Shown: positions 1-64,000 of the stretch, piece by piece | Position numbering within the stretch: position 1 is the first letter of the stretch | Layout of the letters: the number at the start of each line of letters is the position of its first letter | Assembly (NCBI GenBank): GCA_963662405.2 | Contig: CAXXKT010000001.1 | Span: 1,120,001 to 1,184,000 of the forward strand | Length of the DNA: 64,000 bases | Direction of reading: 5' to 3' | Origin: Syntrophales bacterium | GTDB taxonomy: Bacteria; Desulfobacterota; Syntrophia; Syntrophales; UBA2210 | Made by a program: the position numbers and the translations under genes | Notes under the pieces: generated by a model | What the model was told of the DNA's origin: nothing | Databases searched by the model: none | What the model saw: only the letters and a program-made list of their open reading frames with translations

Positions 1-103
1 CCACGATCCCTTTGGGTTTCTCGTCGGCGAAACGATAACACAATCCACGACCGATTCCGGAGGCCGCGCCCGTCACGACAACAACCTTGTCTTTGATCTT
101 CAT
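1..103 (-). CDS. SDR family oxidoreductase, N-terminal part (runs off the window edge)
   Basis: Manual translation from ATG at 103: [25 protein letters not shown], with the TGxxxGIG Rossmann motif. AAGGAGG RBS upstream. Not in the ORF track. Confidence 0.85.
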
Positions 104-475
104 ATACCCTCCTTCACTGCAAAATCGTCCCACACTCTTTCCGGGATTTACATAGACAGAAGCTGCGCAAAATGCAAACACTAAAAAACGGGTATTTTTC
201 TCTTGCCGGAGCCTATTCTCTTCTCCGTTCCGGTTTAACAACCGTAACACCGATATCTTCTCATTGCTCTTAAAGAACTCCCGAAATAAACCGATATTCT
301 CGTCAAGCGTCTTGAATCACGATTGGGATATCAGAGGGGTCTGCCATCCCCAGTGGATGAGATGCTTGATGACGGTTACATATGCAAAGTCTCTGAGGGG
401 TGTTGTGCCGCATACTGTGCGGTGCTTGTCATATGATAGGAGATCCACATAGACATTGAAAGAAAAGGGTGCCAT

Positions 476-997
476 ATGATCGCTTCATTCATTAAACTCG
501 TTTTGTCGAATCCTACCGTTTCTCTCCTCGTCATGGGCCTGATCGGTTCACTGGTATCGATCTATTCCAAGAAAGGGCGGAGAACAAAGCCCGTCATTGT
601 CGAAGCCCTCGTCGCCTATTTTTTCCTGTTCAGCATAGGGATCGGCTATCTGGACAACTTCGTGATGCATGTGGTGTTTGCCGAGTATACGGCGAAATTT
701 ATCGGGTGGGCGAACAGCCCCTTTCAACTGGAAGTGGGGTTTGCCAGCCTCGGCATGGGCGTGGCGGGCATCATAGCTTTCAGACAAAACCTGGCATTCC
801 GGGTAGCCACATTTCTCCCCCCCGCTTTCTTCCTCTTGGGCGCGGCGGGAGGGCATATCTACCAGATTTGTACAACGCACAATATGGCTGCGGGAAACGC
901 CGGCGCCATTCTGTGGACCGATATCCTGTTGCCCGTTATCGGCTTCGGGCTGCTCTGTGCGCAGGCGAAGGTCCTTCGCGGAACTCGCGAAAAGTAA
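476..997 (+). CDS. Integral membrane protein (DUF6790-like)
   Basis: 173 aa, about 5 hydrophobic segments; 'AKFIGWANSPFQLEVGFASLG' and 'GHIYQ...N.AAGNAG' motifs. Confidence 0.7.
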   Translation: MIASFIKLVLSNPTVSLLVMGLIGSLVSIYSKKGRRTKPVIVEALVAYFFLFSIGIGYLDNFVMHVVFAEYTAKFIGWANSPFQLEVGFASLGMGVAGIIAFRQNLAFRVATFLPPAFFLLGAAGGHIYQICTTHNMAAGNAGAILWTDILLPVIGFGLLCAQAKVLRGTREK

Positions 998-1299
998 GAG
1001 AATAGAGGGTTGAAGAAGACAGTACGGCCAATTGCTCCACCCCGCTCGCTTTCTCCGGTAATGATTGTTGAGACTTTTTCCTCCAGATTTTATAAATTGT
1101 AGGGAATGATCGATACATACTTTTCCATCCATATTGTAAAATCTGCACGTCATCAAAATGCTGAGTGAGCCTCTTTTCAGATCTTGTCCAGGCTGAGCCC
1201 CAGCCGTTTCAAACATGTCCCGGCATACTATCATTTCGTCCTACGGTTGTTCCGTGCTTTATGGTATGAAAAATCACATCGATTCCTTCAGGAGGTACC

Positions 1300-2751
1300 A
1301 TGGAAACAGCAGAGCGCAGCCTATTCGACGCGATCTTCGATCCCCGTGCCGTCGCGATCATCGGGGCGTCCCCTTCCGATCAGGCGACCCTGGCCCAGAT
1401 CAGGACGAAACTCAGAGACCGCCTCTACCTGGTCAACCCGAAATATACGGAACTGATGGGCAAGAAATGCTACCCGACCATCCTGGATGTGGAGGCCGAG
1501 GTCGATTACGTGAGTATCGGCATCTCCTCGTCGCTCCTGCCGCAGGTCCTGGAGCAGTGTATTCAAAAAGGTGTTCGGGTCGCCCAGATCTTCACGGCCG
1601 GTTTCAGCGAGACGGGTATCCCCGAACGGATCAGGCAGGAGGAAGAACTGAAGCAATTGGCACAAGGCCGAATCCGGCTCATCGGCCCTAATTGTTTCGG
1701 TGTTTACTGTCCCAGGACGGGTCAGGCCATCGTGCCGGAAGCCCCGACGGAGGAGGGGGCCATCGGTGTTGTCGCCCAGAGCGGCAGTTTTGCCGAGTCG
1801 TTCTCGTATTTCGCCGACGCGAAGAATCTCCGGTTCAGCAAGGTGGTCAGTTACGGCAACGCCGCAGACCTGGACGGCGCCGATTTTCTGGAATACCTGG
1901 CCGATGACGAGGGCACGAAGCTGATCGCCTTTTATATCGAAGGGACCAGTGACACATCACATCTGCGCGCGGCCCTGACAAAGGCGGCCAGGCGAAAGCC
2001 GGTGATCGCCATTAAGGGGGGAATGACCGATCAGGGGATGCGGGCGGCGGCCTCACATACGGGGGCCCTGGCGGGTTCCCCGGATATCTGGCGCGCCTTT
2101 TTCAGGCAGTGCGGGGCGCTGCAGGTGGACACCTTCGACGAGATGGCGAGCACCCTGATAGCGTTTCAGAACGCCCCGCTCCCCGCGGGGCGGACTATGG
2201 CCCTGATCACCAACTCCGGCGGCTTCGGCGTCATCCAGACGGACCTCTGCCTGCGGGCCGGGATCGAGGTGCCCCCGTTTACGCCCGAGACCGTCGAGAC
2301 CCTGCGCGCCCTGGTCCCCGCGGCCGGGACCAGCATACGGAATCCCCTGGATGCCTGGCCCATCTATTACAATGTCGGGGAGACGGGGAATATCGCCGAT
2401 ATTATCAGGACCGTCGCCGCTGATCCTCAGATCGATACACTGGTCTTCCAGTTCGATCAGTTCCGCTATCTGCGGCGCATTATCGGGCCGGAAGCCATTG
2501 ATGCCCATATGGAACGACTCATTGCGTTGATGGTTGAAGGGTGCGAACAGGCCCGTGAGCAAGAGCGGAAACCCGTCATGATCACGGTTTCCCTCGATCC
2601 GTACCTGGAGGACGAAAAGGATCGGCAGTACAATCTGCTTCTCAAAAAGACCTTTGCCGCCGGGGGGTTTCCCGTGTACGCCACCCTGGACGCAACGGTC
2701 AGGGCCCTTGCCAATCTGTGCCGGTATGCTGAAGGCCGCAGGGGAGAATAG
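1300..2751 (+). CDS. Acyl-CoA synthetase (NDP-forming), alpha-subunit-like / CoA-binding protein
   Basis: AVAIIGAS, IGPNCFG, QSG, SYGN, phospho-His motif SHTGALAG, TNSGG and NPLD; GGAGG RBS. No ATP-grasp domain. Confidence 0.88.
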   Translation: METAERSLFDAIFDPRAVAIIGASPSDQATLAQIRTKLRDRLYLVNPKYTELMGKKCYPTILDVEAEVDYVSIGISSSLLPQVLEQCIQKGVRVAQIFTAGFSETGIPERIRQEEELKQLAQGRIRLIGPNCFGVYCPRTGQAIVPEAPTEEGAIGVVAQSGSFAESFSYFADAKNLRFSKVVSYGNAADLDGADFLEYLADDEGTKLIAFYIEGTSDTSHLRAALTKAARRKPVIAIKGGMTDQGMRAAASHTGALAGSPDIWRAFFRQCGALQVDTFDEMASTLIAFQNAPLPAGRTMALITNSGGFGVIQTDLCLRAGIEVPPFTPETVETLRALVPAAGTSIRNPLDAWPIYYNVGETGNIADIIRTVAADPQIDTLVFQFDQFRYLRRIIGPEAIDAHMERLIALMVEGCEQAREQERKPVMITVSLDPYLEDEKDRQYNLLLKKTFAAGGFPVYATLDATVRALANLCRYAEGRRGE

Positions 2752-2889
2752 CGTCGATGAGGCGCAGGAACACGCCGCGCATGAGGCTCCATCGATCACG
2801 ATGGCCGCTGTATCTCCATAGAGCAGCACGCTGATGGATGCCTCGCGGGCGGAATTTTCCTTACGAGTGCGGAACTGCGGGTGTTTTGT

Positions 2890-3300
2890 CTACTTTTCAA
2901 CCCACGATTCGTGAGAATAGAGGATCTTCCAGCCGCCCTCCTCTTTTTTCCATATCATCGTGAAGACATGCGCTGATTGCATGCGTTGCCCATCCGTAAA
3001 AAGCATCTTCGATTTTTCCTGACTCGTCAAAAGGGCCAGATCGGGCGCCAGGGGCGTAACCTGCACAGCCAATACTTCGACCTGTTGTTGTTCTCTCGTC
3101 GCGAAGTACGACGTTACCGTATCCACCCATTCCCTTCGGGTGGCAGAGCGATCCGCGCCGGCAACGGCGGACAGGAACCCGTCCCTACTGTAATGATCGG
3201 CCCAGGCGGGGGCGTCGAGTGTGTTGAGGGCGTCGATCAGGTTATTAAACTGTTCTTTTACCTCTTTCTGAATCGTTTCTGCCTCGGGGAATGGCTGCAT
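2890..3300 (-). CDS. NTF2/SnoaL-like (DUF4440) protein
   Basis: C-terminal 'FTMIWKKEEGGWKILYSHES' is typical of the NTF2 fold. Start placed at MQPFPE, downstream of an AAGGA RBS. Confidence 0.8.
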   Translation of the reverse strand: MQPFPEAETIQKEVKEQFNNLIDALNTLDAPAWADHYSRDGFLSAVAGADRSATRREWVDTVTSYFATREQQQVEVLAVQVTPLAPDLALLTSQEKSKMLFTDGQRMQSAHVFTMIWKKEEGGWKILYSHESWVEK

Positions 3301-3394
3301 GCGGCATCCTTTCTTTTGCTGGTTTCGGGTGCTTGCATATGGCACCTTTCCATTTAACTGCCTGGTACCTGTGCGGCTTCTCAAGAGCACACAA

Positions 3395-4153
3395 CTACGT
3401 CGTCGGCATGTTCCGAGAGGTCCCTTTGTCCAGCGCTTCCTTCGGTGTTATACCCGCATCGATGTACTCCTGCCACATGGCATTGCCGTACTCGCGCATG
3501 GTCTGTAGATCGACGATGGGTTGTTTGATTCTCTTCATGGTCTCATCCGATACCGAGAAGGTCTTGACGAGTTCCACGCCGGCCTTTCTGACCGCGTCAA
3601 GGATATCGTCGCGAATCTGTTCGAAGCCGGTTTGGGTCATCGTTTCGGCGGCGGGGCGGTAGATCTCCGCGATGAGGGCTCTACCGTAGATGTATCGCAG
3701 GTGTGAAGACATCAGGTCGAATATGGAGTTCTCGGGGAATCCGGCGACGGAAAGGGAGACAATGAGCGGATGACGACCCCGCAGTGGGTGTGAGGCCTTA
3801 CCGTTGTGCTCGATGATGAACGGTTCGACAGCGGGGAGTGTTCGTTCGATAAATGCCTTGAGCTGGGCGTTGACACCGAAGTGGTAAAGCGGCGTGGCAT
3901 AGATCGCGATATCGGATTCCATGAATTTCGGAAAGAGCTCTCGGCTCATGTCGTCCTTATGGACACAGGTACCGGGTGTCTTTGTCCAGCAGGTGTAGCA
4001 GCCGATACAGTACCTGATCTTGTGGGACCGGAGATTGATGATCTCTACATCGGCATCCGCCGAACGCATCCCCTCGACGAGTGATTCGAGCAGGAGTTCC
4101 GTTTTACTCTGATCCTTCCCCCGCGGACTTGAATTGAGCGCTACTACTTTCAT
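3395..4153 (-). CDS. Flavodoxin family / iron-sulfur flavoprotein (NADPH-dependent FMN reductase)
   Basis: MKVVALNSSPRG, CIGCYTCW...C..KDDM Cys motif and ATPLYHF; GGGAGG RBS before ATG 4153. Confidence 0.85.
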   Translation of the reverse strand: MKVVALNSSPRGKDQSKTELLLESLVEGMRSADADVEIINLRSHKIRYCIGCYTCWTKTPGTCVHKDDMSRELFPKFMESDIAIYATPLYHFGVNAQLKAFIERTLPAVEPFIIEHNGKASHPLRGRHPLIVSLSVAGFPENSIFDLMSSHLRYIYGRALIAEIYRPAAETMTQTGFEQIRDDILDAVRKAGVELVKTFSVSDETMKRIKQPIVDLQTMREYGNAMWQEYIDAGITPKEALDKGTSRNMPTT

Positions 4154-4313
4154 ATCTCCCCTCCCCCTTGAGTATGGAGTACGATAGGCACGGACATTCC
4201 GGTATCCACACGATGCCGTGACTATCGTTGCATCAGATGGAACATATGAAGAAGGGATGTGTGTGTCAAGGAGAAAGGAAGGACTCCCGTGGTTGATGGT
4301 CAGATGGTGTCTG

Positions 4314-5333
4314 TCATTCAACGTGGACCATGCATCCCGTAGGGACGGTCACAGCGCGACCCGAGGAGGTGGTGAAATGAAGGGTAATCCCGTACGAACC
4401 GGGCGTCAGGGTTTTCCCGTCAAAACGGGCAGACCAGCCGAAATAGGGGTATCCCCCCCTGTCTCCGCCGGGGATATCGAGGTACCGTGCCACATCGGGA
4501 CGGGGGTGTGAGAAGGCCGCCGGCGCGGTCACGGTGTTGCCCAGGCCGACGGTCACAGTTTCCATTCTTTTGTGATGACGGCGGTCGTAGGCCCACCCCG
4601 CTACCGTCACCTGAGAGATGCCGGAAGGGAGCGTTATGGACCGTTCGTCACCGGAACCATCGCGCTTCAGCACGGTTCCTTCCACCGTATCAACCGAATA
4701 TTCAATGCTTCCGTTGCCGTCGATGTAGTCCTCCCGTATCCATGATCGAAGAACCTCCGGGCTGTGTTCGACACCCGTCTCCCGGAGCCATGATTCGTAT
4801 TGATCGAAGAAGAGTGGTCCGGTCGATTTCTTGCCGGGAAAAACCCCGAATCGCCATGAAATCTCCTTCATGGCGGTTTCATACGGGACATCATCCTGCA
4901 GTGCCAGAACCAGCGCACTGACAAAACTGGTTCGATCGGCGCCGTGCTGACAGTGGACGAGGAGAGGCACCCTGGCTGTTTCGAGGCGATCCAGCAGTTC
5001 AAGAAGCGGCATGACATCCGGCAGGGCGGAGGCATTGAAGGGGAAGTCATGAAGCGCGACATTGTACGATGCGGCGATCTGTTTCTCGGTATCGTACCAT
5101 CCGGTCCCGTCGTTTTCCCCCCGGAGGTTGAAGATGGCCTTCAGCCCGTATGCTTTGATTGCCTCTTCCAACTGATGCCCGTCAAGTTGCCCGCTCCGGT
5201 ATACCGTCTTGTCCATGACCGGATATACGTCGCCCCTCCCGCAGGCATAATAGCAGCACACTATCGTTACCGTCAGGGCAATCATTATGATCGCCGGGCC
5301 ATGTTTTTTGAGCGCGGGGGTCTTGATTTTCAT
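4314..5333 (-). CDS. Membrane-anchored/exported Cys-based (PTP/DSP) phosphatase with C-terminal Ig-like domain
   Basis: N-terminal hydrophobic segment; YRSGQ, FNLRG and HCQHGADRTS (CX5R); beta-rich C-terminal domain. Confidence 0.8.
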   Translation of the reverse strand: MKIKTPALKKHGPAIIMIALTVTIVCCYYACGRGDVYPVMDKTVYRSGQLDGHQLEEAIKAYGLKAIFNLRGENDGTGWYDTEKQIAASYNVALHDFPFNASALPDVMPLLELLDRLETARVPLLVHCQHGADRTSFVSALVLALQDDVPYETAMKEISWRFGVFPGKKSTGPLFFDQYESWLRETGVEHSPEVLRSWIREDYIDGNGSIEYSVDTVEGTVLKRDGSGDERSITLPSGISQVTVAGWAYDRRHHKRMETVTVGLGNTVTAPAAFSHPRPDVARYLDIPGGDRGGYPYFGWSARFDGKTLTPGSYGITLHFTTSSGRAVTVPTGCMVHVE

Positions 5334-5424
5334 TATACCATATCGGGAGGAACGCCTTGAGGCCTTCCTCCCGGGTTGGGCAACTGGCGGAATAACGGTC
5401 TGAATTGCATGCCCGGATATTCCT

Positions 5425-6387
5425 TTACAGTGATCGTATCTCCTGTTTCATGAATATGATGTAGGAGATGGCAAAGCAAATCACGGTGATGGCGATAAGC
5501 GAAAGGATATGAGGTAATACGATGAACAGGCTCTGCAGCAATGACAGGGGCCTCTGGAATCGCTCCAGTGACATCCGCTCAATCGGTCCGATCATGACGA
5601 ACTGTCGGGTCGTTTTCCGTGTCGGATCGATCACGATAGATGTGGCGTCGTTATAAAGCTTCATAGGGGAGAGGAGGGATACATTCCTCTGTATGGCTAA
5701 CCGTTTCAACATGAGTTCGGGATTTTGCTGCCCCTGAGCATCCATGGGAACCATGACGCTCGCGGTCACGCTGGCACCGATGGAGATAAAGAAGGAGAAG
5801 AAAATCCAGACCGCAAGGGTGGCAAGGGCTGACGTCGCGACACCTCTGAAAAGGATCGAAAAGAGGATGCTGGCACCGAGCCAGAAGGAAATATAGACAA
5901 TACTGATCACCAAATAAAGGATGATCCGCAGTATCTCTTCCGGACCGGGCACCACACCGATCAGTTTCAACCCGAGGCCGGTCACCACCAGGACGATGGC
6001 GACGAGCATTATGGAGATCGTGGCTACTCCCGCCAGGAATTTCCCGTTGATAATGGAATCACGGTAGATCGGTTGTGACACAAGGGTGCTGAGCGTTCCG
6101 CTGCTCCGTTCACGATTGATGGCATCGAAGCCCAGCAGAAGCCCGATCAACGGACCAAAAAAGGCAACGAACTGTACCAGCGAGAAGACCGATCCGGTGG
6201 AGGTAAAGAGCATGAGAAAGACAAAATTGGGCTTAGCCACCCCGGCCAGTTCTTCCTTGAGCCCCATCCCCGCCATATAGGTGGCGATCAGACTGGCCAT
6301 AGCGATCAACGCAAAAATGATGGTAAAGCGATAGCTGCTGAAGTGATCGGACAGCTCTTTCTTGACAATAGATCCGATGCCGGTCAT
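5425..6387 (-). CDS. ABC-2 type transporter permease
   Basis: 'LGFDAINRERSSGTLSTLVSQPIYR...GKF' signature; multiple TM segments. Confidence 0.88.
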   Translation of the reverse strand: MTGIGSIVKKELSDHFSSYRFTIIFALIAMASLIATYMAGMGLKEELAGVAKPNFVFLMLFTSTGSVFSLVQFVAFFGPLIGLLLGFDAINRERSSGTLSTLVSQPIYRDSIINGKFLAGVATISIMLVAIVLVVTGLGLKLIGVVPGPEEILRIILYLVISIVYISFWLGASILFSILFRGVATSALATLAVWIFFSFFISIGASVTASVMVPMDAQGQQNPELMLKRLAIQRNVSLLSPMKLYNDATSIVIDPTRKTTRQFVMIGPIERMSLERFQRPLSLLQSLFIVLPHILSLIAITVICFAISYIIFMKQEIRSL

Positions 6388-7142
6388 AGGGTCACCTCCT
6401 GAAAATATTTCAAGTAGAGGTCGTCCAGAGAGATCTTGTGGTCTCCGATCCCGAATTGTTCCGTGGCCAGCTCTTCGAGGCTTCCCGCAGCGATCATCTG
6501 TCCTTCGAGCATGATGCCGACCCTGTCGGCGATCTTTTGGACCTGCTTCAGGTCGTGGGACGAGAGGATAACCGTGATATGTTTGGCCTTACTCAGGGAC
6601 TGGATGTACTCGATGTTTTTGGTCGTTGCCTCCGGGTCGAGTCCCAGGGTCGGCTCGTCGAGAAAGGCGATCCGGGGTTCTTTGAGGATGATCACCGCGA
6701 TGCCGAGCCGCTGGCGCATACCACGGGAATAGGCGCCGACCTTTTTGTCGAATTCTCCCGAAAGCCCCACGCTCGCCAGGGCCTCCGTGATCTTGCCGGT
6801 GCTCACGGAATCGGGAATCCCATTGAGCTGCGCGATAAAGTGTAGATTTTCCGCGGCGGTCATGTCCTCGTAGAACCCTATGTTCTCAGGAACATACCCT
6901 ATAATTCTTTTTACCTGCATCGATTCCCGCAGGGGATCGAATCCCGCCACTCGCGCCCATCCGCTGGTCGGCTCCGTCAGCCCGAGGAGCATCAGAAGCG
7001 TGGTTGTTTTTCCCGATCCGTTTGGACCCAGGAAACCGAATATTTCACCCTCCCGCACGGTCAAGCTCAAATTATTGACGGCCCGTTGGGTACCATAGAT
7101 CTTGGTCAGCCCTTCGGTTTGAATGATGCTCTCCTCGCTCAT
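6384..7142 (-). CDS. ABC transporter ATP-binding protein
   Basis: Walker A GPNGSGKTT, signature YSRGMRQR, Walker B FLDEP, switch SSH. Confidence 0.93.
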   Translation of the reverse strand: MSEESIIQTEGLTKIYGTQRAVNNLSLTVREGEIFGFLGPNGSGKTTTLLMLLGLTEPTSGWARVAGFDPLRESMQVKRIIGYVPENIGFYEDMTAAENLHFIAQLNGIPDSVSTGKITEALASVGLSGEFDKKVGAYSRGMRQRLGIAVIILKEPRIAFLDEPTLGLDPEATTKNIEYIQSLSKAKHITVILSSHDLKQVQKIADRVGIMLEGQMIAAGSLEELATEQFGIGDHKISLDDLYLKYFQEVTL

Positions 7143-7143
7143 C

Positions 7144-8364
7144 TTATCTCCTTCCCAGTGCCCGGAAAAGACCGAACAGACCTGCAATAACGAGGCAGAT
7201 GATCCCCAGACCGATCCATCCCCAGGCGGCGGATGCCTTAACGGTCACCCGCAGCTCGAGATTGTCTGAGCTCTTTTCGGCATTGACGCTCACGCCGACG
7301 GCATAGTCTCCCACCAGGGAATCTTCGCCCGGTTCAATCGAAACCTCGATCTGTTCGAGCTTCCCCGGATCGAGAGAGACTATTTTCTCCGGGCTGAACG
7401 TTACCTTCCAATTCTCCGGCTTTACCGAGAGGAGAGAAACATCCTGCAGGGTGGCGGACCCGGTGTTTTGCACATAGATGGAGAGGGTGGAGGCTTTCCC
7501 TCTTTGGGTGCTCAGCGAGAGGAGCCCCGTATCGGTGCCGACATCGACCTTGTACGTCCCCGTGATGATCACCTTCAGGGATGCCTCCGCCTTAAAACCC
7601 TCCGCCATGACGGTAATCGGTATGGTGAACTCGTTCGCTGTCGCAAAGGGATCGGGTGTCACCAGGACAGTTACGTTTTCGCTTTCTTCGGGCTTCAACA
7701 TGAGGCTCGAAATATAGGTGTCCTTGAAGGGAGGTTTGAAATTGACGTTCCACCCCTTGGGCGGAGCCGCGATGAGATTAAAGGGCAATTCCTTTCGTGT
7801 CTTATTGTTGACGCTCAGTGCAAACTCGAATTTGCCGTCACTTGAGCCCTGGAGGACGGGATACGAGGTAGTCAGTATGATTTCACCCTCCTTCTGTTTT
7901 TCTTTTGCCAGAAGGGTCACCTTCAGCTTTTGTGAAGCCTTCAGGGCGCCATCCTGCGTACGTGCGTCCAATTTGAAGTAGTACACACCGGCGCCCGTAT
8001 TCCCGTCCGGTATAATGCCGAACGTGACGGACTTGACCTCGCCGGTCGGGAGATAGAGGGCGGTTACGGCAGCGCCATAACCCTCCGCACTGGCCCGCCA
8101 CCCTGCGGGGATTTGATAGTTGAAATATATGGTTTCGTCTTGTTTTCCCTTGTTGTTGAAGGATAGATTGAGATCGACCTTTTTGTTCCCTCCGGGGAGG
8201 ATGATTTCAGGATAGTCAAAATACATGGCGAAGCTACGGTCGGGACCGCCCCCCTTTCCCCCCTGGTCCTGCTGGGCAAAGCAGGGCAGTACAACAAAGG
8301 CACAGACCCCTATGAGCGTCATCAACGCAACGATCACACCATATTTCCCATTCACAGTTCTCAT
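7144..8364 (-). CDS. NEW3/Ig-like repeat exported protein with C-terminal TM anchor
   Basis: Signal peptide; three 'N.G...P.GW.V.F' beta-sandwich repeats; C-terminal TM followed by RR; directly upstream of the ABC genes. Confidence 0.78.
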   Translation of the reverse strand: MRTVNGKYGVIVALMTLIGVCAFVVLPCFAQQDQGGKGGGPDRSFAMYFDYPEIILPGGNKKVDLNLSFNNKGKQDETIYFNYQIPAGWRASAEGYGAAVTALYLPTGEVKSVTFGIIPDGNTGAGVYYFKLDARTQDGALKASQKLKVTLLAKEKQKEGEIILTTSYPVLQGSSDGKFEFALSVNNKTRKELPFNLIAAPPKGWNVNFKPPFKDTYISSLMLKPEESENVTVLVTPDPFATANEFTIPITVMAEGFKAEASLKVIITGTYKVDVGTDTGLLSLSTQRGKASTLSIYVQNTGSATLQDVSLLSVKPENWKVTFSPEKIVSLDPGKLEQIEVSIEPGEDSLVGDYAVGVSVNAEKSSDNLELRVTVKASAAWGWIGLGIICLVIAGLFGLFRALGRR

Positions 8365-8606
8365 TTTATCTCCTCCATGTGTGCCGAATCACCGAAGTGC
8401 GTCGACGGTATTGGTAACAGTAAAACAGTCAACTATCCGCGAGTCTTATCCCAAAAGAGGTATGGTGAGAGGTTCCCTCTCCCTACCGTGTCTACCATCA
8501 GCGACGTTCCGGATACCCTTACGCCACTACCTACAATGAAAGAGGAATAGAAGTCAAATGTTCCAAGGGTTCTATTACCCACCCCTTGGGTAATTTGATA
8601 GAGTCC

Positions 8607-8638
8607 CCGATACCCCACCGTTTTCGGTGGGGTATCGG
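8607..8638 (-). terminator. Perfect 14-bp stem-loop after satP (terminator or mRNA stabiliser)
   Basis: CCGATACCCCACCG-TTTT-CGGTGGGGTATCGG, 15 nt past the satP stop; no clear U-tract. Confidence 0.6.
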
Positions 8639-8652
8639 ATAGTTATGTAATA

Positions 8653-9216
8653 CTATTTTTCCCCCAAGGGCAGGATGACCCGGCCATAATTCTCGTTAAG
8701 GACCTGGGCCATAGCGCAGTAGATGGCCGATGCGCCGCAGAAGATCCCTTCATAGCCGGTCAGGGCTGCCCAGGATCCCGTCCAGCCGAAGGCGTCGCGC
8801 GCGGCGAGCATCCAGAAGAGGATTGTCAGGGACAGAAAGACCACCTGGAGCCCCCGGTTTGCCTTCCACGTGCCGATCCACATGAAGAAGGTGAAGACGC
8901 CCCACAGGAAGAGGTACCAGGCCACAAAACCGATATCATTCGCGGGCATTCCGAATTTTCCGTTGCAATAGATGAGATATACGAGTGTCAGCCAGAAGAG
9001 CCCATATGATGTGAAAGCGGTAGTCCCGAAGGTGTTCCCTTTTTTGAATTCCATGCAACCCGCGATGATCTGGGCGATGCCGCCATAGAATATCCCCATT
9101 GCCATGATGACGGCGCTGATCTCGTACAGGCCGGCGTTGTGCAGGTTCAAAAGAATCGTCGTCATACCAAAGCCCATCAAACCGAGTGGTGCAGGATTCG
9201 CAAGATTCTCAGACAT
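8653..9216 (-). CDS. satP: Acetate uptake transporter (GPR1/FUN34/YaaH, SatP)
   Basis: Signature [15 protein letters not shown] and [16 protein letters not shown]; 187 aa, 6 TM. Confidence 0.92.
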
Positions 9217-9358
9217 AGAAAAACCCCCTCAATTATAAATTTTGAGCCACCATAGTAAAATTTAGACTGTTAGTCAAACGGGGAATCGCAGCTCGGCGAT
9301 TTTTTCGCGAGTGCGAAATTGATTGCAACTCACGACAGCCGGTTTCTCGAGCATTCCG

Positions 9359-10675
9359 TCATTTATGGGGAGGTCTTGACATCAGGGTAATGGCGGCCCC
9401 CAGAAGGCATGCCACACCTGCTATGATAAAGGGCGTGATCCATGCCGAAGGATCACCGCCTCCCCGGGCGGCGTCCTTGAAGTACCCGGCGATCTGGGGA
9501 CCGATGACCCCGGCGATGCCGTACGACACGAATATGAAGCCGTAGTTCAGCCCGACGTTCTTGTTGCCGAAATAGTCAGCCGTCACGGCGGGGAAGAGGG
9601 CGAAGTTTCCCCCGAAGTTGAACCCGATAATGCAGGCGCCAATGATGAGGGTGAAGACGGTCCCACCCATCCGATAAAAGAGGAGCATGATGATTCCCTG
9701 GAAGAGACACATGAGAAAGATGGACATCTTTCTTCCGATCTTGTCGGAGACCGTCCCCCAGATGATCCGACCGAGGCCGTTGAATATTGCGTACAAGGCC
9801 ATGGCGGTTCCAGCCGCCGCTGAGGCCGCGGCCGCCGTCATCCCGGCTGTTTGAAGGGAGTCGATCCCGAACAGCTTGATACAGTAGATGACCATGAGGC
9901 CGGCAATGGCGGAAAAGAGAAAGGTAAGCCATGTCATGTAAAACTGAGGGGTTTTCATCATTGCGCCTGATGTGAACTCGGTCATGCCCAAGGCGGCGTT
10001 TCCCGGATTGTCGGATGATGCCGGTGCGGGAGGGGTCCATCCTTCCGGCACATACCCCTCCGGAGGATCAACCATCACGACGCTCCCCACCAGTACGGCC
10101 AGAAGAAAGATGATGCCGTATAACAGAAAGACGCTCTGCACCCCGCCGAGACCGAAGAAGTCGAGGTGTTCGATGAGACCGAACCAGGAGCCGGCCGATT
10201 TGACCCAGATCGTCGCGCCAAAGCCGAAGCCGGCCACGGCCAGACCGGTGACCATCCCCTTCTTGTCCGGGAACCACTTGACTCCCACGGCGATGGGGAC
10301 GACATAAGCCAGGCCGATACCGGCACCACCGATGATCCCGATGAATACCAGCTGTGAAAAGAAAGAGGATCCGAACAGTCCCCCCAGGATGTATCCGGCA
10401 CCCAGAACGATCCCACCGAGGGATGCCAGTTTCCGCGGGCCTGTCTTCGCGAGCATGCGTCCGGAAATGATCATGACGACCGAGAACACCAAAAGGCCGA
10501 TTGAAAATATCCACGCCGCTTGGGTCGCGCTGAAGCCGTATGTGCCCCCCTTGTCGAGGGAAAGGGTCAATGTGGGTGTGAATACGGACCACGCGTAGAT
10601 CGCGCCGAGACACAATTGGATCAATATTGCGCCGATAACAACGTGCCATCGATTCATTACTTTGCCTTCTGCCAT
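9359..10675 (-). CDS. OFA-family MFS transporter (oxalate/formate antiporter-like)
   Basis: LGAIYAWSVF, KWFPDKKG.VTGLAVAGFGFG, FNGLGRI.WG.VSD and DYFG.KN.G.NYG motifs; 12 TM. Confidence 0.9.
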   Translation of the reverse strand: MAEGKVMNRWHVVIGAILIQLCLGAIYAWSVFTPTLTLSLDKGGTYGFSATQAAWIFSIGLLVFSVVMIISGRMLAKTGPRKLASLGGIVLGAGYILGGLFGSSFFSQLVFIGIIGGAGIGLAYVVPIAVGVKWFPDKKGMVTGLAVAGFGFGATIWVKSAGSWFGLIEHLDFFGLGGVQSVFLLYGIIFLLAVLVGSVVMVDPPEGYVPEGWTPPAPASSDNPGNAALGMTEFTSGAMMKTPQFYMTWLTFLFSAIAGLMVIYCIKLFGIDSLQTAGMTAAAASAAAGTAMALYAIFNGLGRIIWGTVSDKIGRKMSIFLMCLFQGIIMLLFYRMGGTVFTLIIGACIIGFNFGGNFALFPAVTADYFGNKNVGLNYGFIFVSYGIAGVIGPQIAGYFKDAARGGGDPSAWITPFIIAGVACLLGAAITLMSRPPHK

Positions 10676-10903
10676 GCGCATCTCTCCTTTTTTCGTTTGG
10701 AGTTGAATCCCCCCTAATTTTGAGAAAACTTCTGTGCGAGTTACCCAAAATCGATATAAAGATCAAGGAGAAAATAGGGACGGACGGATTTGTTTCGACA
10801 ATTAGCTGATATAATGGAGATATTAATGAAGGCGTAGGGACGTACGAACTGCCTGATGCTATCGGGACGCGAGAAACTGCCGGTCAGGAGCGAAGCGGTA
10901 TGT

Positions 10904-11230
10904 TCAGGACTTGGCCTGTTTCTTGAGAGCCTTTGACTCTTTCTTTTTCTGCTTTACCAGGCCCTTAGCCAGCTTTTTCTCCTGTTTTGCATGCTCCTCG
11001 GGGGATATGGCGAAAGAGGGCGGCGCCGGTGTTCCGGAGCCCCTTTCCGTCTCACCTTTTCCTCCGCTCGGAGGAACTTCCGCTTCAAGTTTCGGAGCGG
11101 CACCCTTCTTCTTCAACCGGGTCTTCTCCATCAGGTGCTTGGCGAAGGTCTTGCCGAACTGTCCGATAAAGCCAGCCAGCAAGACGATAAGGACCCATTT
11201 GATAATCCTGAGATAATCAAGATCAGTCAT
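10904..11230 (-). CDS. Hypothetical protein: single N-terminal TM and Lys-rich tail
   Basis: Overlaps the mobB stop, AGGAG RBS; LIVLLAGFIGQFGK. Confidence 0.65.
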   Translation of the reverse strand: MTDLDYLRIIKWVLIVLLAGFIGQFGKTFAKHLMEKTRLKKKGAAPKLEAEVPPSGGKGETERGSGTPAPPSFAISPEEHAKQEKKLAKGLVKQKKKESKALKKQAKS

Positions 11231-11777
11231 TGGTATGCTTCTCCTGCGGCAATCGCAGAAACAGATCTGTGATCAGTCGGGCGATGCCTGTTACATCGTT
11301 GATATCAAAACAGGGAACACCAATGTCCAACGGTACATCGCCGGCGACGGCGATCAGGTTGTCTTCCGCTGTGCAGAGCAGTTCCCGCTTCAAATCCGAC
11401 CGAAAGACCTCTATCTTCGGATAGAGATTTCCCTTGAAACCCTCCGAGAGAACGATATCGACGTCATGGCCACAAATGTACCGGTCACGCAATTCCCCGA
11501 TATCGAGTTCCTGATTGACATCCTCAATGACGGCGATCTGTTCGGGAGAGACCATAACCGTCATGCGGGCTCCCGCCTTTCGATGGCGCCAGCTGTCCTT
11601 CCCCTCGCGGTCGATATCGAAGCCACGGCGACTGTGTTTGATGGTGGCGACGCGCCAACCGGCATCGATCAACTCCGGGATGATCCTCTCGATCAGGGTT
11701 GTTTTCCCTGATTCTGATTTTCCCACGATGGAAACAACGGGGATCGTCTCGGGGATGTGAGGATTACTTGTCTGCAT
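11223..11777 (-). CDS. mobB: Molybdopterin-guanine dinucleotide biosynthesis protein B
   Basis: VSIVGKSESGKTT, VATIKH, DIDREGKDSWRHRKAGA, DIVLSEGFK and PKIEV. Confidence 0.92.
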   Translation of the reverse strand: MQTSNPHIPETIPVVSIVGKSESGKTTLIERIIPELIDAGWRVATIKHSRRGFDIDREGKDSWRHRKAGARMTVMVSPEQIAVIEDVNQELDIGELRDRYICGHDVDIVLSEGFKGNLYPKIEVFRSDLKRELLCTAEDNLIAVAGDVPLDIGVPCFDINDVTGIARLITDLFLRLPQEKHTND

Positions 11778-12543
11778 GGTGATCGATCGTCCTGTCGATA
11801 AACCGGAGGTGGGGACGCATATGGGGTGTTCCGCCCCCCTCTGAAATAATCTGCATGATCTTCCGTGGATTGCGTATGGCTGATCCGCCGAGATGGGTGA
11901 CCGGTGTCCGGACAAATGCCTCCTCACAGATAGGTGTGGAGGGCCCCAGAACGGTGACATGCCGTGGGCTCCCCAGGCAGTTGAGAATCTCTTCGATTGT
12001 GTTGTTCAGGATCGACGTGGCGGTCACAATAGCCACGGTGCAATCTCCGAGGATCTTGTTCCGCTCCGTACGGTCGAGGATATCCCCTGTCCGATTTGGA
12101 TCTTTCTCGATGATCCGGAGGGTTGCCCCGGTCTTTTGTATCCGTTGTACCAGGGGACCAAAGTATCCCACCATTGCTACCCGATCATTGGGGGAAAGAT
12201 CCATCAGGGCAATTGAGTCTTGCTCCGTTTCTTCGGAGGAATCCGGATTCAGAAGCGCATTCGCCGTGGCAAGCCCCAGCGCCTTTTCCAGGGGGTTGGT
12301 CCCTGCAACGATCAAGTTCAAGAGATCCGAAGCCGCCGAGCCGGCCAGCGTTCCCGCTTTACCGATGGTTGCACACCCGGGTTTCAGTTCGTTTCTCAGG
12401 ACAGCGGCTACCCCTGTTCGCTCTCCGTCCAGTATAACGCCGATATACCCGAGTCCGATTCGTACCTCTTCCACCTGCAGCGCTCCGGCTTTGCCTGCGA
12501 GCTTGTCATGGATACTATGGGATATGGTGCCTGCTGGTATCAT
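11764..12543 (-). CDS. DUF364/DUF4213 Rossmann-like putative metal-chelation protein
   Basis: VRIGLGY, LGLATANAL, VAMVGYFGP, TATSILNNT and LGPSTP. Confidence 0.85.
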   Translation of the reverse strand: MIPAGTISHSIHDKLAGKAGALQVEEVRIGLGYIGVILDGERTGVAAVLRNELKPGCATIGKAGTLAGSAASDLLNLIVAGTNPLEKALGLATANALLNPDSSEETEQDSIALMDLSPNDRVAMVGYFGPLVQRIQKTGATLRIIEKDPNRTGDILDRTERNKILGDCTVAIVTATSILNNTIEEILNCLGSPRHVTVLGPSTPICEEAFVRTPVTHLGGSAIRNPRKIMQIISEGGGTPHMRPHLRFIDRTIDHHADK

Positions 12544-12557
12544 GGATCTGATCTCTC

Positions 12558-13319
12558 CTATGACGGCACGGGCTGCTTGCCGCTGTTTTGCAATAGAAAC
12601 TCTTTTATCTTTGTTTTTCCGATGAGGACCCGCTTTTCCATGCTGTCGTTTACGAAGAGGACCGGTATCTCGTAGATGTGCATCCCTTCCAGGAGGTCAA
12701 AATGCTCGTCCGCATCCACCTTGTTTACAACGATATCACATGATTTACAGAGATGCTCTATTTCCTCACAGCTCGAGCAGGAAGTGCTGTAAAAAAGTGT
12801 CAGGTAACTCTCGTCGAGATGGTCTCCCAGGTTTTCCGTGCTGGTCACGGTTGGTAATATCAGGTAAAAACAGGCGAAAACGACGGCAAAACCGGCAAAA
12901 CCGGTGACGGCTTCCCATCGTCCCGACAGGAGCCAGATGATACCGAGTAGAACAAACAGGGCAAAAACCGACAGACAAAACCAGCAGGGGGCATAAACCC
13001 GGAATGCCTGATACCCGACGAGAAATCCTTCGGAGGCAATTGCCGCGCAGAGGATCGTGCTGATAAGTTTGTTCTTGTATCGGCTCAATAAAAGTGATCC
13101 TGGCCGTGACAGGACGGCGAGGAACGAAAAGACCAGAAGACCCGGTATGAGGAGCGATATGTCACCGTACCGGGCGTATCTCGCAACGGTTTTACAACCC
13201 TCTGATGTACACAGGCTGGTTTGCCAGAGGTTCATAGCGACCTCAATGAGGACAATGATGGTGCCGACAATACTCAGTATAAAAAAGACAACCGGTGTGG
13301 TTTTCTCTTTCCCGTTCAT
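12558..13319 (-). CDS. VKOR-like membrane thiol oxidoreductase fused to a thioredoxin/glutaredoxin-like domain
   Basis: TM-C(X4)C (CTSEGC)-TM-TM-CWFC-TM-TM, then 'LFYSTSCSSC...EIPVLFV'. Confidence 0.6.
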   Translation of the reverse strand: MNGKEKTTPVVFFILSIVGTIIVLIEVAMNLWQTSLCTSEGCKTVARYARYGDISLLIPGLLVFSFLAVLSRPGSLLLSRYKNKLISTILCAAIASEGFLVGYQAFRVYAPCWFCLSVFALFVLLGIIWLLSGRWEAVTGFAGFAVVFACFYLILPTVTSTENLGDHLDESYLTLFYSTSCSSCEEIEHLCKSCDIVVNKVDADEHFDLLEGMHIYEIPVLFVNDSMEKRVLIGKTKIKEFLLQNSGKQPVPS

Positions 13320-13543
13320 CCTGGAACTCCTTTGCTCGAACAGCTTTAACAAAAATCGATACGGACCTGACGTGAGACGCCCCTGGCGCCGTTTTGCCGG
13401 TTAGTCCGTAATGAGCGGAGTGCATTATACCAAAAAAGTTAAGGCAGGCAAGGATAAAGACAGGATAAAGACAACGGTCCCGTGCCAGTGGTCATGCCGG
13501 ACGGATGGGTGCGTTATGATGGCGGTGTGGTTCGCCGATATTG

Positions 13544-14185
13544 TCAGTAGTTGTGTCCCGGTCGCTGGGGAAGGGTAAAGACGCAGGCGGCAAATCGTCC
13601 ATCATGGCTCAGGCTGAGGATCACGGGAAGCACCTCCTCTTTTATCCGGACCTCAGGGGGCGCCAGACCGTAATCCTCTTTCGGACGGATAATCGCGATT
13701 TCCTCCGGGTCGTTACCGAACAGGACCGACAGATTCTGCCTTGTCATGTGACGGACGAAGTCCGATTCGTCGGTGGATACACCGTGGTCCCGGGGTATCT
13801 CTCGGACATCCCATATGATCTTGTTGATTGTTTCGTGGTCCGCCGCACCGATACAGTGAACGTAATCGTCCGTGAATGTGAAACTGACGGAGATCGTACC
13901 ACGGGGGGTATGAACGGTCCCCGATTCCGGAACAGAATGATTGTGAGAAGACAACTTCACCTCATACCGTCTCGGGGCGGAAGAGACAGCAGGAGAACAC
14001 CTTCGCACCACCTTGTATGCCGTCTCTTTTCCCGCCCACAGCCGCCAGAGCATCCTGTCCGGATCGTCGTTGTCCCGAATCAGCCGTTGCTCATCCGGCG
14101 TGAACACCCTGCTCATGAAGCGGATATCGCGACTTTTCCCTGCTGTCCGAGGATCCGTAAGATCCACGATATCGTTGCCGATCAA
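13544..14185 (-). CDS. 4'-phosphopantetheinyl transferase
   Basis: IGNDIVD, RVFTPDE, LWAGKETAYK and LSLSHD; TTG start with GGAGG RBS. Confidence 0.88.
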   Translation of the reverse strand: MIGNDIVDLTDPRTAGKSRDIRFMSRVFTPDEQRLIRDNDDPDRMLWRLWAGKETAYKVVRRCSPAVSSAPRRYEVKLSSHNHSVPESGTVHTPRGTISVSFTFTDDYVHCIGAADHETINKIIWDVREIPRDHGVSTDESDFVRHMTRQNLSVLFGNDPEEIAIIRPKEDYGLAPPEVRIKEEVLPVILSLSHDGRFAACVFTLPQRPGHNY

Positions 14186-14912
14186 AGTACTCTTCCTCCA
14201 TGCGGGCTAGGTTCCCCACGATCTGCCGTGCGCAACTTCGCTGAGCCTTTAACCCCTGCCCGACCATTTCCGGAGAGAAGGGCTCAAGCTTCATGGTAAA
14301 GCGCTCACCGAACCGAGGGAGGCCACTGTACGTCTCCTGGCCGTCCCCTCTGAGATAAATACACATTACCCGGCAATCGGGGGCGTTGGCCACCAGGCGC
14401 CCGACACCGTATGAGGCATTCTCCACGTTTACCCTGCCTGTCCGGGAACGTCCCCCTTCCGGGAATATGAGGAGGCTGTTCTTCTTCTGCATGAGATAGA
14501 GGCACCGATCGAAGGTGGATCTCATATGTGTCCTGTCGCCGCCGCGGTTGATGGGGATGCACTTCGACAGGTAGCAAAAGACCGTCAGGAAGATATTCTT
14601 CTGAAAATTGGCTCGTTCCGGGAGATTCCAGGGGAGCCGTCGATAGCGCACCAGGTACCCGAAGAGGGGCGCCATGGCGCACTGAAGGATAAGAGAATCG
14701 ATCATGGTCAGGTGATTCGGACAGATAATCCACGGTCCCGTATGTTCCCGAAAGAGCAATCTGACCGTTCTTCGAACCTGCCTCAGATCGCGGACCCGGT
14801 ACCGCATCAGCCGGAGAAACAGATACGTGCTGGTACCGACAACCAGGGTAGACAGCCATCCCAGGATGGCCTGCAACCTATGGAGATAACGTTTCGTCCG
14901 GTTCATGGTCAT
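14091..14912 (-). CDS. Lysophospholipid/PlsC-family acyltransferase
   Basis: NHLTMID (HX4D), PINR and FPEGGRSR motifs; N-terminal TM. Confidence 0.9.
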   Translation of the reverse strand: MTMNRTKRYLHRLQAILGWLSTLVVGTSTYLFLRLMRYRVRDLRQVRRTVRLLFREHTGPWIICPNHLTMIDSLILQCAMAPLFGYLVRYRRLPWNLPERANFQKNIFLTVFCYLSKCIPINRGGDRTHMRSTFDRCLYLMQKKNSLLIFPEGGRSRTGRVNVENASYGVGRLVANAPDCRVMCIYLRGDGQETYSGLPRFGERFTMKLEPFSPEMVGQGLKAQRSCARQIVGNLARMEEEYFDRQRYRGSYGSSDSREKSRYPLHEQGVHAG

Positions 14913-14915
14913 GGC

Positions 14916-15164
14916 CTATTGCAACTTTCCCTTGACGATGTCGACGGCATTCCCGATCGTTCGAATCTGATCGGCATCATCATCGTCGATCTCGATGTCG
15001 AAGGCATCTTCACACTTGATAATCACATCAACCAGGCGCGCGGAATTGACCTTCAGATCGTCGAGGATATGGGTGTCATTTGTCACACCTTCCAGCAGTG
15101 CCGGATCCTTGACGTACGGTCTCAAGATATCTACCATTTCTTTAAAGATCTGTTGTTCTTCCAT
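14916..15164 (-). CDS. Acyl carrier protein (atypical NSA motif)
   Basis: 82 aa, acidic; DDLKVNSARLVDVIIKCEDAFDIEIDD...IRTIG. Confidence 0.9.
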   Translation of the reverse strand: MEEQQIFKEMVDILRPYVKDPALLEGVTNDTHILDDLKVNSARLVDVIIKCEDAFDIEIDDDDADQIRTIGNAVDIVKGKLQ

Positions 15165-15206
15165 TTTCTTTCTCCTTATGATGTATTTTTATATGTTTGA
15201 TTGTGC

Positions 15207-16484
15207 TTATGCCGCGTCCCACTTCTTGACGATGAGGCAGCTGTTCACATCCCCGAAACCGAAACTGGCCTTGGCGATGATGCTCAACTCAGGGTATTCC
15301 ATGGTCTCCCGCGGGATCTTTTCCGTAAAGGCCTCAATCTCGGGATGGATATCCTCACAATTGATGGAGGGATGGAGAAAACCCTTGTGCAACTGGAGAG
15401 CAACAGCCACCGTCTCGATGGCCCCCGCTGCACCGAGACAGTGCCCGACCATCGATTTTGTCGAGTTGATGTAAGGAAAGGTGTCGGGGGCCCGATTCAG
15501 GGCCTTTGACCAGTTCCAGACCTCTGAAGGGTCTGCGAAGGTCGCGGTGAGATGACCGCTGATGGCGTCGATATCTGCGGGAGTTATCCCCGCATCGGCT
15601 ATCGCCCCCCTGATGCAGGATTGAACCCCTGCCGGATTCGGCGCCGTCATGCTGCCGCCGCCTCGCTGACCGCCGCAGTTGACGACCCCGCCCCCGATTT
15701 CCGCGTAGATCCGCGCACCCCGCGTTCGTGCCGCTTCCAGCTCTTCGAGGACCAGGACGGCCGCCCCTGCGCCGGGAACAAATCCGTTTGCCGTGGCGCT
15801 CATCGGTCGTGAACCCTTCTCGGGATGATCGTTGAATTTGCGGGCGATGACCCGCATCGAATCGAAACCGGCCCAGATGTAGGGAGAAGGTCCTTCGGAC
15901 CCCCCCGCCAGCATGCGTGTTGCCTGCCCGGTTCGTATCCTCCACAGGGCATCGACGATCGCCTCTGTTCCGGTACTGCAGGCGGAGGAATTCGAGGTCA
16001 CCTGATTTCCGAGACCCAGGAGACCTCCCACGCGTGCGCTCGTCCCGCTGTTCATCACCTGCTCGACAATCGTGCTTCCCATCCGCCGTGTTCTCCCCGC
16101 ATTGACCATGGGGACCACCGTTTCGGCGATCGTGTCCATCCCGCCGATACCGCACCCGAGGATGGCTCCCGTTTCCCAGTCCACCGGATCGTTGTCCCCG
16201 GGGATCTCGAAGCCCGCATCGCGCCACGCATCCACGGCGGATATGGAAACATACCCGATGTTCTGGTTCATGGAGAGGCGCTCCTCTTCATTGAAGTAAT
16301 CGGGCAGGATCTCCTCGATCCCCTCCGGTGCCCCTCCGATCTGGCAACCGAACTTCAGTTCCTCCAGTCGGGGAAAAAACCGGACTCCCGAACGCCCCTC
16401 GCGCAGGGCCTGTTCGAACGTATCAAGCCCATGGCCGTTCGGCGCTACCACTCCCATACCTGTAATCACAACTCTACGTTTCAT
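15207..16484 (-). CDS. fabF: Beta-ketoacyl-ACP synthase (FabF/FabB family)
   Basis: RRVVITGMG; Cys-His-His triad in SACSTG, GHLTAT and KSMVGHCLGAAG; SFGFG. Confidence 0.88.
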   Translation of the reverse strand: MKRRVVITGMGVVAPNGHGLDTFEQALREGRSGVRFFPRLEELKFGCQIGGAPEGIEEILPDYFNEEERLSMNQNIGYVSISAVDAWRDAGFEIPGDNDPVDWETGAILGCGIGGMDTIAETVVPMVNAGRTRRMGSTIVEQVMNSGTSARVGGLLGLGNQVTSNSSACSTGTEAIVDALWRIRTGQATRMLAGGSEGPSPYIWAGFDSMRVIARKFNDHPEKGSRPMSATANGFVPGAGAAVLVLEELEAARTRGARIYAEIGGGVVNCGGQRGGGSMTAPNPAGVQSCIRGAIADAGITPADIDAISGHLTATFADPSEVWNWSKALNRAPDTFPYINSTKSMVGHCLGAAGAIETVAVALQLHKGFLHPSINCEDIHPEIEAFTEKIPRETMEYPELSIIAKASFGFGDVNSCLIVKKWDAA

Positions 16485-16950
16485 GAGAATCAACCCCTCT
16501 GCCGGTCAGTGTCCCGGAACAGATAAGTTCGCCGTGTTCCCGTTCCATACTGACCTTTGTTTTCAGGTTTCCCCTGCGGAGATAGACCTTTTCGCCTCTG
16601 ATGACGACCCTCTCGCCGGGACGGACGATGGCGTGAAACTCACACTCGTCGGCCATGACGAAGAGGGTAACCATGTGGCGAATGCTTTCAGGCAACACAC
16701 CCTGGAGTATCAGCAGGTATATCCCGAAGGCGACGACCCCCGTCTGCGCCATCGTCTCGATCAGGATGACCCCGGGGGTGACGGGTCGTCCGGGGAAATG
16801 CCCCCGGTAGAAGTACTCGTTCTCCCGGAAGCGGTATGTCCCGACTATGTGATCCTCGTCCATCTCCAGGATGTCATCGATAAAGCGAAACGGAGGTCTC
16901 TGGGGCACCATCTCCAGGACCTGCCGTACCGTTTCGGAATCAACCGCCAT
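16474..16950 (-). CDS. fabZ: 3-hydroxyacyl-ACP dehydratase, FabZ-type
   Basis: PQRPPFRFID and GHFPGRPVTPGVILIETMAQ (His/Glu dyad). Confidence 0.85.
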   Translation of the reverse strand: MAVDSETVRQVLEMVPQRPPFRFIDDILEMDEDHIVGTYRFRENEYFYRGHFPGRPVTPGVILIETMAQTGVVAFGIYLLILQGVLPESIRHMVTLFVMADECEFHAIVRPGERVVIRGEKVYLRRGNLKTKVSMEREHGELICSGTLTGRGVDSHET

Positions 16951-17692
16951 ACAGCCCTCCGTTTACATGAATCACGCTCCCCGTAACGTACGTACCCCTG
17001 CGGGAGAGGAAGGCAACCACGTCTGCCACCTCTTCGGGACGTCCCATCCGCCCCAGGGGAATATTCTGGGCGATACCCTGCCGCACCTCGTCGGAGAGTT
17101 CCGTGGTCATCGCCGTATCGATGAATCCCGGCGCCACCGAGTTGACGAGGATATTACGCCCCTCCAGCTCTTTGGTGAGTGATTTGGTGAAGGCATCGAG
17201 GGCCGCTTTCTCCATCGTGTACGGTATCTGCCATTTGTTGCCGGTGTGGCCCACTACACTGGATATATTGATGATCCTGCCCTCCCCTGTCCGCAGCATG
17301 AAGAGGCGCAGTATCCGTTTGGTGAGATACCAGGTCCCGCGAAGCAGAGAGCGCTGCAGGTCGAACTCCTCGATCTTCATCGAGTTGATATCGTTATTGA
17401 CTGATATGCCGGCGTTATTGACCAGGACATCCACCCGTCCCGCCTCCCTCTTGATCGTCTTGACCATCGCCTCTCCGTCATCAGGGTCGGCGATATCGGC
17501 CTTGAGGAGAAAGCCGTTTCCAATACGGGAAAGGACCTCTTGCGCCGGCCCCTCGCTTGTACGATAGTGGATGCCGACCCTGAACCCTTCACCGGCGAGG
17601 GCCTCGCAACACGCGGCACCGATCCCGGTCCCCCCTCCCGTAACAATCGCCACGGGTCTTGACTCTGCGTCTGTACTGGCTGATCGGTTCAT
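16940..17692 (-). CDS. fabG: 3-oxoacyl-ACP reductase (SDR)
   Basis: TGGGTGIG, NNAG, NISS, YTMEK (YxxxK), VAPGFIDTAMT, IPLGRMG and VNGGL. Confidence 0.88.
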   Translation of the reverse strand: MNRSASTDAESRPVAIVTGGGTGIGAACCEALAGEGFRVGIHYRTSEGPAQEVLSRIGNGFLLKADIADPDDGEAMVKTIKREAGRVDVLVNNAGISVNNDINSMKIEEFDLQRSLLRGTWYLTKRILRLFMLRTGEGRIINISSVVGHTGNKWQIPYTMEKAALDAFTKSLTKELEGRNILVNSVAPGFIDTAMTTELSDEVRQGIAQNIPLGRMGRPEEVADVVAFLSRRGTYVTGSVIHVNGGLYGG

Positions 17693-18285
17693 ATCTCCCT
17701 CTTGATAATGCCTCCCCGTGAATTGGAGGAGGGTTTTGGATAATCCGGATAGACGATCCCCTTGAAGATCCCCGTCCGGGCATTTTTGATGGTCATGATC
17801 AACTCGTCATCGACGAATACGGTGCCGTCACCGATGACGATGCTCGATCCGGAGTCCTTGAGATTCGAGAACCGTTTCACCTCGATTTCATACCGGACTA
17901 TCTGGTTATAGGGGCGTATCTGTCCATTGAAGACGATCTCCTCGCATCCCAGGGCCCTTCCGCCTCCCAGGCCACCCCTCCAGCAGCAGTAAAAACCAAG
18001 CAATTGCCAGATCGCGTCCACGCACAGGCACCCCGGCTGCACCGGGTCACCCGGCATGTGGCACTGAAAATACCAGGCGTCCATCCGGATGTCCTGCTCG
18101 GCCACGATGGTCCCTTTCCGTCCGTTCCCCAAAATTGAAAGGATCCGGTCAACCATCAAAAACGGCGGCGCGGGGAGCCGCGAGTCAAAAGATTCGGGCG
18201 GGTCGTCCACCAGTCGTCCGTAGGCGAAGGCAAGAAGATCGTTCAAGCAAAAGCTTTCCGTATTCATGAATTCAGTGTAATTCAA
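17689..18285 (-). CDS. fabA: 3-hydroxyacyl-ACP dehydratase/isomerase, FabA-type
   Basis: LPAPPFLMVDRI and WYFQCHMPGDPVQPGCLCVDAIWQLLGF (His/Asp dyad as in FabA), GRALG. Confidence 0.88.
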   Translation of the reverse strand: MNYTEFMNTESFCLNDLLAFAYGRLVDDPPESFDSRLPAPPFLMVDRILSILGNGRKGTIVAEQDIRMDAWYFQCHMPGDPVQPGCLCVDAIWQLLGFYCCWRGGLGGGRALGCEEIVFNGQIRPYNQIVRYEIEVKRFSNLKDSGSSIVIGDGTVFVDDELIMTIKNARTGIFKGIVYPDYPKPSSNSRGGIIKREI

Positions 18286-18312
18286 CGTTTCCTCACAATC
18301 CGTTCAGTATCC

Positions 18313-19299
18313 TTATTGCACCACCCTGAGCATTGCCCGGACCCAGGTAAGCCCTCCCCCCACCAGGGCCAGCGCGATATGGTCGCCGGGACGCAGTTCA
18401 TCCCAGTGCTGGCTCAGCGTGCTGGGTGCCCCCGAACACCCGGCGTTGCCGTGCTCCACGATATTGTACCAGTGATTTTCTTCGGATATCCCGCACCGTT
18501 CGCACGTGGTTTGCAGCATCCCGAAGTTCGCCTGGTGCCCGATGAATTTGAATCTCCCCCCATCCACCGGGTACATCTCCTGTAATTCCCTGACTAGTTG
18601 TGTCGTCCTGCGTATCGCGAACCCCTGGACGGCGCTCCCCTCCTGGTCAAAGTGTCCGACGCGGGGGACGCGGACCTTGTCCCATGAAGAGGGACTCGAA
18701 TCGCAGAAGAAGGCCTCGCAGACTATCCGCGAGGGGACGGAGGCGGAGACGACGGCGGCACTGGTCCCGTCACCGAAGAGGGGCGCGGCCCGCCGGTCCG
18801 AATAATCGATGACCTTGGTCACATTTTCCGGCTGGACAATCAGGACATAGGGCGGAAGCGTTTCCGGCCTCATGTCGGAAAGAAACTTCAGCTGCATCCC
18901 GAAGGTAGAGCAGGCGGAATTCAGGTCGAAGCAGGGGACGTCGATCCCGATCTTCCCCGCTACCGTGGCTGCCTCCGCCGGGGTTATATAGTCGGACGCC
19001 GAACCGCCGGATATCACCATCCCGATATCTGCAGCTCTGAGCCCCGCCCTCTCGAGCGCGTGCTGCGCCGCGAGCGCTCCCGTCTGGGCGTTCGTATACA
19101 GCGCAGCCTCCGTGGCGGCCCGGAGATCCCTGTTCTTTGTTGCCTTGATATAATCCAAAGGGAGACCCGTCCGGCGGGTACGGATGCCGACCCGCTCAAG
19201 GATCCATTCCTCGCTGCTCCCGATGTCCAGTTCCTCCAGGAACCGGTTTGTGATCACATTCTCCGGGTGAAAGTGTCCCAACCCATGAAGATACAGCAT
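18313..19299 (-). CDS. fabH: Ketoacyl-ACP synthase III (FabH-like)
   Basis: WILERVGIRTR; Cys-His-Asn triad in SACSTF, HQAN and HGNAG; LFGDG and GGGLTW. Confidence 0.85.
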   Translation of the reverse strand: MLYLHGLGHFHPENVITNRFLEELDIGSSEEWILERVGIRTRRTGLPLDYIKATKNRDLRAATEAALYTNAQTGALAAQHALERAGLRAADIGMVISGGSASDYITPAEAATVAGKIGIDVPCFDLNSACSTFGMQLKFLSDMRPETLPPYVLIVQPENVTKVIDYSDRRAAPLFGDGTSAAVVSASVPSRIVCEAFFCDSSPSSWDKVRVPRVGHFDQEGSAVQGFAIRRTTQLVRELQEMYPVDGGRFKFIGHQANFGMLQTTCERCGISEENHWYNIVEHGNAGCSGAPSTLSQHWDELRPGDHIALALVGGGLTWVRAMLRVVQ

Positions 19300-19301
19300 C
19301 C

Positions 19302-20501
19302 CTATACCAGCTCCCGTCCGATGATCATGTCCTGCACCTCTCTGACGCCCTCATAGATATCAATGATATGGGCGTCCCGTGCCAGCTTGGAGATCTCGTA
19401 CTCCGCCATGAACCCGTACCCACCGTGCAGGTGAAGGCCCTCCGTGGCGCAGAAGAGGGCCGCCTCCGCGGCGACGTTTTTAGCCAGGGAGGCGTATACA
19501 CCCCGATCGTCCGCCCCTTCCTGGACCTTGGCCGCCGCCTTCATCAGGGCGAGGTCCGCCAGCTCGACCCGCTTCCACATCGCCACCAGGGCGTCGCGCG
19601 CCACCGGCATGTCGGAGATCCTCTGCCCGAACTGTTTGCGTTCCTTCGTGTATTCCAACGTAATATCAAAGGCGCGTTTTGCGAGGCCGACACCGATCGC
19701 CGCTACCATGGGGCGCGCGTAATCGAGAACATCCACGGCGTATTTGAAGCCGAGCCGTCGGTTCCCGATGATCTGATAGTCCTCGATGACGACATCTTCG
19801 AAGGTCACCGTCGCCGTATTCGAGAGACGCTGTCCGAGCTTGTCCTCGGGTTTTCCCGTCGTGATCGTGCCTCCCCCCGGGAGGGATATCACCCTCCCCC
19901 CCGTGGGTTGGGCGGTGATATCGGCCTCGGAAATCATACTGTACGGTATGATGACACAGGCCATCATCAGGCCCTTGGGACTTCCCGTCTTGCAGAAAAC
20001 GGTAAATTGGGAGGCATGCGAGGCATTGGTGATAAAACACTTCTCGCCGTTGAGGATATATTTTCCGTTGTCTCCCTTGCGTATGAAGGTTGTCATGGCG
20101 GAATTGTCGGAACCCGCCCCGGGTTCCGTCAGACAGAAGGCCGCAATAATGGGGGCCTCGACAAAGGGCGTAAGGAAGGCCTTTTTCTGCTCATCCGTCC
20201 CGTGCTGCGTGATCACCACATTGGCAAGATCATTACACATCGTTGATGTAGAGATGCCGGTGTCGCCGTAGGACAGATCCCTGACGATCAGGGCAGATGA
20301 GATGATATCCACCTCAAACCCCTTCACCGATTCGGGAACGGAGAGATTCATCAGCCCCATCTCCCACGCCTTTTCGATAAGATCTGCAGGGAAGACATGC
20401 CCTTGCTCCCGGTCCATAATATCGGGAGTTATTTCATTTTTGACGAATTTCCGGACCGTTTCCACGTATATCTTCTGGTCGTCGGTAAGATTGAAATCCA
20501 T
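19302..20501 (-). CDS. Acyl-CoA (possibly acyl-ACP) dehydrogenase
   Basis: FCLTEPGAGSD, LNGEKCFITNA, ERKQFG, LHGGYG and IYEG (catalytic Glu); embedded in the fab operon. Confidence 0.92.
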   Translation of the reverse strand: MDFNLTDDQKIYVETVRKFVKNEITPDIMDREQGHVFPADLIEKAWEMGLMNLSVPESVKGFEVDIISSALIVRDLSYGDTGISTSTMCNDLANVVITQHGTDEQKKAFLTPFVEAPIIAAFCLTEPGAGSDNSAMTTFIRKGDNGKYILNGEKCFITNASHASQFTVFCKTGSPKGLMMACVIIPYSMISEADITAQPTGGRVISLPGGGTITTGKPEDKLGQRLSNTATVTFEDVVIEDYQIIGNRRLGFKYAVDVLDYARPMVAAIGVGLAKRAFDITLEYTKERKQFGQRISDMPVARDALVAMWKRVELADLALMKAAAKVQEGADDRGVYASLAKNVAAEAALFCATEGLHLHGGYGFMAEYEISKLARDAHIIDIYEGVREVQDMIIGRELV

Positions 20502-20599
20502 GATATGCTTATTCTCCTGAGCAATAGGGGCTCTTTACAGAAACCGATCCGCTTGAGGCGCACCCTTCTCCTGCGGACCAATGTGGCAGCGGCTTCTTG

Positions 20600-21565
20600 T
20601 CATGGTTGTTTTTGATCGATGCCGGCCTTTTGAAAGACCCTCTGGGCGCCTGAAAAGGTCGTAATGGACTGACACTCCAACTGCATAGTCTTGAAAAATT
20701 TTCTGAGGGGCCAGCCGGGACCGATCTCGATGACGGAACCGGCGACAGCCGAGAGGGCTTCCATGTTCTTCCTCCACTGGACCGCATGACTCAGCTGTGA
20801 AACCAGCATGTCAATAATCTCTTTACTGCTGTTCGCGTGGAAGTAACCGGTCACATTTGCCGTCACCCGCGTCGCACCGTCGGGCTGCAGTCGCTCCACG
20901 ACCCCGCACAATACTTCCCGAAATCGCCCCTCGATTGTTTTCATAAAGCGACTGTGGAAGGGGGCGCTGACATTCAGACGGACGAAACGAAACGATGTAT
21001 TATCAATGAATACAGCCCTTATCTTCTGTTCCGCTTCGGAGATTGCCTGTGCCTCACCGCTGATAACGATCTGATTGGTTGAGTTGTCGTTTGCCAGATC
21101 GATCGGGGACCCCTCCAGCGCCTCAAGGAGCCCGTCTGCATCCAGATCATCCGCGATAACGGCCGCCATCGCCCCCATCCCGACCGGTGTCGCCTCCTGC
21201 ATGAGGCGGCCCCGTGTCTGGACCGTCTTCAGGGCATCGGGGAAGGGGAATACCCCCGCGGCGACCAGGGCGGTATATTCGCCGAGGCTGTGCCCCCCGA
21301 AATATGAGGGGCTGAAGTCATAGAGCGACTGAAGTCCCCGAAACATGGCTATTTCGGTCGCCAGGATACAGGGCTGGGAGTATTCAGTCAGATTCAGCCG
21401 TTCGTCTTCCTCGAAACACCTGGCGATCACATCCCATCCCAGGGCGTCGGAGGCCTCATGGTAGGTGTCCCGGCTTACCGGGATTGCATCGTAGAAATCC
21501 TTTCCCATCCCGGGGCGCTGTGAGCCTTGGCCCGGAAAAACGACTGCGGTGTTCCGATCATCCAT
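20600..21565 (-). CDS. fabD: Malonyl-CoA:ACP transacylase
   Basis: FPGQGSQ, GHSLGEY, RG.LMQ and LNVSAPFHS. Confidence 0.93.
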   Translation of the reverse strand: MDDRNTAVVFPGQGSQRPGMGKDFYDAIPVSRDTYHEASDALGWDVIARCFEEDERLNLTEYSQPCILATEIAMFRGLQSLYDFSPSYFGGHSLGEYTALVAAGVFPFPDALKTVQTRGRLMQEATPVGMGAMAAVIADDLDADGLLEALEGSPIDLANDNSTNQIVISGEAQAISEAEQKIRAVFIDNTSFRFVRLNVSAPFHSRFMKTIEGRFREVLCGVVERLQPDGATRVTANVTGYFHANSSKEIIDMLVSQLSHAVQWRKNMEALSAVAGSVIEIGPGWPLRKFFKTMQLECQSITTFSGAQRVFQKAGIDQKQP

Positions 21566-21613
21566 TCTCGCTTTTCACTTCCTTCCCGTGACATGCTGTA
21601 TCCGCATCACCTA

Positions 21614-21629
21614 CGCATATTACATGCCA
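21614..21629 (-). promoter_or_regulatory. Sigma54 (-24/-12) promoter of the fab-like operon
   Basis: Minus strand TGGCATGTAATATGCG (GG-N10-GC), about 50 nt upstream of the fabD ATG. Confidence 0.7.
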
Positions 21630-22160
21630 TCTGCTCACCCCCTGTCGCATATCGAACCAGGGGACTGTAATTCTTTCCAAATCCGCGATTTGTGCCATCC
21701 ATCCGGAGAAGCAGGCAGAAGAGATTGGGTGCGTAACACCCTTCGCGGTCAGTAACGGATTACACAGTCGCATGCCATGCCGTCGCTCCGGTGCGGATTG
21801 TCATTACAATCCCGATGTCCGTTGATCCATACCCTGTCATTCTGTTGCTCCGTAACTTGCCACACAGCGCATTCTCTGGTATCATCCGCGCACTTTTGGT
21901 AATATCGGAATTGGGCACGTCAGTGCCATGCCAGAAACCAAGCCGCGCTTTCATCACAATGGGCGAAATGCACAAAACCGTTTTTCAGTCGTTCTGTTTT
22001 TTCGGTCGAAAAAGGCGATTACGCCATAAAATCATTTTGCTGAGCACCAATGGCCTTTCAGGTAATTTGAGAATGCTTGTGCGAAAAAAAAGAAGTCGTC
22101 AGGTTGACTGAATGGCAATCTCGTAACTCGTGCTCGGGCTTACATAATGGAGAGCCTATC

Positions 22161-24320
22161 ATGGGTCAGGAGTTGAGCGAAGGGCTTACGAACAGAGTAA
22201 ACATCGTGCAGGACAACGCACGAAACGAACAGAGGTTGGAAGCAGCGTCAGATCTCTCGCAGAATGAAGAGAGAGTTCTTTTTGAGGCCTTACCCGTTGG
22301 CTTTTGCATCATCCATAACGGCCGATTCAACTATGTCAATTCTTGGTTGTCTCATATGTTAGGATACGAGCACTCCGGACAATTGATCGGAAAATCATTC
22401 CTCGATATCATTTACCCTTACGACAGAGATCGGGTTGCACGTGTAATGCAAAAAGGGAAGGATCACAATGCCCCAGAGCAAGGTATCTGCCGTGTACTCA
22501 AAAAAGACGGATCTGTTATCTGGGGAAGTCTAGGCGGACGAAGCATGATTCATAACGGAAAATATTCATATGCGGGATATATAACCGAAGTCACCATTTT
22601 GAGAGAAATGGAAGAATCTTTGAAAAAATATAAGACCGTGATCAATGAAATTGAAGACAGTATTGGCGAAACAGACATCAAGGGAAATCTACTTTTTATC
22701 AACGATGCCGTATGCAGACTCCGGGGATATACAAGGGAAGAAATGATCGGCAGAAATTATACCTCCTTCATTGACAAAGAAGGGGCAAAACGCTTACGAA
22801 AAGCCTTTAATACCGTGTATAAAACGGGGATTCCCGGCCGATATGTTCATGAAGTGATACTGAAAGACGGTACGCGTAGGATCGCTGAAGATTCCATCTC
22901 TTTGATCCGAGATGCGGACGGAACCACCACAGGGTTTCGATCGGTACAACGCGATGTAACCGACCGTGAGGAAGCAGGGACAAAGCTGATTGAACAACGC
23001 GCCCGTCTTGAGGCCATATTCAGAAGCGTACAAGATGCTATTATCACCGTAACCCCAGATTTGCGGGTCATTGCGGCCAATACCGCAACGGAGAACATCT
23101 GCGGGATCAAGGTGGAAGAGATCGAGGGAAAGCTATTTCCGCACTGTCTGAACCAGTGTAGTCGATCGTGCTGTGAGGTTTTGCGGCAGACCCTTGAAAA
23201 GAAAATACCCATTCAAGAATATCATATCGAATGCAATTCCCAAAGACGCCATCACCAGGTCGCAAGTGTGAGCAGTTCTCCACTTCTGGATCCGGAGGGC
23301 AGGTTTATGGGGGCCGTCCTGGTGATCCGAGATATTACCCTGCTCAGAAATCTGGAGCGGGAGTTGCACGAGAGACATCAATTTCAAAATATCATCGGCA
23401 AAAGTCAGAAGATGCAGGACATCTACCGGCTCTTAGAAGACTTGGCCAGCCTGGAGACCACGGTTTTAGTCACGGGAGAAAGTGGAACAGGAAAGGAAGT
23501 CATCGCCAAGGCGCTTCACTACAGCGGTCATCGCGCCGGCAAGCCGTTCGTCAAGGTAAGCTGTTCGGCACTGGCGGAAAACCTCTTGGAAAGCGAACTG
23601 TTCGGTCATGTCAAAGGGGCGTTTACAGGGGCCATTCATGACAAGCAGGGACGATTCCAGGCGGCTGATGGTGGAACAATCCTGCTGGACGAGATTGGTG
23701 ACGTTTCACCTCTCATCCAGCTCAAGCTTTTACGGGTTTTGCAGGATAAGGAATTTGAGCGAGTGGGGGAGACCATCACACGGAAGGTTGATGTCCGTGT
23801 GATTGCATGCACCAACAAAAACCTCAAAGAAAAAGTGAAAAATGGGGAATTCCGAGAAGACCTGTACTATCGTTTGAAAGTAGTTGAAATTCCTCTCCCT
23901 CGACTCCGCGAAAGGCTCAAAGACGTACCGTTGCTTGTCGATCACTTCTGCCGCATCTTTAATAAGAGTTTTCATAAAAAGATCGATGGGGTATCCAGTG
24001 ATGTCCTCGCTTGCTTCATGAATTATCCCTGGCCGGGGAATGTGCGGGAGCTTGAACATGCTGTCGAATGTGCGTTCGTGCTCTGCCACGAGAGGGTTAT
24101 CACCCTTGATCACTTGCCCCCGGAAATCAAAAACTACAAGGGGCCGACGCGGGCCACTGTCCCTGACATTCACTTGGAAAAGCGGGAAGAAGCCCGGAAT
24201 ATTCTGGATGCTCTCAACGAAACGTTGTGGAACAAGACTAAGGCTGCGCACCTACTTGGTATAAGTCGGCAGACGCTATATCGGAAAATTTACGCATATG
24301 AAATTATGAGCAAGGTGTAA
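22161..24320 (+). CDS. Sigma54-dependent enhancer-binding protein with three PAS domains and Fis-type HTH
   Basis: PAS repeats; GESGTGKE, ESELFGHVKGAFTGA, LLDEIG, FREDLYYRL, WPGNVREL and LGISRQTLYRK. Confidence 0.93.
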   Translation: MGQELSEGLTNRVNIVQDNARNEQRLEAASDLSQNEERVLFEALPVGFCIIHNGRFNYVNSWLSHMLGYEHSGQLIGKSFLDIIYPYDRDRVARVMQKGKDHNAPEQGICRVLKKDGSVIWGSLGGRSMIHNGKYSYAGYITEVTILREMEESLKKYKTVINEIEDSIGETDIKGNLLFINDAVCRLRGYTREEMIGRNYTSFIDKEGAKRLRKAFNTVYKTGIPGRYVHEVILKDGTRRIAEDSISLIRDADGTTTGFRSVQRDVTDREEAGTKLIEQRARLEAIFRSVQDAIITVTPDLRVIAANTATENICGIKVEEIEGKLFPHCLNQCSRSCCEVLRQTLEKKIPIQEYHIECNSQRRHHQVASVSSSPLLDPEGRFMGAVLVIRDITLLRNLERELHERHQFQNIIGKSQKMQDIYRLLEDLASLETTVLVTGESGTGKEVIAKALHYSGHRAGKPFVKVSCSALAENLLESELFGHVKGAFTGAIHDKQGRFQAADGGTILLDEIGDVSPLIQLKLLRVLQDKEFERVGETITRKVDVRVIACTNKNLKEKVKNGEFREDLYYRLKVVEIPLPRLRERLKDVPLLVDHFCRIFNKSFHKKIDGVSSDVLACFMNYPWPGNVRELEHAVECAFVLCHERVITLDHLPPEIKNYKGPTRATVPDIHLEKREEARNILDALNETLWNKTKAAHLLGISRQTLYRKIYAYEIMSKV

Positions 24321-24461
24321 CATAAAACGTAACATGTCACATACTGTAAATTTACATAATGTCACATGATCCTTCATTCGGCATTTTCTAATGTATCTGT
24401 AGCATACCCTAAGAAACTGGATTAAATTCATTTTTTTCAACCCATTTACCTGTCCTGCGCG

Positions 24462-24477
24462 CGGCATGTATCTTGCG
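24462..24477 (+). promoter_or_regulatory. Sigma54 (-24/-12) promoter of the solute-binding protein gene
   Basis: CGGCATGTATCTTGCG (GG-N10-GC with TTGC). Confidence 0.75.
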
Positions 24478-24565
24478 CAGCCTGCTTGTTAGCCATATTT
24501 GATCCCGTTACAAAAGGGGCAGGGTAATCATGAAAAAGTATGCAATCGGAAAAGGAGGAAAGGCA

Positions 24566-25936
24566 ATGGGAAAAAACTTGAAATTTAGTCTGTTTGCTGT
24601 GGCAACGCTCGTACTAACGCTTTGCTTCCCAGCCGGGATGAGCGCCGCCCCGTCAGGGGAGCCAATCGTGATCGGGTATGCCGGTATGGTGCTCTCGCCG
24701 GGGACGAGACCCTCTATGGCCATCCAGAAGATAGCGGTCCAGGAAATCAACGATGCGGGCGGGGTGCTCGGGCACCCGCTGAAGTACGTAATCGCCGACA
24801 ACAAAGGAGCCACCTCCCTGACGGTGGAGGGCTGCCGGCGTCTGCTCCTCGAGGAAAAGGCGAAGTTCATCTTTGTAGAGGGAAGAACGGAGATTGGTCT
24901 CGCCGCCCAGGAAAACGCGGCGGCCATGTTCAAGGACTACCCGCACATAATGATCTTCAATGGGGCCATGGGAAGAGAACTGACCGACCGCGTAGCCGAT
25001 GAATACGAAAAGTACAAATTCTGCTTCCGCGACTTCGATCCAGAGGCGGGTCACTATGCCCAGAGAAGGTATTTCTCAGAACACATATATCCCAGGATGA
25101 TGCCAGGCTTCAAAAAGGTGGCGATTCTATGGGAAGACCTCGAGTGGACCAAGTTATTCCGAGAGGGGGACCCGTCCTTGGGATTGCCTGGCTGGGAAGA
25201 AATGATGGAGAAAGATTATGGGTACGATATTGTCTACAGCAAGAATGTCAAGCCGCGGGGAACAATGTACCTGCCCCTCTTCCAGCAGGTCGCCATGGAA
25301 AAAGCCGATTTTCTCTTCTACGTTACGTCCTGGTTTACCGACACGGAATCCTTCGCCAAGCAGTGGACCGATTCGGCTGCACGAGATATCCCAACATCTC
25401 TCTATGGGGGTGTTTCACAGACAAGAGATTTTTGGAAACTGACGGGAGGAAAATGTCTCGGCATTGTTAGTAGTTATGCCGATGCTATGCTTCCGGTCAC
25501 GGACAAAACCATTCCCTTCCTCGAGATGACCAAGAAGCACAATATCCCGGGTCAACAGGCTGTTCACATCGCCTATGCAGATATCTACTATATCAAGAAG
25601 GTGATCGAAACCGCCGGGGGTGTGGATGATATCGACAAGTTGATCAAGGCAATGGAGACAACTGAAATTACCTATTCACTCGGGAAGATGGCCTACGAGA
25701 CTCAGCGAATCAAACCCTTTTTCCATTCAAGAAAAAGGGTTGATCCGAACGATCCTCAGCATAAAAGCTATCCCGGCATGTTTTTCCAAGCGATGGCGCA
25801 ATATCAGAAGAACGGGGAGATGGGATATCTGGGAGGTTCCTGCAAGGAAAATGAGGAGCTTGCCCAAAACGCCGGCATGGGAAAACCGGAAAATTACGTT
25901 TATCCGGCCGAACTGAGAAAGAGGGAAAAGAAATAA
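24566..25936 (+). CDS. Periplasmic binding protein type 1 (LivJ/HAAT-like), orphan
   Basis: Signal peptide; 'PIVIG...AVQEINDAGGVLGHPL...D' N-terminal signature; AAGGAGG RBS. No permease genes adjacent. Confidence 0.85.
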   Translation: MGKNLKFSLFAVATLVLTLCFPAGMSAAPSGEPIVIGYAGMVLSPGTRPSMAIQKIAVQEINDAGGVLGHPLKYVIADNKGATSLTVEGCRRLLLEEKAKFIFVEGRTEIGLAAQENAAAMFKDYPHIMIFNGAMGRELTDRVADEYEKYKFCFRDFDPEAGHYAQRRYFSEHIYPRMMPGFKKVAILWEDLEWTKLFREGDPSLGLPGWEEMMEKDYGYDIVYSKNVKPRGTMYLPLFQQVAMEKADFLFYVTSWFTDTESFAKQWTDSAARDIPTSLYGGVSQTRDFWKLTGGKCLGIVSSYADAMLPVTDKTIPFLEMTKKHNIPGQQAVHIAYADIYYIKKVIETAGGVDDIDKLIKAMETTEITYSLGKMAYETQRIKPFFHSRKRVDPNDPQHKSYPGMFFQAMAQYQKNGEMGYLGGSCKENEELAQNAGMGKPENYVYPAELRKREKK

Positions 25937-25946
25937 TACCCCCCAG

Positions 25947-25989
25947 TGAAAGGCGGATCTCGCTGCAATATGGTGAGATCCGCCTTTCA
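25947..25989 (+). terminator. Stem-loop after the binding-protein gene
   Basis: TGAAAGGCGGATCTCGC...GTGAGATCCGCCTTTCA. Confidence 0.65.
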
Positions 25990-26343
25990 ACCATCCCGCC
26001 TTTCGAATCCGCTTCCGTGAAAACCCTATAACAACACCAGCCAGGACCTTTTATCGATGAATATGTGATTACACTGTCTGCCAAACAGACGAGGTGGCGG
26101 CCCACAATGGTGTACAGCGAAAGAACCGCGTCAACGCGATCTGCCGGACGGCGCTTGAGCCGTCAACGAATCTTTTTCCCGTACAATCGACCGACTTTTT
26201 CGGAAAGATCATTTCACGCAAAATAACACGGCTCCTGTCGTTCTTGTAAAGCCACGGGGTGTATGATAGCATTTCCATGGTAAGATCTTGTGTGGACCTA
26301 TTCACTTGTTGAGCCCTACCGGTGTATCGGAGGAGCACTACAT

Positions 26344-27870
26344 ATGGAGACCTTTGCCTTGGGGGCGATCAGCCTGACGATTGCGGCATCGTTGCTCATA
26401 AAGAAAAACAAATCGCTGCTCCATGTCACTTTCGCCGTTCTCTGCCTGGGACTATTCCTTGAGAAGACCGGGACCTTCTTCGGCGATATTTTCGCCGCCG
26501 ATTTCTGGGCGACTATTCGTGCCTTGGGTTTCCTGATCGTTCCGCCCTTTCTGATTGCCTTCAGCCGGATATTTCTCGGTAACGAAGAGATACCAACACG
26601 TTTGCCGATCTATGCGGGTCTTATCAGCCTGATCATCGCCGTCGCCTATTTCCCCTTCCTCTTTCACTGGCGTTACACCGACATTATCCTATACACCTAC
26701 CTCGGCTTCGCCGTACTCTATTGTTTTGGTACACTCCTGCGCACCGTGTATCACGCCGAAGACGGGATCGCGCGGAAGCGGTTCGCCTATATCGTTGCAG
26801 CATGTGCCGTCTCAGCCCTTGTAAGTATGACGAACATCGTGCATGTCTACCATCCCGGAGTCCCCCTGCTGTCGGATATCGTCCTTGCGGGTTTGATCTA
26901 TTTCATCCTCATCATCATCACCTACCCCAGACTCCCCGAGCTGTATGAAATCATGGTCCGGGCGGCGATCGTTTTTCTCCTGATCATCTTTGCAACGGTC
27001 GTGTTCTATCTTGTACTCGGTATCTTCGGCGGGGACGAGGCAATTCCAGCCTTTACCCTGATCTTCATGTCATCATTTCTCATTGTCATCTTCATAGACC
27101 CCGTAAAACTGATCCTCAAAAGGGCCGGGATGTATTTCTTCCCCGAAGGGAAAGGATCCCTCAACTCGCTTTATACCATCGATGAAGAGGTAGAGCGTGA
27201 AAAATCACTCCTCCTGGAAGAGATGGCGAGTACGCTCGCACACGAGATCCGGAACCCCCTCGGCTCGATTAAGGCCGCAGCTCAATACCTGAAATCTGAC
27301 AGTGAGTCCGAGGAAAACCAGGCGATTTTTGATGTGATTACGGCAGAAATCGATCGCCTGAACAATGTGGTTTCTCGCTTTCTCACCTATGCCAAGCCGG
27401 AGACGATCGAACCGGATACCCGGAGTATCGGGGATATCCTGGAGCGGATCATCGCCCTGATAACGACACGGCATCTCCCCGCAGGGATCGTTGTCAGGCG
27501 AAACATCCCGCAGGATCTTTCCCCGGTCTGGGTTGACGGTGAACAGATAATGCAGGCGATCCTGAATATTGTCCTGAACGCCGTGGAGGCGATGCCGGAC
27601 GGGGGTACCCTCACGCTGTCGGCGCGAGACATCGATGAAGAGGAAAACCCGCGTGTTGAAGTGGTGATCGGTGATACGGGCGAGGGAATCACCAGTACAG
27701 CGATGCGCCGTATTTTTAAACCGTTTTATACCACCAAGGAGAAGGGGACCGGAATTGGCCTCGCCATCTCTCACAAGATCATCAAGGCCCATGGCGGAAC
27801 CATTGCCGTGACCTCCTCCGCGGGGCATGGAGCTGTCTTCCGCATCCGGATACCGGCATATCCGGTATAG
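26344..27870 (+). CDS. Membrane-bound sensor histidine kinase (multi-TM N-terminus)
   Basis: H-box LAHEIRNPL, N-box NIVLNAVEA, DTGEGI, F.PFYTTK and GTGIGL; GGAGGAG RBS. Confidence 0.93.
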   Translation: METFALGAISLTIAASLLIKKNKSLLHVTFAVLCLGLFLEKTGTFFGDIFAADFWATIRALGFLIVPPFLIAFSRIFLGNEEIPTRLPIYAGLISLIIAVAYFPFLFHWRYTDIILYTYLGFAVLYCFGTLLRTVYHAEDGIARKRFAYIVAACAVSALVSMTNIVHVYHPGVPLLSDIVLAGLIYFILIIITYPRLPELYEIMVRAAIVFLLIIFATVVFYLVLGIFGGDEAIPAFTLIFMSSFLIVIFIDPVKLILKRAGMYFFPEGKGSLNSLYTIDEEVEREKSLLLEEMASTLAHEIRNPLGSIKAAAQYLKSDSESEENQAIFDVITAEIDRLNNVVSRFLTYAKPETIEPDTRSIGDILERIIALITTRHLPAGIVVRRNIPQDLSPVWVDGEQIMQAILNIVLNAVEAMPDGGTLTLSARDIDEEENPRVEVVIGDTGEGITSTAMRRIFKPFYTTKEKGTGIGLAISHKIIKAHGGTIAVTSSAGHGAVFRIRIPAYPV

Positions 27871-28004
27871 AGATCGTGATGGTCTCTGGTGAAAAGAAGG
27901 CGTCTGCTCATCAGGAAAAGACTCTTCGGGAGCTTGACAGGGCTCTGTTCCTGTAATAGATTCAACCCTCGATAGAAGGCGGATATGTCACGCGTGAGAC
28001 CCAC

Positions 28005-29393
28005 ATGGCCACTATAAAACCAATGGAAAAGAAGACCGTTCTGGTCGTTGATGATGAAAAGAGTATGCGATTGGTTTTGTCCGCCATGCTCAAAAAGGAA
28101 GGGTACGGAGTTGCGACCGCCGCGGATGGCTTCGAGGGGCTCGATCTCCTCAAGAAGACCGATGTCTCTGTTGTTATCACCGATCTGAAGATGCCCCGGC
28201 TTGGGGGTATCGGTCTTTTGAACCGCGTCGTCGATAAATATCCCGCCCTGCCGGTGATCATTGTCACCGCCCACGGGACCATATCCAATGCCGTGGAAGC
28301 GGTCAAGAAGGGGGCCTTCGACTACATCACCAAGCCCTTCGACCAGGAAGATCTGAAGAACGTGATAGCCAAGGCGGTCAAGACCAAATCATTCAATGAC
28401 CGCGAACTGGTGTTTGATTCCCGGGACGATGATCAGTATGCCATTATCGGGACCAGCGGACCGATGCGGGAGATATTCGATATCATCAAAACGGTCGCAC
28501 CGACCCCGACGACCATATTGATCAACGGGGAGACGGGGACGGGGAAGGAACTCGTCGCCCGGGCGATCCATGAGAACAGTCCACGGAAGGATCATCCCTT
28601 CATCAAGATCAACTGTGCGGCGATCCCTGAAAATTTGATGGAGAGCGAGCTGTTCGGATACGAGAAGGGGGCCTTTACCGGGGCAGCCAACAGGAAACTC
28701 GGGAGATTCGAACAGGCCGACACGGGGACGCTCTTTCTCGATGAGATCGGTGACCTGCCGAAGGACATGCAGGCAAAGCTTCTCCGGACGATCCAGGACC
28801 GGGAGTTCGAGCGGGTCGGAGGGGTGCAGACTATCAAGGTCGATGTCAGGCTTATTGCCGCGACGAACAGGGATCTCATTCAGGACGTGCAGGACAAACA
28901 CTTCCGGGAGGATCTTTACTATCGGATTAATGTCCTGCCGATTATCCTCCCGGCCCTTCGGGAGAGGAAGGGCGATGTCCCGCTTCTCGTCGATCATTTC
29001 ATCGATAAATTCAACAGGAAGTTGAATCGGCACGTGCGGCGGGTCGAACCCGCGGTGGAACAGTTTTTTTGCGAGTATGACTGGCCCGGCAACATCAGGG
29101 AGATGGAGAATCTTTTGGAAAGGCTCATCCTTCTGGCAAACGATGATACCGTGCGGTACGGACAGCTCCCCACCGATATGTTTACCCCCTCTTCCGATGA
29201 TGTGATCACGCCCGAGTTGAAGCAGGGGTCTATCAAGGATATCGTCAAGGGACAGGCCGAGGCGGTGGAGAGTCATATCATCGCACGGGTACTCGACCAA
29301 TGCGGCAAGAATGTGACGCGGGCGGCCGATCGATTGGGGATCAGTCGCAAGGGGCTGCAATTGAAGATGATCAAATACGGGTTGAGAAAATAA
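28005..29393 (+). CDS. Sigma54-dependent response regulator (NtrC/AtoC family)
   Basis: REC domain (VVDDE, DLKMP), GETGTGKE, GAFTGA and C-terminal HTH. Alternative start at 28023. Confidence 0.93.
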   Translation: MATIKPMEKKTVLVVDDEKSMRLVLSAMLKKEGYGVATAADGFEGLDLLKKTDVSVVITDLKMPRLGGIGLLNRVVDKYPALPVIIVTAHGTISNAVEAVKKGAFDYITKPFDQEDLKNVIAKAVKTKSFNDRELVFDSRDDDQYAIIGTSGPMREIFDIIKTVAPTPTTILINGETGTGKELVARAIHENSPRKDHPFIKINCAAIPENLMESELFGYEKGAFTGAANRKLGRFEQADTGTLFLDEIGDLPKDMQAKLLRTIQDREFERVGGVQTIKVDVRLIAATNRDLIQDVQDKHFREDLYYRINVLPIILPALRERKGDVPLLVDHFIDKFNRKLNRHVRRVEPAVEQFFCEYDWPGNIREMENLLERLILLANDDTVRYGQLPTDMFTPSSDDVITPELKQGSIKDIVKGQAEAVESHIIARVLDQCGKNVTRAADRLGISRKGLQLKMIKYGLRK

Positions 29394-29429
29394 CAACCAA
29401 GACACTCATATCGAATCTGGAGGTTCATC

Positions 29430-30437
29430 ATGTCTGTAAAAGTAGCTATCAATGGGTTTGGAAGGATAGGGAGATTTCTCGTCAGGGCCTGTCTGGAGAG
29501 GGATGATATCGAAATCGTTGCGATCAATACGCGGGCGGAGACAGCGACCCTTGCGCATCTCCTGAAGTACGACTCCGTGCATGGGAAGATTCATGCCGAT
29601 GTCACCGCGGATGGACAGTCTCTTGTCGTCGGGGGAAGGCGGATACAGGTCACAAACGCCACCGGCGATATGGAGAAGCTCCCCTGGAAGGAGCTGGGTG
29701 TCGATATCGTCATGGAGTCCACCGGAAAATTTCGGACGCGAGATGAGGCGGCCGTCCACCTCAGGGCCGGCGCGAAGAAGGTCATTATCGCGGCCCCCGG
29801 AAAGGGAGTCGATGGGACCTTTGTCATGGGGGTCAACGAAGAGACGTACGACCCGCAAAAACATGATGTCATATCGAATGCATCCTGCACGACCAACTGC
29901 CTCGCCCCGGTTGCCATGGTGTTGCAGGACACCTTTTCCATCGTCAAGGGGCTGATGACGACCGTCCACTCATATACGATGGATCAGCGGCTTCTCGACG
30001 GGTCGCACAAAGACCTGCGGAGGGCCCGGGCCGCCGCCATGTCCATCGTGCCGACCTCCACGGGAGCGGCGAAGGCAGTTGCCGAGGTTATCCCCGCACT
30101 CACGGGGAAGCTGGACGGGCTAGCGCTCAGGGTCCCGACACCGAATGTATCCCTCGTCGATCTCACGGTGGCGGTCGAAAAGGCGACTACGGCGGAGGAA
30201 GTCAACGCCGCGCTAAAGACCGCGGCCGAGGGGAAACTCAAGGGGATTATGGCGTTTTGTGAAGAAGAACTGGTCTCCGTCGATTTTACCTCCGACCCCC
30301 ATTCCTCCCTGGTGGATGCACCCCTTACAAAGGTAATCGGGGAGAACCTCGTCAAGGTCTTTTCGTGGTATGACAACGAAAGCGGTTACGCCTCCCGGAT
30401 GGTAGACCTTGCCATCTATATCGGTAAGGCACTATAA
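29430..30437 (+). CDS. gap: Glyceraldehyde-3-phosphate dehydrogenase (type I)
   Basis: [21 protein letters not shown] and WYDNE. Confidence 0.97.
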
Positions 30438-30467
30438 CCGACGAAAGACGCAGAGAGGTTAAAAAAC

Positions 30468-31214
30468 ATGATACGGCCAATGATAGCCGCGAACTGGAAG
30501 ATGCACAAAACCGCCACCGAGGCGGTGATGCTGGCGAGAGCATTGAAGGAAGCCTTCCCCGATCCGGGGGACCGTGATATTGTCATTGCCCCCCCCTTTA
30601 CGGCGCTGGGTGCCGTCGGAGCGATCCTGAAGGAGGCCCCGGTGCTTCTGGCGGCCCAAAACATGTACTGGGAGGAGAAAGGGGCCTATACCGGGGAGAT
30701 CGCTCCCGCCATGCTGATCGATGCCGGCTGTGACTTTGTCATCCTGGGGCATTCGGAGCGGCGTACCCTCTTCGGAGAGACCGACGAGATGGTTAACCGG
30801 AAGGTGCGCGCGGCATTGAAGGCCGGCCTGAGGCCCATATTCTGTATTGGGGAGACCCTTGAACAGCGAAAAACAGGGGTGACCTTTGGGATCCTCGAAC
30901 AACAGATAAAAGAAGGATTGAATAATGTAGATTCTGGTGATATAAGGCAGATTGCTGTCGCATATGAGCCCGTCTGGGCGATCGGTACCGGTGAAACGGC
31001 GAGGCCCTCCCAAGCACAGGAGGTGCACCGGTTCATCAGGGAGACGGTAATGTCGCTCGGTGGTGAAGAATCCTCGCAGGTGGTTATTATGTATGGGGGG
31101 AGTGTAAACCCCGAAAACATAGGTCCCCTGATGGATCAGCCTGACATCAACGGCGCTTTGGTGGGCGGGGCGAGTCTGAAGCTCGAAACATTCGCCGATA
31201 TCATACGATTTTAG
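30468..31214 (+). CDS. tpiA: Triosephosphate isomerase
   Basis: NWKM, GHSERR, AYEPVWAIGTG, YGGSV and LVGGASL. Confidence 0.97.
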   Translation: MIRPMIAANWKMHKTATEAVMLARALKEAFPDPGDRDIVIAPPFTALGAVGAILKEAPVLLAAQNMYWEEKGAYTGEIAPAMLIDAGCDFVILGHSERRTLFGETDEMVNRKVRAALKAGLRPIFCIGETLEQRKTGVTFGILEQQIKEGLNNVDSGDIRQIAVAYEPVWAIGTGETARPSQAQEVHRFIRETVMSLGGEESSQVVIMYGGSVNPENIGPLMDQPDINGALVGGASLKLETFADIIRF

Positions 31215-31236
31215 AGAAACAAGGAGACAAGACATA

Positions 31237-31596
31237 GTGCATACGGCTGTAGTGATTTTTCATATTGTAATGTGCATCGGGATGATTCTCATCGTCCTGT
31301 TGCAGACCGGTAAGGGGGCGGACATGGGGGCTGCATTCGGCGGCTCCAGCCAGACCGTCTTCGGGAGCAGTGGACCGGGTACGTTTCTCGGAAAGCTGAC
31401 CACGGGCGTCGCGATATGCTTCATGCTGACATCCCTCTGGCTTGCCTACTCATCGACCCATAAGACGAGTTCCATAATGGAGGGTGTATCCCCGGCCGCA
31501 GTCGAACGGACTGTCCCAACAGATCAAGGAGACAACGCCGCGGCAGGGGACGTAGCGGTGCCAGCACCGGAGCCGGTAAAAAAAGCAGCTGAGTGA
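31237..31596 (+). CDS. secG: Preprotein translocase subunit SecG
   Basis: VLLQTGKGADMGAAFGG...FL.KLT; conserved tpiA-secG-tRNA-Leu synteny. Confidence 0.95.
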   Translation: MHTAVVIFHIVMCIGMILIVLLQTGKGADMGAAFGGSSQTVFGSSGPGTFLGKLTTGVAICFMLTSLWLAYSSTHKTSSIMEGVSPAAVERTVPTDQGDNAAAGDVAVPAPEPVKKAAE

Positions 31597-31604
31597 TTTT
31601 TATA

Positions 31605-31633
31605 TTGACAAATCCGGAGAAAAAAATTAGGTT
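31605..31633 (+). promoter_or_regulatory. Sigma70 promoter of tRNA-Leu
   Basis: TTGACA-17 nt-TAGGTT, ending 10 nt before the tRNA. Confidence 0.6.
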
Positions 31634-31643
31634 CCGGCCGAAT

Positions 31644-31730
31644 GCCGAAGTGGTGGAATATGGTAGACACGCTATCTTGAGGGGGTAGTGGCTTACGGCC
31701 GTCCCGGTTCAAGTCCGGGCTTCGGCACCA
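31644..31730 (+). tRNA. tRNA-Leu (GAG anticodon)
   Basis: Acceptor stem GCCGAAG/CTTCGGC plus ACCA; anticodon arm CTATC-TTGAGGG-GGTAG; long variable arm; GTTCAAGTC T-loop. Confidence 0.96.
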
Positions 31731-31736
31731 TGGATT

Positions 31737-31777
31737 GAAGGGGTTGGTTTTGAACCAGCCCCTTTTTTTCTTTTTTC
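31737..31777 (+). terminator. Rho-independent terminator after tRNA-Leu
   Basis: GAAGGGGTTGGTTT-TG-AACCAGCCCCTTT followed by a long T-tract. Confidence 0.85.
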
Positions 31778-32165
31778 AGGAGGCACAGTTGAAATGTAAA
31801 CAGCTGCCTGTTTACAACACAAACCGGGCCACCGGTAGAACAACCAACTCCAAAGCAGAACAATATATTTGATTTTCTTGTTGAAACCGGATCGATGGGT
31901 GGGATCCTGTCCCGGCAGTTTCCCCGGTTCCTAACAACATGCCAGGGCCACGACACGCCGCAGGTACGGGTCTCGAGGCAAATCATACCACCCATCAAGG
32001 AAGGAAACCGATCAGTTTCCTTTGATAGTGAACCAAAGATAGGAAGATGCGCAACGATGGTGCCGGGCAAGTCACCACCACCATCGCTGTGCACGTACGT
32101 ACGCGAAGGTTCACACCACCATTCGTTACAACGACGGTGTGATTAGAACAGCAACCCTCGCATGG

Positions 32166-32375
32166 TTACGACGACATGCCACCCTTCATCGTCCTCTCGA
32201 ATCCAGGCATCTTCTGGGCCGGCCTCAACTTCAGATACACAACTCCCCCCAGGGCAACGAAGAATCCGACGACATTCAGCCATGGAGACCATGCGGTTAC
32301 CATCATACAGAATGATACACCAACCAAAATAGTCACAATGGCTGCACCACCCTTAAGATCTCCTCTCATCTTCAT
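32166..32375 (-). CDS. Small (69 aa) two-TM membrane protein
   Basis: Strong AAGGAGGA RBS before ATG 32375; two hydrophobic segments. Confidence 0.6.
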   Translation of the reverse strand: MKMRGDLKGGAAIVTILVGVSFCMMVTAWSPWLNVVGFFVALGGVVYLKLRPAQKMPGFERTMKGGMSS

Positions 32376-32822
32376 GGTGTGTTCCTCCTTTTTGTATTGT
32401 TTCCCCCATACAATTCTGTATAGCGAAATATGAAACATACAAGCAAAAACGTTTGAGAATGGTGGAACTATTTCAAATAGAGAAAGAAGAGCAGAGAGTG
32501 GCAAATCAAAGGACAACCCGCGCCACCAAACCGACCGAGAGGAGCGTGACCGCAGTAAGAATCGAAATGTAATGGGAGCAAAAACACTTCTTATTTCGAG
32601 AAGCTAAACGGTACTGTACGAAGGATCAGTAAAACCACCTTACGGGATTATGCTCTGTTCAAACGTACACACCACCCTTATTACCGAAGATAACCCGATA
32701 ATGATACCTTGTCAAGCACTATTAGGCCGCGAATAGCCTGGCACACCCCTTGTTTGCTATGATTTCCGGTCGCTGTTTCCTGTGGGGGCACTGTCGCGAA
32801 AAGGGCTGTTTTGCCAGGACCC

Positions 32823-33305
32823 TCACCGATAGTCATCGTAGACCCTGACGCGGCTGAGAAAAGGTTCAACTATCAGGGTGAAGTGTCCGTCTTCGCGGGC
32901 AAGATGCAGGATCGTCGGTTGAGCATACCCTTCCTTGAAAAAGGTTATTTCATATTCCCCCTCTGTTGTTACTTCACCTTTGAAACGACAGATATCTTGC
33001 AGCCGAACCTCGCGTGGGAGGTGGTAGACGTGTTTCCGGATATCCTCTATCCCTTCAGGGGTTGCGTCAGCGGGGTATGCGTAGATGATACGGTTATCAA
33101 GGCTCAAGTGAAGGATGTAATCGACCTGGGTACGGATTGCATCGCTTCTCAGCTCACCGGCCTTATTTACCAGATGATTGACTGTTGATGTCAGGTCATC
33201 ATTGAACAGGGTATCACGGACTTTCGGGACGGCGGCGAGGAGCATCAAGCCGACCAGTAAGACCACAACGGTCAGTTCGACGAGGGTAAATCCTTGATTA
33301 TTCAA
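32823..33305 (-). CDS. gspH: Type II secretion minor pseudopilin (GspH-like)
   Basis: Prepilin motif QGFTLVEL plus hydrophobic helix; TTG start overlapping the gspG stop. Confidence 0.75.
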
Positions 33306-33732
33306 TGTCCCAGCTCGTAATGTCACGGTCTTTGCCATCACCCCCCAATTCTCCGTCGGCTCCGTACGATATGATATCGTACTCACCCTTCGCTCCGGGG
33401 GAAAGATAGATATAATCGTTGCTCCAGGGGTCGCGCGGGATCTTTCCCTTTTCAAGATATCCCCCCTCCCGCCATCGCTCGGTTGGTTCCCCTACATCCG
33501 GTGGCTCGACGAGCGCCTGCAGGCCCTGTTCGGTGGTAGGGTAAGATCCGTTGTCCAGTTTGTAGAGTTTAAGAGCCGTTTCCAGGCTCTCGATCTGAAT
33601 GCGTGCCTTCGCCTGCCTCGCCTCGTCCGGGCGGCCCATGATTCGCGGGACGATAAGACCTGCAAGGATGCCAAGAATCACGATGACGACCATCAGTTCG
33701 ATCAGGGTGAATCCTTTTTCGGTGTGTTTCAT
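33298..33732 (-). CDS. gspG: Type II secretion major pseudopilin GspG
   Basis: [30 protein letters not shown]...Y.Y..PG and SYGADG. Confidence 0.95.
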
Positions 33733-33765
33733 GGTTGCTTTCTCCTTATCAGGTGTTGACTCTGT

Positions 33766-34995
33766 TTATCGTATCAGTTGGTTCATCTCAAATATGGGCA
33801 ACAGGATTGCAATAACGATAATACCGACGAACAAGCCCATCACGAGGATCATGACCGGCTCCAGCATTGACGTGATAAGCATGATGCCGGACTCGACTTC
33901 CGTCTCATAACTCGCAGCGATCTTTGCGAGCATCTCCTCCAGCGTTCCACTCTGTTCGCCCATGGCGATCATCTGGAGAGAGAAGGGGGGGAAAAGGGTG
34001 CTTCGAGCCAGTGCGGCGGACAGGCTCTGACCTTCTTGTACATTTTGGGCCGCTTCGTCAACTGCGTCCGCCATCAGGTTGTTGGTCACCACATTTTTGG
34101 CTATGGAAAGCGCCGTCATGAGAGGTACGCCGCTTCGAAGGAGCGTGGCGAGGGTCCGACTCAGGCGTGCCATGGCCATCTTATGGATCATCGGACCGAT
34201 CAGGGGCATCCGGATCTTGACCCGATCCCAGAGGTACTGGCCTTTCCGGGTTTTCCGGATTGCGTACCTGACACCGACGTACAAGGCAATACCGGCCAAG
34301 AGGAGCGCCGGCCAGGAAGACTTCAGGAATTCGCTCAAGGTAATCAGGAAAACCGTTATACCGGGGAGGGTCTGGTGCACCTCGTCGAATATGGTGGTGA
34401 TCTTGGGGACAATAAAGGTGGTCAGGAACAAGAGAACAAGGCTGCCGATAAGAAACATAAACAGGGGATAGGCAAGGGCGGCCTTGACTCGTGCCCTGAG
34501 GGCCTGCTGGTTTTCATTGAAATCGGCCAATCGTTCAAGCACGATGTCCAATGTGCCCGATGCTTCGCCCGCTCGGACCATGTTGATGTAAAAGGGGGAA
34601 AACGTTCTCGGATACTGCGAAAAACTCTGGGCGAGGCTGTTCCCCTCGTTAACCCCCTCCTTGATCTGAGCCAGGATCCTTTTTAACTGCGTGTTGACGG
34701 TTTGGGAAAGAATAGCGATCAGGGCGTTGACGAGAGGTATCCCGGAGCCGAGGAGTGTGGCAAGTTGCCTGGTCATGATGGATATATCGCGCTGGCTGAT
34801 CCGTTTGAATAGGGTGTCAACTGCTTTGGCATGCGGTGCGCCCTGTTTTTCTTCGGGAGTCGTTTCCCTCAGGGTAATGAGATACAGGTCGGTTTCTCTC
34901 AACTTTTGTCGTGCCGCCAAGGTGCTCTCGGCATCCACGATTCCCCGCAATCTTTTGCCCTTGCTGCTCAGGGCATCGTATTCATAAACAGGCAT
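33766..34995 (-). CDS. gspF: Type II secretion inner-membrane protein GspF
   Basis: RQLATLL.SGIPL, AGEASGTL, AL.YP and GEQSGTL...EP; adjacent to gspG. Confidence 0.92.
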   Translation of the reverse strand: MPVYEYDALSSKGKRLRGIVDAESTLAARQKLRETDLYLITLRETTPEEKQGAPHAKAVDTLFKRISQRDISIMTRQLATLLGSGIPLVNALIAILSQTVNTQLKRILAQIKEGVNEGNSLAQSFSQYPRTFSPFYINMVRAGEASGTLDIVLERLADFNENQQALRARVKAALAYPLFMFLIGSLVLLFLTTFIVPKITTIFDEVHQTLPGITVFLITLSEFLKSSWPALLLAGIALYVGVRYAIRKTRKGQYLWDRVKIRMPLIGPMIHKMAMARLSRTLATLLRSGVPLMTALSIAKNVVTNNLMADAVDEAAQNVQEGQSLSAALARSTLFPPFSLQMIAMGEQSGTLEEMLAKIAASYETEVESGIMLITSMLEPVMILVMGLFVGIIVIAILLPIFEMNQLIR

Positions 34996-35130
34996 GTGAG
35001 AGTATGGTTCCCGTTATCGTGACGTTATGTATGAAAAACTACAGATTTCCCCTTCTATCATATCGATTGTCGTATTTCAATCACGAGAGGGATGATCGTC
35101 TCTCGTGAGGATTGGGCCGCTGCGGTTCCG

Positions 35131-35172
35131 AAAAAGAAGAGGGGCACCTCTCTTCAGAGAGTGCCCCTCTTC
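35131..35172 (-). terminator. Rho-independent terminator of the cold-shock gene
   Basis: GAAGAGGGGCAC(C)TCTC-TTCA-GAGAGTGCCCCTCTTC, with A5 on the left (U-tract on the minus strand). Confidence 0.8.
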
Positions 35173-35189
35173 ATCGCATGATATCTTCT

Positions 35190-35393
35190 TTACAGAGGAA
35201 CCACGTTTGTTGCCGATAGTCCTTTCGCGCCGTCTTCGACATCAAAGCTGACGCGTTGTCCCTCATGTAAGGTCTTGAATCCATCTCCCCGTATTGCGCT
35301 GAAGTGGACAAAGACATCATCCCCGCCGTCGTTGTTTTCGATAAAGCCAAACCCCTTTTTCTCATTAAACCACTTTACTGTACCTTCTGCCAC
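35190..35393 (-). CDS. Cold-shock protein (CspA family)
   Basis: [15 protein letters not shown] (RNP1) and DVFVHFSAI (RNP2); GTG start. Confidence 0.95.
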
Positions 35394-35513
35394 TTCCTCT
35401 ACCCCCTCTCATTTCTAATGATACTCAACAGGCTACCCCCTGCCGATCCCCTACGCACTTATTATTGTTGTTCCTTCAAGTCAAGAACTTTTCTGTAAAA
35501 ACGACAGGTGAGG

Positions 35514-36572
35514 CTACAATTCGCCTCGCAATTGGGCAAATTCCCTGAGCAATTTCTCCTCTTTTCTGCTCAGGCTTGTCGGCATCTCAATCATGGCTTG
35601 AACCAGTTGGTCCCCCCTCCCGAACCCCCGAACATGGGGTATTCCTTTTCCTTTCAGTTTAAAAATCTTTCCGTGAGGGGTGTGTTTGGGTATCTTGATC
35701 CGTTCCGTGCCTTCCAATGTGGAGACCTCAATATTTCCGCCGAGGATCGCCCGAGTCATGGGGATGGTCACGCGACAGACAATATCGTTTCCATCCCTCT
35801 CGAAGAAATCATGAGGTTCAATATACAGAAAGACATACAAGTCTCCCCGAGGACCTCCGAAAGTCCCCTCTTCTCCCTCGCCGCGGAGTCTCAACCGTGA
35901 TCCGGTCTCCACCCCGGGTGGTATCTTCAATTGGATGTTTTTGTTCAGTTTGACTTTCCCGGTCCCGCGGCACGCCTTGCAGGGATCCTCAATGACTTGA
36001 CCGGCTCCGTGGCACTGGGGACAGGTGGAACTGACACTGAAAAAGCCGCTTGATTTGGTTACCTGTCCCGAGCCCCGGCACGTCGGGCATACCGATGGTT
36101 GTGTCCCGGGTGTGGCACCCGTACCCCCGCATGTTGTACACCCTTCGAATCGCTCAATCTCTATCTCCGGAGATGCCCCGAAGGCCGCATCCATGAAGGA
36201 AATTTTCAGGTCGTACCGAAGGTCGGCTCCGGGCCGGGGTGCCCTTCGTGATTGCCCCCTGCCGGTTTCAAATCCGAAAATCCCTTCGAAGATATCACCA
36301 AAGCTCGAAAAAATGTCCTCGAATCCTGAAAACCCTTGGAAACCGTTTCCCCGCAAACCTTCCTGGCCGTATCGATCATAGATTTCTCTTTTCCTCGTAT
36401 CGGACAAGACTTCGTATGCCTCGGCCGCCTCTTTGAATTTTTCCTCGGCCGCCTTATCCCCCGGATTTCGGTCCGGGTGGTATTTCATGGCCATCTTGCG
36501 GTAAGAGGCCTTGAGCTCGTCGGGTGAGGCATTTCGGTCTACACCAAGGGTTGCATAGTAATCATTCTTCAT
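35514..36572 (-). CDS. dnaJ: Molecular chaperone DnaJ
   Basis: J-domain HPD, G/F-rich region and four CXXCXGXG repeats. Confidence 0.96.
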
Positions 36573-36703
36573 GGATCTACTGTATGGATTCCCGTTCGAT
36601 AGGAAAATTTACTGTTCGCACGGACCTGTGATGGAATATACGAACGGCAGATGTAAAATAGTAACTGTCCGGCACCATGTCAAGAGGAGTTCCGGGAAAA
36701 GTC

Positions 36704-37588
36704 TTAGCCGACAATACGCCGGAGGGCTTCTTGGTATTTTGCCGCCGTCCCCGCGATGACATCCGTGGGGAGAGGGGGGGCGGGAGGTTTCCTGTCCCAG
36801 GACAGGGAGAGGAGATAGTCTCTCAGAAACTGTTTGTCGAAGCTTTTCTGTGAGCGTCCTTCCTCGAAGTCGTCATCAGGCCAGAATCGTGACGAGTCGG
36901 GCGTAAGGAGTTCATCGATCAGGATCAGTTCACCGTCCACGGTGCCGAATTCCATCTTGGTATCGGCAATGATGATGCCTCCCTTCGCGGCAATATCTCG
37001 TGCTCGTGCATAGATCCTCATGCTGATATCGATGACCCGCTCCGTCATCTCACGGCCGATCAGGTCCTCCATCTCAGCTCGTGTCATGGGGGCATCATGT
37101 TCCCCCGCCTCGGCCTTGGTCGAGGGAGTGAAGATGGGTTCCGCCAGTCGCGCCGATTCTTTCAACCCGGCGGGGAGGCTCACCCCGGAGACGCTCCCCT
37201 CTGTGCAGTAATCCTTCCACCCCGACCCGCTGAGATAGCCTCGGACCACGCACTCCACCGGAAGGGCGGTCGCTTTCTTGACCAGCATGCTCCTTCCCTC
37301 CAGTATCTTCGCATACGGGGCACAGGCTGCGGGGAACGCGTTCACGTCGGTGGTGATCAGGTGATTCGTGATGACATCCTCCATCTTGCGGAACCAGAAG
37401 ACGGACATCTGCGTCAGGATTTTCCCCTTCCCAGGGATGGCATCTCCCATAATGACATCAAAGGCGGATATCCTGTCCGTTGTTACAATGAGGAGGCGGT
37501 TTTCCACTTCATAGACGTCCCGGACCTTTCCCCTGCTGAAGAATGGCAATCCATCAAGATTCGTTGTGGTCACGGCATAATTTTCCAT
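36704..37588 (-). CDS. purC: SAICAR synthetase
   Basis: [48 protein letters not shown] and [10 protein letters not shown]. Confidence 0.96.
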
Positions 37589-37599
37589 GGTTTCCCCTC

Positions 37600-38229
37600 T
37601 TATCTCAGAAACGGGTTGTTGACCCGTTCGTTGTGTATAGTGGATGTGGGTGTCCTCCCGTAGTTGTGCCCCGGCAGGACAACGGTATCGTCGGGGAGGG
37701 TCAGGAGCCGCTGTGTTATCGAGGCGTGCATGACTTCCCACGATGCACCGGGAAGATCCGTCCTTCCCAGGCCTTCGACAAAGAGGGTATCGCCGGTGAA
37801 GACATACCCGGGGGTATAGAGCGCCATTCCGCCGGGGGAATGACCGGGCGTGTGTATGACGTCTAACCCCACGGAACCGACCGTAATACGATCACCGTCC
37901 ACGACGGTTCGGTCCGCCGGGGGAGATGCCTTGCCCCCGAACATGCGCAGCATCATGGGTGGCGTGGAGAGAAGCATATCGGCATCATCGCGGTGGATGA
38001 TGAGTTCCGCCCCCGTCCGCTCTTTCATGTCGGCGTTCCCGGAGGTATGGTCAACATGGCCGTGGGTATTGACGATATATTTGATGGTGAGCCCGGCAGC
38101 GTCTGCCTCCGACAGGATACGATCGGTATCCGCGGCGGGATCGATCACCAATCCCTCTCCCGCTGCCTGGTCACCCACGATATAGGCGAATACCGCCATA
38201 TGTCCCACCTGCATCTGTTTGACAACCAT
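37600..38229 (-). CDS. MBL-fold metallo-hydrolase (glyoxalase II-like)
   Basis: [22 protein letters not shown] and PGH. Confidence 0.92.
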
Positions 38230-38359
38230 GTGGAGCGATTCCTCCCGATCCTTCGACTAAAGGGTTTTGCTATATGCTTTTTGATATAAAGTCAATCTTT
38301 TTCAGGCATTCGTTCGTCGGCGGTCGCAAGGTCCCGACGAAAAGAGATTTCTTTTTTCA

Positions 38360-38959
38360 TCATTCACCCGATTCCCGGGCAAGCTCTCCCCGCAGGTCGA
38401 TTTCGTCGGCCACCTCCCGCATGCCGTTGATCGTGTCTTCGATCAGTTCGCCGATCTCGACACCCAGCATATCGGCACCTTTTTGAATGATCGACCGGTC
38501 TACACCCGCCGCGAATGCAGGAGATTTCCATTTCTTCTTGACCGATTTTACGCTCATGTCCATGACGCTCCGCGAGGGACGCACCATGGCGTTGGCCGTG
38601 ACGAGACCCGTCAGCTCGTCGATGGCGTACAGCGTCTTTTCCAGGGTGCTTTTCGGTTCCACATCCGAGCAGATTCCCCATCCGTGGGACACAACGGCGC
38701 GGATGTATGTCTCCGGCCAGCCGTTTTCCTCCAGAATCTTCCGGGTCATGGTGCAGTGCTGATCGGGAAACTGCTCGTAGTCCAGGTCGTGGACGAGGCC
38801 GATGATCCCCCATTCCTCTTCGTCTTCGCCCCTTTTACGCGCGCAGTGCCGCATGACCCCCTCCACGGCATAGGCGTGCTTGAGCAGGCTGTCGCTCTTG
38901 TTGTACTGGCGCAAAAGCGTAAGGGCATCCTCGCGGGTTGGCCTATATCCTGTTGTCAT
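38360..38959 (-). CDS. HD-domain (HDIG-type) hydrolase
   Basis: KH...VE, GLVHDLDYE, SHG and DELTG...RPS. Confidence 0.85.
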   Translation of the reverse strand: MTTGYRPTREDALTLLRQYNKSDSLLKHAYAVEGVMRHCARKRGEDEEEWGIIGLVHDLDYEQFPDQHCTMTRKILEENGWPETYIRAVVSHGWGICSDVEPKSTLEKTLYAIDELTGLVTANAMVRPSRSVMDMSVKSVKKKWKSPAFAAGVDRSIIQKGADMLGVEIGELIEDTINGMREVADEIDLRGELARESGE

Positions 38960-40311
38960 TTTCTATTTTCCTCCTTCTTCCGGAACACGGCCCCGAAAAA
39001 CCCGTCCGTTCCGTGACGGTGAGGATATGTCCTGAAAAGCCCCCGTTCGTCCAACAGCGCGGCCGGGAAGGTCGCGGGGCGATAAAGCTCAAAGCCACCG
39101 TTATCATGCAGAAATTCTTCGACAACCGCCTCGTTCTCCGCCGGATCAATCGTGCAGGTACTGTACACCATCAATCCTCCCTTTTTCAAGTAAGCGGCCG
39201 AACGTTCCAGGATCTCGCGCTGGAGGGGTGGGAACAGCCGAAGATCCTCTGGAGAGGTGTTCCATTTGATCTCGGGGTTTCTCCGAACCGTTCCCAGTCC
39301 TGAACAAGGAACGTCTACGAGAACTCGGTCGAACCGTTCGCACAGTTCCCCCGGCGGGGCCTGAGTCGCGTCGTGAACAATCGGCTCGATGATCGTTGCT
39401 CCCAGCCTGCGGGAGAGGTCTTGGGAGGATTCGATCTTGTTACGGTTGATGTCCATGGCAACGATCCGCCCCGTATTATGCATCAGGTGGGCGAGGTGTG
39501 TTGTTTTGATCCCATCGCCGGCGCAGACATCCAACACCGTTTCCCCCGGCCTTGGGTCCATCAGTGAGCCGATCAACTGGGAGGCCTCGTCCTGGATCTG
39601 CATGGTGCCCTCTTTGCGCCAGACCGCCTCACCAATGGGGGTGGGAAGTCCGGAGATGATCAGACCGTCGGGTGCGTAAAACGTCGGGGTCGCCGTGCAG
39701 CCCGACTCTTCGAGTCGTGCGATCAGGTCGGTCCTGGTGATCTTCAGGCGGTTGACTCGAACCGTCAGGGGAGGGATTTCGTTGTTGATCTCGCACAGCA
39801 CGCGCGCCTCTTCGATACCGATCGCATCCGCCCACAACCGGACCAGCCAGAGGGGGTGTGAGTGGAATGTCGAGATATGGGAAAGAGGATCGTCGTTAAA
39901 GGACGGATATCTAATTGTATCCATGCGCCGAGCGGCATTGCGCAAGACGGCATTGACTAGATTCGACCGTCCGGGATAGCGCCTCTTGGTCATCTCGACG
40001 GCCTCGTTTGTAGCTGCATAAGCGGGCACTCTGTCTGTTCGCATCAGTTGATAGAGTGCCACCCTCAGGATGTTGCGTATCCCCGGTTCCATTTGATCGA
40101 AGGCACCGGTGTATACGGTACGAATGATCCAGTCAAGGCGACCACGAAAGCGAAGCGTACCGTAGACCAGCCGTGTCAAGAGGCTGCGGTCCTGTGCGGC
40201 AGAGGGGATGCCGGCTGAAAGGTATGCGTCCAGGAGAGGCTGTGCAAAGGCCCCCTTCTCGACCCTGTCGAGGATCCGGACTGCCAGGGCACGGGGGGCG
40301 GCAGGCTTCAT
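38956..40311 (-). CDS. rsmB: 16S rRNA m5C967 methyltransferase RsmB
   Basis: NusB-like N-terminus; QDEASQ, DVPCSGLG..RRNPE, YSTCT and DGFF; downstream of fmt. Confidence 0.92.
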   Translation of the reverse strand: MKPAAPRALAVRILDRVEKGAFAQPLLDAYLSAGIPSAAQDRSLLTRLVYGTLRFRGRLDWIIRTVYTGAFDQMEPGIRNILRVALYQLMRTDRVPAYAATNEAVEMTKRRYPGRSNLVNAVLRNAARRMDTIRYPSFNDDPLSHISTFHSHPLWLVRLWADAIGIEEARVLCEINNEIPPLTVRVNRLKITRTDLIARLEESGCTATPTFYAPDGLIISGLPTPIGEAVWRKEGTMQIQDEASQLIGSLMDPRPGETVLDVCAGDGIKTTHLAHLMHNTGRIVAMDINRNKIESSQDLSRRLGATIIEPIVHDATQAPPGELCERFDRVLVDVPCSGLGTVRRNPEIKWNTSPEDLRLFPPLQREILERSAAYLKKGGLMVYSTCTIDPAENEAVVEEFLHDNGGFELYRPATFPAALLDERGLFRTYPHRHGTDGFFGAVFRKKEENRK

Positions 40312-40324
40312 CTCGTCGGTTCTT

Positions 40325-41266
40325 CTACTCGAGGATGTCATCCGTCGCCAGAGGGTGTCCTCTCAGAAAATCGTCGATGGACATCCGCCTCTTTCCCTCG
40401 ATCTGGACGTCCTGTAGGTAGACATGGCCGTCCCTGGTAGCCACCTGAAGCCCGGCTTCCATCAGTTTCCCCAGTTGTCCGGGTTCCTTTTCACCCGATG
40501 ATTTTTCCTTGCCCGGGACGGCGTAGAGTATCTTGAGCTTCTTGTCCCGAAAGAAGGAGTATGCCCCCGGTTGGGAAGAAAGTCCCCTGATGAGATCGAC
40601 GATTTTTCCCGGTTCGTTGTTCCAATCGATATGCCCCGCCCCTCGTTCGAGTCGAGGTGCCGCGGTGGCGAGGGACGCATCCTGCGGGACCCGCGTGATC
40701 GTCCCGTCCACAACACCGCGGACAGCCTTGACGAGAAGCTTGGTTCCCAGGGTGCACAGCGTATCGTGCAGATCGTCAAAGGTGTCATCAGGCGCAATGG
40801 AAGCCTCTTCTTGAAGCAGAATATCCCCCGAATCGACTCCTTCATCCATCAGCATGATGGTGACCCCCGTCTTCGTGTCTCCGTTGATCAGTGCCCAGTT
40901 GATCGGGGCCGCACCCCGGTACCGGGGAAGGAGGGAGGGGTGTACGTTAAGACAGCCGAAACAGGGCTGTTCAATGATAGCCCGCGGCAAGATCTGTCCG
41001 AATGCGACCAGCACCACCATGTCGGGAGCGATCGTTCTGAAGGTATCCAGGAACTCCTCATCCCGGACACGGTCAGGCTGATAGATCGGTAGCCCCAGTT
41101 CCAGCGCGCAGGTCTTGACCGGTGAAGGAATTGCTTTTCGGCCCCTTCCCTTCGGTTTGTCCGGCTGGGTAACGACTCCCACGATCAAATTGCCTTCCCC
41201 TACCAGGGCCTGCAGTGGGGGGACGGCGAATTCCGGGGTCCCCATAAACAGAATTTTTGGTTTCAT
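40325..41266 (-). CDS. fmt: Methionyl-tRNA formyltransferase
   Basis: FMGTPEFA, VTQPD.PKGRG, NVHPSLLPRYRGAAPI and D.GDI. Confidence 0.97.
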   Translation of the reverse strand: MKPKILFMGTPEFAVPPLQALVGEGNLIVGVVTQPDKPKGRGRKAIPSPVKTCALELGLPIYQPDRVRDEEFLDTFRTIAPDMVVLVAFGQILPRAIIEQPCFGCLNVHPSLLPRYRGAAPINWALINGDTKTGVTIMLMDEGVDSGDILLQEEASIAPDDTFDDLHDTLCTLGTKLLVKAVRGVVDGTITRVPQDASLATAAPRLERGAGHIDWNNEPGKIVDLIRGLSSQPGAYSFFRDKKLKILYAVPGKEKSSGEKEPGQLGKLMEAGLQVATRDGHVYLQDVQIEGKRRMSIDDFLRGHPLATDDILE

Positions 41267-41446
41267 GGCAGTCTCCTTCCTTCGGATGGAGTTATACCCT
41301 TTTGTTGAGCATTAATCAATCCGATCTCCTGGGGCAGAGATTTCTTCCCGGTCGTCAATGCCATTTTATATTTGACCTCAGGTGTAGTTTCCAATAAAGT
41401 ATATTTGTTATCTTCGTGTTTTTAAATCTTGTAGTGGTTTGTTGTT

Positions 41447-43210
41447 ATGTCTCAGCGTGGAGAAATCGCAAAAGGATTTTCATCACATTCGTCAATCCCC
41501 TTTCAGGCGCTCCTCGACTCCGCTTATTTTGGAATTATCGCAGTTGATTCAGAAGGATACCTCGTATATATCAATGAAGTGGCCATATCATTGTTGGAAT
41601 TTCATGAGGATATTCAGGCCCGTCCCATTCACTATTCCGAGATTAATTATGATCGCTGGCTCGACTTTAAAAGGGTTATCGAGACGCGAGAACCCCAGAC
41701 AACAGTACCTGTCGTAGCGGGTACGTATTCGCTTCTGGCCAACAGGACCCCCATTATATGGAAAGGGAAGCTGGTAGGGGTCATGAGCGTGTTTCACGAC
41801 AGGGAAGAATACGAAAAGATATCACAATACCTGTCCCGATATAAAGCGATAGTCCGAGAGGTTGAGGCAATCATAAGCTCTTCATATGATGGGATATATG
41901 TGACCGATGGTGAGGCTAATACGATACGGGTAAACAGGGCGTACGAAGACATCACCGGCATCAAGGCCCAGGAGGTTCTGGGGCGCAATATGCGGGACCT
42001 TGTAGATGAGGGGTATTTCAGCGAGAGCGTTACACTGAAAGTCTTGGAGGAGGGAACGACGGTAACCCTCTCGCAGGAGTTGAAGACAGGGAAACATGTG
42101 CTGGTAACCGGCAATCCTTTTTTTGATGATGAAGGCGCGGTCAAGATGGTTGTGACCAATGTCCGGGATATGACCGATCTGGATAGGTTAAATCAACGGC
42201 TTGAGGAATCCCTGGAAATGACCAGGGTCTATAGGGATAAACTCCAGGAACTGCAGCTGTCGTCATACAAAGACAGTGAAATCATACGGGCATCCAAGGC
42301 GATGAGCTCCGTGTATGACCTGGTGGAGCGTGTTTGCAGAACGGATGCCACCATACTTTTCGAAGGAGAGACGGGTGTGGGGAAGGACCGGATCGCCGAA
42401 GAGATACATGCCAAGTCGAACCGTGCCGAAAAGGGAATTTTTGTAAAGATCAATTGCGGGGCAATCCCCGAGACGCTTCTGGAGAGCGAGCTGTTTGGAT
42501 ACGAAAAGGGGGCATTCACGGGAGCCAGCAGAGAGGGGAAACCCGGACTGTTCGAAGTGGCAGACAAAGGGACCCTTTTTCTAGATGAAGTAGAATCAAT
42601 GCCGGTTTCTCTCCAAGGAAAGTTGCTCAGAGTACTCCAGGATTTTGAAATAACACGAGTGGGGGGAACTGTGCCGAGAAAGGTGGATGTGCGATTGATA
42701 TGCGCTTCCAATCAAGACTTGGAGGAACTGGTGCAACAAAAGAAATTTCGTTCGGATCTCTATTATCGCCTGCATGTCATCCCTGTCTATATCCCCCCCC
42801 TGCGCGAGAGGACCGAAGATATCCCTTACCTGATAAGTCTTTTTCTTAATCGTTTCAATGAGAAATATGCCAAAAAGAAGGTCTTCAGCCGTGGGGCTAT
42901 CAATGCATTGATCAAATACACATGGCCTGGCAATGTGAGAGAAATGGTCAACCTGATAGAACGACTTGTCGTCATTACCGCCGGCAATTGTATTGATGTC
43001 AACGATCTCCCAACCGAGATTCATCGGATGCCCTTATATGACACCTCACACCACGAAGAAACACTCAAAGAACATTTGCACCGTATAGAGGTGTCCTTTA
43101 TCCGTAACGCAATCGATAAATATGGCAATGCCAGGAGGGCGGCGCCGCATCTTGGGGTAGATCCTTCGACCCTGACTCGAAAACTCAAAAAGCAAGATGA
43201 TGCGACATAG
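41447..43210 (+). CDS. PAS-domain sigma54 enhancer-binding protein (RocR/TyrR-like architecture)
   Basis: Two PAS domains; GETGVGK, ESELFGYEKGAFTGA, WPGNVRE and HTH LGVDPSTLTRK. Confidence 0.92.
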   Translation: MSQRGEIAKGFSSHSSIPFQALLDSAYFGIIAVDSEGYLVYINEVAISLLEFHEDIQARPIHYSEINYDRWLDFKRVIETREPQTTVPVVAGTYSLLANRTPIIWKGKLVGVMSVFHDREEYEKISQYLSRYKAIVREVEAIISSSYDGIYVTDGEANTIRVNRAYEDITGIKAQEVLGRNMRDLVDEGYFSESVTLKVLEEGTTVTLSQELKTGKHVLVTGNPFFDDEGAVKMVVTNVRDMTDLDRLNQRLEESLEMTRVYRDKLQELQLSSYKDSEIIRASKAMSSVYDLVERVCRTDATILFEGETGVGKDRIAEEIHAKSNRAEKGIFVKINCGAIPETLLESELFGYEKGAFTGASREGKPGLFEVADKGTLFLDEVESMPVSLQGKLLRVLQDFEITRVGGTVPRKVDVRLICASNQDLEELVQQKKFRSDLYYRLHVIPVYIPPLRERTEDIPYLISLFLNRFNEKYAKKKVFSRGAINALIKYTWPGNVREMVNLIERLVVITAGNCIDVNDLPTEIHRMPLYDTSHHEETLKEHLHRIEVSFIRNAIDKYGNARRAAPHLGVDPSTLTRKLKKQDDAT

Positions 43211-43501
43211 CATCATCTTGCTGTCTATTTCTTTATCCGTTTATTCCTAGAAATTCAATCTATTAAGCTAGCATCAATTGACGCGCAATCCCAAACAGTG
43301 CATTTTGGCATTATTTTGATGAAGGCACGAATCAGTTCTGATTTTAGATGGATATGATTTCTTGCTGCTGAAATAATGCACTCAGGAATTACTTCTGCAG
43401 CAAAGGAGATGCTTGAACGAGCCGTCTCTGATTCAATATTCAGCGTGCAAATACTCGGAATTAAAGAACGTTAAAACGGGGAAAAACTCATATCGGGATG
43501 A

Positions 43502-43517
43502 TGGTACGAAAATTGTA
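43502..43517 (+). promoter_or_regulatory. Candidate sigma54 promoter of the abfD operon
   Basis: TGGTACG-AAAA-TTGTA: good -24 element, -12 GT instead of GC. Alternative GG-N10-GC matches at 43573-43588 and 43722-43737. Confidence 0.4.
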
Positions 43518-43988
43518 GACTCCGTAGAGCCGTATGCATCTGAACCCTTCGATGCAGTGCTGTTGAGAGATACGGCATGAGCAAAGCGGAAGGGGCAAAA
43601 AGAGAGTTTGGTACTGTTGATGCGCGTAAACCGAAGCAGGGCAATGTGATGAATTTGAAACTCACGACCTGGTTGGTTGGAGAGAAAATGGAGCACATGG
43701 CCGACATCCATTCTGTGGGGCGGGCAACAGATATGCTAGATCGGCAGATGGATGTGCCTTTTTGGTGTGCGCGCAGCACGAGATGTGCTCCCCTTCGACA
43801 CTCTGGACTTCTCATGCTGATAGCCCGATCTGCTTTATGCACAGAAAGCTTTGGATGTAAAAGGACAAACGGTATGGATAACGGAAAGTTGCCGGTAGGC
43901 GGTCGCGATATATCTGAAAGAGGAATATGCCGTTTGGGTAATGTATGAAACAATTTACAATGGGCAAAAGAGATGCAGGAGGATTAAG

Positions 43989-45443
43989 ATGTCAATGATG
44001 AACGCGAAGCAGTACGAGGAGAGTTTGAGGAAGTTGCATTTTAATGTGTGGATGTTCGGGAAGAAGGTGGAGAACGTGGTGGACAATCCGATCATCCGTC
44101 CGTCGATGAACGCGGTGGCGGCGACGTATGAATTTGCCCACTATCCGGAGTACGAGGACCTGATGACGGCGACCTCTCATATTACGGGGAAGAAGGTCAA
44201 CCGGTTCACGCATATCCACCAGAGCACGGAAGACCTGGTGAAGAAGTCCAAGATGGGGCGGCTGTTGGGCTCCCTGACGGGCTGCTGTTTTCAGCGGTGC
44301 GTGGGGATGGACGCGATGAACGCCCTGTCCATGACCACCTACGATATCGATCAGAAGCACGGGACCGAGTACAACAAGCGTTTCCTGAAATACATGGAAT
44401 ACGTCCAGGAGGGCGACCTGACCTGCGACGGCGCCATGACCGATCCGAAGGGAGACCGGGGCAAGGCCCCGCACCAGCAGGACGATCCGGACATGTTCAT
44501 GCACGTGGTGGAAGAGAAGAAAGACGGGATCGTGGTGCGGGGTGCGAAGTGCCACCAGACCGGTGCGGTCAACTCCCACGAGATCATCATCATGCCGACC
44601 ATCAGCATGCGCGAGGAGGACAAGGACTATGCCATCTCCTTTGCGCTCCCCGCCGATGCCGAGGGGATCACCTACATCATGGGGCGTCAGTCGTGCGACA
44701 CGCGGAAACTGGAAGCGGGTACCATGGACCGGGGGAACCAGCTCTACGGCGGCCATGAGGCCCTGGTCGTCTTCGATGATGTCTTCGTCCCCTGGGAGCG
44801 GGTCTTCATGTACAAGGAATGGGAATTCGCCGGCCAGCTGGTGGAGCAGTTCGCCTCCTACCATCGTCAGAGCTACGCCTGCAAGGCGGGTGTGGGCGAT
44901 GTCCTCATCGGCGCGACCCAGTGTATCGCCGAGTACAACGGTGCCCAGAAGGCCTCCCACGTGAAGGACAAGATCATCGAGATGAACCATCTCAATGAGA
45001 CCCTCTTCTGTGGATCGATTGCCTGTGCGTCCGAAGGGCACAAGGAGCCGAGCGGGACGTACTACGTCAACACCCTCCTGGCGAACGTGTGCAAGCAGAA
45101 CGTGACGCGGTTTCCCTACGAGATCGCGCGTCTGGCGCAGGACATTGCGGGCGGTCTGATGGTGACCCTTCCCTCGGAAGAAGACTTCCGATCCCCCGAG
45201 ATCGGGAAATGGATTGAGAAATACTACCGGGCCAGCACGGCCGTCTCCACGGAAGACCGGATGCGGATGCTGCGTCTGATCGAGAACATCACGCTGGGGA
45301 CGGCTGCGGTGGGGTATCTGACCGAGTCGATGCACGGTGCGGGTTCGCCGCAGGCGCAGCGGATCATGATCTCACGGCAGGTGAACCTGGAGGAGAAGAA
45401 GAAGGTTGCCAAGAAACTCAGCGGTGTCACGAAGGATGAGTGA
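43989..45443 (+). CDS. abfD: 4-hydroxybutyryl-CoA dehydratase / vinylacetyl-CoA delta-isomerase
   Basis: CFQRCVGMDA (CX3C), GAMTDPKGDRG, GRQSCDTRK, YHRQSYACK and ESMHGAGSPQAQR; AGGAGG RBS; neighbours are 4-HB pathway genes. Confidence 0.92.
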   Translation: MSMMNAKQYEESLRKLHFNVWMFGKKVENVVDNPIIRPSMNAVAATYEFAHYPEYEDLMTATSHITGKKVNRFTHIHQSTEDLVKKSKMGRLLGSLTGCCFQRCVGMDAMNALSMTTYDIDQKHGTEYNKRFLKYMEYVQEGDLTCDGAMTDPKGDRGKAPHQQDDPDMFMHVVEEKKDGIVVRGAKCHQTGAVNSHEIIIMPTISMREEDKDYAISFALPADAEGITYIMGRQSCDTRKLEAGTMDRGNQLYGGHEALVVFDDVFVPWERVFMYKEWEFAGQLVEQFASYHRQSYACKAGVGDVLIGATQCIAEYNGAQKASHVKDKIIEMNHLNETLFCGSIACASEGHKEPSGTYYVNTLLANVCKQNVTRFPYEIARLAQDIAGGLMVTLPSEEDFRSPEIGKWIEKYYRASTAVSTEDRMRMLRLIENITLGTAAVGYLTESMHGAGSPQAQRIMISRQVNLEEKKKVAKKLSGVTKDE

Positions 45444-45735
45444 GAAGGTCCGGATCGGACTGAAATACTGTGGGGGGTGTAATCCCCGCTACGATCGTGT
45501 ACAGGCGGTAGGATACCTGCGGGAACGGTTGCAGGGCACCGTGGAACTTGTTTCGTACGAGGACCCGGATATTGCGGGTGTGCTGGTGGTTGCCGGCTGT
45601 CCTACCGCCTGCGTCGATCCGGAGCCGTTCAAAGAACGCTCCGTGTGGGTTGTTACCCGCCGACAGGGCATCGATGATTTTGTGAAAACCATCATACCGA
45701 GGGGAAAAAAGAATGCACTGGAAAGAATTATATAA
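45436..45735 (+). CDS. Small Cys-motif protein (KYCGGCNP...GCPTAC)
   Basis: 99 aa; overlaps the abfD stop and the CoA-transferase start (translational coupling). Confidence 0.75.
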   Translation: MSEKVRIGLKYCGGCNPRYDRVQAVGYLRERLQGTVELVSYEDPDIAGVLVVAGCPTACVDPEPFKERSVWVVTRRQGIDDFVKTIIPRGKKNALERII

Positions 45736-47008
45736 CCAAAAGATTACAACTGGTCAGGAGGCCGTGAAGCAGATCAAGTCCGGAGACCGGGTGGTCGTGG
45801 GGCACGCAACCGGTTCCCCGGAAGTACTGTTGACGGCCATGCTGGCCAACAGGGATGCGTATGAGGATGTGGAGATTGTCCACATGGTTGCGATGGGGCC
45901 TTCCGCATATTGCCTCCCGGAGAATTCTCCCCACTTTATCCACAATTCTCTGTTTGCCGGAGCGACAACGAGAAATGCCCTCCATGAGGGGAGGGCCATC
46001 TATACCGCATCACATTTCAGCCAGATCCCCCGGCTGTTTACCGAACGGATCGTTCCGGTCGATGTGACCCTGTGCATGCTCTCCACACCCGATGAGCATG
46101 GCTACTGTTCGTTCGGCATCTCAGTGGACTATACGAAACCCGCAGCGGAGAGTTCCAGGATCGTTATAGCGGAAGTAACGCCTCACATGCCGAGGACGCT
46201 GGGTGATGCCTTTATCCACATCTCGGACATTGATTATATCGTTGAGTGTGATTCCAAGCCCATCGAGCTCAGGCCCCCGCAGATCGGACCGATCGATGAG
46301 GCGATCGGGGGATACTGCGCAGAGTTGATACAGGACGGGGATTGCCTGCAGCTGGGTATCGGTGCGGTCCCGGATTCGATCCTGAATTTTCTGACCGAGA
46401 AGAAGGATCTGGGGATTCATACGGAGATGTTTTCCGATGGCGTTGTGGATCTGGTCAATGCGGGTGTTGTCACCTGCGCACGCAAGAATTTTCATCCCCA
46501 TAGGATGGTTGCCACCTTCTTCATGGGGACGGACAAGCTGTACAACTTTGTTCACAACAATCCCAAGGTGGAGATGTTCCCGGTTGATTACACCAACAAC
46601 CCTGCGATCATCTCCAGAAACGACAATGTGGTGTCCATCAATTCCTCGTTGCAGGTGGACCTGACCGGTCAGGCGGCATCGGAATCGATCGGCCCCAAGC
46701 AGTTCAGCGGCACGGGCGGGCAGGCCGATTTTGTCAGGGGCGCGGCCTGGTCGAAGGGAGGACGGTCCATAATCGCGTTCCACTCAACGGCGGCCAAGGG
46801 GAAGCTTTCACGGATCGTTTCCCATCTTGATGAAGGGACCACGGTAACAACGACCCGTACGGATATCCATTACATCGTGACGGAATACGGCATTGCCGAT
46901 ATGAGGGGCAAATCTGTTCACCAGAGAGCCGAGTCCCTGATCAATATCGCACATCCTGATTTTCGCGCGGACCTGAAAAAGGAGTTTAATAGGAAAAATT
47001 CTGCTTAA
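45713..47008 (+). CDS. 4-hydroxybutyrate CoA-transferase (acetyl-CoA hydrolase/transferase family, Cat2/AbfT-like)
   Basis: LQLGIG..P, DLGIHTEMFSDG (catalytic Glu), SGTGGQ.DFVRGA and VTEYGIA; context. Confidence 0.88.
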   Translation: MHWKELYNQKITTGQEAVKQIKSGDRVVVGHATGSPEVLLTAMLANRDAYEDVEIVHMVAMGPSAYCLPENSPHFIHNSLFAGATTRNALHEGRAIYTASHFSQIPRLFTERIVPVDVTLCMLSTPDEHGYCSFGISVDYTKPAAESSRIVIAEVTPHMPRTLGDAFIHISDIDYIVECDSKPIELRPPQIGPIDEAIGGYCAELIQDGDCLQLGIGAVPDSILNFLTEKKDLGIHTEMFSDGVVDLVNAGVVTCARKNFHPHRMVATFFMGTDKLYNFVHNNPKVEMFPVDYTNNPAIISRNDNVVSINSSLQVDLTGQAASESIGPKQFSGTGGQADFVRGAAWSKGGRSIIAFHSTAAKGKLSRIVSHLDEGTTVTTTRTDIHYIVTEYGIADMRGKSVHQRAESLINIAHPDFRADLKKEFNRKNSA

Positions 47009-47149
47009 AAAGATCGGAGTGGCTTTTCGGCAGAGGGAGGTTCGGATCGAATGGGCGATTTGAACCGTTCCCCCGGATGTGAATATATCGGACGCCTTTA
47101 CCATCAGGAGATGGAGGAGTCACAGAAAACAGATGGGAGGTTAAGGAAA

Positions 47150-48301
47150 ATGGCACAGATATTTACGATAACGCCTAAGATCATCATGGGGTTGGGAGCA
47201 ATCGATGCAATTGGAGATGAGATCAAGCGACGGGGTGTAAAGAAGGTCCTAATCGTAACCGACAAAGGGGTTATTGCAGCAGGGTTGACGCAGGCCATTG
47301 AGGCGTCACTCACGGCGGCCGGAGTGGCATTTGGCACCTTTGACGGTGTGGAGCCCGATCCACGATATGAGATTGTCGCGGATTGTCTTGCAAAGGTGAA
47401 AAATGAGGAGGCTGAGCTCCTGATCGGACTCGGCGGAGGGAGTCCCATCGATATCGCCAAGACGACTGCGGTTATGGCGACAAACGACGGTCCCATCGGA
47501 GCGTACTTCGGGATTGATCTGATTCCCAAGCCGGGTCTCCCAACGATTATGGTCCCCACCACGGCGGGGACGGGGAGTGAGGTCACACCGATCGCGATTT
47601 TGTCCGACGAAGGCGAAAAGCTGAAAAAGGGTGTCGTGAGTCCTTATCTCTATCCTGCTGCGGGAATACTTGATCCGGTGCTGACCGCGGGGTTGCCTCC
47701 CCATGTAACGGCAGCCACGGGGATGGACGCGCTGATCCACGCAGTGGAGGCCTACACGTCCATTAATGCCACAGGGATGACGGATATGTACTGCATCCGT
47801 GCCATTGAACTTATTTACAACAACCTGCGGACGGCCTACGCCAAAGGCGACAATATGGAGGCGCGGACGGCGATGATGGAAGGGGCACTCCTGGCGGGTA
47901 TCGGTTTTGCGAATGCAGGTGTCACGGCGGTCCATGCCTTTGCCTATCCGATCGGGGCCGAGTTCCACATCCCCCACGGAGTTGCGAATACCCTCATGCT
48001 GCCCCATGTGATTCGTTATAACGTGCTGGGGAACCTGCCCAAGTTTGCGGGGCTGGCAAAGCCCTTCGGGATTCCGACGGAAGGCCTGGATGATCTTCAG
48101 ATTGTTGACCGTGTGATCGGGGCGATCGACCGGCTGGCCGACGATCTGCGTGTCCCGCGCCATCTTGCTGATTTCGGAGTAAAGGAAGAAGACGTACCGA
48201 TGCTGGCCGAGGGTGTGATGAAGGTGACCCGTCTCCTGGCCAACAATCCGAGAACGCTGATTCTCGAGGACGCTAAGGCGATATATACGGCGGCGCTTTA
48301 A
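47150..48301 (+). CDS. Iron-containing alcohol dehydrogenase (probable 4-hydroxybutyrate dehydrogenase / succinic semialdehyde reductase)
   Basis: GGGSPID, PTTAGTGSEVT, DALIHAVE and H...HIPHG iron ligands. Substrate inferred from context. Confidence 0.85.
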   Translation: MAQIFTITPKIIMGLGAIDAIGDEIKRRGVKKVLIVTDKGVIAAGLTQAIEASLTAAGVAFGTFDGVEPDPRYEIVADCLAKVKNEEAELLIGLGGGSPIDIAKTTAVMATNDGPIGAYFGIDLIPKPGLPTIMVPTTAGTGSEVTPIAILSDEGEKLKKGVVSPYLYPAAGILDPVLTAGLPPHVTAATGMDALIHAVEAYTSINATGMTDMYCIRAIELIYNNLRTAYAKGDNMEARTAMMEGALLAGIGFANAGVTAVHAFAYPIGAEFHIPHGVANTLMLPHVIRYNVLGNLPKFAGLAKPFGIPTEGLDDLQIVDRVIGAIDRLADDLRVPRHLADFGVKEEDVPMLAEGVMKVTRLLANNPRTLILEDAKAIYTAAL

Positions 48302-48314
48302 AGAAGTCTTGTCT

Positions 48315-48346
48315 GGGTGAGGATCTCATCCCAGAGATCCTCACCC
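48315..48346 (+). other. Intercistronic 13-bp perfect stem-loop
   Basis: GGGTGAGGATCTC-ATCCCA-GAGATCCTCACCC; no U-tract. Confidence 0.7.
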
Positions 48347-48388
48347 GGGCCGCTATCAGGAAATATTGATTTTCAGGAGGAAGAACAG

Positions 48389-49690
48389 ATGGATAATAAG
48401 TCTCTGGTTGACAAACGATCGGCGACCCTCGCGAAATCTTTTGCGGGCGGCAAACCGGCCTTTGCGGCATATGGACAGGGTGCCATTTTGACTGACGTAG
48501 ACGGTCGTGAATATATCGATTTTGCGGGTGGAATCGGTGTCATGAATATCGGGCATTCCCATCCGAAAGTGGTCGCCGCCATTCAGGAACAGGCCGCGAA
48601 ACTGACACACTCCTGCTTCATGGTGGTGCCCTATGAACCGGCCGTCAAGCTGGCGGAGCGTCTCTGTGCCCTGACACCCGGTTCTTTCCCGAAGAAGGCC
48701 TTTTTCGTGAATGCCGGCGCCGAAGCGGTGGAGAACGCCGTGAAGATATCGCGGTATTATACCAAGAGGCCGGGGATCGTTGTCTTTGATAACTGCTTCC
48801 ACGGGCGGACCCTGCTCACCATGACGATGACGAGCAAGGCAAAGCCCTATAAGTTTGGATTCGGCCCCTTCGCCTCAGAGATTTACCATGCGCCCTATGC
48901 ATACTGTTACCGGTGTCCCTTCGGTCTGGAGTACCCGAAGTGTAATACCTACTGTGCCGATTTCCTGGCACAGGAGTTTTTTATCCGATGTCCTGCGGAA
49001 ACAACGGCGGCGGTGATAGCAGAACCCGTACAGGGTGAAGGTGGTTTTATCACACCTCCCCCTGAATATTTCCCGAAGGTTGCGCAGATCTGTAAAGATA
49101 ACGGGATACTCTTTGTCTCCGATGAAATTCAGGCGGGGATGGCACGGACGGGTGGAAAACTCTTTGCTATCGAGCACTGGGGTGTTGAGCCGGACCTGGT
49201 GACCATTGCGAAGAGTCTCGCCGCCGGTATGCCTCTCAGCGCCGTCGTCGGGAGAGAAGAGATCATGGATTCCATCCACCCCGGGGGAATCGGCGGGACC
49301 TACGGCGGCAACCCCGTGGCCTGCGCGGCAGGGAATGCCGTTCTGGACGCCTACGAGGAAGACAATATCCTCGATAAGAGTGAGGCGTTGGGTCAGAAAC
49401 TGTGGGCGGCATTCACGGAGATGCAGAAGAAGTACGAAATTATCGGCGATGTCCGTGGCAAGGGGCCGATGATCGCCCTTGAGTTGGTCGTGGACCGTGT
49501 GACGAAAGAGACCAATGCTGAGGCAGCGGGCAAGATCGCCGCCTACGCCTTTGAGAAGGGACTGATCCTCCTGAGCTGCGGACCCTATGGTAACTGCATC
49601 CGGTGCCTGATGCCGCTGGTGATTACCGATGAGCAACTCGATCGTGGGCTGGCGATTATTGACGAGGCCTTTGCCTCTCTCGAAAAGTAA
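48389..49690 (+). CDS. gabT: 4-aminobutyrate:2-oxoglutarate aminotransferase (class III PLP), copy 1
   Basis: YIDFAGGIGV.N.GHSHP, GAEAVENAVK, FHGRT, EPVQGEGGF, DEIQ.G..RTG, AKSLA.G.PLS and GGTYGGNP. Confidence 0.9.
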   Translation: MDNKSLVDKRSATLAKSFAGGKPAFAAYGQGAILTDVDGREYIDFAGGIGVMNIGHSHPKVVAAIQEQAAKLTHSCFMVVPYEPAVKLAERLCALTPGSFPKKAFFVNAGAEAVENAVKISRYYTKRPGIVVFDNCFHGRTLLTMTMTSKAKPYKFGFGPFASEIYHAPYAYCYRCPFGLEYPKCNTYCADFLAQEFFIRCPAETTAAVIAEPVQGEGGFITPPPEYFPKVAQICKDNGILFVSDEIQAGMARTGGKLFAIEHWGVEPDLVTIAKSLAAGMPLSAVVGREEIMDSIHPGGIGGTYGGNPVACAAGNAVLDAYEEDNILDKSEALGQKLWAAFTEMQKKYEIIGDVRGKGPMIALELVVDRVTKETNAEAAGKIAAYAFEKGLILLSCGPYGNCIRCLMPLVITDEQLDRGLAIIDEAFASLEK

Positions 49691-49998
49691 GAAATCATAG
49701 TTGGTAGTGTGTTCTTTAAAAATTCCGCGACCGGCGGAGATGATTCTTTAAAATAGTGATAATACTGCTGCCCATATCCTTTTTGGATGAGCCGGGACGG
49801 TTTCACAAAGCGTTTGTGCTCGGGGTATATGTCTGGACAGCAGTTATACGTGGTGACGACAAGATCCTGATATAGTCGGCGATGCACTCGATCATTGTGG
49901 CGCAATGACTTTGAAATGTGTAGCGCGGCACGTTCGGATCTTCGGCCTCTTCAGTGGGGAGAGGAAACCCTAATAAGCTATTGTGGAAGGAGAACGGG

Positions 49999-51255
49999 AT
50001 GAAAAAAGTAAATTGGTGGCGAAATGGATTTATCTGTGTTTTGGCCTTGGCATTTGTCTGCTTCATGATCGTATCAACGGGTACGTCAGCAGTGGCAAAG
50101 GACAAGGTCATTAAGATCGGGAACATCCTTCCTCTCTCAGGACCTTCGGCGTCGGTCGGTCTTCAGGGGAAGTATGCCCGTGAGCTGGCAACCGAGATGA
50201 TCAACAATGCAGGAGGCATCAAATCGTTGGGCGGCGCCAAACTGGAGAATATCTATGTCGACAGCAAGAGTGATCCCACCGTAGGCGTCACCGCTGCCGA
50301 ACGGCTCATCAATACGAATAGAGTTAATATCCTTTCGGGATGCTGGAACTCCGCCGTCACCTATCCGGCGACGCAGGTGGCAGAGCGATACCGCATCCCC
50401 TTCGTTGTTCCCGTGTCCGTGCGCAACACCATTACGGAACGGGGATTCAAATATACCTTTAGAATTGCGGCCAAGGACGCCTGGTGGACCCGCGATCAGT
50501 TCAAATTCCTGGAAGAGATGAAAGAAGCGACCGGGACGGAGTTGAAGACGGTTGCCTTTGTCTACGAGAATGGTGACTGGGGTGTTGGCATGGCCGAGCA
50601 GTGGACCCTTCTCGCAAAGACGTACGGCTACGAGGTGGTGCTCAATGAGCCCTATCCCAGCACCGCCAGTGACCTGACGCCTGTTGTCATGAAGATTAAA
50701 CGTGCCAAACCCGACGTCATATTGCTGACGTCGAATGCATCCGATGCAATCCTCCTGACCAACACCATGGCGGAAATGAAGGTCAAGGCCAAGGCGATTA
50801 TCGGCACGGGCGGTGGTCATGCAGACCCCATGTTCCGGAAGAACTGCGGAAAAAATGCCGAGAATATGTTTGACGTTGTCGAGTGGGAAGCGGACCTGAA
50901 CAAGCCCGGTATCCCCGAGTTGAACGCGGAATTCAAGAAACGTCACGGATTCGACCTCGCCGGTGAATCCGTGGATGCATTCGCATCGGTCTTCGTGATC
51001 GCGGATGCCCTTGAACGGGCCGGATCGACGAATCCTCAGAAACTGAGAGAGGCATTTGCCGCTACCAAGTTATCTACGGGTCCCGGCATGATCGTCTCTT
51101 ACGACTGTGTCGAATTCGACGAATCGGGGCAGAACAAGAACGCCGGTATCGTGATGGTCCAGTACCGCATGGTCAACGGAAATCTGGAACGTGTTTCCAT
51201 ATGGCCCAAGAGTGCTGCACGAACCGGCTATGAGGCCGTATTCCCAATGCCTTAG
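49999..51255 (+). CDS. HAAT/Liv-type ABC transporter substrate-binding protein
   Basis: Signal peptide; IKIG...PLSG and INNAGGIKSLGGAKLE...D. Confidence 0.9.
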   Translation: MKKVNWWRNGFICVLALAFVCFMIVSTGTSAVAKDKVIKIGNILPLSGPSASVGLQGKYARELATEMINNAGGIKSLGGAKLENIYVDSKSDPTVGVTAAERLINTNRVNILSGCWNSAVTYPATQVAERYRIPFVVPVSVRNTITERGFKYTFRIAAKDAWWTRDQFKFLEEMKEATGTELKTVAFVYENGDWGVGMAEQWTLLAKTYGYEVVLNEPYPSTASDLTPVVMKIKRAKPDVILLTSNASDAILLTNTMAEMKVKAKAIIGTGGGHADPMFRKNCGKNAENMFDVVEWEADLNKPGIPELNAEFKKRHGFDLAGESVDAFASVFVIADALERAGSTNPQKLREAFAATKLSTGPGMIVSYDCVEFDESGQNKNAGIVMVQYRMVNGNLERVSIWPKSAARTGYEAVFPMP

Positions 51256-51288
51256 GTGTATGACGTACGCATAACATTTATTAAAGAT

Positions 51289-51329
51289 CGGGATTCGGAA
51301 GAGCCCTTGCATAGCTCTTCCGAATCCCG
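51289..51329 (+). other. Intercistronic 16-bp perfect stem-loop after the binding-protein gene
   Basis: CGGGATTCGGAAGAGC-9 nt-GCTCTTCCGAATCCCG. Confidence 0.75.
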
Positions 51330-51350
51330 CAGAGCGAAAACGAGGTTGTT

Positions 51351-52235
51351 ATGGATGTAATTCTACAAGCAATCGTCAACGGGACATTGACTGGCTCGAT
51401 TTACGGGCTTGCTGCATTGGGACTGACGTTGGTCTTTGGTGTTATCAAGGTCATTAATTTTGCCCACGGTTCATGCCTGATGGTCGGGATGTATACCGCT
51501 TACTGGGTTGTGCAATTAACGGGAATGCACCCCTATCTTGCCTTGATTATTGTTGTTCCGTTTCTCTTTCTCTTTGGATATTTCCTGCAGGAAATCGTCG
51601 TCAAACCGGTCTTGGTTGCTCAGGCTGACGTCCGTGAACCGACCGAAGTGATTATCGTAACCACCGGTGTCTGGTATATCCTTGATAATATAACGCTGAT
51701 GATGTTTGGGGCCGAATATCGGGTTGTACAGACATCCCTGTCCGGCAAGTCGTATGAACTGGGGAACCTGATCGTCTCCACACCGAAGCTGTATGGCTTC
51801 ATCGCCACGATTCTCGTGTCCGTTGCGCTGGTATGGTTTCTGAAGAGTACAAAAATGGGGAAATCGATCCGGGCCGCAAGTCTGGATCGTGAGGCGGCGA
51901 GCCTTATGGGAATCAACCAGTACCGGGTTTACAATATTGCCTTTGGCATCGCCACCGGCATTATGGGCGTGGTGGGCTGCGTGCTTCTCCCATTCTACTA
52001 TGTCTTTCCCACCGTTGGGGTTATTTTCGATGTCAAGTGCTTTATCATTGTCGTATTGGGAGGTCTGGGAAGCATCCCCGGGGCACTGATTGGAGGAGTC
52101 ATTGTCGGTCTCATTGAATCCATCGGAGCTCAGTTTATGACATCGACATGGACTGAGTTAATCGTCTATCTGGTCTTCTTGCTGGTACTCTTCGTCAGAC
52201 CAGCGGGACTGTTTGGCGAAACGAAGGACTGGTAG
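51351..52235 (+). CDS. livH: Branched-chain amino acid ABC permease (LivH-like)
   Basis: LGLTLVFGV.KVINFAHG, GKSIRAA and VVLGGLGSI.GA. Confidence 0.9.
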   Translation: MDVILQAIVNGTLTGSIYGLAALGLTLVFGVIKVINFAHGSCLMVGMYTAYWVVQLTGMHPYLALIIVVPFLFLFGYFLQEIVVKPVLVAQADVREPTEVIIVTTGVWYILDNITLMMFGAEYRVVQTSLSGKSYELGNLIVSTPKLYGFIATILVSVALVWFLKSTKMGKSIRAASLDREAASLMGINQYRVYNIAFGIATGIMGVVGCVLLPFYYVFPTVGVIFDVKCFIIVVLGGLGSIPGALIGGVIVGLIESIGAQFMTSTWTELIVYLVFLLVLFVRPAGLFGETKDW

Positions 52236-52253
52236 GAAAGGAGACAGAAAAAG

Positions 52254-53258
52254 ATGACAAAGGAAAAATTGGACAAGCTGCTCAAAATCATTCTGGTTGT
52301 GGGTGTCTTTACGCTCCCCCTCTGGATGAGGAGCCCGACATATCTCCAGATTTTGGTATTGCTCTTCTGGTACGCCTATCTTACCACCTCCTGGAATCTG
52401 GTTGGCGGATGGGCCGGCGTCCTGCCCTTGGGACACTCGGCATATATCGGCATTGGGGCGTACACATCGACGGCACTGGCCCTGCACTACGGTTTAAGCC
52501 CCTGGATCGGGATGTTCGCCGGGGGGATTCTTGCCGCAATTGTGGGGATCATTATTGGTGTTCCCACCTTGAAATTACGCGGCGCATACTTTGCGCTTTC
52601 GACGATGGCCTTCGGAGAAGGCGTACGGGTCTTTGTGGAGAACACCGATAAGATCGGCCCCTTCCTGATAAACGGGCCGAGAGGGATCTGTATTCCGCTC
52701 AAGGAATCGTTCTGGACCTTTCAGTTCATGAGCAAGGTTCCTTACTACTACATCATCCTGATTATGCTGAGCATCGCCCTTTTTATTACCTGGTATATGT
52801 CAAAGACCAAAATCGGCTACTATCTGAACGCAGGTGGTGAAGAGCCGGAAGCGGCAGAGGCGCTCGGGATCAATGTGGCGAAATATAAAGTAATCGCAAT
52901 GGCCATCAGTTGTTTTATGACAGGACTGGCTGGGACCTTCTACGCGCAACTGGCGCTTTATTTCTATCCCAAGGCTATCCTGGGACTGGATCTCTCCTTC
53001 GAAATCGCATTCATTGCCCTGATCGGAGGAAGAGGGACGATTGCAGGACCCGTGCTCGGTGCCTTAATTCTCCGGCCGGTTACCGATTTTTCGCGTATCT
53101 ATTTCAGCAGCGTATTGCCCGGTCTTCACCTCGTTATTTACGGGCTGGTTCTTATACTGGTGATGATCTATCAACCACGGGGCCTGCAGGAACCACTTAA
53201 CAGATTCTATAATTGGTTCCTCGATAAGGTGACTGGTAAGAAGGAGGTGAAGATGTAA
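52254..53258 (+). CDS. livM: Branched-chain amino acid ABC permease (LivM-like)
   Basis: WNLVGG.AG...LGH, LKLRGAYFAL.T, AAEALGIN and IGGRGT..GP. Confidence 0.9.
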   Translation: MTKEKLDKLLKIILVVGVFTLPLWMRSPTYLQILVLLFWYAYLTTSWNLVGGWAGVLPLGHSAYIGIGAYTSTALALHYGLSPWIGMFAGGILAAIVGIIIGVPTLKLRGAYFALSTMAFGEGVRVFVENTDKIGPFLINGPRGICIPLKESFWTFQFMSKVPYYYIILIMLSIALFITWYMSKTKIGYYLNAGGEEPEAAEALGINVAKYKVIAMAISCFMTGLAGTFYAQLALYFYPKAILGLDLSFEIAFIALIGGRGTIAGPVLGALILRPVTDFSRIYFSSVLPGLHLVIYGLVLILVMIYQPRGLQEPLNRFYNWFLDKVTGKKEVKM

Positions 53259-53992
53259 TGGCAGCAATACTTGAGGTCAAGAACGTATCGAAACATTTTG
53301 GTGGATTGAAAGCGGTCGATCAGGTTGATCTAACGATCGAGAAAGGCCAGATATACGGACTGATCGGACCGAACGGTGCCGGGAAGTCGACACTCTTCAA
53401 CTGTGTTGCCGGGACCTATGCACCGACATCGGGACAGATTCTTTTCAAAGGACAGGACATCACGGGAACGAAACCCTGGGATATCTGCAAGATGAGAATT
53501 GCCCGGACCTTTCAGCTGGTAAAACCCTTCAAGATGAAAACGGTCCTTTATAACACCATGGTGGGAGCCTTCGTGCGATCTAACAATCCTGCCGAGGTCA
53601 GGGACATGGCCCTGGAGGTCCTCGAGATGTTGAAGCTTGCCGATAAGAAGGACGTACTGGCGAAGAACCTCACGATAGCAGACAGAAAACGCCTTGAAGT
53701 GGCTCGTGCAATGGCAACGAACCCGGAGATTCTTCTTCTTGATGAGTGTATGGCTGGCTTGAGACCGAACGAAGTCGATGCGATCCTCGATATCGTTCGA
53801 GGTATCAGAGATCGGGGTGTGACGATTTTTGTCATTGAGCACATTATGAGGGCAATTATGACACTCTCGGATCGTATTATGGTGATTCATTTTGGGGCAA
53901 AAGTGATGGAAGGAACACCCCAAGAAGTATCACAAGATGAACGAGTCATAAAAGCATACCTAGGGGAGAGTTATGTCGCTACTGGAAATTAA
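53258..53992 (+). CDS. livG: ABC ATP-binding protein (LivG-like)
   Basis: FGGLKAV, GPNGAGKST, ARTFQ, LLDE, IEH and V.KAYLG. Confidence 0.92.
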   Translation: MAAILEVKNVSKHFGGLKAVDQVDLTIEKGQIYGLIGPNGAGKSTLFNCVAGTYAPTSGQILFKGQDITGTKPWDICKMRIARTFQLVKPFKMKTVLYNTMVGAFVRSNNPAEVRDMALEVLEMLKLADKKDVLAKNLTIADRKRLEVARAMATNPEILLLDECMAGLRPNEVDAILDIVRGIRDRGVTIFVIEHIMRAIMTLSDRIMVIHFGAKVMEGTPQEVSQDERVIKAYLGESYVATGN

Positions 53993-54683
53993 AAATATCA
54001 ACTGCTTTTACGGAGATGTCCAGGTCATCTACGGCGTGTCGATGCATGTTGAAGAAGGTGAAATCATTAGTATGATCGGTGCCAACGGTGCCGGAAAATC
54101 AACAATTCTCAGGTGTATTTCAGGTTTGATGAAGGCGGCCTCAGGAGAGATCTATTTTGAAGGCCAACCGATTCACAACCATCGACCCGAGAAAATTGTG
54201 GACCGCGGTGTGATCCACGTCCCCGAGGGTCGAAAACTGTTCTCCCTGATGACATCGAAAGAGAACCTCGAGGTGGGTGCACACAACCCCCGCGCCTATC
54301 CTCACATGAAGGAAAGCTTCGCAGATGTCTACAAACTGTTGCCGCGGTTGCAGGAGCGGGAGGATCAGCAGGCGATTACCATGAGCGGTGGTGAACAGCA
54401 AATGGTAGCCATTGGCCGCGGGATGATGGCCATGCCAAAGATCCTGATGCTCGACGAGCCATCACTTGGTCTTGCTCCTGTCCTGATCCAGGAAATCTTC
54501 CAGACGATCAGGAAAATTGCGGACCAGGGAACCACCGTACTGCTCGTGGAGCAAGACGTGCAGCATTCTCTCAGTCTGAGTGATCGTGGATATGTACTCG
54601 AACACGGCCGCATCGCTTATGAAGGCACGGGAAAAGAGTTGTTGGATAACCCGAATATCCGAGAGGCCTACCTCGGGATATAG
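53973..54683 (+). CDS. livF: ABC ATP-binding protein (LivF-like)
   Basis: GANGAGKST, VPEGR, MSGGEQQM, LDEPSLGLAP and LVEQ. Confidence 0.92.
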   Translation: MSLLEIKNINCFYGDVQVIYGVSMHVEEGEIISMIGANGAGKSTILRCISGLMKAASGEIYFEGQPIHNHRPEKIVDRGVIHVPEGRKLFSLMTSKENLEVGAHNPRAYPHMKESFADVYKLLPRLQEREDQQAITMSGGEQQMVAIGRGMMAMPKILMLDEPSLGLAPVLIQEIFQTIRKIADQGTTVLLVEQDVQHSLSLSDRGYVLEHGRIAYEGTGKELLDNPNIREAYLGI

Positions 54684-54711
54684 TAGTCAACTCATGAACT
54701 ATGTAAAGAGG

Positions 54712-54747
54712 GTGCATTCCCGCCCCCGCCAGGGAGCGGGAATGCAT
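54712..54747 (+). other. Stem-loop between livF and lamB/pxpA
   Basis: GTGCATTCCCGC...GCGGGAATGCAT; a second hairpin TGCCCGG...CCGGGCA lies at about 54775-54795. Confidence 0.6.
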
Positions 54748-54913
54748 GCCGGAGAATCGATGGCTTTGCAATCCTGCCCGGGTGATCACCGGGCATGGGT
54801 AAGAGGGGGAGTAGTGCGTGACAAATGCCCTGGGATGGAGACACGACAATAAAAGAGGTGCGGTTCATCCACGAGGTTTTTGTATATACTCATTTTTTTG
54901 AAGGGAGGAAGCC

Positions 54914-55660
54914 ATGAAAGTAGATCTCAATGTGGACATGGGTGAGAGTTTTGGGATGTATACCATGGGAAATGATGAGGCGTTTATGTCCTACATCACA
55001 AGTGCAAATGTTGCCTGCGGATATCACGCGGGAGATCCCACCGTGATGAAGAAGACGGTGGATCTGGCCAAGAAGCATGGCGTGCAGGTGGGTGCTCATC
55101 CCGGGCTCCCCGATTTGCAGGGCTTCGGGCGCCGTGAAATTAACATGACGATGGATGAAATCTACAGCGATATCGTCTATCAGGCCGGCGCACTGAAGGC
55201 CTTTGTCGAAGCGGCGGGCATGAAACTGCACCATGTGAAACCCCACGGTACACTGTACGGCATGGCGCACCGCAGAGAGGATGTAGCGCGGGCGATCTGC
55301 CAGGCCATCCTTGATGTGGACAAGGGCCTGTATCTCTACGCCATGAAGAAAGGGGTGATCGAGGGGGTAGCAAAGGAGATGGGCGTGAAAGTCGTCTTCG
55401 AAGTGTATGCCGATCTCGATTATGACGCGGAAGGAAATCTGGTCATCACAAGACATCATGAGGCACATAAGCCGGAAGATGTCGCCGCAAAGGTCATCAA
55501 GATGGTCAAAGACGGTCGTGTCAGCACGACCGACGGAACGGAGATCGATATCGAAGGATCGTCGGTCTGTGTTCACTCCGACAGCCCCGGCGCCATAGAG
55601 ATTGTCACCGCAGTCCGAAAGGTACTGGATAACAACGGGTACGAGATCGTTTCCCCGTAA
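54914..55660 (+). CDS. pxpA: LamB/YcsF family protein (PxpA-like lactam hydrolase subunit)
   Basis: DLNVDMGESFG, SANVACGYHAGDP, GAHPGLPDLQGFGRR, HVKPHG.LY and CVHSDSPGA. Confidence 0.92.
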   Translation: MKVDLNVDMGESFGMYTMGNDEAFMSYITSANVACGYHAGDPTVMKKTVDLAKKHGVQVGAHPGLPDLQGFGRREINMTMDEIYSDIVYQAGALKAFVEAAGMKLHHVKPHGTLYGMAHRREDVARAICQAILDVDKGLYLYAMKKGVIEGVAKEMGVKVVFEVYADLDYDAEGNLVITRHHEAHKPEDVAAKVIKMVKDGRVSTTDGTEIDIEGSSVCVHSDSPGAIEIVTAVRKVLDNNGYEIVSP

Positions 55661-55821
55661 TGGCTATCTATGTGTATGTGTGATCAGTCTGGAGAGGAAA
55701 TACCGGGAAAGACGGTATGGATCCCAAAGCGAATATGATGGGTTGAATGTAGAGAGGAAAGGAGGTTTTTGGGTCACCTAGGGTGTAGTTTCGAACAATT
55801 AACGAAAGGAGCTCAAATACT

Positions 55822-56808
55822 ATGGGAGAAAGAGACTATAATGTGATTCTGGACACGTTGCCTGCAACTGAGACGAGACTGGAAGTACTGTTCCGGCAGG
55901 CGGGAGATGGTTTTCTTCAGATTGAGTATGGGAGAACGCAGCGTGCAAACCTGCTCGATTCCTTCCGGATGCAGACGATCGATGCGGAGGTCAGGGAAAA
56001 GGCGCCGAAGGGGTTCATTGAAACCCTGCCGGGGGTCAGGACGAATATGATCCATTTCGACCCCGAGGTGCTCGATGTCCGTGCCCTTATCGATATGATC
56101 AAACAGTTCGAAGAAGATCTTCCCGACGTGGAGCATATCGTGATGCCGTCACGTCTGATTCACCTGCCGATCGCGTTCGAAGACAGCGAGACCAAAAAAG
56201 CTGTGGAAAAGTATGTGAAAGAAATTAGGCCCGATGCCCCCAATGTCATTAACGGTTATAACCTGGAGTACATGGCCCTCTGCAACGGGGTGACCGCCGA
56301 GGATATCAAAAAGATCCTCCTTGCCACCGAGTGGTATAACAGCGGCGGCGGTTTCTGGCCCGGCGGCGGTTTCTTCTGGCCGGTCGACCCGCGGTGCGCC
56401 ATTGTTGTCCCCAAATACAATCCGCCCCGAACCTGGACACCGGAAGGAACGGTTGGCATCGGTGGCCCCTGTGTCTTTACCTACACCACCGCAACCGGCG
56501 GCGGATATCAGCTTTTCGGGAGAACGATCCCCGTCTTCCAGTTCGCCCAGAAACACCCCCTCTTCAAGAAATCACCATTCCTGTATGTCAACGGTGACAG
56601 AATCGTATTCCACGAGGTTAGTGAGAAGGAGATCCTCGATGGGTTCGATCACGTCCACAACAAGGCCGATTACGAGTATGAGATCGAGGACGGCGAGATC
56701 GTGGTCAAGGAATACTTGGATTTCGTGAATTCTGAAGAGGTCAAAAAGGGCGCTGCGGAATTTCAGGCCAAACAGGCCGAGGGTTCAAAGACGGCCCCCC
56801 GCCTCTAA
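55822..56808 (+). CDS. Carboxyltransferase C/D-domain subunit (urea-carboxylase-type, PxpB/KipI superfamily)
   Basis: RQAGD...IEYG, PSRLIHLP..FED, DPR, PKYNPPRTWTPEGTVGIGG and GGYQLFGRT; 328 aa, longer than typical PxpB. Confidence 0.85.
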   Translation: MGERDYNVILDTLPATETRLEVLFRQAGDGFLQIEYGRTQRANLLDSFRMQTIDAEVREKAPKGFIETLPGVRTNMIHFDPEVLDVRALIDMIKQFEEDLPDVEHIVMPSRLIHLPIAFEDSETKKAVEKYVKEIRPDAPNVINGYNLEYMALCNGVTAEDIKKILLATEWYNSGGGFWPGGGFFWPVDPRCAIVVPKYNPPRTWTPEGTVGIGGPCVFTYTTATGGGYQLFGRTIPVFQFAQKHPLFKKSPFLYVNGDRIVFHEVSEKEILDGFDHVHNKADYEYEIEDGEIVVKEYLDFVNSEEVKKGAAEFQAKQAEGSKTAPRL

Positions 56809-56832
56809 TCACATCTGCAGAAGGAGGACGTT

Positions 56833-57816
56833 ATGTTGAAGATATTAAAGGGTGGTATTGAATCGATGGTTGAGGATTGGCCCGGCAGGTTGGGATATCT
56901 GAGCAAGGGTATGGCCGCTTCCGGTGCTCTGGACAATATGGCTCTTCAGTTCGGAAATCTGCTGGTGGGAAACCCCATTGACGAGGCAGGCGTGGAGATC
57001 GCCGGTGGCTATTTCGAGGCAGAATTTCTGGATGATGGCGTGATCAGCGTGTGCGGAACCGACATGAAACCCACCATCAACGGCACGTCGATCCCCATGT
57101 GGGAGGCTGTCGCGGTGAAGAAGGGCGATACGTTGAACCTCGCCGTATTCGGAGAGTTCGGATTCCGCGCATATCTTGCCATTGCCGGCGGGATCGATGT
57201 CCCCAAATATCTGGGGAGCAAATCGACCTGTATGTTTGGAAGCTACGGCGGTTTTGAAGGACGGGCGCTGCTCCCCGGCGATGTCCTGAAGATCGGCGCT
57301 CCCTCAAAGAATCTGGGCGATCTCGCGGGACGGAAGCTGAAGGACGATGTGGTCCCGAAATACTCGCGAGTCTGGGAACTGCGGACCATACCGGGACCCA
57401 ACACCTGCCCCGATTACGTGACGAAGGAGGGAATGGATTATCTGTATGAGACCGAGCACAAGATACAGCATACCTCCAACCGTTCCGCCTATCGTATCGA
57501 ATCGGTCCCGGAGTATTTCTGGGCGCGAAAGGATGGGGGCGTCGGTGGAAGCCATCCGTCCAACATCGTTGATCACGGTTACGCGATTCGCGGTACCCTG
57601 AACATCTGTGGTGATACCCCCATTATTCTGATCGGGGATGGGCCCACGCTGGGCGGGTATGTCAACGTGATGCACGTAATAAATGCGGATCTGTGGAAAA
57701 TCGGCCAGGGAACCCCTGCCCGTGACAGTTTCAAGTTCAGCTATATCACCCGAGAAGGGGCGATAGAGGAACGGAAGAAACAGAAGGCCCTGTATACTGA
57801 AGCGTCAATTGCTTAA
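56833..57816 (+). CDS. Carboxyltransferase A/B-domain subunit (urea-carboxylase-type, PxpC/KipA superfamily)
   Basis: DWPGRLGY...SGALD, RAYLAIAGGIDVP.YLGS.ST, WARKDGG..G.HPSNIVDHGY and DGPTLGGY. Confidence 0.87.
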   Translation: MLKILKGGIESMVEDWPGRLGYLSKGMAASGALDNMALQFGNLLVGNPIDEAGVEIAGGYFEAEFLDDGVISVCGTDMKPTINGTSIPMWEAVAVKKGDTLNLAVFGEFGFRAYLAIAGGIDVPKYLGSKSTCMFGSYGGFEGRALLPGDVLKIGAPSKNLGDLAGRKLKDDVVPKYSRVWELRTIPGPNTCPDYVTKEGMDYLYETEHKIQHTSNRSAYRIESVPEYFWARKDGGVGGSHPSNIVDHGYAIRGTLNICGDTPIILIGDGPTLGGYVNVMHVINADLWKIGQGTPARDSFKFSYITREGAIEERKKQKALYTEASIA

Positions 57817-57851
57817 TACATTGATCAATCAAATGAGATGAGGAGGATATT

Positions 57852-58073
57852 ATGGATTTCGCTGTGGAAGCGACGATGCCGGGATTGGTGGCACGAGTTG
57901 TTGTGAACGCGGGTGATGCGGTTGCGGAAGGTCAGGAAGTGGCTGTCATCAATTGTATGAAAACCGAGATCAGTGTTGCTGCCGCGAAGGCAGGCTCTGT
58001 CAAGACCATCAAGGTCAAGGAGTGGGATGAGGTACAGGTCGGCGATCCGATGGTGATCCTGGATGTAGCCTGA
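57852..58073 (+). CDS. Stand-alone biotin carboxyl carrier protein
   Basis: 73 aa biotinyl/lipoyl domain, A.MPG.V....V..GD.V..GQ....NCMKTE..V.A..AG.V; AGGAGG RBS. Confidence 0.88.
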   Translation: MDFAVEATMPGLVARVVVNAGDAVAEGQEVAVINCMKTEISVAAAKAGSVKTIKVKEWDEVQVGDPMVILDVA

Positions 58074-58189
58074 GCGCCTCTCGACGCGTTATTCACATTG
58101 AAATTTCCGTGGGGCGACGTCATCCTGATGCCGCTCCACGGAATCCAACATCGCATCATAAAATTGCTATCGAAGGGGGTAGTATTGTT

Positions 58190-58795
58190 ATGCAAGAGGT
58201 AAAAGAGGTAAATGTGAATGTTCAAGTGGCGGATGCCGGGTCGGCCGGATGGATAGCCTATACGATCGCTACCTGGATCGCGTGGGCGTCCCTGTGCGGA
58301 TTTGTCAACAGCAAGGCCCTGCTCTTCATGGCCTGCATCTCTCTGGCCTGCACCATTCCCTATATCGGTGCCGCGATTACGCAGCTGAAGCTCGGGAATG
58401 TGTCCGGTGGAGTCACGTGGCTCTATTTCGGTGCATTCTTTGCCTTTTGTTCGGCCCTGACCTATGGTGTCAGCTATTTTGCGCCCATCTATGGATGGGA
58501 ACTGGATGCCAGGATCCTGGGATATGAGTGGGCTGTCCTGGGGTTGACACTGATCTGCTCGACACCCATATTCCTGAAGCTGGCACCGGCGGCAGCCGGC
58601 ATATCTGTTATCGGAGCCGATATAGGTATCGTTGGACTGACCCTGATATACTGGGGGATGAACGGTCCGGCCATGTGTCAGTTGAGTGGGTGGGGCTTCT
58701 TTGTGGCAGGTCTTTTCGGCCTTTTTATGACCATCGGGGGTATTCTTGAGGGTGCCGATATGAAGTTCCCCATGGGAAAACCTTTAATGAAGTAG
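58190..58795 (+). CDS. Divergent GPR1/FUN34/YaaH (SatP/AceTr)-like 6-TM channel
   Basis: ADAGSAG aligns with the NPAPLG position, LKLGN..GG....YFG with the GNTFG position, and it ends in FPMGKP; 6 TM. Confidence 0.6.
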   Translation: MQEVKEVNVNVQVADAGSAGWIAYTIATWIAWASLCGFVNSKALLFMACISLACTIPYIGAAITQLKLGNVSGGVTWLYFGAFFAFCSALTYGVSYFAPIYGWELDARILGYEWAVLGLTLICSTPIFLKLAPAAAGISVIGADIGIVGLTLIYWGMNGPAMCQLSGWGFFVAGLFGLFMTIGGILEGADMKFPMGKPLMK

Positions 58796-58934
58796 ATAAT
58801 GAGAGATGGTAACGGGTTCCGTTAACCCTATGTAAGTGACGGAGTTCGACGTCCGGGTTGATCGGAGAAGAATCTTCGATCAACCCGTGTAACCCGTTGC
58901 CGTCCGCACTTGGTAGAGGATAAGGACAGAATCA

Positions 58935-60290
58935 ATGAAGAAGATTTTAATTGCCAACAGAGGGGAGATTGTTCTTAGGGTAATCAAGGCGGCCAGGGAA
59001 TTGGGGATACAGACCGTTGCTGTCTATTCCGATGTCGACAAGGATGCCGTCCACACACGCGCGGCGGATGAAGCGGTGAATATCGGGACTCCCCCACCTC
59101 CCTTCAGCTATCTGAGTATCGAAAATATTATCAAGGCGGTCAACGAGTCAGGGGCGGACGCAGTGCATCCGGGATATGGTTTTCTTTCTGAAAACGCTGA
59201 TTTCGCTCAGGCTGTGGTCAATAACGGTACCACGTGGATAGGGCCGTCGCCGGAGGTGCTTCGTAATATCGAATCGAAGTCGTATTGCAGAAGCCTGGGA
59301 AAGAAAGTGAACGTTCCGATTACCCCGGGGACTGTCGGGAGTGTGAAGAGTGCGGACGAGATCCGTGCGTTGTTCAAAGAACTGGGTGCTCCGCTCTTGG
59401 TGAAACTCGATAAGGGTGGGGGAGGAAAGGGGATACAGCCCATATACCGCGAAGAGGATATCGAGGCGATATTTGAATCCTCCCAAAGTATCGGGAAGGC
59501 AGCCTTTGGTTCCGGAGATTGTTACATCGAAAAACGGATACTCAATCCACGTCACATCGAGGTTCAGTTCCTCGGTGACATGTATGGAAATTATATCACC
59601 CTCGGCGAGCGAGAATGCTCGGTCCAGAGAAGGTACCAGAAGGTTGTCGAGGAGGCTCCCTCATCGATCGTGACCCCGGAGGAGCGGAAGAATCTGGCGC
59701 AATGGGCAATCAGCATAGCGCGTGAGATGGGGTATATCAACGCCGGAACCGTCGAGTTTCTGCGGGCGGACGATGGCACGTTCTACTTTATGGAAGTCAA
59801 TGCGCGGATACAGGTCGAGCACCCTGTTACCGAGATGGTGACAGGTATCGATCTCGTCAAAAGCCAGTTGCGGATTGCCTCGAATGAAAAGCTGGATATC
59901 GTCCAGGACGATATCCAGATCAATGGCCATGCCATTGAGGCCCGTATCTATGCGGAAGATCCGGAAACCTTTATGCCTTCGCCGGGAACGATCAGCATGG
60001 TAGTGCTCCCTGAAGAAAAGAATGGGATACGGATCGACCATGCCCTCGAAGAGGGTATGAGGGTGTCGCCCTTTTATGATCCCATGCTGGCAAAGGCGAT
60101 CGCATGGGGTGAAAACCGTGACGCGGCCGTTGAACGGCTGGAGGGTCTGCTGGGTGAACTGGTGATCGGGGGCGTGAAGACCACCATACCCCTCGGGCAG
60201 CTCATATTGAAGAGTGAACCCTTCAAGCAAGGAACCTTTACCACGGATTCTATGAATGATATCTTGCCGGGAGCGAAGGAGTCAAAGTAA
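58935..60290 (+). CDS. Biotin carboxylase subunit
   Basis: ILIANRGEI, HPGYGFLSENA, GGGGKG, RHIEVQ, ERECSVQRR.QK, FMEVNARIQVEHPVTE, EARIYAEDP and YDPMLAK. Confidence 0.93.
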   Translation: MKKILIANRGEIVLRVIKAARELGIQTVAVYSDVDKDAVHTRAADEAVNIGTPPPPFSYLSIENIIKAVNESGADAVHPGYGFLSENADFAQAVVNNGTTWIGPSPEVLRNIESKSYCRSLGKKVNVPITPGTVGSVKSADEIRALFKELGAPLLVKLDKGGGGKGIQPIYREEDIEAIFESSQSIGKAAFGSGDCYIEKRILNPRHIEVQFLGDMYGNYITLGERECSVQRRYQKVVEEAPSSIVTPEERKNLAQWAISIAREMGYINAGTVEFLRADDGTFYFMEVNARIQVEHPVTEMVTGIDLVKSQLRIASNEKLDIVQDDIQINGHAIEARIYAEDPETFMPSPGTISMVVLPEEKNGIRIDHALEEGMRVSPFYDPMLAKAIAWGENRDAAVERLEGLLGELVIGGVKTTIPLGQLILKSEPFKQGTFTTDSMNDILPGAKESK

Positions 60291-60521
60291 AGATACATGA
60301 CGGACACCGGTCGTGGAAAAGGGCCCGGATTCATTTCCCCTGCGGAAACGGTCTGTGTGCGGCTGGTGCCCATACGGCGGATATCACGGAAGTGATTGGC
60401 CCCGGGCGATGTCTCTCCTTTCCTGAAGAGACATCGTCCGCAGTTGTGATGTGAGGATGTAATGATCGGGCATGAGTCACAGGATGGCACATATAGGGAT
60501 GTTTCAACGGGTTTCATGCCG

Positions 60522-60555
60522 GGCGGTTTTTCATTTTTTTGAAAAACCGCCTTTC
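60522..60555 (+). terminator. Stem-loop terminator candidate downstream of the biotin carboxylase gene
   Basis: GGCGGTTTTTCA-T6-TGAAAAACCGCC followed by TTT. Confidence 0.55.
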
Positions 60556-60600
60556 CTGTTGTAGGATGGGAAGAGAAAGTGGAAGACAAGATGTGCACTC

Positions 60601-62352
60601 ATGAAGAGAGAGCCCCCCATGAAGAGACCGATGAAACTCGAACGTATCTTTAACGATTGTTCCGTCGGTTTCGTTGTTGTCGACGGTGCAGAGGAGATCC
60701 AGTTTGTGAACGACCGGGCCTGTCACATGATTGGCAGGGCGAGAGCGGATCTATTGGGCGCCGCCATCGGGGACGTCAACCCACTCCTCCGGGATATTCT
60801 CAGGTCGGATACCCCCTGTCAAAAAGGACATCATGTTATCAACAAAGATAAAAATCTTGCCGTGCACATCGCCCCCATTACCACGGACGGAAGAGCTGCC
60901 GGTTTTTTTATCTCCCTCCTGGATATACGGGAACTGAAGAGGATCACCGATGAGTTGCAATCATATCAGAACAGGATCAGCCAGTTTGATGCCATTTTCA
61001 ATACGACGTCCGACGGTATCTGGCTCTGCGACGGAGAGGGAACAATCCTGGCAATCAATAAAACATCCGAGGGGTTTAACGGTATTCGCGCTGAGGATTT
61101 TATAGGCAAAAACATTGCCTTTGCAGCGGAAAAAGGGATCTTTGACAGATCGGGAACCATGGAGGCAATCAAGGCCAGACGCGAAGTTACGATCGTCCAG
61201 AATGTAACCAAACGGAAGCATTCCCTCATGGTGACCGGGACCCCTGTCTTTGATGAGACCGGAGAGATCGCTATGGTGGTTGTAACTGAACGGGACATGA
61301 CTCAGCTGAATGTAATCCGTGATCAGCTTGCACAGACCCTCATGGTGACGGAACGGTACAAGGACGAACTGGCGAAACTCAGTATGCAGGATTTTGCGGA
61401 GGAGGGGATCGTCGCCGAGAGCGAGGAAATGCGTAAGACCCTTCGTGTCGCGAGGAGACTTGCCTACCTGAATGTATCCAATATACTTATACTCGGTGAA
61501 TCGGGTACGGGGAAGGGTGTCCTCGCCAAACTCATCCACAAAAAAAGTGTACGACAGGAAAAACCCTTCGTGCAGATCAACTGTGCGGCACTCCCGGAGA
61601 GCCTGCTCGAGGCGGAGCTGTTCGGGTATGAAAAAGGGGCCTTCACCGGTGCCCGGGAGCAGGGAAAGATCGGACTCTTTGAACTCGCGCAGGGAGGGAC
61701 CCTCTTTCTTGATGAGATCGGCGATCTTCCCCTGGCACTCCAGGCCAAACTGCTGAAGTATCTCGATGATAATGAGATCATCAGACTAGGGGGCATCAAA
61801 CCCAAGAAGATCGATTGTACCATCATTGCCGCGACAAACCGGGATCTCGAGACGCTGACGGAATCGAGACAATTTCGCGAAGATCTCTATTTCCGCCTCA
61901 ACTCGTTCGTCATCAGAATTCCTCCTCTGCGGGAACGCACCGGCGATATATTTGAACTGGTGCATTTTTTCCTCAACCGGTATAATCAGACGTATCAAGT
62001 TGACAAACGTATTACCCACCGGGCGTTATCACTTTTAAACGAATATTCCTTTCCGGGAAATGTGCGAGAACTCCAGAATCTCTTCAAGCAGGCCGTCGTG
62101 ATGAGCGAGGATGATGAGGTGGATGATTTCGTGATCCACGCCTGTGGTCGAAGGGCCAAGACCCGGAATCAGAAAGAGAGTTTTCGGAAAATCGACATGC
62201 CTTTGGCAGACACAATGCGCCTGCAGGAACGTGCCGTGCTGGAGGATGCCGTGAAACACTGCCGTTCAACCCGAGAGATGGCCCGTTTTCTGGGTATTGG
62301 TCAGACATCTGTCATTCGCAAATTGAAGAAATATAACCTTTCACTCAGGTGA
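60601..62352 (+). CDS. PAS-domain sigma54 enhancer-binding protein (paralog of 41447-43210)
   Basis: Two PAS domains; GESGTGK, EAELFGYEKGAFTGA, FPGNVREL and TyrR-like HTH STREMARFLGIGQTSVIRKLKKY. Confidence 0.92.
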   Translation: MKREPPMKRPMKLERIFNDCSVGFVVVDGAEEIQFVNDRACHMIGRARADLLGAAIGDVNPLLRDILRSDTPCQKGHHVINKDKNLAVHIAPITTDGRAAGFFISLLDIRELKRITDELQSYQNRISQFDAIFNTTSDGIWLCDGEGTILAINKTSEGFNGIRAEDFIGKNIAFAAEKGIFDRSGTMEAIKARREVTIVQNVTKRKHSLMVTGTPVFDETGEIAMVVVTERDMTQLNVIRDQLAQTLMVTERYKDELAKLSMQDFAEEGIVAESEEMRKTLRVARRLAYLNVSNILILGESGTGKGVLAKLIHKKSVRQEKPFVQINCAALPESLLEAELFGYEKGAFTGAREQGKIGLFELAQGGTLFLDEIGDLPLALQAKLLKYLDDNEIIRLGGIKPKKIDCTIIAATNRDLETLTESRQFREDLYFRLNSFVIRIPPLRERTGDIFELVHFFLNRYNQTYQVDKRITHRALSLLNEYSFPGNVRELQNLFKQAVVMSEDDEVDDFVIHACGRRAKTRNQKESFRKIDMPLADTMRLQERAVLEDAVKHCRSTREMARFLGIGQTSVIRKLKKYNLSLR

Positions 62353-62565
62353 ACCACATACGGTGCATCAATTTATTTAATCGTTTGGAATTATTCGATT
62401 TAACATCCTTCAGCCGAACCGCTCACTGGCCTGACGCTTATCTGCATAATATCATTACCACATTTAAAATTCTTTGATCCGGTATCGGTTCGCCTGTGCC
62501 GACAGCCCCCGCAGGGAGTGCCAGCATAATCTGCAATTACAATGGGTTGTGTTTTGTTGTTGCCG

Positions 62566-62581
62566 TGGTATGGCTCTTGCT
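62566..62581 (+). promoter_or_regulatory. Sigma54 (-24/-12) promoter of gabT copy 2
   Basis: TGGTATG-GCTC-TTGCT (GG-N10-GC), 100 nt upstream of ATG 62682. Confidence 0.75.
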
Positions 62582-62681
62582 GAAGTACGATGTGTCGGAG
62601 AACGGTGGTGAGAGTGTTTGGTCTCTCAGGTGCTTTTGCTATCAGATAGGATGATCAAGCGGACTACAGGAGGATTTTTTA

Positions 62682-63983
62682 ATGGGCAATCAGTCATTAG
62701 TGGAAAGACGGGCGGGTGCACTTGCGGCCTCGTTTAATAACGGGAAGCCGGCCTTTGCGGCATCGGGTTTTGGTGCAGCCTTTACAGATGTAGAAGGCCG
62801 TGAGTACATCGATTTCGCCGGCGGGATTGCGGTGATGAATGTGGGCCACTCGCATCCGCGGGTAGTGGCGGCGATCAAGGAACAGGCGGAGCGGTTTACG
62901 CACACCTGTTTCATGGTGGTGCCGTATGAAGGAGCGGTCCGGTTGGGTGAGCGACTCTGTGCGTTGGCGCCGGGGGATTTCCCCAAAAAGGCCTTTTTTG
63001 CCAATTCGGGGGCAGAGGCCGTCGAAAATGCGGTTAAGGTAGCGCGGTATTACACGAAAAGGCAGGGGATCGTCGCATTTGATAATGCCTTTCATGGGCG
63101 AACGCTGCTGACCATGGCAATGACGAGCAAGGCAAAACCGTACAAGTTTGGATTCGGCCCCTTTGCGCCTGAGGTATACCATATGCCCTATGCGTACTGT
63201 TACCGGTGTCCCTTTGGGCTCGACTATCCGAAGTGTGGGATATACTGTGCGGAGTATCTGAAGGATGAGATGTTTATACGGTGTCCTGCCGAAACCACGG
63301 CTGCTGTGATTGCGGAGCCTGTTCAGGGTGAAGGCGGGTTCATTACCCCTCCGCCCGAGTATTTTCCGAAGATCGCCAAGATCTGTCGGGATAATGGGAT
63401 TCTGTTCGTTTCAGACGAGATCCAGGCCGGTATGTGCCGTACGGGCGAGAAGATCTTCGCCATAGAACATTGGGACGTTGAACCTGATCTGATGACCGTT
63501 GCGAAAAGTCTTGGCGCCGGCTTACCGATCAGTGCCCTTGTGGGTCGTGCGGAGATCATGGATTCGATTCATGCGGGCGGTATCGGTGGCACGTACGGAG
63601 GTAATCCGGTGGCCTGTGCGGCGGCGAATGCGGTCTTGGACATTATCGATGAAGAGGGGCTTCCTGCGCGAAGTGAGGCCTTGGGTAAAAAATTATGGTC
63701 TGCCTTTGAGGATCTGGAGCGTGAGTACGAGGTGATCGGCGATGTGCGCGGCAAGGGTCCGATGATTGCGCTGGAGTTGGTAAAGGATCGCGAGACGAAG
63801 GAACCGGACAGCGCTTCAGCGGCGGCAGTCGCGGCCTATGCCTTTGAGAAAGGTTTGATCCTGTTGACCTGCGGTCCCTACGGGAATGTGATCCGCTGTT
63901 TGATGCCGCTGGTGATCACCGATGAGCAACTCGACAAAGGTCTTTCGATTATAGATGAAGCATTCGCGTCATTGAAGAGGTAG
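62682..63983 (+). CDS. gabT: 4-aminobutyrate (omega-amino acid) aminotransferase, copy 2
   Basis: Same class III PLP motifs; 433 aa, collinear with and highly similar to 48389-49690. Confidence 0.9.
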   Translation: MGNQSLVERRAGALAASFNNGKPAFAASGFGAAFTDVEGREYIDFAGGIAVMNVGHSHPRVVAAIKEQAERFTHTCFMVVPYEGAVRLGERLCALAPGDFPKKAFFANSGAEAVENAVKVARYYTKRQGIVAFDNAFHGRTLLTMAMTSKAKPYKFGFGPFAPEVYHMPYAYCYRCPFGLDYPKCGIYCAEYLKDEMFIRCPAETTAAVIAEPVQGEGGFITPPPEYFPKIAKICRDNGILFVSDEIQAGMCRTGEKIFAIEHWDVEPDLMTVAKSLGAGLPISALVGRAEIMDSIHAGGIGGTYGGNPVACAAANAVLDIIDEEGLPARSEALGKKLWSAFEDLEREYEVIGDVRGKGPMIALELVKDRETKEPDSASAAAVAAYAFEKGLILLTCGPYGNVIRCLMPLVITDEQLDKGLSIIDEAFASLKR

Positions 63984-64000
63984 GTATTTTTTGAGAGAAA

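Follow-up and report, generated by a model that had tools for sequence, protein, structure and literature searches.

The window analysed here, a stretch of 64,000 nucleotides from a Syntrophales genome that is 100% complete, contains a ten-gene operon with the parts of a fatty acid synthase of type II (FAS II). In agreement with the preliminary description, all ten open reading frames of the order fabD-ACAD-fabH-fabA-fabG-fabZ-fabF-acp-plsC-like-PPTase were intact, located on the minus strand and members of the families assigned there (Table 1). The genes are tightly packed, the largest gap being 98 nt, and overlap at four junctions. A discrete acyl carrier protein (ACP), transacylase, ketosynthases, ketoreductase and dehydratase are present with intact catalytic residues. 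Several further observations of that description also held: the operon has a PPTase of its own and dehydratases of both types, FabA with His/Asp and FabZ with His/Glu, and contains neither plsX nor an enoyl reductase of the FabI, FabK, FabL or FabV type.

Table 1. Genes and regulatory features of the operon and its upstream region (positions in the window).
Feature	Position	Strand	Basis or remark
fabD, malonyl-CoA:ACP transacylase	20600..21565	-	TIGR00128, 247 bits (cut-off 261)
ACAD, MCAD-like acyl-CoA dehydrogenase, candidate enoyl-ACP reductase	19302..20501	-	Family match, alignment, predicted fold
fabH	18313..19299	-	Only FabH found in genome
fabA, FabA-type dehydratase/isomerase	17689..18285	-	PRK05174 above cut-off; His/Asp
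fabG, FabG-type 3-oxoacyl-ACP reductase	16940..17692	-	Family match
fabZ, FabZ-type dehydratase	16474..16950	-	His/Glu; family match
fabF, FabF/FabB-type ketosynthase	15207..16493	-	Separate clade
acp, dedicated acyl carrier protein	14916..15164	-	Family match
plsC-like glycerolipid acyltransferase	14091..14912	-	PF01553
PPTase, dedicated phosphopantetheinyl transferase	13544..14185	-	PF01648
Sigma-54 -24/-12 promoter box	21615..21629	-	64 nt upstream of fabD start
Membrane histidine kinase, likely cognate sensor	26290..27870	+	Divergent from fabD in relatives
Receiver/sigma-54 activator, likely cognate activator	27960..29393	+	Conserved pair with kinase
PAS-domain sigma-54 activator	22077..24320	+	Between operon and conserved sensor pair

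The catalytic residues of FabH are Cys130/His255/Asn285, and no Phe occupies the site equivalent to E. coli Phe87, a residue with a role in primer length. FabA is 46% identical to its E. coli counterpart, and the operon FabF shows 33% identity to E. coli FabF and FabB alike. Ser41 of the ACP is likely to be the attachment site, in a non-canonical Asn-Ser-Ala context. Two further PF01648 genes are located elsewhere in the genome. The PlsC-like protein had no match in a PDB sequence search; this glycerolipid acyltransferase was present in all of the 23 Syntrophales loci, which argues against a role of the cluster in supplying a cofactor precursor, for example the pimeloyl-ACP needed for biotin. 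In addition, reading of the open reading frames of the window and six loci (rather than a family scan) revealed no recognisable biotin gene, and we consider such a role very unlikely.

No other -24/-12 box of this pattern occurs in the window; taken alone, the box is unremarkable (chance mean 0.40; matched in 34 of 100 shuffles). By a score of our own, 22 of 34 loci (two duplicate pairs included) have such a box no more than 150 nt from fabD, whereas shuffled sequences gave 0.26 on average and 2 at most. This conservation, together with the linked sensor/activator pair, supports the sigma-54 control proposed previously; with a conserved GG-N10-GC box upstream and a linked enhancer-binding activator, the operon has the features of a sigma-54-dependent one. 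The sensor kinase was detected in 42 of 49 operon-bearing relatives versus one of 11 operon-less ones. The PAS-domain activator has no orthologue at related loci and has close paralogues elsewhere in the genome, and is probably not the cognate regulator. A scan for sigma-70 promoters and terminators gave results at chance level.

As judged from family matches, this genome has no complete de novo fatty acid set other than the operon. It contains the only FabH, FabA and FabZ found, and the latter two were the only PF07977 genes found. Neither FabI nor FabV was detected in the genome, and FabK was represented only by seven FabK/NMO-family paralogues outside the operon, all below cut-off (146-243 bits vs 453 for FabK) and none near fab genes. 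Neither in the operon nor in the genome did an enoyl-ACP reductase from the known families (FabI/L/V/K) score above cut-off. A second plsX-fabH-fabD-fabG-acpP-fabF set, which the preliminary description had suggested looking for, exists only in part: a truncated fabD-fabG-acpP-fabF set is present, with no plsX and no second FabH. PlsX and PlsY were not found in the genome. Based on its families, the truncated set would go no further than a single C2 extension followed by reduction, which would give 3-hydroxyacyl-ACP for lipid A. MaoC-type hydratases may act as its dehydratases; the three such genes in the genome adjoin ACAD or thiolase genes.

Within the order, the ACAD proved to be conserved, being single-copy in 49 of 60 relatives (67-88% identity), and it is present wherever FabA matched strongly (48 relatives). 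It adjoins fabH in 48 of the 49, and the remaining locus stops at a contig edge. The ACAD is among the most conserved operon genes (mean 73%) and is retained where the operon lacks fabA (7/23 loci) or fabH (2/23 loci). In genome G046 the operon is retained although both dehydratase genes are missing from it; in one relative, G048 (100% complete), the operon FabF is the only PF00109 match. In two genomes (G280 and G327), fabD-ACAD is kept with all motifs but neither the genes downstream nor the promoter box is present, so the ACAD can persist alone. The operon is absent in 11 of the 60 relatives, several of them 95-100% complete. All of these keep a canonical FabF and 10 of 11 keep LpxA, so a different source of acyl chains is open to Syntrophales. 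Among the 61 Syntrophales genomes, FabI was found in one (G055), alongside the operon, and FabK above cut-off in none; FabV was found in none of 15, in a search that included a positive control.

Outside Syntrophales, a different gene takes the place of the ACAD. The FabF type of the operon was identified in 21 of 401 sampled Desulfobacterota, comprising 13 Syntrophales and eight others, and an ACAD orthologue was present in 13/13 of the former versus 0/8 of the latter. All eight ACAD-less clusters carry a Rossmann SDR with Tyr-x6-Lys when aligned to E. coli FabI, a motif defined for FabI/FabL in the available text of PMC9260719. This SDR gene lies between fabD and fabH in three clusters and between fabD and fabG in two, and in the other three it immediately precedes fabH or fabG; this is the same slot as that of the ACAD where the flanking genes are kept. 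FabL was the best NCBIfam match for six copies and the second best for two (105-121 bits, under the cut-off of 328), and four copies exceeded the Pfam enoyl-reductase cut-off. No match was found in a PDB sequence search (E<=1e-20) or a plasmid search, and the gene was not found in the 61 Syntrophales by a search without an internal positive control. We regard the SDR as a putative FabL-like reductase.

Since the operon holds the only recognisable chain-starting and dehydrating enzymes of the genome, and the ACAD occupies the enoyl-reductase-like slot of related operons, the ACAD likely carries out the closing step of every elongation round. We consider it probable that this protein is an enoyl-ACP reductase drawing its electrons from the cellular electron-transferring flavoprotein (ETF) and menaquinone oxidoreductase, and the operon is likely the de novo fatty acid synthase of Syntrophales. 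The preliminary description had left a choice among an ETF-coupled enoyl-ACP reductase, an acyl-ACP desaturase and a cluster making a specialised unsaturated chain. The FabL-like swap, the order-wide conservation and the lack of a canonical reductase favour the first. The other two fit less well because the genome has no second complete de novo set, because the ketosynthase of the operon is the only one found in G048 and because the ACAD stays without fabA.

On the other hand, an accessory pathway that makes a special unsaturated chain, in which the ACAD would be an acyl-ACP dehydrogenase (like MbtN or FabX) giving 2-enoyl-ACP to FabA and the PlsC-like enzyme would install the product, could account for the private ACP, PPTase and acyltransferase, the presence of FabA, the sigma-54 sensor control and the 11 relatives that manage without the operon. 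Within the ACAD family, oxidation of acyl groups bound to a carrier is a known activity, and the MbtN, RedW and PigA models do match this ACAD, weakly (37 bits for MbtN against a cut-off of 700). Such a pathway is difficult to reconcile with loci that keep the ACAD and lack fabA, with the reductase motif of the swapped-in gene and with FabH, FabA and FabZ occurring only here; moreover, a desaturase cycle would still need a reductase. We therefore think it quite unlikely.

The protein itself resembles MCAD (PDB 3MDD, 1UDY, 1EGE, 1T9G). It has a predicted three-domain ACAD fold (TM 0.90, 35-36% identity) and its catalytic Glu384 aligns with MCAD Glu376, the catalytic Glu motif being kept in 25/25 loci. 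Unlike MCAD, it is fixed in a biosynthetic operon, would work in the reverse direction on an ACP substrate and has clade-specific arginines (Arg248, Arg249 and Arg387) as well as an insertion of ~17 residues in the middle domain. The Arg-Arg motif was found in 119/119 members of the ACAD clade versus 0/124 other ACADs; where these arginines lie relative to the substrate entrance, we assume from the alignment to MCAD. A quick-search tree gave a support of only 22 for one ACAD clade. The positions that presumably form the ETF docking pocket in MCAD are hydrophobic in the alignment. In complex prediction, the pairing of the ACAD dimer and the ACP scored weakly, 0.32 (runs 0.02/0.39/0.32) vs 0.00 for the best control; the runs had at least 70% of contacts in common, and the partner pLDDT was at least 84. 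The mark used was passed by 116 of 157 solved complexes and two of 215 mismatches, and passes at <=0.60 comprised 18 of the 157 and both mismatches.

Two further leads were discarded. The best NCBIfam match of the ACAD was AcrC (263 bits, cut-off 640), which is not diagnostic of direction because an ordinary sister ACAD scores higher on that model (438 bits). The nearest outside relatives (41-44%) did not prove to lie in fab clusters: in the six of eight loci covered here, they adjoin TetR/IclR-like regulator genes, recognised by eye, with no fab gene.

It has to be considered whether the ACAD acts only on CoA esters, for instance in tuning the acyl-CoA primer of FabH or as a link to beta-oxidation, with a FabK-like NMO-family paralogue reducing enoyl-ACP in trans. 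The residues aligned with an Asp and an Arg of MCAD, which we take to be CoA-binding, are retained, the nearest solved structures are MCADs, and FabH lacks the Phe mentioned above. Two genomes hold fabD-ACAD without carrier protein genes. A FabK-like protein could serve in trans because seven are encoded here and such proteins are present in 57 of 61 genomes. However, these genes do not track the operon: they occur in 11/11 operon-less genomes, while G003, G056 and G059 have the operon with no FabI match and no FabK-like match at E<=1e-60. The position of all seven away from fab genes, the persistence of the ACAD where fabH has left the operon and the swap with a Tyr-x6-Lys reductase also speak against this explanation, the last being left unexplained by it. 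We judge it unlikely.

If the ACAD is an enoyl-ACP reductase, a complete cycle can be proposed from the families. The PPTase would prime the private ACP and FabD would load malonyl; FabH or FabF would condense and FabG reduce; FabZ or FabA would dehydrate, with FabA branching to cis-unsaturated chains. The ACAD, run backwards, would then reduce trans-2-enoyl-ACP with electrons from ETF, not NAD(P)H, and the PlsC-like enzyme would move the product into glycerolipid. The sensor pair would likely activate the operon if few acyl chains were available from outside or if the membrane had to be adjusted. The genome has two etf pairs, neither in the operon and hence not beside this ACAD as in bifurcating Bcd-EtfAB or CarCDE. 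An etfB-etfA pair is followed by a gene for a heme-b/FeS/CCG protein, forming an etfBA-EMO-like locus. The electrons may come from ETF reduced by beta-oxidation, or from menaquinol via the ETF:menaquinone oxidoreductase beside etfBA.

Compared with E. coli FAS II and its FabA/FabB branch, the operon has FabD, FabH, FabG, FabZ, FabA, a ketosynthase and an ACP, with catalytic residues retained; it differs in being a single sigma-54 operon with private ACP, PPTase and acyltransferase, a ketosynthase of a separate clade, no FabI and an ACAD in the reductase slot. Bcd-EtfAB, CarCDE and acryloyl-CoA reductase (AcrC) are also ACAD-family reductases of enoyl thioesters. For these, dedicated etf genes exist and the substrates are CoA esters, whereas the present operon has no etf. 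MbtN, RedW/PigA and FabX are flavoenzymes that act at C2-C3 of a carrier-bound acyl group, as proposed for the ACAD, but they oxidise where the ACAD would reduce, and model scores are far under cut-off. The available text on Helicobacter FabX describes an NMO-family enzyme that binds ACP through a basic surface (PMC8626469).

According to the available text of PMC9260719, known enoyl-ACP reductases are FabI, FabL, FabV, FabK, FabL2, FabI2 and FabMG, and those described in bacteria are all NAD(P)H-dependent SDRs or FabK-type TIM-barrel flavoproteins. The ACAD would catalyse the same reaction and is neither; 'acyl-CoA dehydrogenase' has no occurrence in the main text of that review as available. 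In Syntrophus aciditrophicus, a member of the same order, enoyl-CoA respiration is described in the available text of PMC8805022 as involving formate dehydrogenase, methylmenaquinone, an ETF:methylmenaquinone oxidoreductase (EMO), an ETF that is non-bifurcating and an ACAD that reduces enoyl-CoA. As far as that text goes, the route resembles the one proposed here in that ETF supplies the electrons with which an enoyl thioester is reduced by an ACAD, and an etfBA-EMO-like locus is present here; it differs in being catabolic and acting on CoA esters, whereas the operon ACAD would be biosynthetic and act on ACP. The main text of PMC8942843 mentions neither acyl carrier protein nor fatty acid synthesis, and we found no description of the cluster or of an ACAD-type enoyl-ACP reductase in the open-licence literature, supplements aside.

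Syntrophic fatty acid oxidisers otherwise spend energy on disposing of high-potential electrons. We tentatively suggest, as a possibility somewhat short of an even chance, that lipid synthesis in Syntrophales is coupled to the respiratory redox loop: an ACAD-fold enoyl-ACP reductase working on reduced ETF or menaquinol would have displaced an ancestral FabL-like reductase and would consume such electrons, and one NAD(P)H would be spared per elongation round. If true, an ETF-fed reductase of the ACAD fold would represent a structural class new to a universal step and would close a gap in the pathway throughout an order that has a central place in methanogenic syntrophy, and membrane synthesis would be tied to the energy bottleneck of Syntrophales cells.

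The analysis confirms the operon and its conservation across Syntrophales. In the window, its ten genes (fabD-ACAD-fabH-fabA-fabG-fabZ-fabF-acp-plsC-like-PPTase) are all intact and co-oriented, and family scans returned the same labels as the preliminary description, including the two dehydratase types, a His/Asp FabA (46% identical to E. coli FabA) and a His/Glu FabZ. The catalytic triad of FabH is present. The likely attachment Ser of the ACP has non-canonical neighbours, Asn-Ser-Ala, in each of the 12 aligned copies, a possible reason for the operon having a PPTase of its own. Positions 50-51 of the ACP are invariably Lys-Cys in ACAD clusters but variable in the sister clusters L122-L129 described below, reflecting either co-adaptation or common descent. 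Downstream of the operon is a gene for a membrane protein that has paired Cys residues and a weak thioredoxin domain and is VKOR-like by eye; it was not conserved beside the operon in the loci viewed.

Coordinates of the operon, its surroundings and related features
Feature	Location	Strand
Membrane protein	window 12558-13352	minus
Ten-gene operon	window 13544-21565	minus
ACP	window 14916-15164	minus
ACAD	window 19302-20501	minus
Sigma-54 box	window 21615-21629	
PAS activator	window 22077-24320	
Sensor kinase	window 26290-27870	
Activator	window 27960-29393	
Split PAS-activator paralogue	G000 C1:636304-638440	
rpmF/fabD slot, plsX-fabH lost	G000 C3:437435-441493	
lpxD/lpxA slot, fabZ lost	G000 C1:78599-80449	
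Third ACP and second PPTase cluster	G000 C1:684956-691496	
Carboxyltransferase, Smithella-type locus	L132:4674-6146	
PPTase with long insertion	L128:11034-13082	
PPTase with long insertion	L129:11103-12368	

Given as counts and not as statistical tests, because related genomes are not independent samples and many of the assemblies are fragmented, a single-copy orthologue of the ACAD (67-88% identity) was found in 49 of 60 relatives. It is directly followed by fabH in 48 of them, and the 49th stops at a contig edge. Every one of the 48 relatives whose FabA match is strong has the ACAD. Among the 11 ACAD-less relatives, FabA/FabZ matches are lacking in nine and limited to a single weak one in each of the other two, and no FabH match is better than 2e-7; canonical FabF is found in all 11 and LpxA in 10. 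In G048 (100% complete, 8 contigs), the operon ketosynthase is the sole PF00109 match at E<=1e-25. The ACAD, FabG, FabF, ACP, PlsC and PPTase occur in all of 23 Syntrophales loci, 11 of which were chosen by the ACAD itself; in seven of these loci the operon has no fabA and in two no fabH, and at least three of the genomes without fabA in the operon have FabA elsewhere. The ACAD, constant where fabA and fabH drop out, thus tracks the core elongation cycle rather than the isomerase. In five Smithella-type loci (L132 and L152, L153, L154, L155), a carboxyltransferase gene (PYC_OADA/HMGL-like, of pyruvate carboxylase B or transcarboxylase 5S type) lies between fabD and the ACAD.

The genome of the window, G000, is 100% complete in three contigs. 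Its only two FabA/FabZ-family genes are both in the operon, its single FabH is the operon copy, and a PlsB-like gene is present; searches of this genome for PlsX and PlsY found neither (controls positive). Of the second plsX-fabH-fabD-fabG-acpP-fabF set looked for following the preliminary description, fabD-fabG-acpP-fabF was found and plsX-fabH was missing: the ancestral cluster is reduced to DUF177-rpmF-fabD-fabG-acpP-fabF, and the place taken by plsX-fabH in E. coli is empty, rpmF being immediately followed by fabD. Similarly, lpxD and lpxA are adjacent in G000, unlike in E. coli, where fabZ lies between them. Both slots appear as clean losses. With regard to the proposed lack of an enoyl reductase, FabI was not found in G000 (no match to E. 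coli FabI above 27% identity, and FabI/FabL among the top five models for none of the 19 other SDRs scanned), but seven NMO/FabK-family proteins are present, all below the FabK cut-off (146-243 bits versus 453) and none near a fab gene. These FabK-like proteins, together with MaoC-type proteins, could complete the truncated set. Because the remaining fab genes lack FabH and FabA/FabZ, the operon does not, on gene content, supplement a full housekeeping set; by known genes, and the missing reductase aside, it is the only complete set in G000, and it is most likely the de novo FAS II. Canonical AccA/AccD were not found in G000, and transcarboxylation is therefore a possible origin of its malonyl-CoA. 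Elsewhere in this genome, genes for a third ACP and for a second PPTase are clustered with genes that by eye are radical-SAM-like, phosphate acyltransferase-like and acetate-kinase-like.

Across 61 genomes, FabI was found in one and FabK above its cut-off in none, and FabV in none of 15 Syntrophales genomes. FabK-like paralogues occur in all 11 operon-less genomes, which are also without FabI, and a FabK-like match at E<=1e-60 is absent from operon-bearing G003, G055, G056 and G059.

A search of 401 Desulfobacterota with the operon FabF, in which four candidates were scored per genome, recovered 13 Syntrophales and eight other genomes at 63-67% identity. In the same 401 genomes, the ACAD was found in 15 of 15 Syntrophales and in none of these eight. 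In all eight outside clusters, FabZ, FabF, ACP and PPTase belong to the same families as in the operon, and an SDR absent from the Syntrophales clusters is also present. In L122, L128 and L129 this SDR occupies the exact position that the ACAD has in G000, between fabD and fabH; in L123 and L127 its neighbours are fabD and fabG, and in L124-L126 it immediately precedes fabH or fabG. Its Tyr-x6-Lys aligns to the catalytic pair of E. coli FabI and has the spacing given for FabI and FabL (PMC9260719). FabL is its best or second-best model, below cut-off, and four copies narrowly pass the Pfam enoyl-reductase cut-off. A search of 61 Syntrophales genomes, run without a positive control, did not find this SDR. 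In a quick FabF tree, 24 ACAD clusters were placed among the SDR clusters, with a support of only 22 for one ACAD clade, and this topology fits a replacement of the SDR by the ACAD in the Syntrophales ancestor. Two SDR-type clusters (L128 and L129) are without plsC and fabG, and their PPTases occupy frames of 422-683 aa. Weak PF12241 enoyl-reductase matches resembling this SDR were also seen in G189, G266, G290 and G391, where the operon FabF type was not found.

The closest solved structures to the ACAD model (pLDDT 93.8) are medium-chain ACADs (TM 0.90), and the catalytic Glu is conserved. The clade is isolated, with one full-length representative at 70%, then fragments and one 48% partial match, and no full-length relative outside it exceeds about 42%; tandem two-domain ACADs of about 770-800 aa (P0124-P0126, P0129-P0131) are among the nearest outside relatives. 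Compared with 124 other ACADs, the 119 clade members have many private residues, such as Arg248-Arg249 (119/119 versus 0/124) and Arg387, which adjoins the catalytic Glu. By alignment to MCAD, we take these arginines to flank the thioester entrance, where an acidic ACP would dock. On the other hand, private residues may merely reflect common descent. Prediction of an ACAD-ACP complex lent weak support (0.32 versus 0.00 for the best control; runs 0.02, 0.39 and 0.32). Of 157 solved complexes, 116 attain the mark used, as do 2 of 215 mismatches, but at scores of 0.60 or under only 18 of the 157 do so, along with both mismatches.

Several observations speak against the ACAD as the reductase of a de novo FAS II. 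The ACAD retains residues aligned to the CoA contacts of MCAD. G280 (L150) and G327 (L151) keep fabD-ACAD with motifs intact, in flanks that match those of the complete L051 operon, but lack the sigma-54 box and every gene from fabH to PPTase; this pair is either what is left of a full operon or an indication that the ACAD has a function independent of ACP. The operon of G046 (L134; 96% complete) has neither fabA nor fabZ, and a search of that genome gave no PF07977 gene. G055 carries FabI besides the operon. Moreover, 11 relatives (G008, G013, G015, G016, G017, G023, G033, G043, G044, G047 and G058) do without the operon and thus obtain acyl chains in some other way, for which we infer uptake or CoA-based synthesis, with PlsB; these organisms may scavenge fatty acids or rely on a route based on CoA.

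The sigma-54 box claimed for the operon is the sole match to the pattern in the window. Of 34 loci, 22 have such a box no more than 150 nt from fabD (shuffle mean 0.26), all of them among the 29 Syntrophales loci; the five outside loci score 0, although by eye four of them show one that resembles it but differs in the -12 element. Orthologues of the window's sensor kinase and activator are divergent from fabD in related loci. The kinase was found in 42 of 49 operon-bearing relatives, in 25 of them within about 7 kb on the same contig, versus 1 of 11 operon-less relatives; operon-less G033 retains it, and operon absence there may be an assembly gap. Between the operon and the sensor pair in the window are a binding-protein gene and a PAS activator with close paralogues elsewhere in G000, one of which (69-89% identical), broken across three frames, is probably a frameshifted copy.

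No description of the operon was found in the literature searched. The ACAD is a member of both the ACAD family and FAS II and of no known reductase family, and it is likely a new type of enoyl-ACP reductase. No etf gene lies within the operon. G000 has two etf pairs, one followed by a membrane heme-b/FeS/CCG protein built like an ETF:menaquinone oxidoreductase. In Syntrophus aciditrophicus, enoyl-CoA is reported to be reduced through a non-bifurcating ETF, an ETF:methylmenaquinone oxidoreductase and an ACAD (PMC8805022), and an ACAD-type enoyl-ACP reductase would fit an existing route. Such an enzyme would join the ETF route already present in the organism and consume electrons whose removal otherwise costs the cell.

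Follow-up and report, generated by a model that had tools for sequence, protein, structure and literature searches.

The window analyzed here, a 64,000-nt stretch of a Syntrophales genome, encodes a predicted enzyme of five proteins, beside the genes of a GABA fermentation. The enzyme probably opens a ring amide, 2-pyrrolidone for example, at the expense of ATP. The gene identities, the insertion that carries this biotin module, and its link to GABA catabolism through recurrent gabT, aldehyde:ferredoxin oxidoreductase (AOR) and abfD genes, which reaches well beyond the window, are direct observations. That the amide is most likely 2-pyrrolidone, opened to GABA, is the best reading, and we hold it with slightly more belief than doubt. 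If it is true, a GABA-fermenting anaerobe has gained an ATP-driven lactam opener that feeds its resident GABA route.

Organization of the Locus

The genes between 41447 and 63983 are all co-directional on the + strand and, apart from the membrane protein at 58190, were identified by Pfam and NCBIfam profile searches. Those named in the original prediction were recovered by Pfam, NCBIfam and PDB matches, in one direction and at or near the expected coordinates. Its picture of a single locus with a paralogous activator at either end had to be revised: on comparison with relatives, there are two units, an ancestral GABA operon and a 9.4-kb insertion bringing its own activator and gabT. The first unit (41447–54683) comprises the following features:

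41447..43210, + strand: act1, activator (PAS, sigma-54 AAA+) belonging to the ancestral GABA operon (Sigma54_activat 225.9 bits; PAS and HTH domains, Pfam)
43502..43517, + strand: TGGTACGAAAATTGTA, predicted -24/-12 (sigma-54) promoter for the abfD operon (differs from the consensus at 2 positions)
43941..45443, + strand: AbfD, 4-hydroxybutyryl-CoA dehydratase/vinylacetyl-CoA isomerase (HpaB_N and HpaB Pfam domains)
45713..47008, + strand: 4-hydroxybutyrate (4-HB) CoA-transferase, AbfT-like (518 bits to 3eh7, 460 bits to 3gk7)
47051..48301, + strand: Fe-dependent alcohol dehydrogenase, putative 4-HB dehydrogenase (Fe-ADH Pfam domains)
48317..49690, + strand: GabT1, 4-aminobutyrate:2-oxoglutarate transaminase (TIGR00700 557.6 bits, cut-off 506.65)
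49954 (or 49999)..51255, + strand: LivK-type (Peripla_BP_6) binding protein (Pfam)
51351..54683, + strand: LivH, LivM, LivG and LivF (Pfam)

This unit is present at 75–91% protein identity in four family-level relatives, all without lam genes (CT_C_D and LamB), and in two of the four gdh lies directly 3' of livF. Compared with genome G153, similarity stops at the livF stop and returns about 12 bp 5' of gdh; this gdh lies just beyond the window, shares 88% identity with its counterpart 3' of livF in G153, and is part of the ancestral operon, not of the insertion. The second unit contains:

54684..64000, on to about 64115 past the window end, + strand: inserted block of ~9.4 kb between livF and gdh
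54914..55660, + strand: PxpA/LamB-family hydrolase (LamB_YcsF 324 bits; NF003814 327.7 bits, cut-off 226)
55822..56808, + strand: predicted carboxyltransferase subunit, subdomains C/D (CT_C_D), urea-carboxylase type (TIGR02712 positions 788-1097)
56833..57816, + strand: predicted carboxyltransferase subunit, subdomains A/B (CT_A_B), urea-carboxylase type (TIGR02712 positions 449-763)
57852..58073, + strand: minimal biotin carboxyl carrier protein (BCCP), 73 aa (NF006079 62.2 bits, cut-off 95)
58190..58795, + strand: membrane protein of 201 aa with six helices and a predicted SatP fold, candidate channel for the substrate of the module
58935..60290, + strand: dedicated biotin carboxylase (CPSase_L_D2, Biotin_carb_N and Biotin_carb_C domains; NF006367 562.9 bits, cut-off 597)
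60521..60552, + strand: terminator-like hairpin 3' of the biotin carboxylase gene (13-bp stem, then T-rich tail; consensus match only)
60601..62352, + strand: act2, second PAS and sigma-54 activator (Pfam)
62566..62581, + strand: sigma-54 promoter-like site 5' of gabT2, TGGTATGGCTCTTGCT (consensus match in the window)
62682..63983, + strand: GabT2, second 4-aminobutyrate transaminase (TIGR00700 574.3 bits, cut-off 506.65)

The module does not look like a housekeeping function, since a sample of 300 further genomes from the class gave no CT_C_D homologue, and PF02682 and PF03746 were found in none of the five close relatives searched.

The Resident GABA Operon and Its Regulation

The resident operon would encode a sigma-54-controlled GABA fermentation of the Clostridium aminobutyricum type, in which GABA enters through the Liv-type ABC system and is converted by GabT, 4-HB dehydrogenase, 4-HB CoA-transferase and AbfD to crotonyl-CoA, glutamate dehydrogenase (GDH) recycling 2-oxoglutarate. 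The AbfD protein matches PDB 1u8v over its full length (704.7 bits), and the Cys/Cys/His/Cys cluster-ligand positions align. The Fe-dependent alcohol dehydrogenase is generic (240 bits to the 4-HB dehydrogenase model NF058672, cut-off 500), and its putative role comes from its position in the operon. The GabT1 is 91% identical to its G153 orthologue and 78% to GabT2. No dsrA was found in the genome.

The original prediction had assigned the Liv system to lactam uptake. However, livKHMGF stands 3' of gabT at 78–88% identity in the four relatives without the lam module, and since the whole first unit is conserved there, the importer goes with the GABA operon, not with the lactam enzyme; it is a probable GABA importer (49954..54683). 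Among structures, the binding protein (49954) best matches PDB 8wch (195 bits), followed by the 3ip5-3ipc series (94 bits), which we take to be the GABA-binding protein Atu2422.

Orthologues of act1 (60–79% identity) lie 5' of abfD in the four relatives. The act2 protein shares 35% identity with act1 and 47–55% with activators adjoining the module in Syntrophobacteraceae-type loci. The promoter site at 43502 aligns with TGGCAYG-N4-TTGT/C sites 5' of abfD in G153, G058, G193 and G102. Upstream, these genomes also share TGCAT-type repeats with the window. The ORF 43577–43948, in the promoter/leader region, has no family match. Co-regulation of the lam genes with the upstream operon is assumed to occur by read-through, because no sigma-54 site was found 5' of pxpA in the window, and we infer that the inserted block is co-transcribed with that operon.

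The Predicted Biotin-Dependent Enzyme

The enzyme would consist of the biotin carboxylase, the BCCP, both carboxyltransferase subunits and the PxpA/LamB hydrolase. Profile scores agree with the type of biotin enzyme originally predicted, as the carboxyltransferase subunits are of the urea-carboxylase type, not the PxpB/PxpC type: CT_C_D scores 228.6 bits with TIGR02712 vs. 43 with PxpB (equivalog cut-off 145.55), and CT_A_B 289.2 bits vs. 166.6 with PxpC (equivalog cut-off 500). Both subunits match urea carboxylase across the whole CT domain (PDB 3va7/5i8i), CT_A_B with 189 bits to 3va7. The biotin carboxylase also matches the urea carboxylase model TIGR02712 strongly, and a second paralogue with 43% identity is encoded elsewhere in the genome. 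The BCCP carries the biotinyl-lysine motif NCMKTE, whose NCMK core is kept in 61 of 61 BCCP homologues of related loci.

In the CT reaction of urea carboxylase, Lys1605 is described as the essential general base (PMC5770610). It aligns with K198 of CT_C_D; among the 120 family members listed, 118 have Lys here, whereas the biotin-free PxpB-type chains PH0987, KipI and YbgJ have Arg at this position in alignments of these three. A second site, in the substrate pocket, differs from urea carboxylase. Of 120 fused enzymes, 119 have GLGDVYLGAP, or a version differing by one residue, as the loop of Asp1584, which presumably binds urea; the CT_C_D family has (Y/F)NSG(G/C)GFWPGG(G/A)F(F/L)WP there instead, in most by far of the 118 members for which the motif was located. 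The loop of the window, GGFWPGGGFFW, is specific to this family, which here resembles the GFxPGFxxLG of PxpB-type proteins.

This replaced loop bears on whether the module is a split urea or guanidine carboxylase for nitrogen scavenging, beside GABA genes by chance. TIGR02712 is the best family of both CT subunits, members of the family are called "urea carboxylase" in some public sources, and LivH favors the UrtB model (162 bits) over the LivH model (122 bits), but the Liv genes are those of the GABA operon, and the Asp loop common to the fused urea/guanidine-carboxylase-like proteins is replaced here. Moreover, no allophanate hydrolase in the genome reaches the cut-off (top score 220 vs. 511 bits) and it has no DUF1989 protein, neither is among the 45 most frequent neighbor clusters of related loci, and a PxpA/LamB partner occurs in 75 of 80 such loci and GabT in 32. 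We regard this explanation as very unlikely.

The PxpA/LamB protein, which would cleave the ring amide once activated, passes an NCBI subfamily model (NF003814) named "5-oxoprolinase subunit PxpA". It is the sole LamB-family gene of the genome, as CT_C_D is the sole gene of its kind, and gdh follows the insertion directly, with a GDH gene in 5/80 related loci. A biotin-dependent 5-oxoprolinase could be read from these facts, converting 5-oxoproline to glutamate and, via the neighboring GDH, to 2-oxoglutarate. It is improbable: the PxpB and PxpC cut-offs are missed widely, the absence of CT_C_D from the 300 other genomes of the class and of PF02682 and PF03746 from the five relatives searched does not fit housekeeping repair, gdh belongs to the ancestral operon, and the recurrent GabT partnership is left unexplained. 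In line with the original prediction, which had seen no decarboxylase for glutamate entry, the genome has no glutamate decarboxylase equivalog to connect glutamate with the AbfD route.

The membrane protein, whose start at 58190 was set from homologues, had been called a SatP-like channel. The predicted fold bears this out, while sequence searches do not: it has no Pfam or NCBIfam match even at E 10, and in hhalign it shows no similarity to the canonical SatP encoded at 8653–9216 of the window. A model predicted with AlphaFold from 17 homologues (pLDDT 74.9; the other four models 53–63) matches SatP structures 5ys3/5ys8/5zug in Foldseek (TM 0.73–0.82, probability 1.0). The SatP label is thus a candidate one, from the predicted fold alone in one model of moderate confidence.

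Related Loci in Other Anaerobes

For comparison, 80 loci with the module were collected, of Desulfobacterota-type, Bacillota and one Thermoleophilia origin going by record titles, and neighbors were counted within 10 kb. Cultured carriers of the module include Clostridium ljungdahlii and Pelotomaculum propionicicum. The predicted co-localization of the lam module with abfD/gabT in other genomes was borne out. A GabT-like gene occurs in 32/80 loci, and in 27 of the 54 that are flanked by 5 kb or more on each side, vs. a chance expectation estimated at about 2% from a paralogue count. It shares the strand of the module in 23 of these 32 loci, and its median distance is 2.5 kb; GabT is not within reach in 48/80, many of these contigs being short. 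Among 31 neighboring aminotransferase ORFs scanned, 24 pass the NCBI GabT equivalog cut-off and four more come within 4 bits. Other neighbors are AOR (16/80), abfD (4/80), biotin ligase (4/80) and 4-HB CoA-transferase (2/80). Four gene orders of abfD and module are known counting that of the window; the four loci show three, none like the window's. In L010 the module is upstream of abfD, and L041 has the order module, DUF1097, abfD. In the third order, that of L017 and L022, gabT sits between pxpA and CT_C_D.

Biotin carboxylase was not seen in 26/80 loci and BCCP not in 19/80; among the 54 with these longer flanks (5 kb or more each), nine are without biotin carboxylase, seven of these also without BCCP. 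Biotin dependence in the organisms of such loci is putative.

The same chemistry may act on another cyclic or acyclic amide that gives an omega-amino acid, such as delta-valerolactam (to 5-aminovalerate), N-substituted pyrrolidones, 4-aminobutyramide, or a pyrrolinone first reduced by old-yellow-enzyme. Transport partners differ, which could mean different substrates: a SatP-fold homologue in 18/80 loci, a non-homologous DUF1097 protein in its place in 26/80, and a sugar-type (CUT2, Peripla_BP_4) ABC system in 13/80. An old-yellow-enzyme (ene-reductase) gene is found in 10/80 loci and directly adjoins the module in seven (L003, L004, L013, L016, L017, L019 and L022), HyuA/HyuB-type ATP-dependent amidohydrolase genes adjoin it in four, and the neighboring aminotransferase of L005 is a putrescine aminotransferase. 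However, the downstream route of the window is four-carbon-specific (AbfD, 4-HB CoA-transferase), most neighboring aminotransferases score as GabT, and the nearly invariant CT_C_D loop argues for one substrate class. Another substrate is possible, though we consider it doubtful.

Less probable still is salvage or metabolite repair, in which 2-pyrrolidone formed inside the cell would be opened by the same chemistry, a promiscuous CoA-transferase wrongly making 4-aminobutyryl-CoA from GABA, which then cyclizes. In P. putida, C4 and C5 omega-amino acids are reported to cyclize once CoA-activated, and lactamase knock-outs to have slight growth defects on the matching amino acid (10.1101/2021.12.09.472016). 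The module adjoins the 4-HB CoA-transferase in the window and L010, and the ATP cost would be bearable at minor flux. Yet this transferase is far rarer among the loci than GabT, a membrane protein inside the module in 44/80 loci (the ABC importer in 13) points to an outside substrate, and four relatives have the same GABA operon but no such module.

Proposed Pathway and Known Systems

In the favored reading, opening of 2-pyrrolidone to GABA, the lactam would enter through the SatP-fold channel. Biotin carboxylase, with ATP and bicarbonate, would carboxylate biotin on BCCP, the carboxyltransferase would move the carboxyl group onto the lactam nitrogen, and PxpA/LamB would hydrolyze the activated ring. 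The resulting N-carboxy-GABA would yield GABA and CO2, and GABA would enter the resident pathway. We infer the substrate from the gene neighbors only, and likewise N-carboxylation and the cargo of the channel.

The C. aminobutyricum route gains about 0.5 ATP per GABA by substrate-level phosphorylation, vs. one ATP spent per lactam; as its only source of energy, a lactam would therefore serve a fermenter poorly. A nitrogen source, co-substrate or salvage role fits the module better than "lactam fermentation". In net terms, ATP would drive the opening of an otherwise unfavorable lactam, and its use can be rationalized because caprolactam hydrolysis has been computed at +23 kJ/mol at neutral pH (PMC8453981).

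As a whole, the original interpretation is partly supported. In line with its statement that no such cluster was known from anaerobic bacteria, the literature searches found no anaerobic gene cluster of this form; lactam use by a related enzyme is, however, in print. In Aspergillus nidulans, lamA and lamB are reported to act in lactam catabolism, and one regulator controls them together with the GABA genes gatA and gabA (PMC8016842). In Pseudomonas putida, the PxpABC paralogue PP_2920-2 is reported as required for butyrolactam use (10.1101/2021.12.09.472016); this paralogue is biotin-free, unlike the module of the window, which is predicted to be biotin-dependent.

Gene Complement of the 41447-63983 Region

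The genes originally predicted for 41447-63983 were borne out by profile searches with Pfam and NCBIfam, and the region is co-directional as described, all its sizeable genes lying on the plus strand.

Genes of the locus (Pfam/NCBIfam matches)
41447-43210, +: act1, PAS/sigma-54 activator
43941-45443, +: AbfD, HpaB-family protein
following, +: CoA-transferase (CoAT), acetyl-CoA hydrolase/transferase family
following, +: Fe-alcohol dehydrogenase (FeADH)
48317-49690, +: GabT1, class-III aminotransferase (557.6 bits vs. the GabT equivalog cut-off of 506.65)
following, +: importer, Peripla_BP_6 binding protein with two permeases and two ATPases
within 54914-60290 (the lam module), +: LamB/PxpA
within 54914-60290, +: CT_C_D protein
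within 54914-60290, +: CT_A_B protein
within 54914-60290, +: biotinyl carrier (BCCP), 73 aa
within 54914-60290, +: biotin carboxylase (BC)
60601-62352, +: act2, second activator
62682-63983, +: GabT2 (574.3 bits on the GabT equivalog model)

The HpaB-family protein is similar over its full length to the Clostridium aminobutyricum enzyme 1u8v (704.7 bits) and has the same CxxxC and HxxxxxxC positions in the alignment, which we take, by the numbering on 1u8v, to be the [4Fe-4S] ligands; it is a true AbfD. The CoA-transferase matches solved 4-hydroxybutyrate CoA-transferases with 518 and 460 bits (the latter 3gk7), and the Fe-alcohol dehydrogenase is generic by sequence.

The genome (G000) holds three copies of abfD with 99.6-99.9% nucleotide identity, one in the window (43976-45657), one at G000:C1:1194828-1196509 (L098:10828-12509) and one at G000:C1:51752-53191 (L099:9752-11191, minus strand), and the identity stops at the gene or within about 230 bp. 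The copy in L099 has beside it further versions of the CoA-transferase (71% identical) and the Fe-ADH (66%) as well as an act1-like activator, and that in L098 is located after a different Liv-type ABC system. The three copies look like the result of recent duplication or gene conversion among three substrate-specific loci. Directly 3' of abfD is a small Cys-rich ORF (45406-45735; window 45444-45712) containing …KYCGGCNPRYDR…AGCPTAC…, which is duplicated along with abfD in L098. Its stretch is ~81-85% conserved at the nucleotide level 3' of abfD in three other genomes, two of the same genus and one of the same family, and a family search gave nothing convincing (best DUF7451, E 0.064).

Insertion of the Module Between livF and gdh

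Four family-level relatives (G153, G058, G193, and G102) share the series act1, abfD, CoAT, FeADH, gabT, binding protein, livH, livM, livG and livF, with identities of 75-91% for the enzymes and transport proteins and 60-79% for act1, and lam genes are absent from their GABA operon. In G153 and G102, the glutamate dehydrogenase gene (gdh) comes directly after livF, and the gdh of the present genome, 88% identical to the G153 copy, lies just beyond the window end. Nucleotide similarity to G153 is lost at the stop codon of livF (54683) and regained at about 64116, ~12 bp 5' of gdh; therefore, pxpA to gabT2 is a ~9.4-kb insertion in place of a 297-bp spacer. No direct repeats of at least 10 bp were found at the borders of this block, no integrase or transposase is among the genes identified inside it, and the base-composition profile has no clear step there. 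What had been read as a single locus thus keeps its gene list but is composite, a resident GABA operon plus an inserted block.

The distribution of the genes was compared in the same class. A CT_C_D homologue (E 1e-60 or better) occurs in 0 of 300 other sampled genomes, and among the 204 high-quality genomes of this sample, the window's own genome is the only one with a match; the Pfam families CT_C_D and LamB_YcsF are absent from all five close relatives searched. AbfD is common, with a full-length copy at least 74% identical in 19 of 40 relatives and a partial one in two more. Orthologues of GabT were found in 10 of the 40 relatives and in none of the seven same-genus genomes.

The Liv-type system had been proposed as the lactam importer, an assignment that we abandon, since its genes belong to the GABA operon and are also present in the four relatives lacking the lam genes. 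The second-best solved relative of its binding protein is the 3ip5-3ipc series, presumably the Agrobacterium GABA-binding protein Atu2422. Most simply, the importer would be a resident part of the GABA operon that takes up GABA, and the lactam enzyme appears to come with its own membrane protein. Between the binding-protein gene and livH lies a hairpin with a 17-bp stem (51289-51329, called on the minus strand), which may adjust how much binding protein is made relative to permease.

Subunits of the Predicted Biotin-Dependent Carboxylase

The CT_C_D and CT_A_B subunits together cover the whole length of the urea carboxylase CT domain. On the urea carboxylase model TIGR02712 (EC 6.3.4.6), the four separate genes score 477.6 (BC), 289.2 (CT_A_B), 228.6 (CT_C_D) and 44.3 bits (BCCP), a total of about 1040 bits that misses the equivalog cut-off of 1303.85, and no single BC-CT-BCCP chain of ~1200 aa is present. 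Neither CT subunit is an equivalog of the 5-oxoprolinase proteins, with 43 bits for CT_C_D on the PxpB model TIGR00370 (cut-off 145.55) and 166.6 bits for CT_A_B on the PxpC model NF045499 (cut-off 500). The PxpA/LamB subunit scores 324 bits on PF03746 and 327.7 bits on NF003814 (cut-off 226), and does not reach the PxpA equivalog models (e.g., NF003813, 292.3 bits vs. 392).

The best solved-structure matches of the CT subunits are the urea carboxylase and urea amidolyase of Kluyveromyces lactis (PDB 3va7 and 5i8i). Lys1605 of the K. lactis urea amidolyase is described as the essential general base of carboxyl transfer (PMC5770610). Residue K198 of the CT_C_D subunit aligns with this Lys1605. 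The lysine is kept by 118 of 120 members listed for the split family (328 aa) and, among fused urea-carboxylase-like proteins, by 119 of 120; Arg occupies this position in the three aligned chains of the biotin-free PxpB type (PH0987, KipI and YbgJ). Upstream of the base, the loop reads GLGDVYLGAP or a one-residue variant in 119/120 fused enzymes and GGFWPGGGFFW in the window, where it takes the place of the Asp1584-bearing loop. Asp1584, which we take to be the residue contacting urea, is replaced in the split family, whose glycine- and aromatic-rich loop, (Y/F)NSG(G/C)GFWPGG(G/A)F(F/L)WP in the great majority of 118 members with a locatable motif, is closer in look to GFxPGFxxLG of PxpB-type proteins. 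The biotinyl-lysine is conserved as NCMK(T/N/other)E in all 61 BCCP homologues of the related loci. A second biotin carboxylase elsewhere in the genome is 43% identical, so that of the module is a dedicated copy. The module is predicted from these features to be a split enzyme with urea-carboxylase machinery, an altered substrate pocket and a LamB hydrolase as partner (PxpA in 75/80 loci).

The CT_C_D family is tightly conserved, the best 120 public relatives being 66-100% identical and all 326-330 aa long. Its hosts are anaerobes of sediment, groundwater, digesters and gut, and current annotations of its members read 'allophanate hydrolase subunit', 'urea carboxylase' or '5-oxoprolinase'. Fused relatives among the 120 listed are only urea-carboxylase-like proteins, at most 39% identical, and none is identifiable as fungal LamA; the named ones are bacterial, with one from a eukaryote transcriptome.

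A Candidate Channel of SatP Fold

For the membrane protein of the module, homologues place the start at 58190, giving 201 aa. It has no Pfam match at E 10, including PF01184, and no profile similarity (hhalign probability 0.5%) to the canonical SatP of the window. An AlphaFold model built from 17 homologues reached pLDDT 74.9 (the other four models 53-63) and matched the SatP structures 5ys3, 5ys8 and 5zug in Foldseek (TM 0.73-0.82, probability 1.0) with the six-helix SatP fold, vs. a TM of only about 0.4-0.5 for the Helicobacter pylori urea channel. By eye, stretches resembling SatP motifs can be recognized, A-D-A-G-x-A-G-W vs. A-N-P-A-P-L-G-L and K-L-G-N-x-x-G vs. K-K-G-N-x-x-G. We regard the protein with moderate confidence as a divergent SatP-fold channel; of the 'SatP-like channel' named in the original prediction, the fold is thus upheld by the model, but not a sequence relationship to the SatP family PF01184. 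In other loci, a DUF1097 membrane protein is found; the two families are unrelated by hhalign (probability 0.1%) and never occur in the same locus (80 loci).

The canonical SatP/YaaH acetate-succinate channel (8653-9216, minus strand; PF01184, 124 bits) adjoins an MFS transporter (9359-10681, minus strand) and has no sequence relationship to the SatP-fold protein of the module.

Neighborhoods of the Module in Other Genomes

A scan of one genome per species gave 80 loci of other genomes carrying the module, which by record titles belong to Desulfobacterota-type bacteria, Bacillota and one Thermoleophilia. Cultured carriers include Clostridium ljungdahlii, C. ragsdalei, Pelotomaculum propionicicum, Anaerovorax odorimutans, Propionispira arboris and Desulfotruncus arcticus. 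Neighbors were counted by tblastn (at least 50% query coverage and 35% identity; at least 40% identity for GabT-like genes), as the greedy ORF caller misassigned the strand of some genes where loci are GC-rich.

Neighbors of the module in the 80 loci (tblastn)
PxpA: 75/80
CT_A_B: 78/80
BCCP: 61/80
Biotin carboxylase: 54/80
GabT-like (at least 40% identity): 32/80
Sigma-54 activator: 32/80
DUF1097 membrane protein: 26/80
SatP-fold protein: 18/80
Aldehyde:ferredoxin oxidoreductase (AOR): 16/80
Sugar-type ABC system (Peripla_BP_4): 13/80
Old-yellow-enzyme: 10/80
PucR regulator: 6/80
Glutamate dehydrogenase: 5/80
abfD: 4/80
HyuA; HyuB: 4/80 each
Biotin ligase: 4/80

ORF clustering gave 20 loci with AOR. 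The anticipated co-localization is found elsewhere, the module standing beside gabT in 32/80 loci and beside abfD in 4/80. In the 54 loci flanked on each side by at least 5 kb, PxpA is present in all and GabT in 27; the GabT-like gene lies on the strand of the module in 23 of 32 loci, at a median distance of 2.5 kb. The own genome contains only the two GabTs of the window and one locus at 41-42% identity, and from this count we estimate the chance of a GabT-like gene in a random 21-kb stretch at ~2%. Among 31 neighboring aminotransferase ORFs, 24 are above the GabT equivalog cut-off and 4 fall short by less than 4 bits, the rest being one putrescine aminotransferase and two truncated ORFs. Gene orders vary: in L017 and L022, gabT lies between pxpA and CT_C_D with AOR and abfD downstream; L010 has an act1-like activator, CoAT, pxpA, CT, BCCP, channel, BC, abfD, CoAT, FeADH and gabT; L041 (Bacillota) has the module and DUF1097, then abfD and CoAT; and several Syntrophobacteraceae loci have an act2-like activator followed by gabT and the module.

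No GabT was found by tblastn in the flanks of 48/80 loci and no biotin carboxylase in those of 26/80, and both counts speak against a lactam-to-GABA reading. Nine of the 54 loci with full flanks are without biotin carboxylase, 7 of these also without BCCP, and most belong to a Bacillota subgroup carrying a 282-aa protein instead. This subgroup (L027, L029, L033, L036, L048, L049, L051, and L062) has CT_C_D, CT_A_B, PxpA and usually DUF1097, with no biotin carboxylase or BCCP within the flanks examined, and its 282-aa protein has faint response-regulator similarity only (E about 0.004-0.009). These hosts may borrow BC and BCCP from elsewhere, or the activity may proceed without biotin.

Old-yellow-enzyme ene-reductases directly adjoin the module in L003, L004, L013, L016, L017, L019 and L022, and HyuA/HyuB-type ATP-dependent amidohydrolases in L053, L066, L069 and L079. 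Such neighbors hint at an entry of unsaturated or other ring amides into the same route in some hosts. Across the family, the substrates may include other lactams or amides giving omega-amino acids, a wider ring-amide metabolism at which these neighbors hint; in the window, the AbfD route allows only a four-carbon product.

Promoters and Terminators

The sigma-54 promoter of the abfD operon at 43502 aligns with equivalent sites in all four relatives, as do TGCAT-type repeats upstream. This conservation is the support for the site, the only one in the window so backed, since the consensus scan of the whole window, with 28 matches vs. 23.4 expected by chance, is uninformative alone. A second sigma-54-like site lies at 62566, 5' of gabT2. 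None was seen 5' of pxpA in the window, although such a site lies upstream in the closest cassettes, L009 and L010. The plus-strand terminator scan gave nothing in the livF-pxpA interval and a terminator-like site after the biotin carboxylase gene (60521-60552); pxpA through BC would then be transcribed from the abfD-operon promoter.

The leader between the conserved promoter and abfD (43518-43940) is ~420 nt long vs. roughly 100 nt in the four relatives, and its extra stretch contains a second weak sigma-54-like site (43609) and a spurious ORF (43577-43948). The ORF was rejected as a gene, being without a family match, situated in the leader and missing from the shorter leaders of the relatives. 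Further sigma-54 elements of the window are a near-consensus site at 32739, TGGCACACCCCTTGTT, and a plus-strand group at 22077-29393 with a triple-PAS sigma-54 activator (747 aa), a divergent Peripla_BP_6 protein, a histidine kinase and a response-regulator-type sigma-54 activator. On the minus strand, 14091-21565 is a fatty-acid/polyketide-like run of acyltransferase, beta-ketoacyl synthase, short-chain dehydrogenase and FabA-like dehydratase, also holding a KAS III-like protein, an acyl-CoA dehydrogenase and a malonyl transferase.

Substrate and Energetics

The balance tips slightly toward the module being a biotin-dependent opener of a lactam, probably 2-pyrrolidone, that was inserted as a cassette into a GABA-fermentation operon. 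The original interpretation is partly supported: it gains from the co-localization of the module with gabT and abfD elsewhere and loses its importer. A fuller version, to which we give a little less than an even chance, is an ATP-driven lactam N-carboxylase with a LamB hydrolase that moves between phyla together with channel, regulator and gabT, and was inserted here into the GABA operon.

The opening of 5-oxoproline to glutamate is an improbable alternative. Glutamate would need a decarboxylase, the lack of which in the locus had been pointed out and extends to the whole genome, where the two Pyridoxal_deC proteins reach 65 bits vs. a cut-off of 380. Moreover, the five close relatives searched live without any PxpA or PxpB homologue, and the module is therefore not a housekeeping repair enzyme. 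Urea or guanidine as substrate is more improbable still, as the second enzyme for urea is missing (the best score on the allophanate hydrolase model TIGR02713 is 220 vs. a cut-off of 511, far from the locus) and the genome has no match to PF09347 (DUF1989) for guanidine.

For the lactam reading, energy is a further consideration. Substrate-level phosphorylation in the AbfD fermentation yields no more than about 0.5 ATP per GABA, and dsrA was not found in the genome; therefore, a nitrogen, co-substrate or salvage route is more credible than a stand-alone 'lactam fermentation'. The coupling to ATP is explained by lactam opening being uphill, computed at +23 kJ/mol for caprolactam (PMC8453981).

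Implications

Lactams, among them 2-pyrrolidone, valerolactam and caprolactam, serve as bulk chemicals and as monomers of polyamides, and they are also dead-end by-products of omega-amino-acid metabolism. Published opening routes that we found are the HyuA/HyuB-type ATP-dependent lactamases (PMC8453981) and, by genetics only, a PxpABC paralogue (10.1101/2021.12.09.472016). No publication describing the module was found in a search largely outside subscription journals, nor anything joining 4-hydroxybutyryl-CoA dehydratase with pyrrolidone, and no title among those listed on urea carboxylase and lactam pointed to a biotin-dependent lactamase. If the lactam reading is true, the biotin-dependent route would be a third activation chemistry, by carboxylation instead of phosphorylation, and cyclic amides would be a further substrate class of biotin-dependent carboxylases. 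Strict anaerobes would gain an ATP-driven opening of unsubstituted lactams, the fungal LamA/LamB pair would be explained, and a function would be assigned to a CT_C_D family conserved at at least 66% identity among the best 120 listed members. The window adds the reassignment of the importer to the GABA operon and the comparison of this operon in related genomes with and without the module, a clear natural experiment.

Comparison With Known Systems

LamA is a 'putative urea carboxylase' of ~1240 aa, and to our knowledge the chemistry of the fungal LamA and LamB enzymes has never been assayed. In Aspergillus nidulans, lamA and lamB are lactam catabolism genes under AmdR, together with gatA and gabA (PMC8016842). 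The fungal genes and the module are alike in co-control or co-location with GABA transaminase and GABA uptake genes, the module through GabT in 32/80 loci and GabT1, GabT2 and the importer in the window. Both also combine a LamB/YcsF-family protein with a urea-carboxylase-like biotin enzyme. Unlike the A. nidulans system, the module has its biotin enzyme divided among four polypeptides, belongs to a strict anaerobe and has AbfD fermentation downstream.

In Pseudomonas putida, deletion of the PxpABC paralogue PP_2920-2 abolishes growth on butyrolactam as sole nitrogen source (10.1101/2021.12.09.472016). The module resembles PxpABC and PP_2920-2 in its PxpA/LamB, CT_C_D- and CT_A_B-family proteins and in the ATP-dependent opening of a five-membered lactam, which for the module is predicted. 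PxpABC is described as three subunits without biotin parts, whereas the module adds biotin carboxylase and BCCP. Its CT_C_D subunit, of urea-carboxylase type, has 328 aa and a base Lys, vs. about 220 aa in solved PxpB-type chains and Arg in those aligned; a GFxPG-type loop is common to both.

Urea carboxylase/urea amidolyase (3va7 and 5i8i) and guanidine carboxylase share BC, CT A/B, CT C/D, BCCP and the base Lys with the module, which differs in being split, at most 39% identical to the fused forms, and altered in the Asp-bearing loop. Its partner is PxpA/LamB instead of allophanate hydrolase (urea) or DUF1989 proteins (guanidine carboxylase).

The GABA fermentation of C. aminobutyricum proceeds through GabT, 4-HB dehydrogenase, AbfT and AbfD. 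Its counterparts in the window are AbfD (704.7 bits, 1u8v), the CoA-transferase (460 bits, 3gk7) and equivalog-level GabT; here, in contrast, a single sigma-54-dependent operon unites the genes with gdh and those of an ABC importer, and abfD has three copies.

Caprolactamase, OplBA and the eukaryote-type 5-oxoprolinase (HyuA/HyuB) perform the ATP-dependent opening of unsubstituted lactams proposed for the module, but their family is unrelated to its proteins. They are believed to activate the lactam either by phosphorylating it or through carboxyphosphate, without biotin (PMC8453981). The module, found in strict anaerobes in linkage with gabT, AOR or abfD, shares LamB and the CT fold with both A. 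nidulans lamA/lamB and PP_2920-2, and its biotin machinery, in split form, with the former.

Follow-up and report, generated by a model that had tools for sequence, protein, structure and literature searches.

How ATP is used by PxpABC/Lam-type enzymes is not settled: no ATP-binding domain is evident in their CT proteins, although published accounts assume that the lactam is phosphorylated. We analyzed a 64,000-nucleotide stretch of a Syntrophales genome (the window), in which one operon holds all parts for a carboxylation alternative (BC, BCCP, CT, and LamB) and the neighboring genes name a likely substrate; one reconstitution can therefore settle the mechanism. Judged from sequence, we consider it fairly probable that the five proteins carry out biotin-dependent N-carboxylation of 2-pyrrolidone (gamma-butyrolactam), followed by LamB ring opening and GABA fermentation (Table 1). 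Gene context narrows the substrate to a GABA-yielding lactam, most likely 2-pyrrolidone.

Table 1. Genes of the operon and its surroundings, with positions in the window unless a locus is named
Feature	Position	Strand	Basis or remark
PAS-domain sigma-54 activator, likely regulator	41447..43210	+	upstream of GABA/4-hydroxybutyrate pathway
4-hydroxybutyryl-CoA dehydratase, AbfD type	43989..45443	+	PDB 1u8v, E 4.5e-211
4-hydroxybutyrate CoA-transferase, AbfT/Cat2 type	45713..47008	+	PDB 3eh7, E 1.1e-154; 3gk7, E 6.5e-137
Fe-containing alcohol dehydrogenase; probable succinic semialdehyde reductase by context	47051..48301	+	PF00465/PF25137
4-aminobutyrate transaminase GabT1	48389..49690	+	TIGR00700, 557.9 vs cut-off 506.65
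LIV-type ABC importer: binding protein (49996-51255), two permeases, two ATPases	49996..54683	+	
LamB/PxpA-family hydrolase, proposed ring-opening subunit	54914..55660	+	PF03746, 324 bits; NF003814, 327.7 vs cut-off 226
CT_C_D (CT subdomains C+D), long UC-like form	55822..56808	+	PF02682
CT_A_B (CT subdomains A+B)	56833..57816	+	PF02626
Minimal biotin carboxyl carrier protein (BCCP)	57852..58073	+	PF00364
201-aa membrane protein resembling Gpr1/Fun34/YaaH (SatP) small-acid channels	58190..58795	+	ESM Atlas
Biotin carboxylase (BC)	58935..60290	+	PF00289/PF02786/PF02785; BC motifs present
Second PAS-domain sigma-54 activator	60601..62352	+	
4-aminobutyrate transaminase GabT2	62682..63983	+	TIGR00700, 574.3, over cut-off
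NADP-type glutamate dehydrogenase, just past window end after GabT2	L129:2129-3478		NF006929, 739.6 vs cut-off 536

LamB, two CT subunits, and separate BC and BCCP genes, as proposed in the initial annotation, were all domain-confirmed by Pfam profiles; the five ORFs lie at the coordinates first given, all on the + strand, with a purine-rich Shine-Dalgarno-like stretch ahead of each. Two features had been missed: the membrane gene that separates BCCP from BC, and the GABA/4-hydroxybutyrate pathway on the flanks. The membrane gene had no Pfam or NCBIfam match, scored 0.95 in the ESM Atlas with 30 of 30 hits in PF01184 clusters, and was identified in 16 of 81 family loci. The importer was assigned by PF13458 for the binding protein and, without a Pfam scan, by ORF sequence and clustering for the permeases and ATPases. 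The window locus carries the entire C4 route (AbfD, AbfT, Fe-alcohol dehydrogenase, two GabT, and glutamate dehydrogenase), which supports the lactam reading. The Fe-alcohol dehydrogenase scored under all NCBIfam equivalog cut-offs (4HB dehydrogenase model, 240 vs cut-off 500).

If the operon is expressed, BC would carboxylate the biotin of BCCP Lys37 with ATP and bicarbonate, and the CT heterodimer (Lys198 and Asp247, as in urea carboxylase) would transfer this carboxyl to the nitrogen of the lactam rather than to the oxygen. The N-carboxy-lactam would be an activated, imide-like amide, which LamB would hydrolyze to N-carboxy-GABA, and loss of CO2 would then give GABA. The net reaction would convert 2-pyrrolidone, ATP, and water to GABA, ADP, and Pi, with bicarbonate catalytic. 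GabT, the Fe-alcohol dehydrogenase, AbfT, and AbfD would take GABA on to crotonyl-CoA, the 2-oxoglutarate for GabT being recycled by the adjacent glutamate dehydrogenase; conversion of GABA to crotonyl-CoA by these steps is the known anaerobic 4-aminobutyrate route. The position of the operon within this pathway suggests that ATP, bicarbonate, and biotin are spent to open the stable ring amide of 2-pyrrolidone. We found no test of a biotin mechanism for LamB systems in the literature, where lactam use is known genetically.

The family comprised 81 loci including the window, of which 50 (window included) have flanks of 7 kb or more on each side. LamB, CT_AB, and a BCCP-cluster gene were each identified in all 50 well-flanked loci and BC in 44, in favor of the lactam reading; absence of BC within 10 kb in the other 6 counts against it. 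LamB was identified in 78 of all 81 loci. A GabT-like gene lay within ~10 kb in 38 of the 80 other loci, again favoring this reading, in Thermodesulfobacteriota, Myxococcota-labelled, and Bacillota genomes, and in 13 loci it stood directly between LamB and CT_C_D. Among 10 such neighbors sampled, 8 were over the TIGR00700 cut-off, 1 was slightly under, and 1 was a putrescine transaminase. As background, just 11 of 60 related genomes had a GabT over the cut-off anywhere, and GabT was nearby in none of 13 other-type CT loci of the same order (7 of them stretches shorter than 10 kb). Further, sigma-54 activators were identified in 36 of the 81 family loci. Repair of intracellular butyrolactam, formed from cyclized activated GABA, is an unlikely but serious alternative role that is compatible with the same chemistry, the importer then carrying GABA and not the lactam. 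The cluster CoA-transferase could activate GABA, the importer is of the LIV type, and Schmidt et al. argued for such repair in P. putida and saw growth lags on omega-amino acids (bioRxiv 10.1101/2021.12.09.472016); however, many loci have their own importer (with a sugar-type binding protein in 22/81) and AbfT is nearby in 3/81, as would be expected if the substrate is taken up from outside.

Against the lactam reading, 42 of the 80 other loci had no GabT nearby, a class III transaminase was absent from 22 of the 50 well-flanked loci, and AOR (24/81) and an OYE flavoprotein (19/81) were frequent neighbors without explanation. The same biotin/LamB chemistry could instead act on valerolactam, a substituted pyrrolidone, N-acyl-GABA, GABA amide, or another lactam or omega-amino amide, which we regard as distinctly unlikely. 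These missing GabT genes and unexplained neighbors are consistent with it, as are the two LamB subtypes inside the family and the fact that GabT-family enzymes also accept 5-aminovalerate. However, AbfD and AbfT tie the product to C4 at the window locus, and the CT pocket is almost invariant among 120 homologues, which suggests one substrate.

In the CT tree, with the root assumed at PxpBC, the family formed a tight clade of anaerobes outside the GLGDV clade, sister to all fused urea carboxylases, including those fused enzymes that group with the fungal non-Asp forms; fused relatives were at most 39% identical, and the CT halves fell outside the PxpBC branches (UFBoot 100). A distinct subfamily between PxpBC and urea carboxylase, nested in neither, is thus borne out. 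The term "split" urea carboxylase probably has the wrong direction under this root, because the family is sister to, and not nested in, the fused enzymes. The BC and BCCP genes that had been held to set the locus apart from PxpABC are present, but they are not diagnostic alone, as they also occur in operons with short PxpB-type CTs (loci L104, L105, and L107). It is very unlikely, too, that the system works as a PxpABC-type 5-oxoprolinase to which a biotin module has been added, with the GABA genes as co-acquired bystanders. LamB is over a PxpA subfamily cut-off, the genome has no second CT_C_D or LamB gene, and the glutamate dehydrogenase after the cluster would use glutamate. Besides their tree position, however, CT_C_D is under the PxpB cut-off (TIGR00370, 43 vs 145.55) and CT_A_B under the PxpC cut-off (NF045499, 166.6 vs 500), and the recurring neighbor is GabT, often inside the operon, and not a glutamate route, with no glutamate decarboxylase cluster among recurring neighbors of family loci.

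Both CT ORFs contain the urea/guanidine carboxylase motifs first quoted for them and scored against the urea carboxylase model TIGR02712 (CT_C_D 228.6 bits, CT_A_B 289.2 bits). No single fused BC-CT-BCCP chain was identified, the best part of the four ORFs reaching 477.6 bits against the TIGR02712 cut-off of 1303.85. The top PDB matches were K. lactis UC/UA (KlUA; E 3e-38 for CT_C_D, 1e-54 for CT_A_B), with E. coli YbgJ/YbgK weaker (E 5e-8 and 2e-32), and in Foldseek the CT_C_D model gave TM 0.75 to KlUA vs 0.44 to YbgJ. By alignment, the catalytic pair is retained as claimed, Lys198 of KYNP corresponding to KlUA Lys1605 and Asp247 of SNIVD to Asp1321; likewise, CT_C_D Tyr221 corresponds to Tyr1628, CT_A_B Tyr250 to Tyr1324, and Asn257 to Asn1330. 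Asp1321, Tyr1324, and Tyr1628 presumably have the roles described in Fan 2012. In KlUC, Lys1605 probably acts as the general base (PMC5770610). KYNP is kept in 118 of 120 close homologues and D..Y..N in 77 of 78 CT_AB sequences, in line with the lactam reading; Ser/Thr, Gln, and Arg fill these columns in canonical PxpBC.

BC has its ATP-grasp motifs, BCCP has a predicted biotin Lys (Lys37, within INCMKTE), and the genome encodes a biotin ligase homologue; a biotin ligase gene was nearby in 5 of 81 family loci. CMK is family-typical, the usual form being AMK, and this non-canonical biotin motif is a point against the lactam reading. In its favor is a natural fusion, P0285 (2 contigs), which joins LamB-BC-CT_AB-CT_CD-BCCP in a single 1512-aa chain with a non-Asp pocket and whose LamB domain is 48% identical to the LamB ORF. 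It is very improbable that no carboxyl transfer takes place and that CT and LamB follow the PxpABC phosphorylation model, with BC and BCCP in another or a regulatory role. In Niehaus 2017, mixed B. subtilis PxpA, B, and C reportedly show ATP-dependent activity, and BC is not near 6 of 50 loci. The published model assigns lactam phosphorylation to PxpBC (PMC13274462; PMC8453981), contrary to lactam carboxylation. The PxpBC homologue MSMEG_0435-0436 inhibits a carboxylase, and MSMEG_0435, reported without urea carboxylase activity, is read as a regulator, against the carboxylation reading; in its favor, the same homologue holds BCCP so that the biotin is positioned for carboxylation (PMC13012033). 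Against phosphorylation, neither CT half had an ATP-binding domain detectable by Pfam scan, the UC catalytic residues are retained, the BCCP cluster occurs in 50/50 well-flanked loci, and the five-domain fusion exists.

An altered substrate pocket had also been proposed. The change itself stands (GLGDVF to GGG-FW): CT_C_D lacks Asp1584, Phe178 stands in for that segment, and the pattern GxGFWP was identified in 118 of 120 homologues vs GLGDVY in 110 of 120 fused hits. The aromatic segment is not unique, however, the GFxPG state being common to PxpB, PA0492-type splits, and fungal non-Asp fused enzymes, and because PxpB has it too, the pocket segment cannot name the substrate. As far as these sequences indicate, what sets urea/guanidine carboxylases apart is Asp1584. 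The suggested neutral substrate agrees with Asn at the Asn1330 position rather than guanidine-type Asp, under the Asp/Asn rule for guanidine vs urea types (PMC12186494; position set here by alignment). The absences first noted also held: 0 of 7 amidase-family matches in the genome exceeded the allophanate hydrolase cut-off, no DUF1989 (CgdAB) was identified in the genome, and no Rfam family, guanidine riboswitches included, was matched in window positions 40000-64000. LamB indeed stands in place of allophanate hydrolase, which was a partner in 0 of 80 loci. That the operon encodes a fragmented urea or guanidine carboxylase, although this reading has the best structural and HMM matches and the mumC phenotype in A. 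baumannii (PMC5050338) on its side, is extremely improbable given the family-wide loss of Asp1584, Asn and not Asp at 1330, the position outside the GLGDV clade, and UAAP1/UAAP2 or AtzF homologues in 0 of 80 loci (positive control L109 scoring) with none over cut-off in the genome.

If 2-pyrrolidone carboxylation is true, it would be a second N-carboxylating biotin enzyme class beside urea/guanidine carboxylase and would explain the latter's origin, many anaerobe genes now labelled "urea carboxylase" or "allophanate hydrolase subunit" would receive a corrected name, and sediments, digesters, and guts would hold an anaerobic pathway from 2-pyrrolidone, the nylon-4 monomer and a GABA/putrescine dead-end product, to crotonyl-CoA. 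More tentatively, and again from sequence comparison, LamB-partnered CT systems may in general open lactams by transient biotin-dependent N-carboxylation and not phosphorylation, those without their own BC/BCCP borrowing the host's, and urea/guanidine carboxylase may have arisen from a lactam carboxylase by fusion and the gain of one Asp.

Among known systems, K. lactis urea carboxylase/urea amidolyase (PDB 3VA7, 5I8I; TIGR02712) shares the BC, CT A-D, and BCCP domains and the equivalents of Lys1605, Asp1321, Tyr1324, Asn1330, and Tyr1628, whereas here the parts are four polypeptides, Asp1584 is missing, and LamB takes the place of allophanate hydrolase or CgdAB. PxpABC (E. coli ybgJKL, B. subtilis, C. 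glutamicum) shares PxpA/LamB, separate CT_C_D and CT_A_B, and the GFxPG segment, but it lacks the Asp/Tyr/Asn/Lys set, yields glutamate, lies on separate branches, and has a PxpB of ~220 aa vs 328 aa for CT_C_D here. The A. baumannii mum operon presumably also holds a LamB gene. PA0492-PA0496-type and mumTLUHC-type operons (LamB + BCCP + BC + CT; PA0493/4 annotation, PMC5521831), identified in Rhizobium, Burkholderia, Rubrobacter, Agrobacterium, Lactiplantibacillus, and Klebsiella plasmids, have the same five-part gene set but separate CT clades (CT_C_D 25-29% identity) and no GABA pathway in the opened loci; the mum biotin-carboxylase gene is needed for urea use (PMC5050338), against the lactam reading. 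The family pairs a carboxylase-like CT with LamB, as expected of the LamA/LamB and PP_2920-2 lactam utilization systems. Aspergillus nidulans LamA/LamB we take to serve 2-pyrrolidinone use, a LamB protein acting beside a UC-like carboxylase; LamA is a single fused polypeptide of an aerobic organism, in contrast to separate polypeptides in an anaerobe here. Fungal fused enzymes of 1234-1283 aa with a non-Asp GFF pocket exist, LamA itself not being among the compared sequences, and the A. nidulans protein P38095 is given as a urea carboxylase of 1241 aa that has no amidase (PMC3073912). P. putida KT2440 PP_2920-2922, likened here by annotation and genetics, is a three-gene system of an aerobe. 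PP_2920-2 carries a PxpABC paralogue annotation and is needed for butyrolactam growth, in favor of the lactam reading, and three genes are enough for complementation, against it (bioRxiv 10.1101/2021.12.09.472016). In fitness data, bioB appears alone, not with bioFHC, and the butyrolactam module is not among the authors' six cofactor modules (PMC10949508), both against the lactam reading; in its favor, that module, as listed in the supplement, unites PP_2919-2922 with PP_0362, which is bioB, and the module with 5-oxoprolinase PP_4575-7 lists no bio gene (PMC10949508 supplement).

The initial annotation had read a urea carboxylase split into four polypeptides and paired with LamB, and we identified all five genes, along with a sixth encoding a membrane protein without a Pfam or NCBIfam match, which the ESM Atlas grouped with Gpr1/Fun34/YaaH (SatP) channels (score 0.95, a lead only). 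LamB, CT_C_D, and CT_A_B are each single copy in the source genome. The two CT halves scored 228.6 and 289.2 bits against TIGR02712, whereas the PxpB and PxpC models reached 43 and 166.6, both below cut-off. A PDB sequence search also placed the halves nearer to urea carboxylase than to PxpB or PxpC, and fold comparison gave TM scores of 0.75 against K. lactis urea amidolyase (KlUA) and 0.44 against E. coli YbgJ, bearing out the earlier view that they are not short PxpB/PxpC-like subunits. The claimed absence of allophanate hydrolase, DUF1989, and a guanidine riboswitch also held: none of 7 amidase matches in the genome exceeded the allophanate hydrolase cut-off, DUF1989 was not found in the source genome, and Rfam returned zero matches in window 40000-64000. 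A search for the sigma-54 consensus returned 4 matches where 3.2 would be expected, and all lay away from the operon; a sigma-70 promoter scan did no better than chance. The biotin motif of the BCCPs of the window and its close relatives (hereafter, the family) is mostly INCMK(T/N)E instead of the usual EAMK.

Features of the putative lactam operon and the surrounding GABA route
Feature	Location	Remark
4-Hydroxybutyryl-CoA dehydratase	43989-45443	E 4.5e-211 to 1U8V
LamB/PxpA	54914-55660	
CT_C_D	55822-56808	
CT_A_B	56833-57816	
BCCP	57852-58073	73 aa
Membrane protein	58190-58795	sixth gene
BC	58935-60290	
4-Hydroxybutyrate CoA-transferase	window	
Fe-ADH	window	
GabT (two genes)	window	
Glutamate dehydrogenase	immediately beyond window end	
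Dehydratase, second copy	source genome (G000:C1) 1194841-1196292	
Dehydratase, third copy	source genome (G000:C1) 51751-53190	

Residue equivalences were counted along alignments to PDB 5I8I. CT_A_B Asp247, Tyr250, and Asn257 correspond to KlUA Asp1321, Tyr1324, and Asn1330, the roles of which were reportedly described by Fan in 2012, and CT_C_D Lys198 and Tyr221 correspond to Lys1605 and Tyr1628. The Lys of KYNP and the Asp of SNIxD are thus retained as first noted, and Lys1605 is described as the likely general base of KlUA in passages of PMC5770610. Asn rather than Asp in the 1330 column would mark a non-guanidine state, following the Asp/Asn rule for guanidine and non-guanidine carboxylases given in part of PMC12186494, with the column assigned by our own alignment, in which Asp occupies it at L106 and L109, 2 loci that carry UAAP genes. 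The acidic GLGDV segment was said to be replaced, and Asp1584 is indeed missing from the window CT_C_D, as the segment is in 118 of 120 close homologues, but this is not special to the family, since comparable segments occur in E. coli PxpB (GFQPGF), PA0492-type splits (GFVxGL), and fungal fused enzymes (GFFxG). Because the CT_C_D structure model has pLDDT <50 at residues 178-180 and 199-241, no pocket geometry was taken from it. At L128:7522-10321 (G052:C18), LamB is accompanied by a long CT pair of divergent sequence, with BC and BCCP absent nearby; this pair has Thr, Glu, and Gln in the Asp1321, Asn1330, and Lys1605 columns and represents a further subfamily.

For the window CT_C_D, 617 proteins of comparable length were recovered as homologues, and the top 120 share ≥66% identity with it, whereas the best 120 longer matches were fused carboxylases at 32-39% identity, with no close fused version of the family among them. 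A GTDB scan recovered 114 related loci, and the best 80 of these came from sulfate reducers, syntrophs, and clostridia. Desulfotruncus arcticus and Clostridium ljungdahlii ERI-2 are among the carriers in culture. The concatenated CT domains were placed in an IQ-TREE phylogeny (shortened search, split-wise supports) of 55 rows taken from the 118 in the FastTree set, built without sequences from K. lactis, O. sagaranensis, B. subtilis, or A. nidulans and under LG+G4, which is prone to long-branch errors, and the family was monophyletic (UFBoot 100). A Thermomicrobium split form grouped with the family (99), and the two together were sister to all 28 fused enzymes (fused group 100, union 100), within which the GLGDV urea/guanidine carboxylases formed a single clade (100). 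All long Asp/Lys forms split off from short PxpBC (100). The proposal of a distinct subfamily thus stands, with the family nested in neither group and, by membership tests, outside both urea carboxylase and PxpABC; given an assumed PxpBC root, the unfused, non-Asp state would be the older. Further, a 1512-aa protein, P0285, carries LamB, BC, CT_A_B, CT_C_D, and BCCP on one chain with a non-Asp pocket; it is a one-member cluster on 2 contigs, and its LamB shares 48% identity with that of the window. In proteins P0233 and P0254, GLGDV-type urea-carboxylase CT domains share a chain with BCCP and an HMGL/PYC_OADA domain of the pyruvate-carboxylase type; these are either chains with two carboxyl-transfer modules or assembly chimeras. 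Long CT_C_D proteins with GFWPG and KYNPPRTWTP (P0287, P0267, and P0435-P0553) make up an abundant alphaproteobacterial clade that appears to be marine, forms clusters of hundreds, and includes some members fused to biotin carboxylase; a homologue search with P0267 found marine and Inquilinus proteins. In plasmid searches, no Pseudomonas was among the matches listed, and searches of E. coli DNA yielded either nothing or uca alone.

By gene content, the window operon sits inside the full anaerobic GABA route. The 3 dehydratase copies share 99.6-99.9% DNA identity, with 2 of them about 31 kb apart on either side of the lactam/GABA block, and at least 7 more AbfD-like paralogues occur in the source genome. 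Both CT and GabT were absent from the 7 same-genus genomes searched, and the block therefore looks acquired as a unit. Among 50 loci with ≥7 kb on both sides, a set that includes the window, all 50 had LamB, CT_A_B, and a BCCP-cluster gene, 44 had BC, and 28 had a class III transaminase. A GabT-like gene was near 38 of 80 other loci, and between LamB and CT_C_D at 13, counts that overstate significance because related genomes are not independent; of 10 such genes sampled, 8 passed TIGR00700, 1 just missed it, and 1 was a putrescine transaminase. As background, GabT exceeded the cut-off anywhere in only 11 of 60 related genomes and lay close to none of the 13 other-type CT loci from the same order, 7 of which were on stretches <10 kb. 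The GabT-family link recurs in several classes. UAAP1, UAAP2, and AtzF were found at 0 of 80 loci, with control L109 scoring. Other neighbours over 81 loci included sigma-54 activators (36), AOR (24), sugar-type binding proteins (22), DUF1097 (20), OYE flavoproteins (19), and biotin ligase (5). At L006 (15999-17393), L040, L063, L067, L075, and L081, the operon is adjoined by a putrescine transaminase and AOR or by xanthine/aldehyde oxidase-family molybdenum hydroxylases, which, speculatively, could yield 2-pyrrolidone from 1-pyrroline. Seven mostly Bacillota loci (L041, L046, L056, L059, L068, L070, and L074) have BCCP, CT, and LamB without BC in the DNA examined and may use a BC encoded elsewhere.

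The five proteins probably carry out a biotin-dependent opening of 2-pyrrolidone via N-carboxylation, followed by GABA fermentation. BC would charge biotin with a carboxyl from bicarbonate using ATP, the CT pair would move it onto the 2-pyrrolidone nitrogen, LamB would open the activated ring, and the resulting carbamate would give GABA and CO2, with GABA fermented to crotonyl-CoA. ATP would be required because five-membered lactams resist hydrolysis, as reported for 5-oxoproline (Keq ~0.035; part of PMC13274462), and we infer the same for 2-pyrrolidone. Apart from the chemistry, a role in repairing lactam that arises in the cell, rather than in feeding, is conceivable but rather unlikely. Use of a different lactam or an omega-amino amide by the same machinery is unlikely. 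A 5-oxoprolinase is improbable, PxpA-type LamB being set against CT halves below the PxpB and PxpC cut-offs. Chemistry independent of biotin seems very improbable, with a BCCP-cluster gene at every well-flanked locus; in its favour, the prevailing PxpABC model is phosphorylation by PxpBC (parts of PMC13274462 and PMC8453981). Urea or guanidine as substrate is scarcely credible; the urea reading is kept alive by mumC, a gene of the biotin carboxylase family that A. baumannii requires to use urea (part of PMC5050338).

The five-part gene set occurs widely and has been annotated in pieces, as PA0492-type and mum-type operons; genetic work has already established that LamB systems serve lactam use. 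A. nidulans lamA/lamB (LamA, P38095) are linked with 2-pyrrolidinone use. P38095 is described in part of PMC3073912 as a 1241-aa urea carboxylase without amidase. In P. putida, butyrolactam use requires PP_2920-2, which carries the annotation of a PxpABC paralogue and is specific to that lactam against 5-oxoproline and valerolactam, according to portions of Schmidt et al. (bioRxiv 10.1101/2021.12.09.472016). In the supplementary material of PMC10949508, the butyrolactam fitness module comprises PP_2919-2922 and bioB and that with PP_4575-7 has no bio gene, a possible biotin link that consists of one bio gene and is passed over in the main-text passages concerned. The PxpBC homologue MSMEG_0435-0436 holds BCCP biotin in a carboxylation position, has no urea activity, and is read by its authors as a regulator (part of PMC13012033). 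A literature search covering sources other than subscription journals and theses found neither a study that tests whether lactams are carboxylated with biotin nor a description of this anaerobic clade. Canonical PxpBC has Ser or Thr, a variable residue, Gln, and Arg in the Asp, Tyr, Asn, and Lys columns, and it is this residue set, not the pocket segment, that sets the family apart from it.
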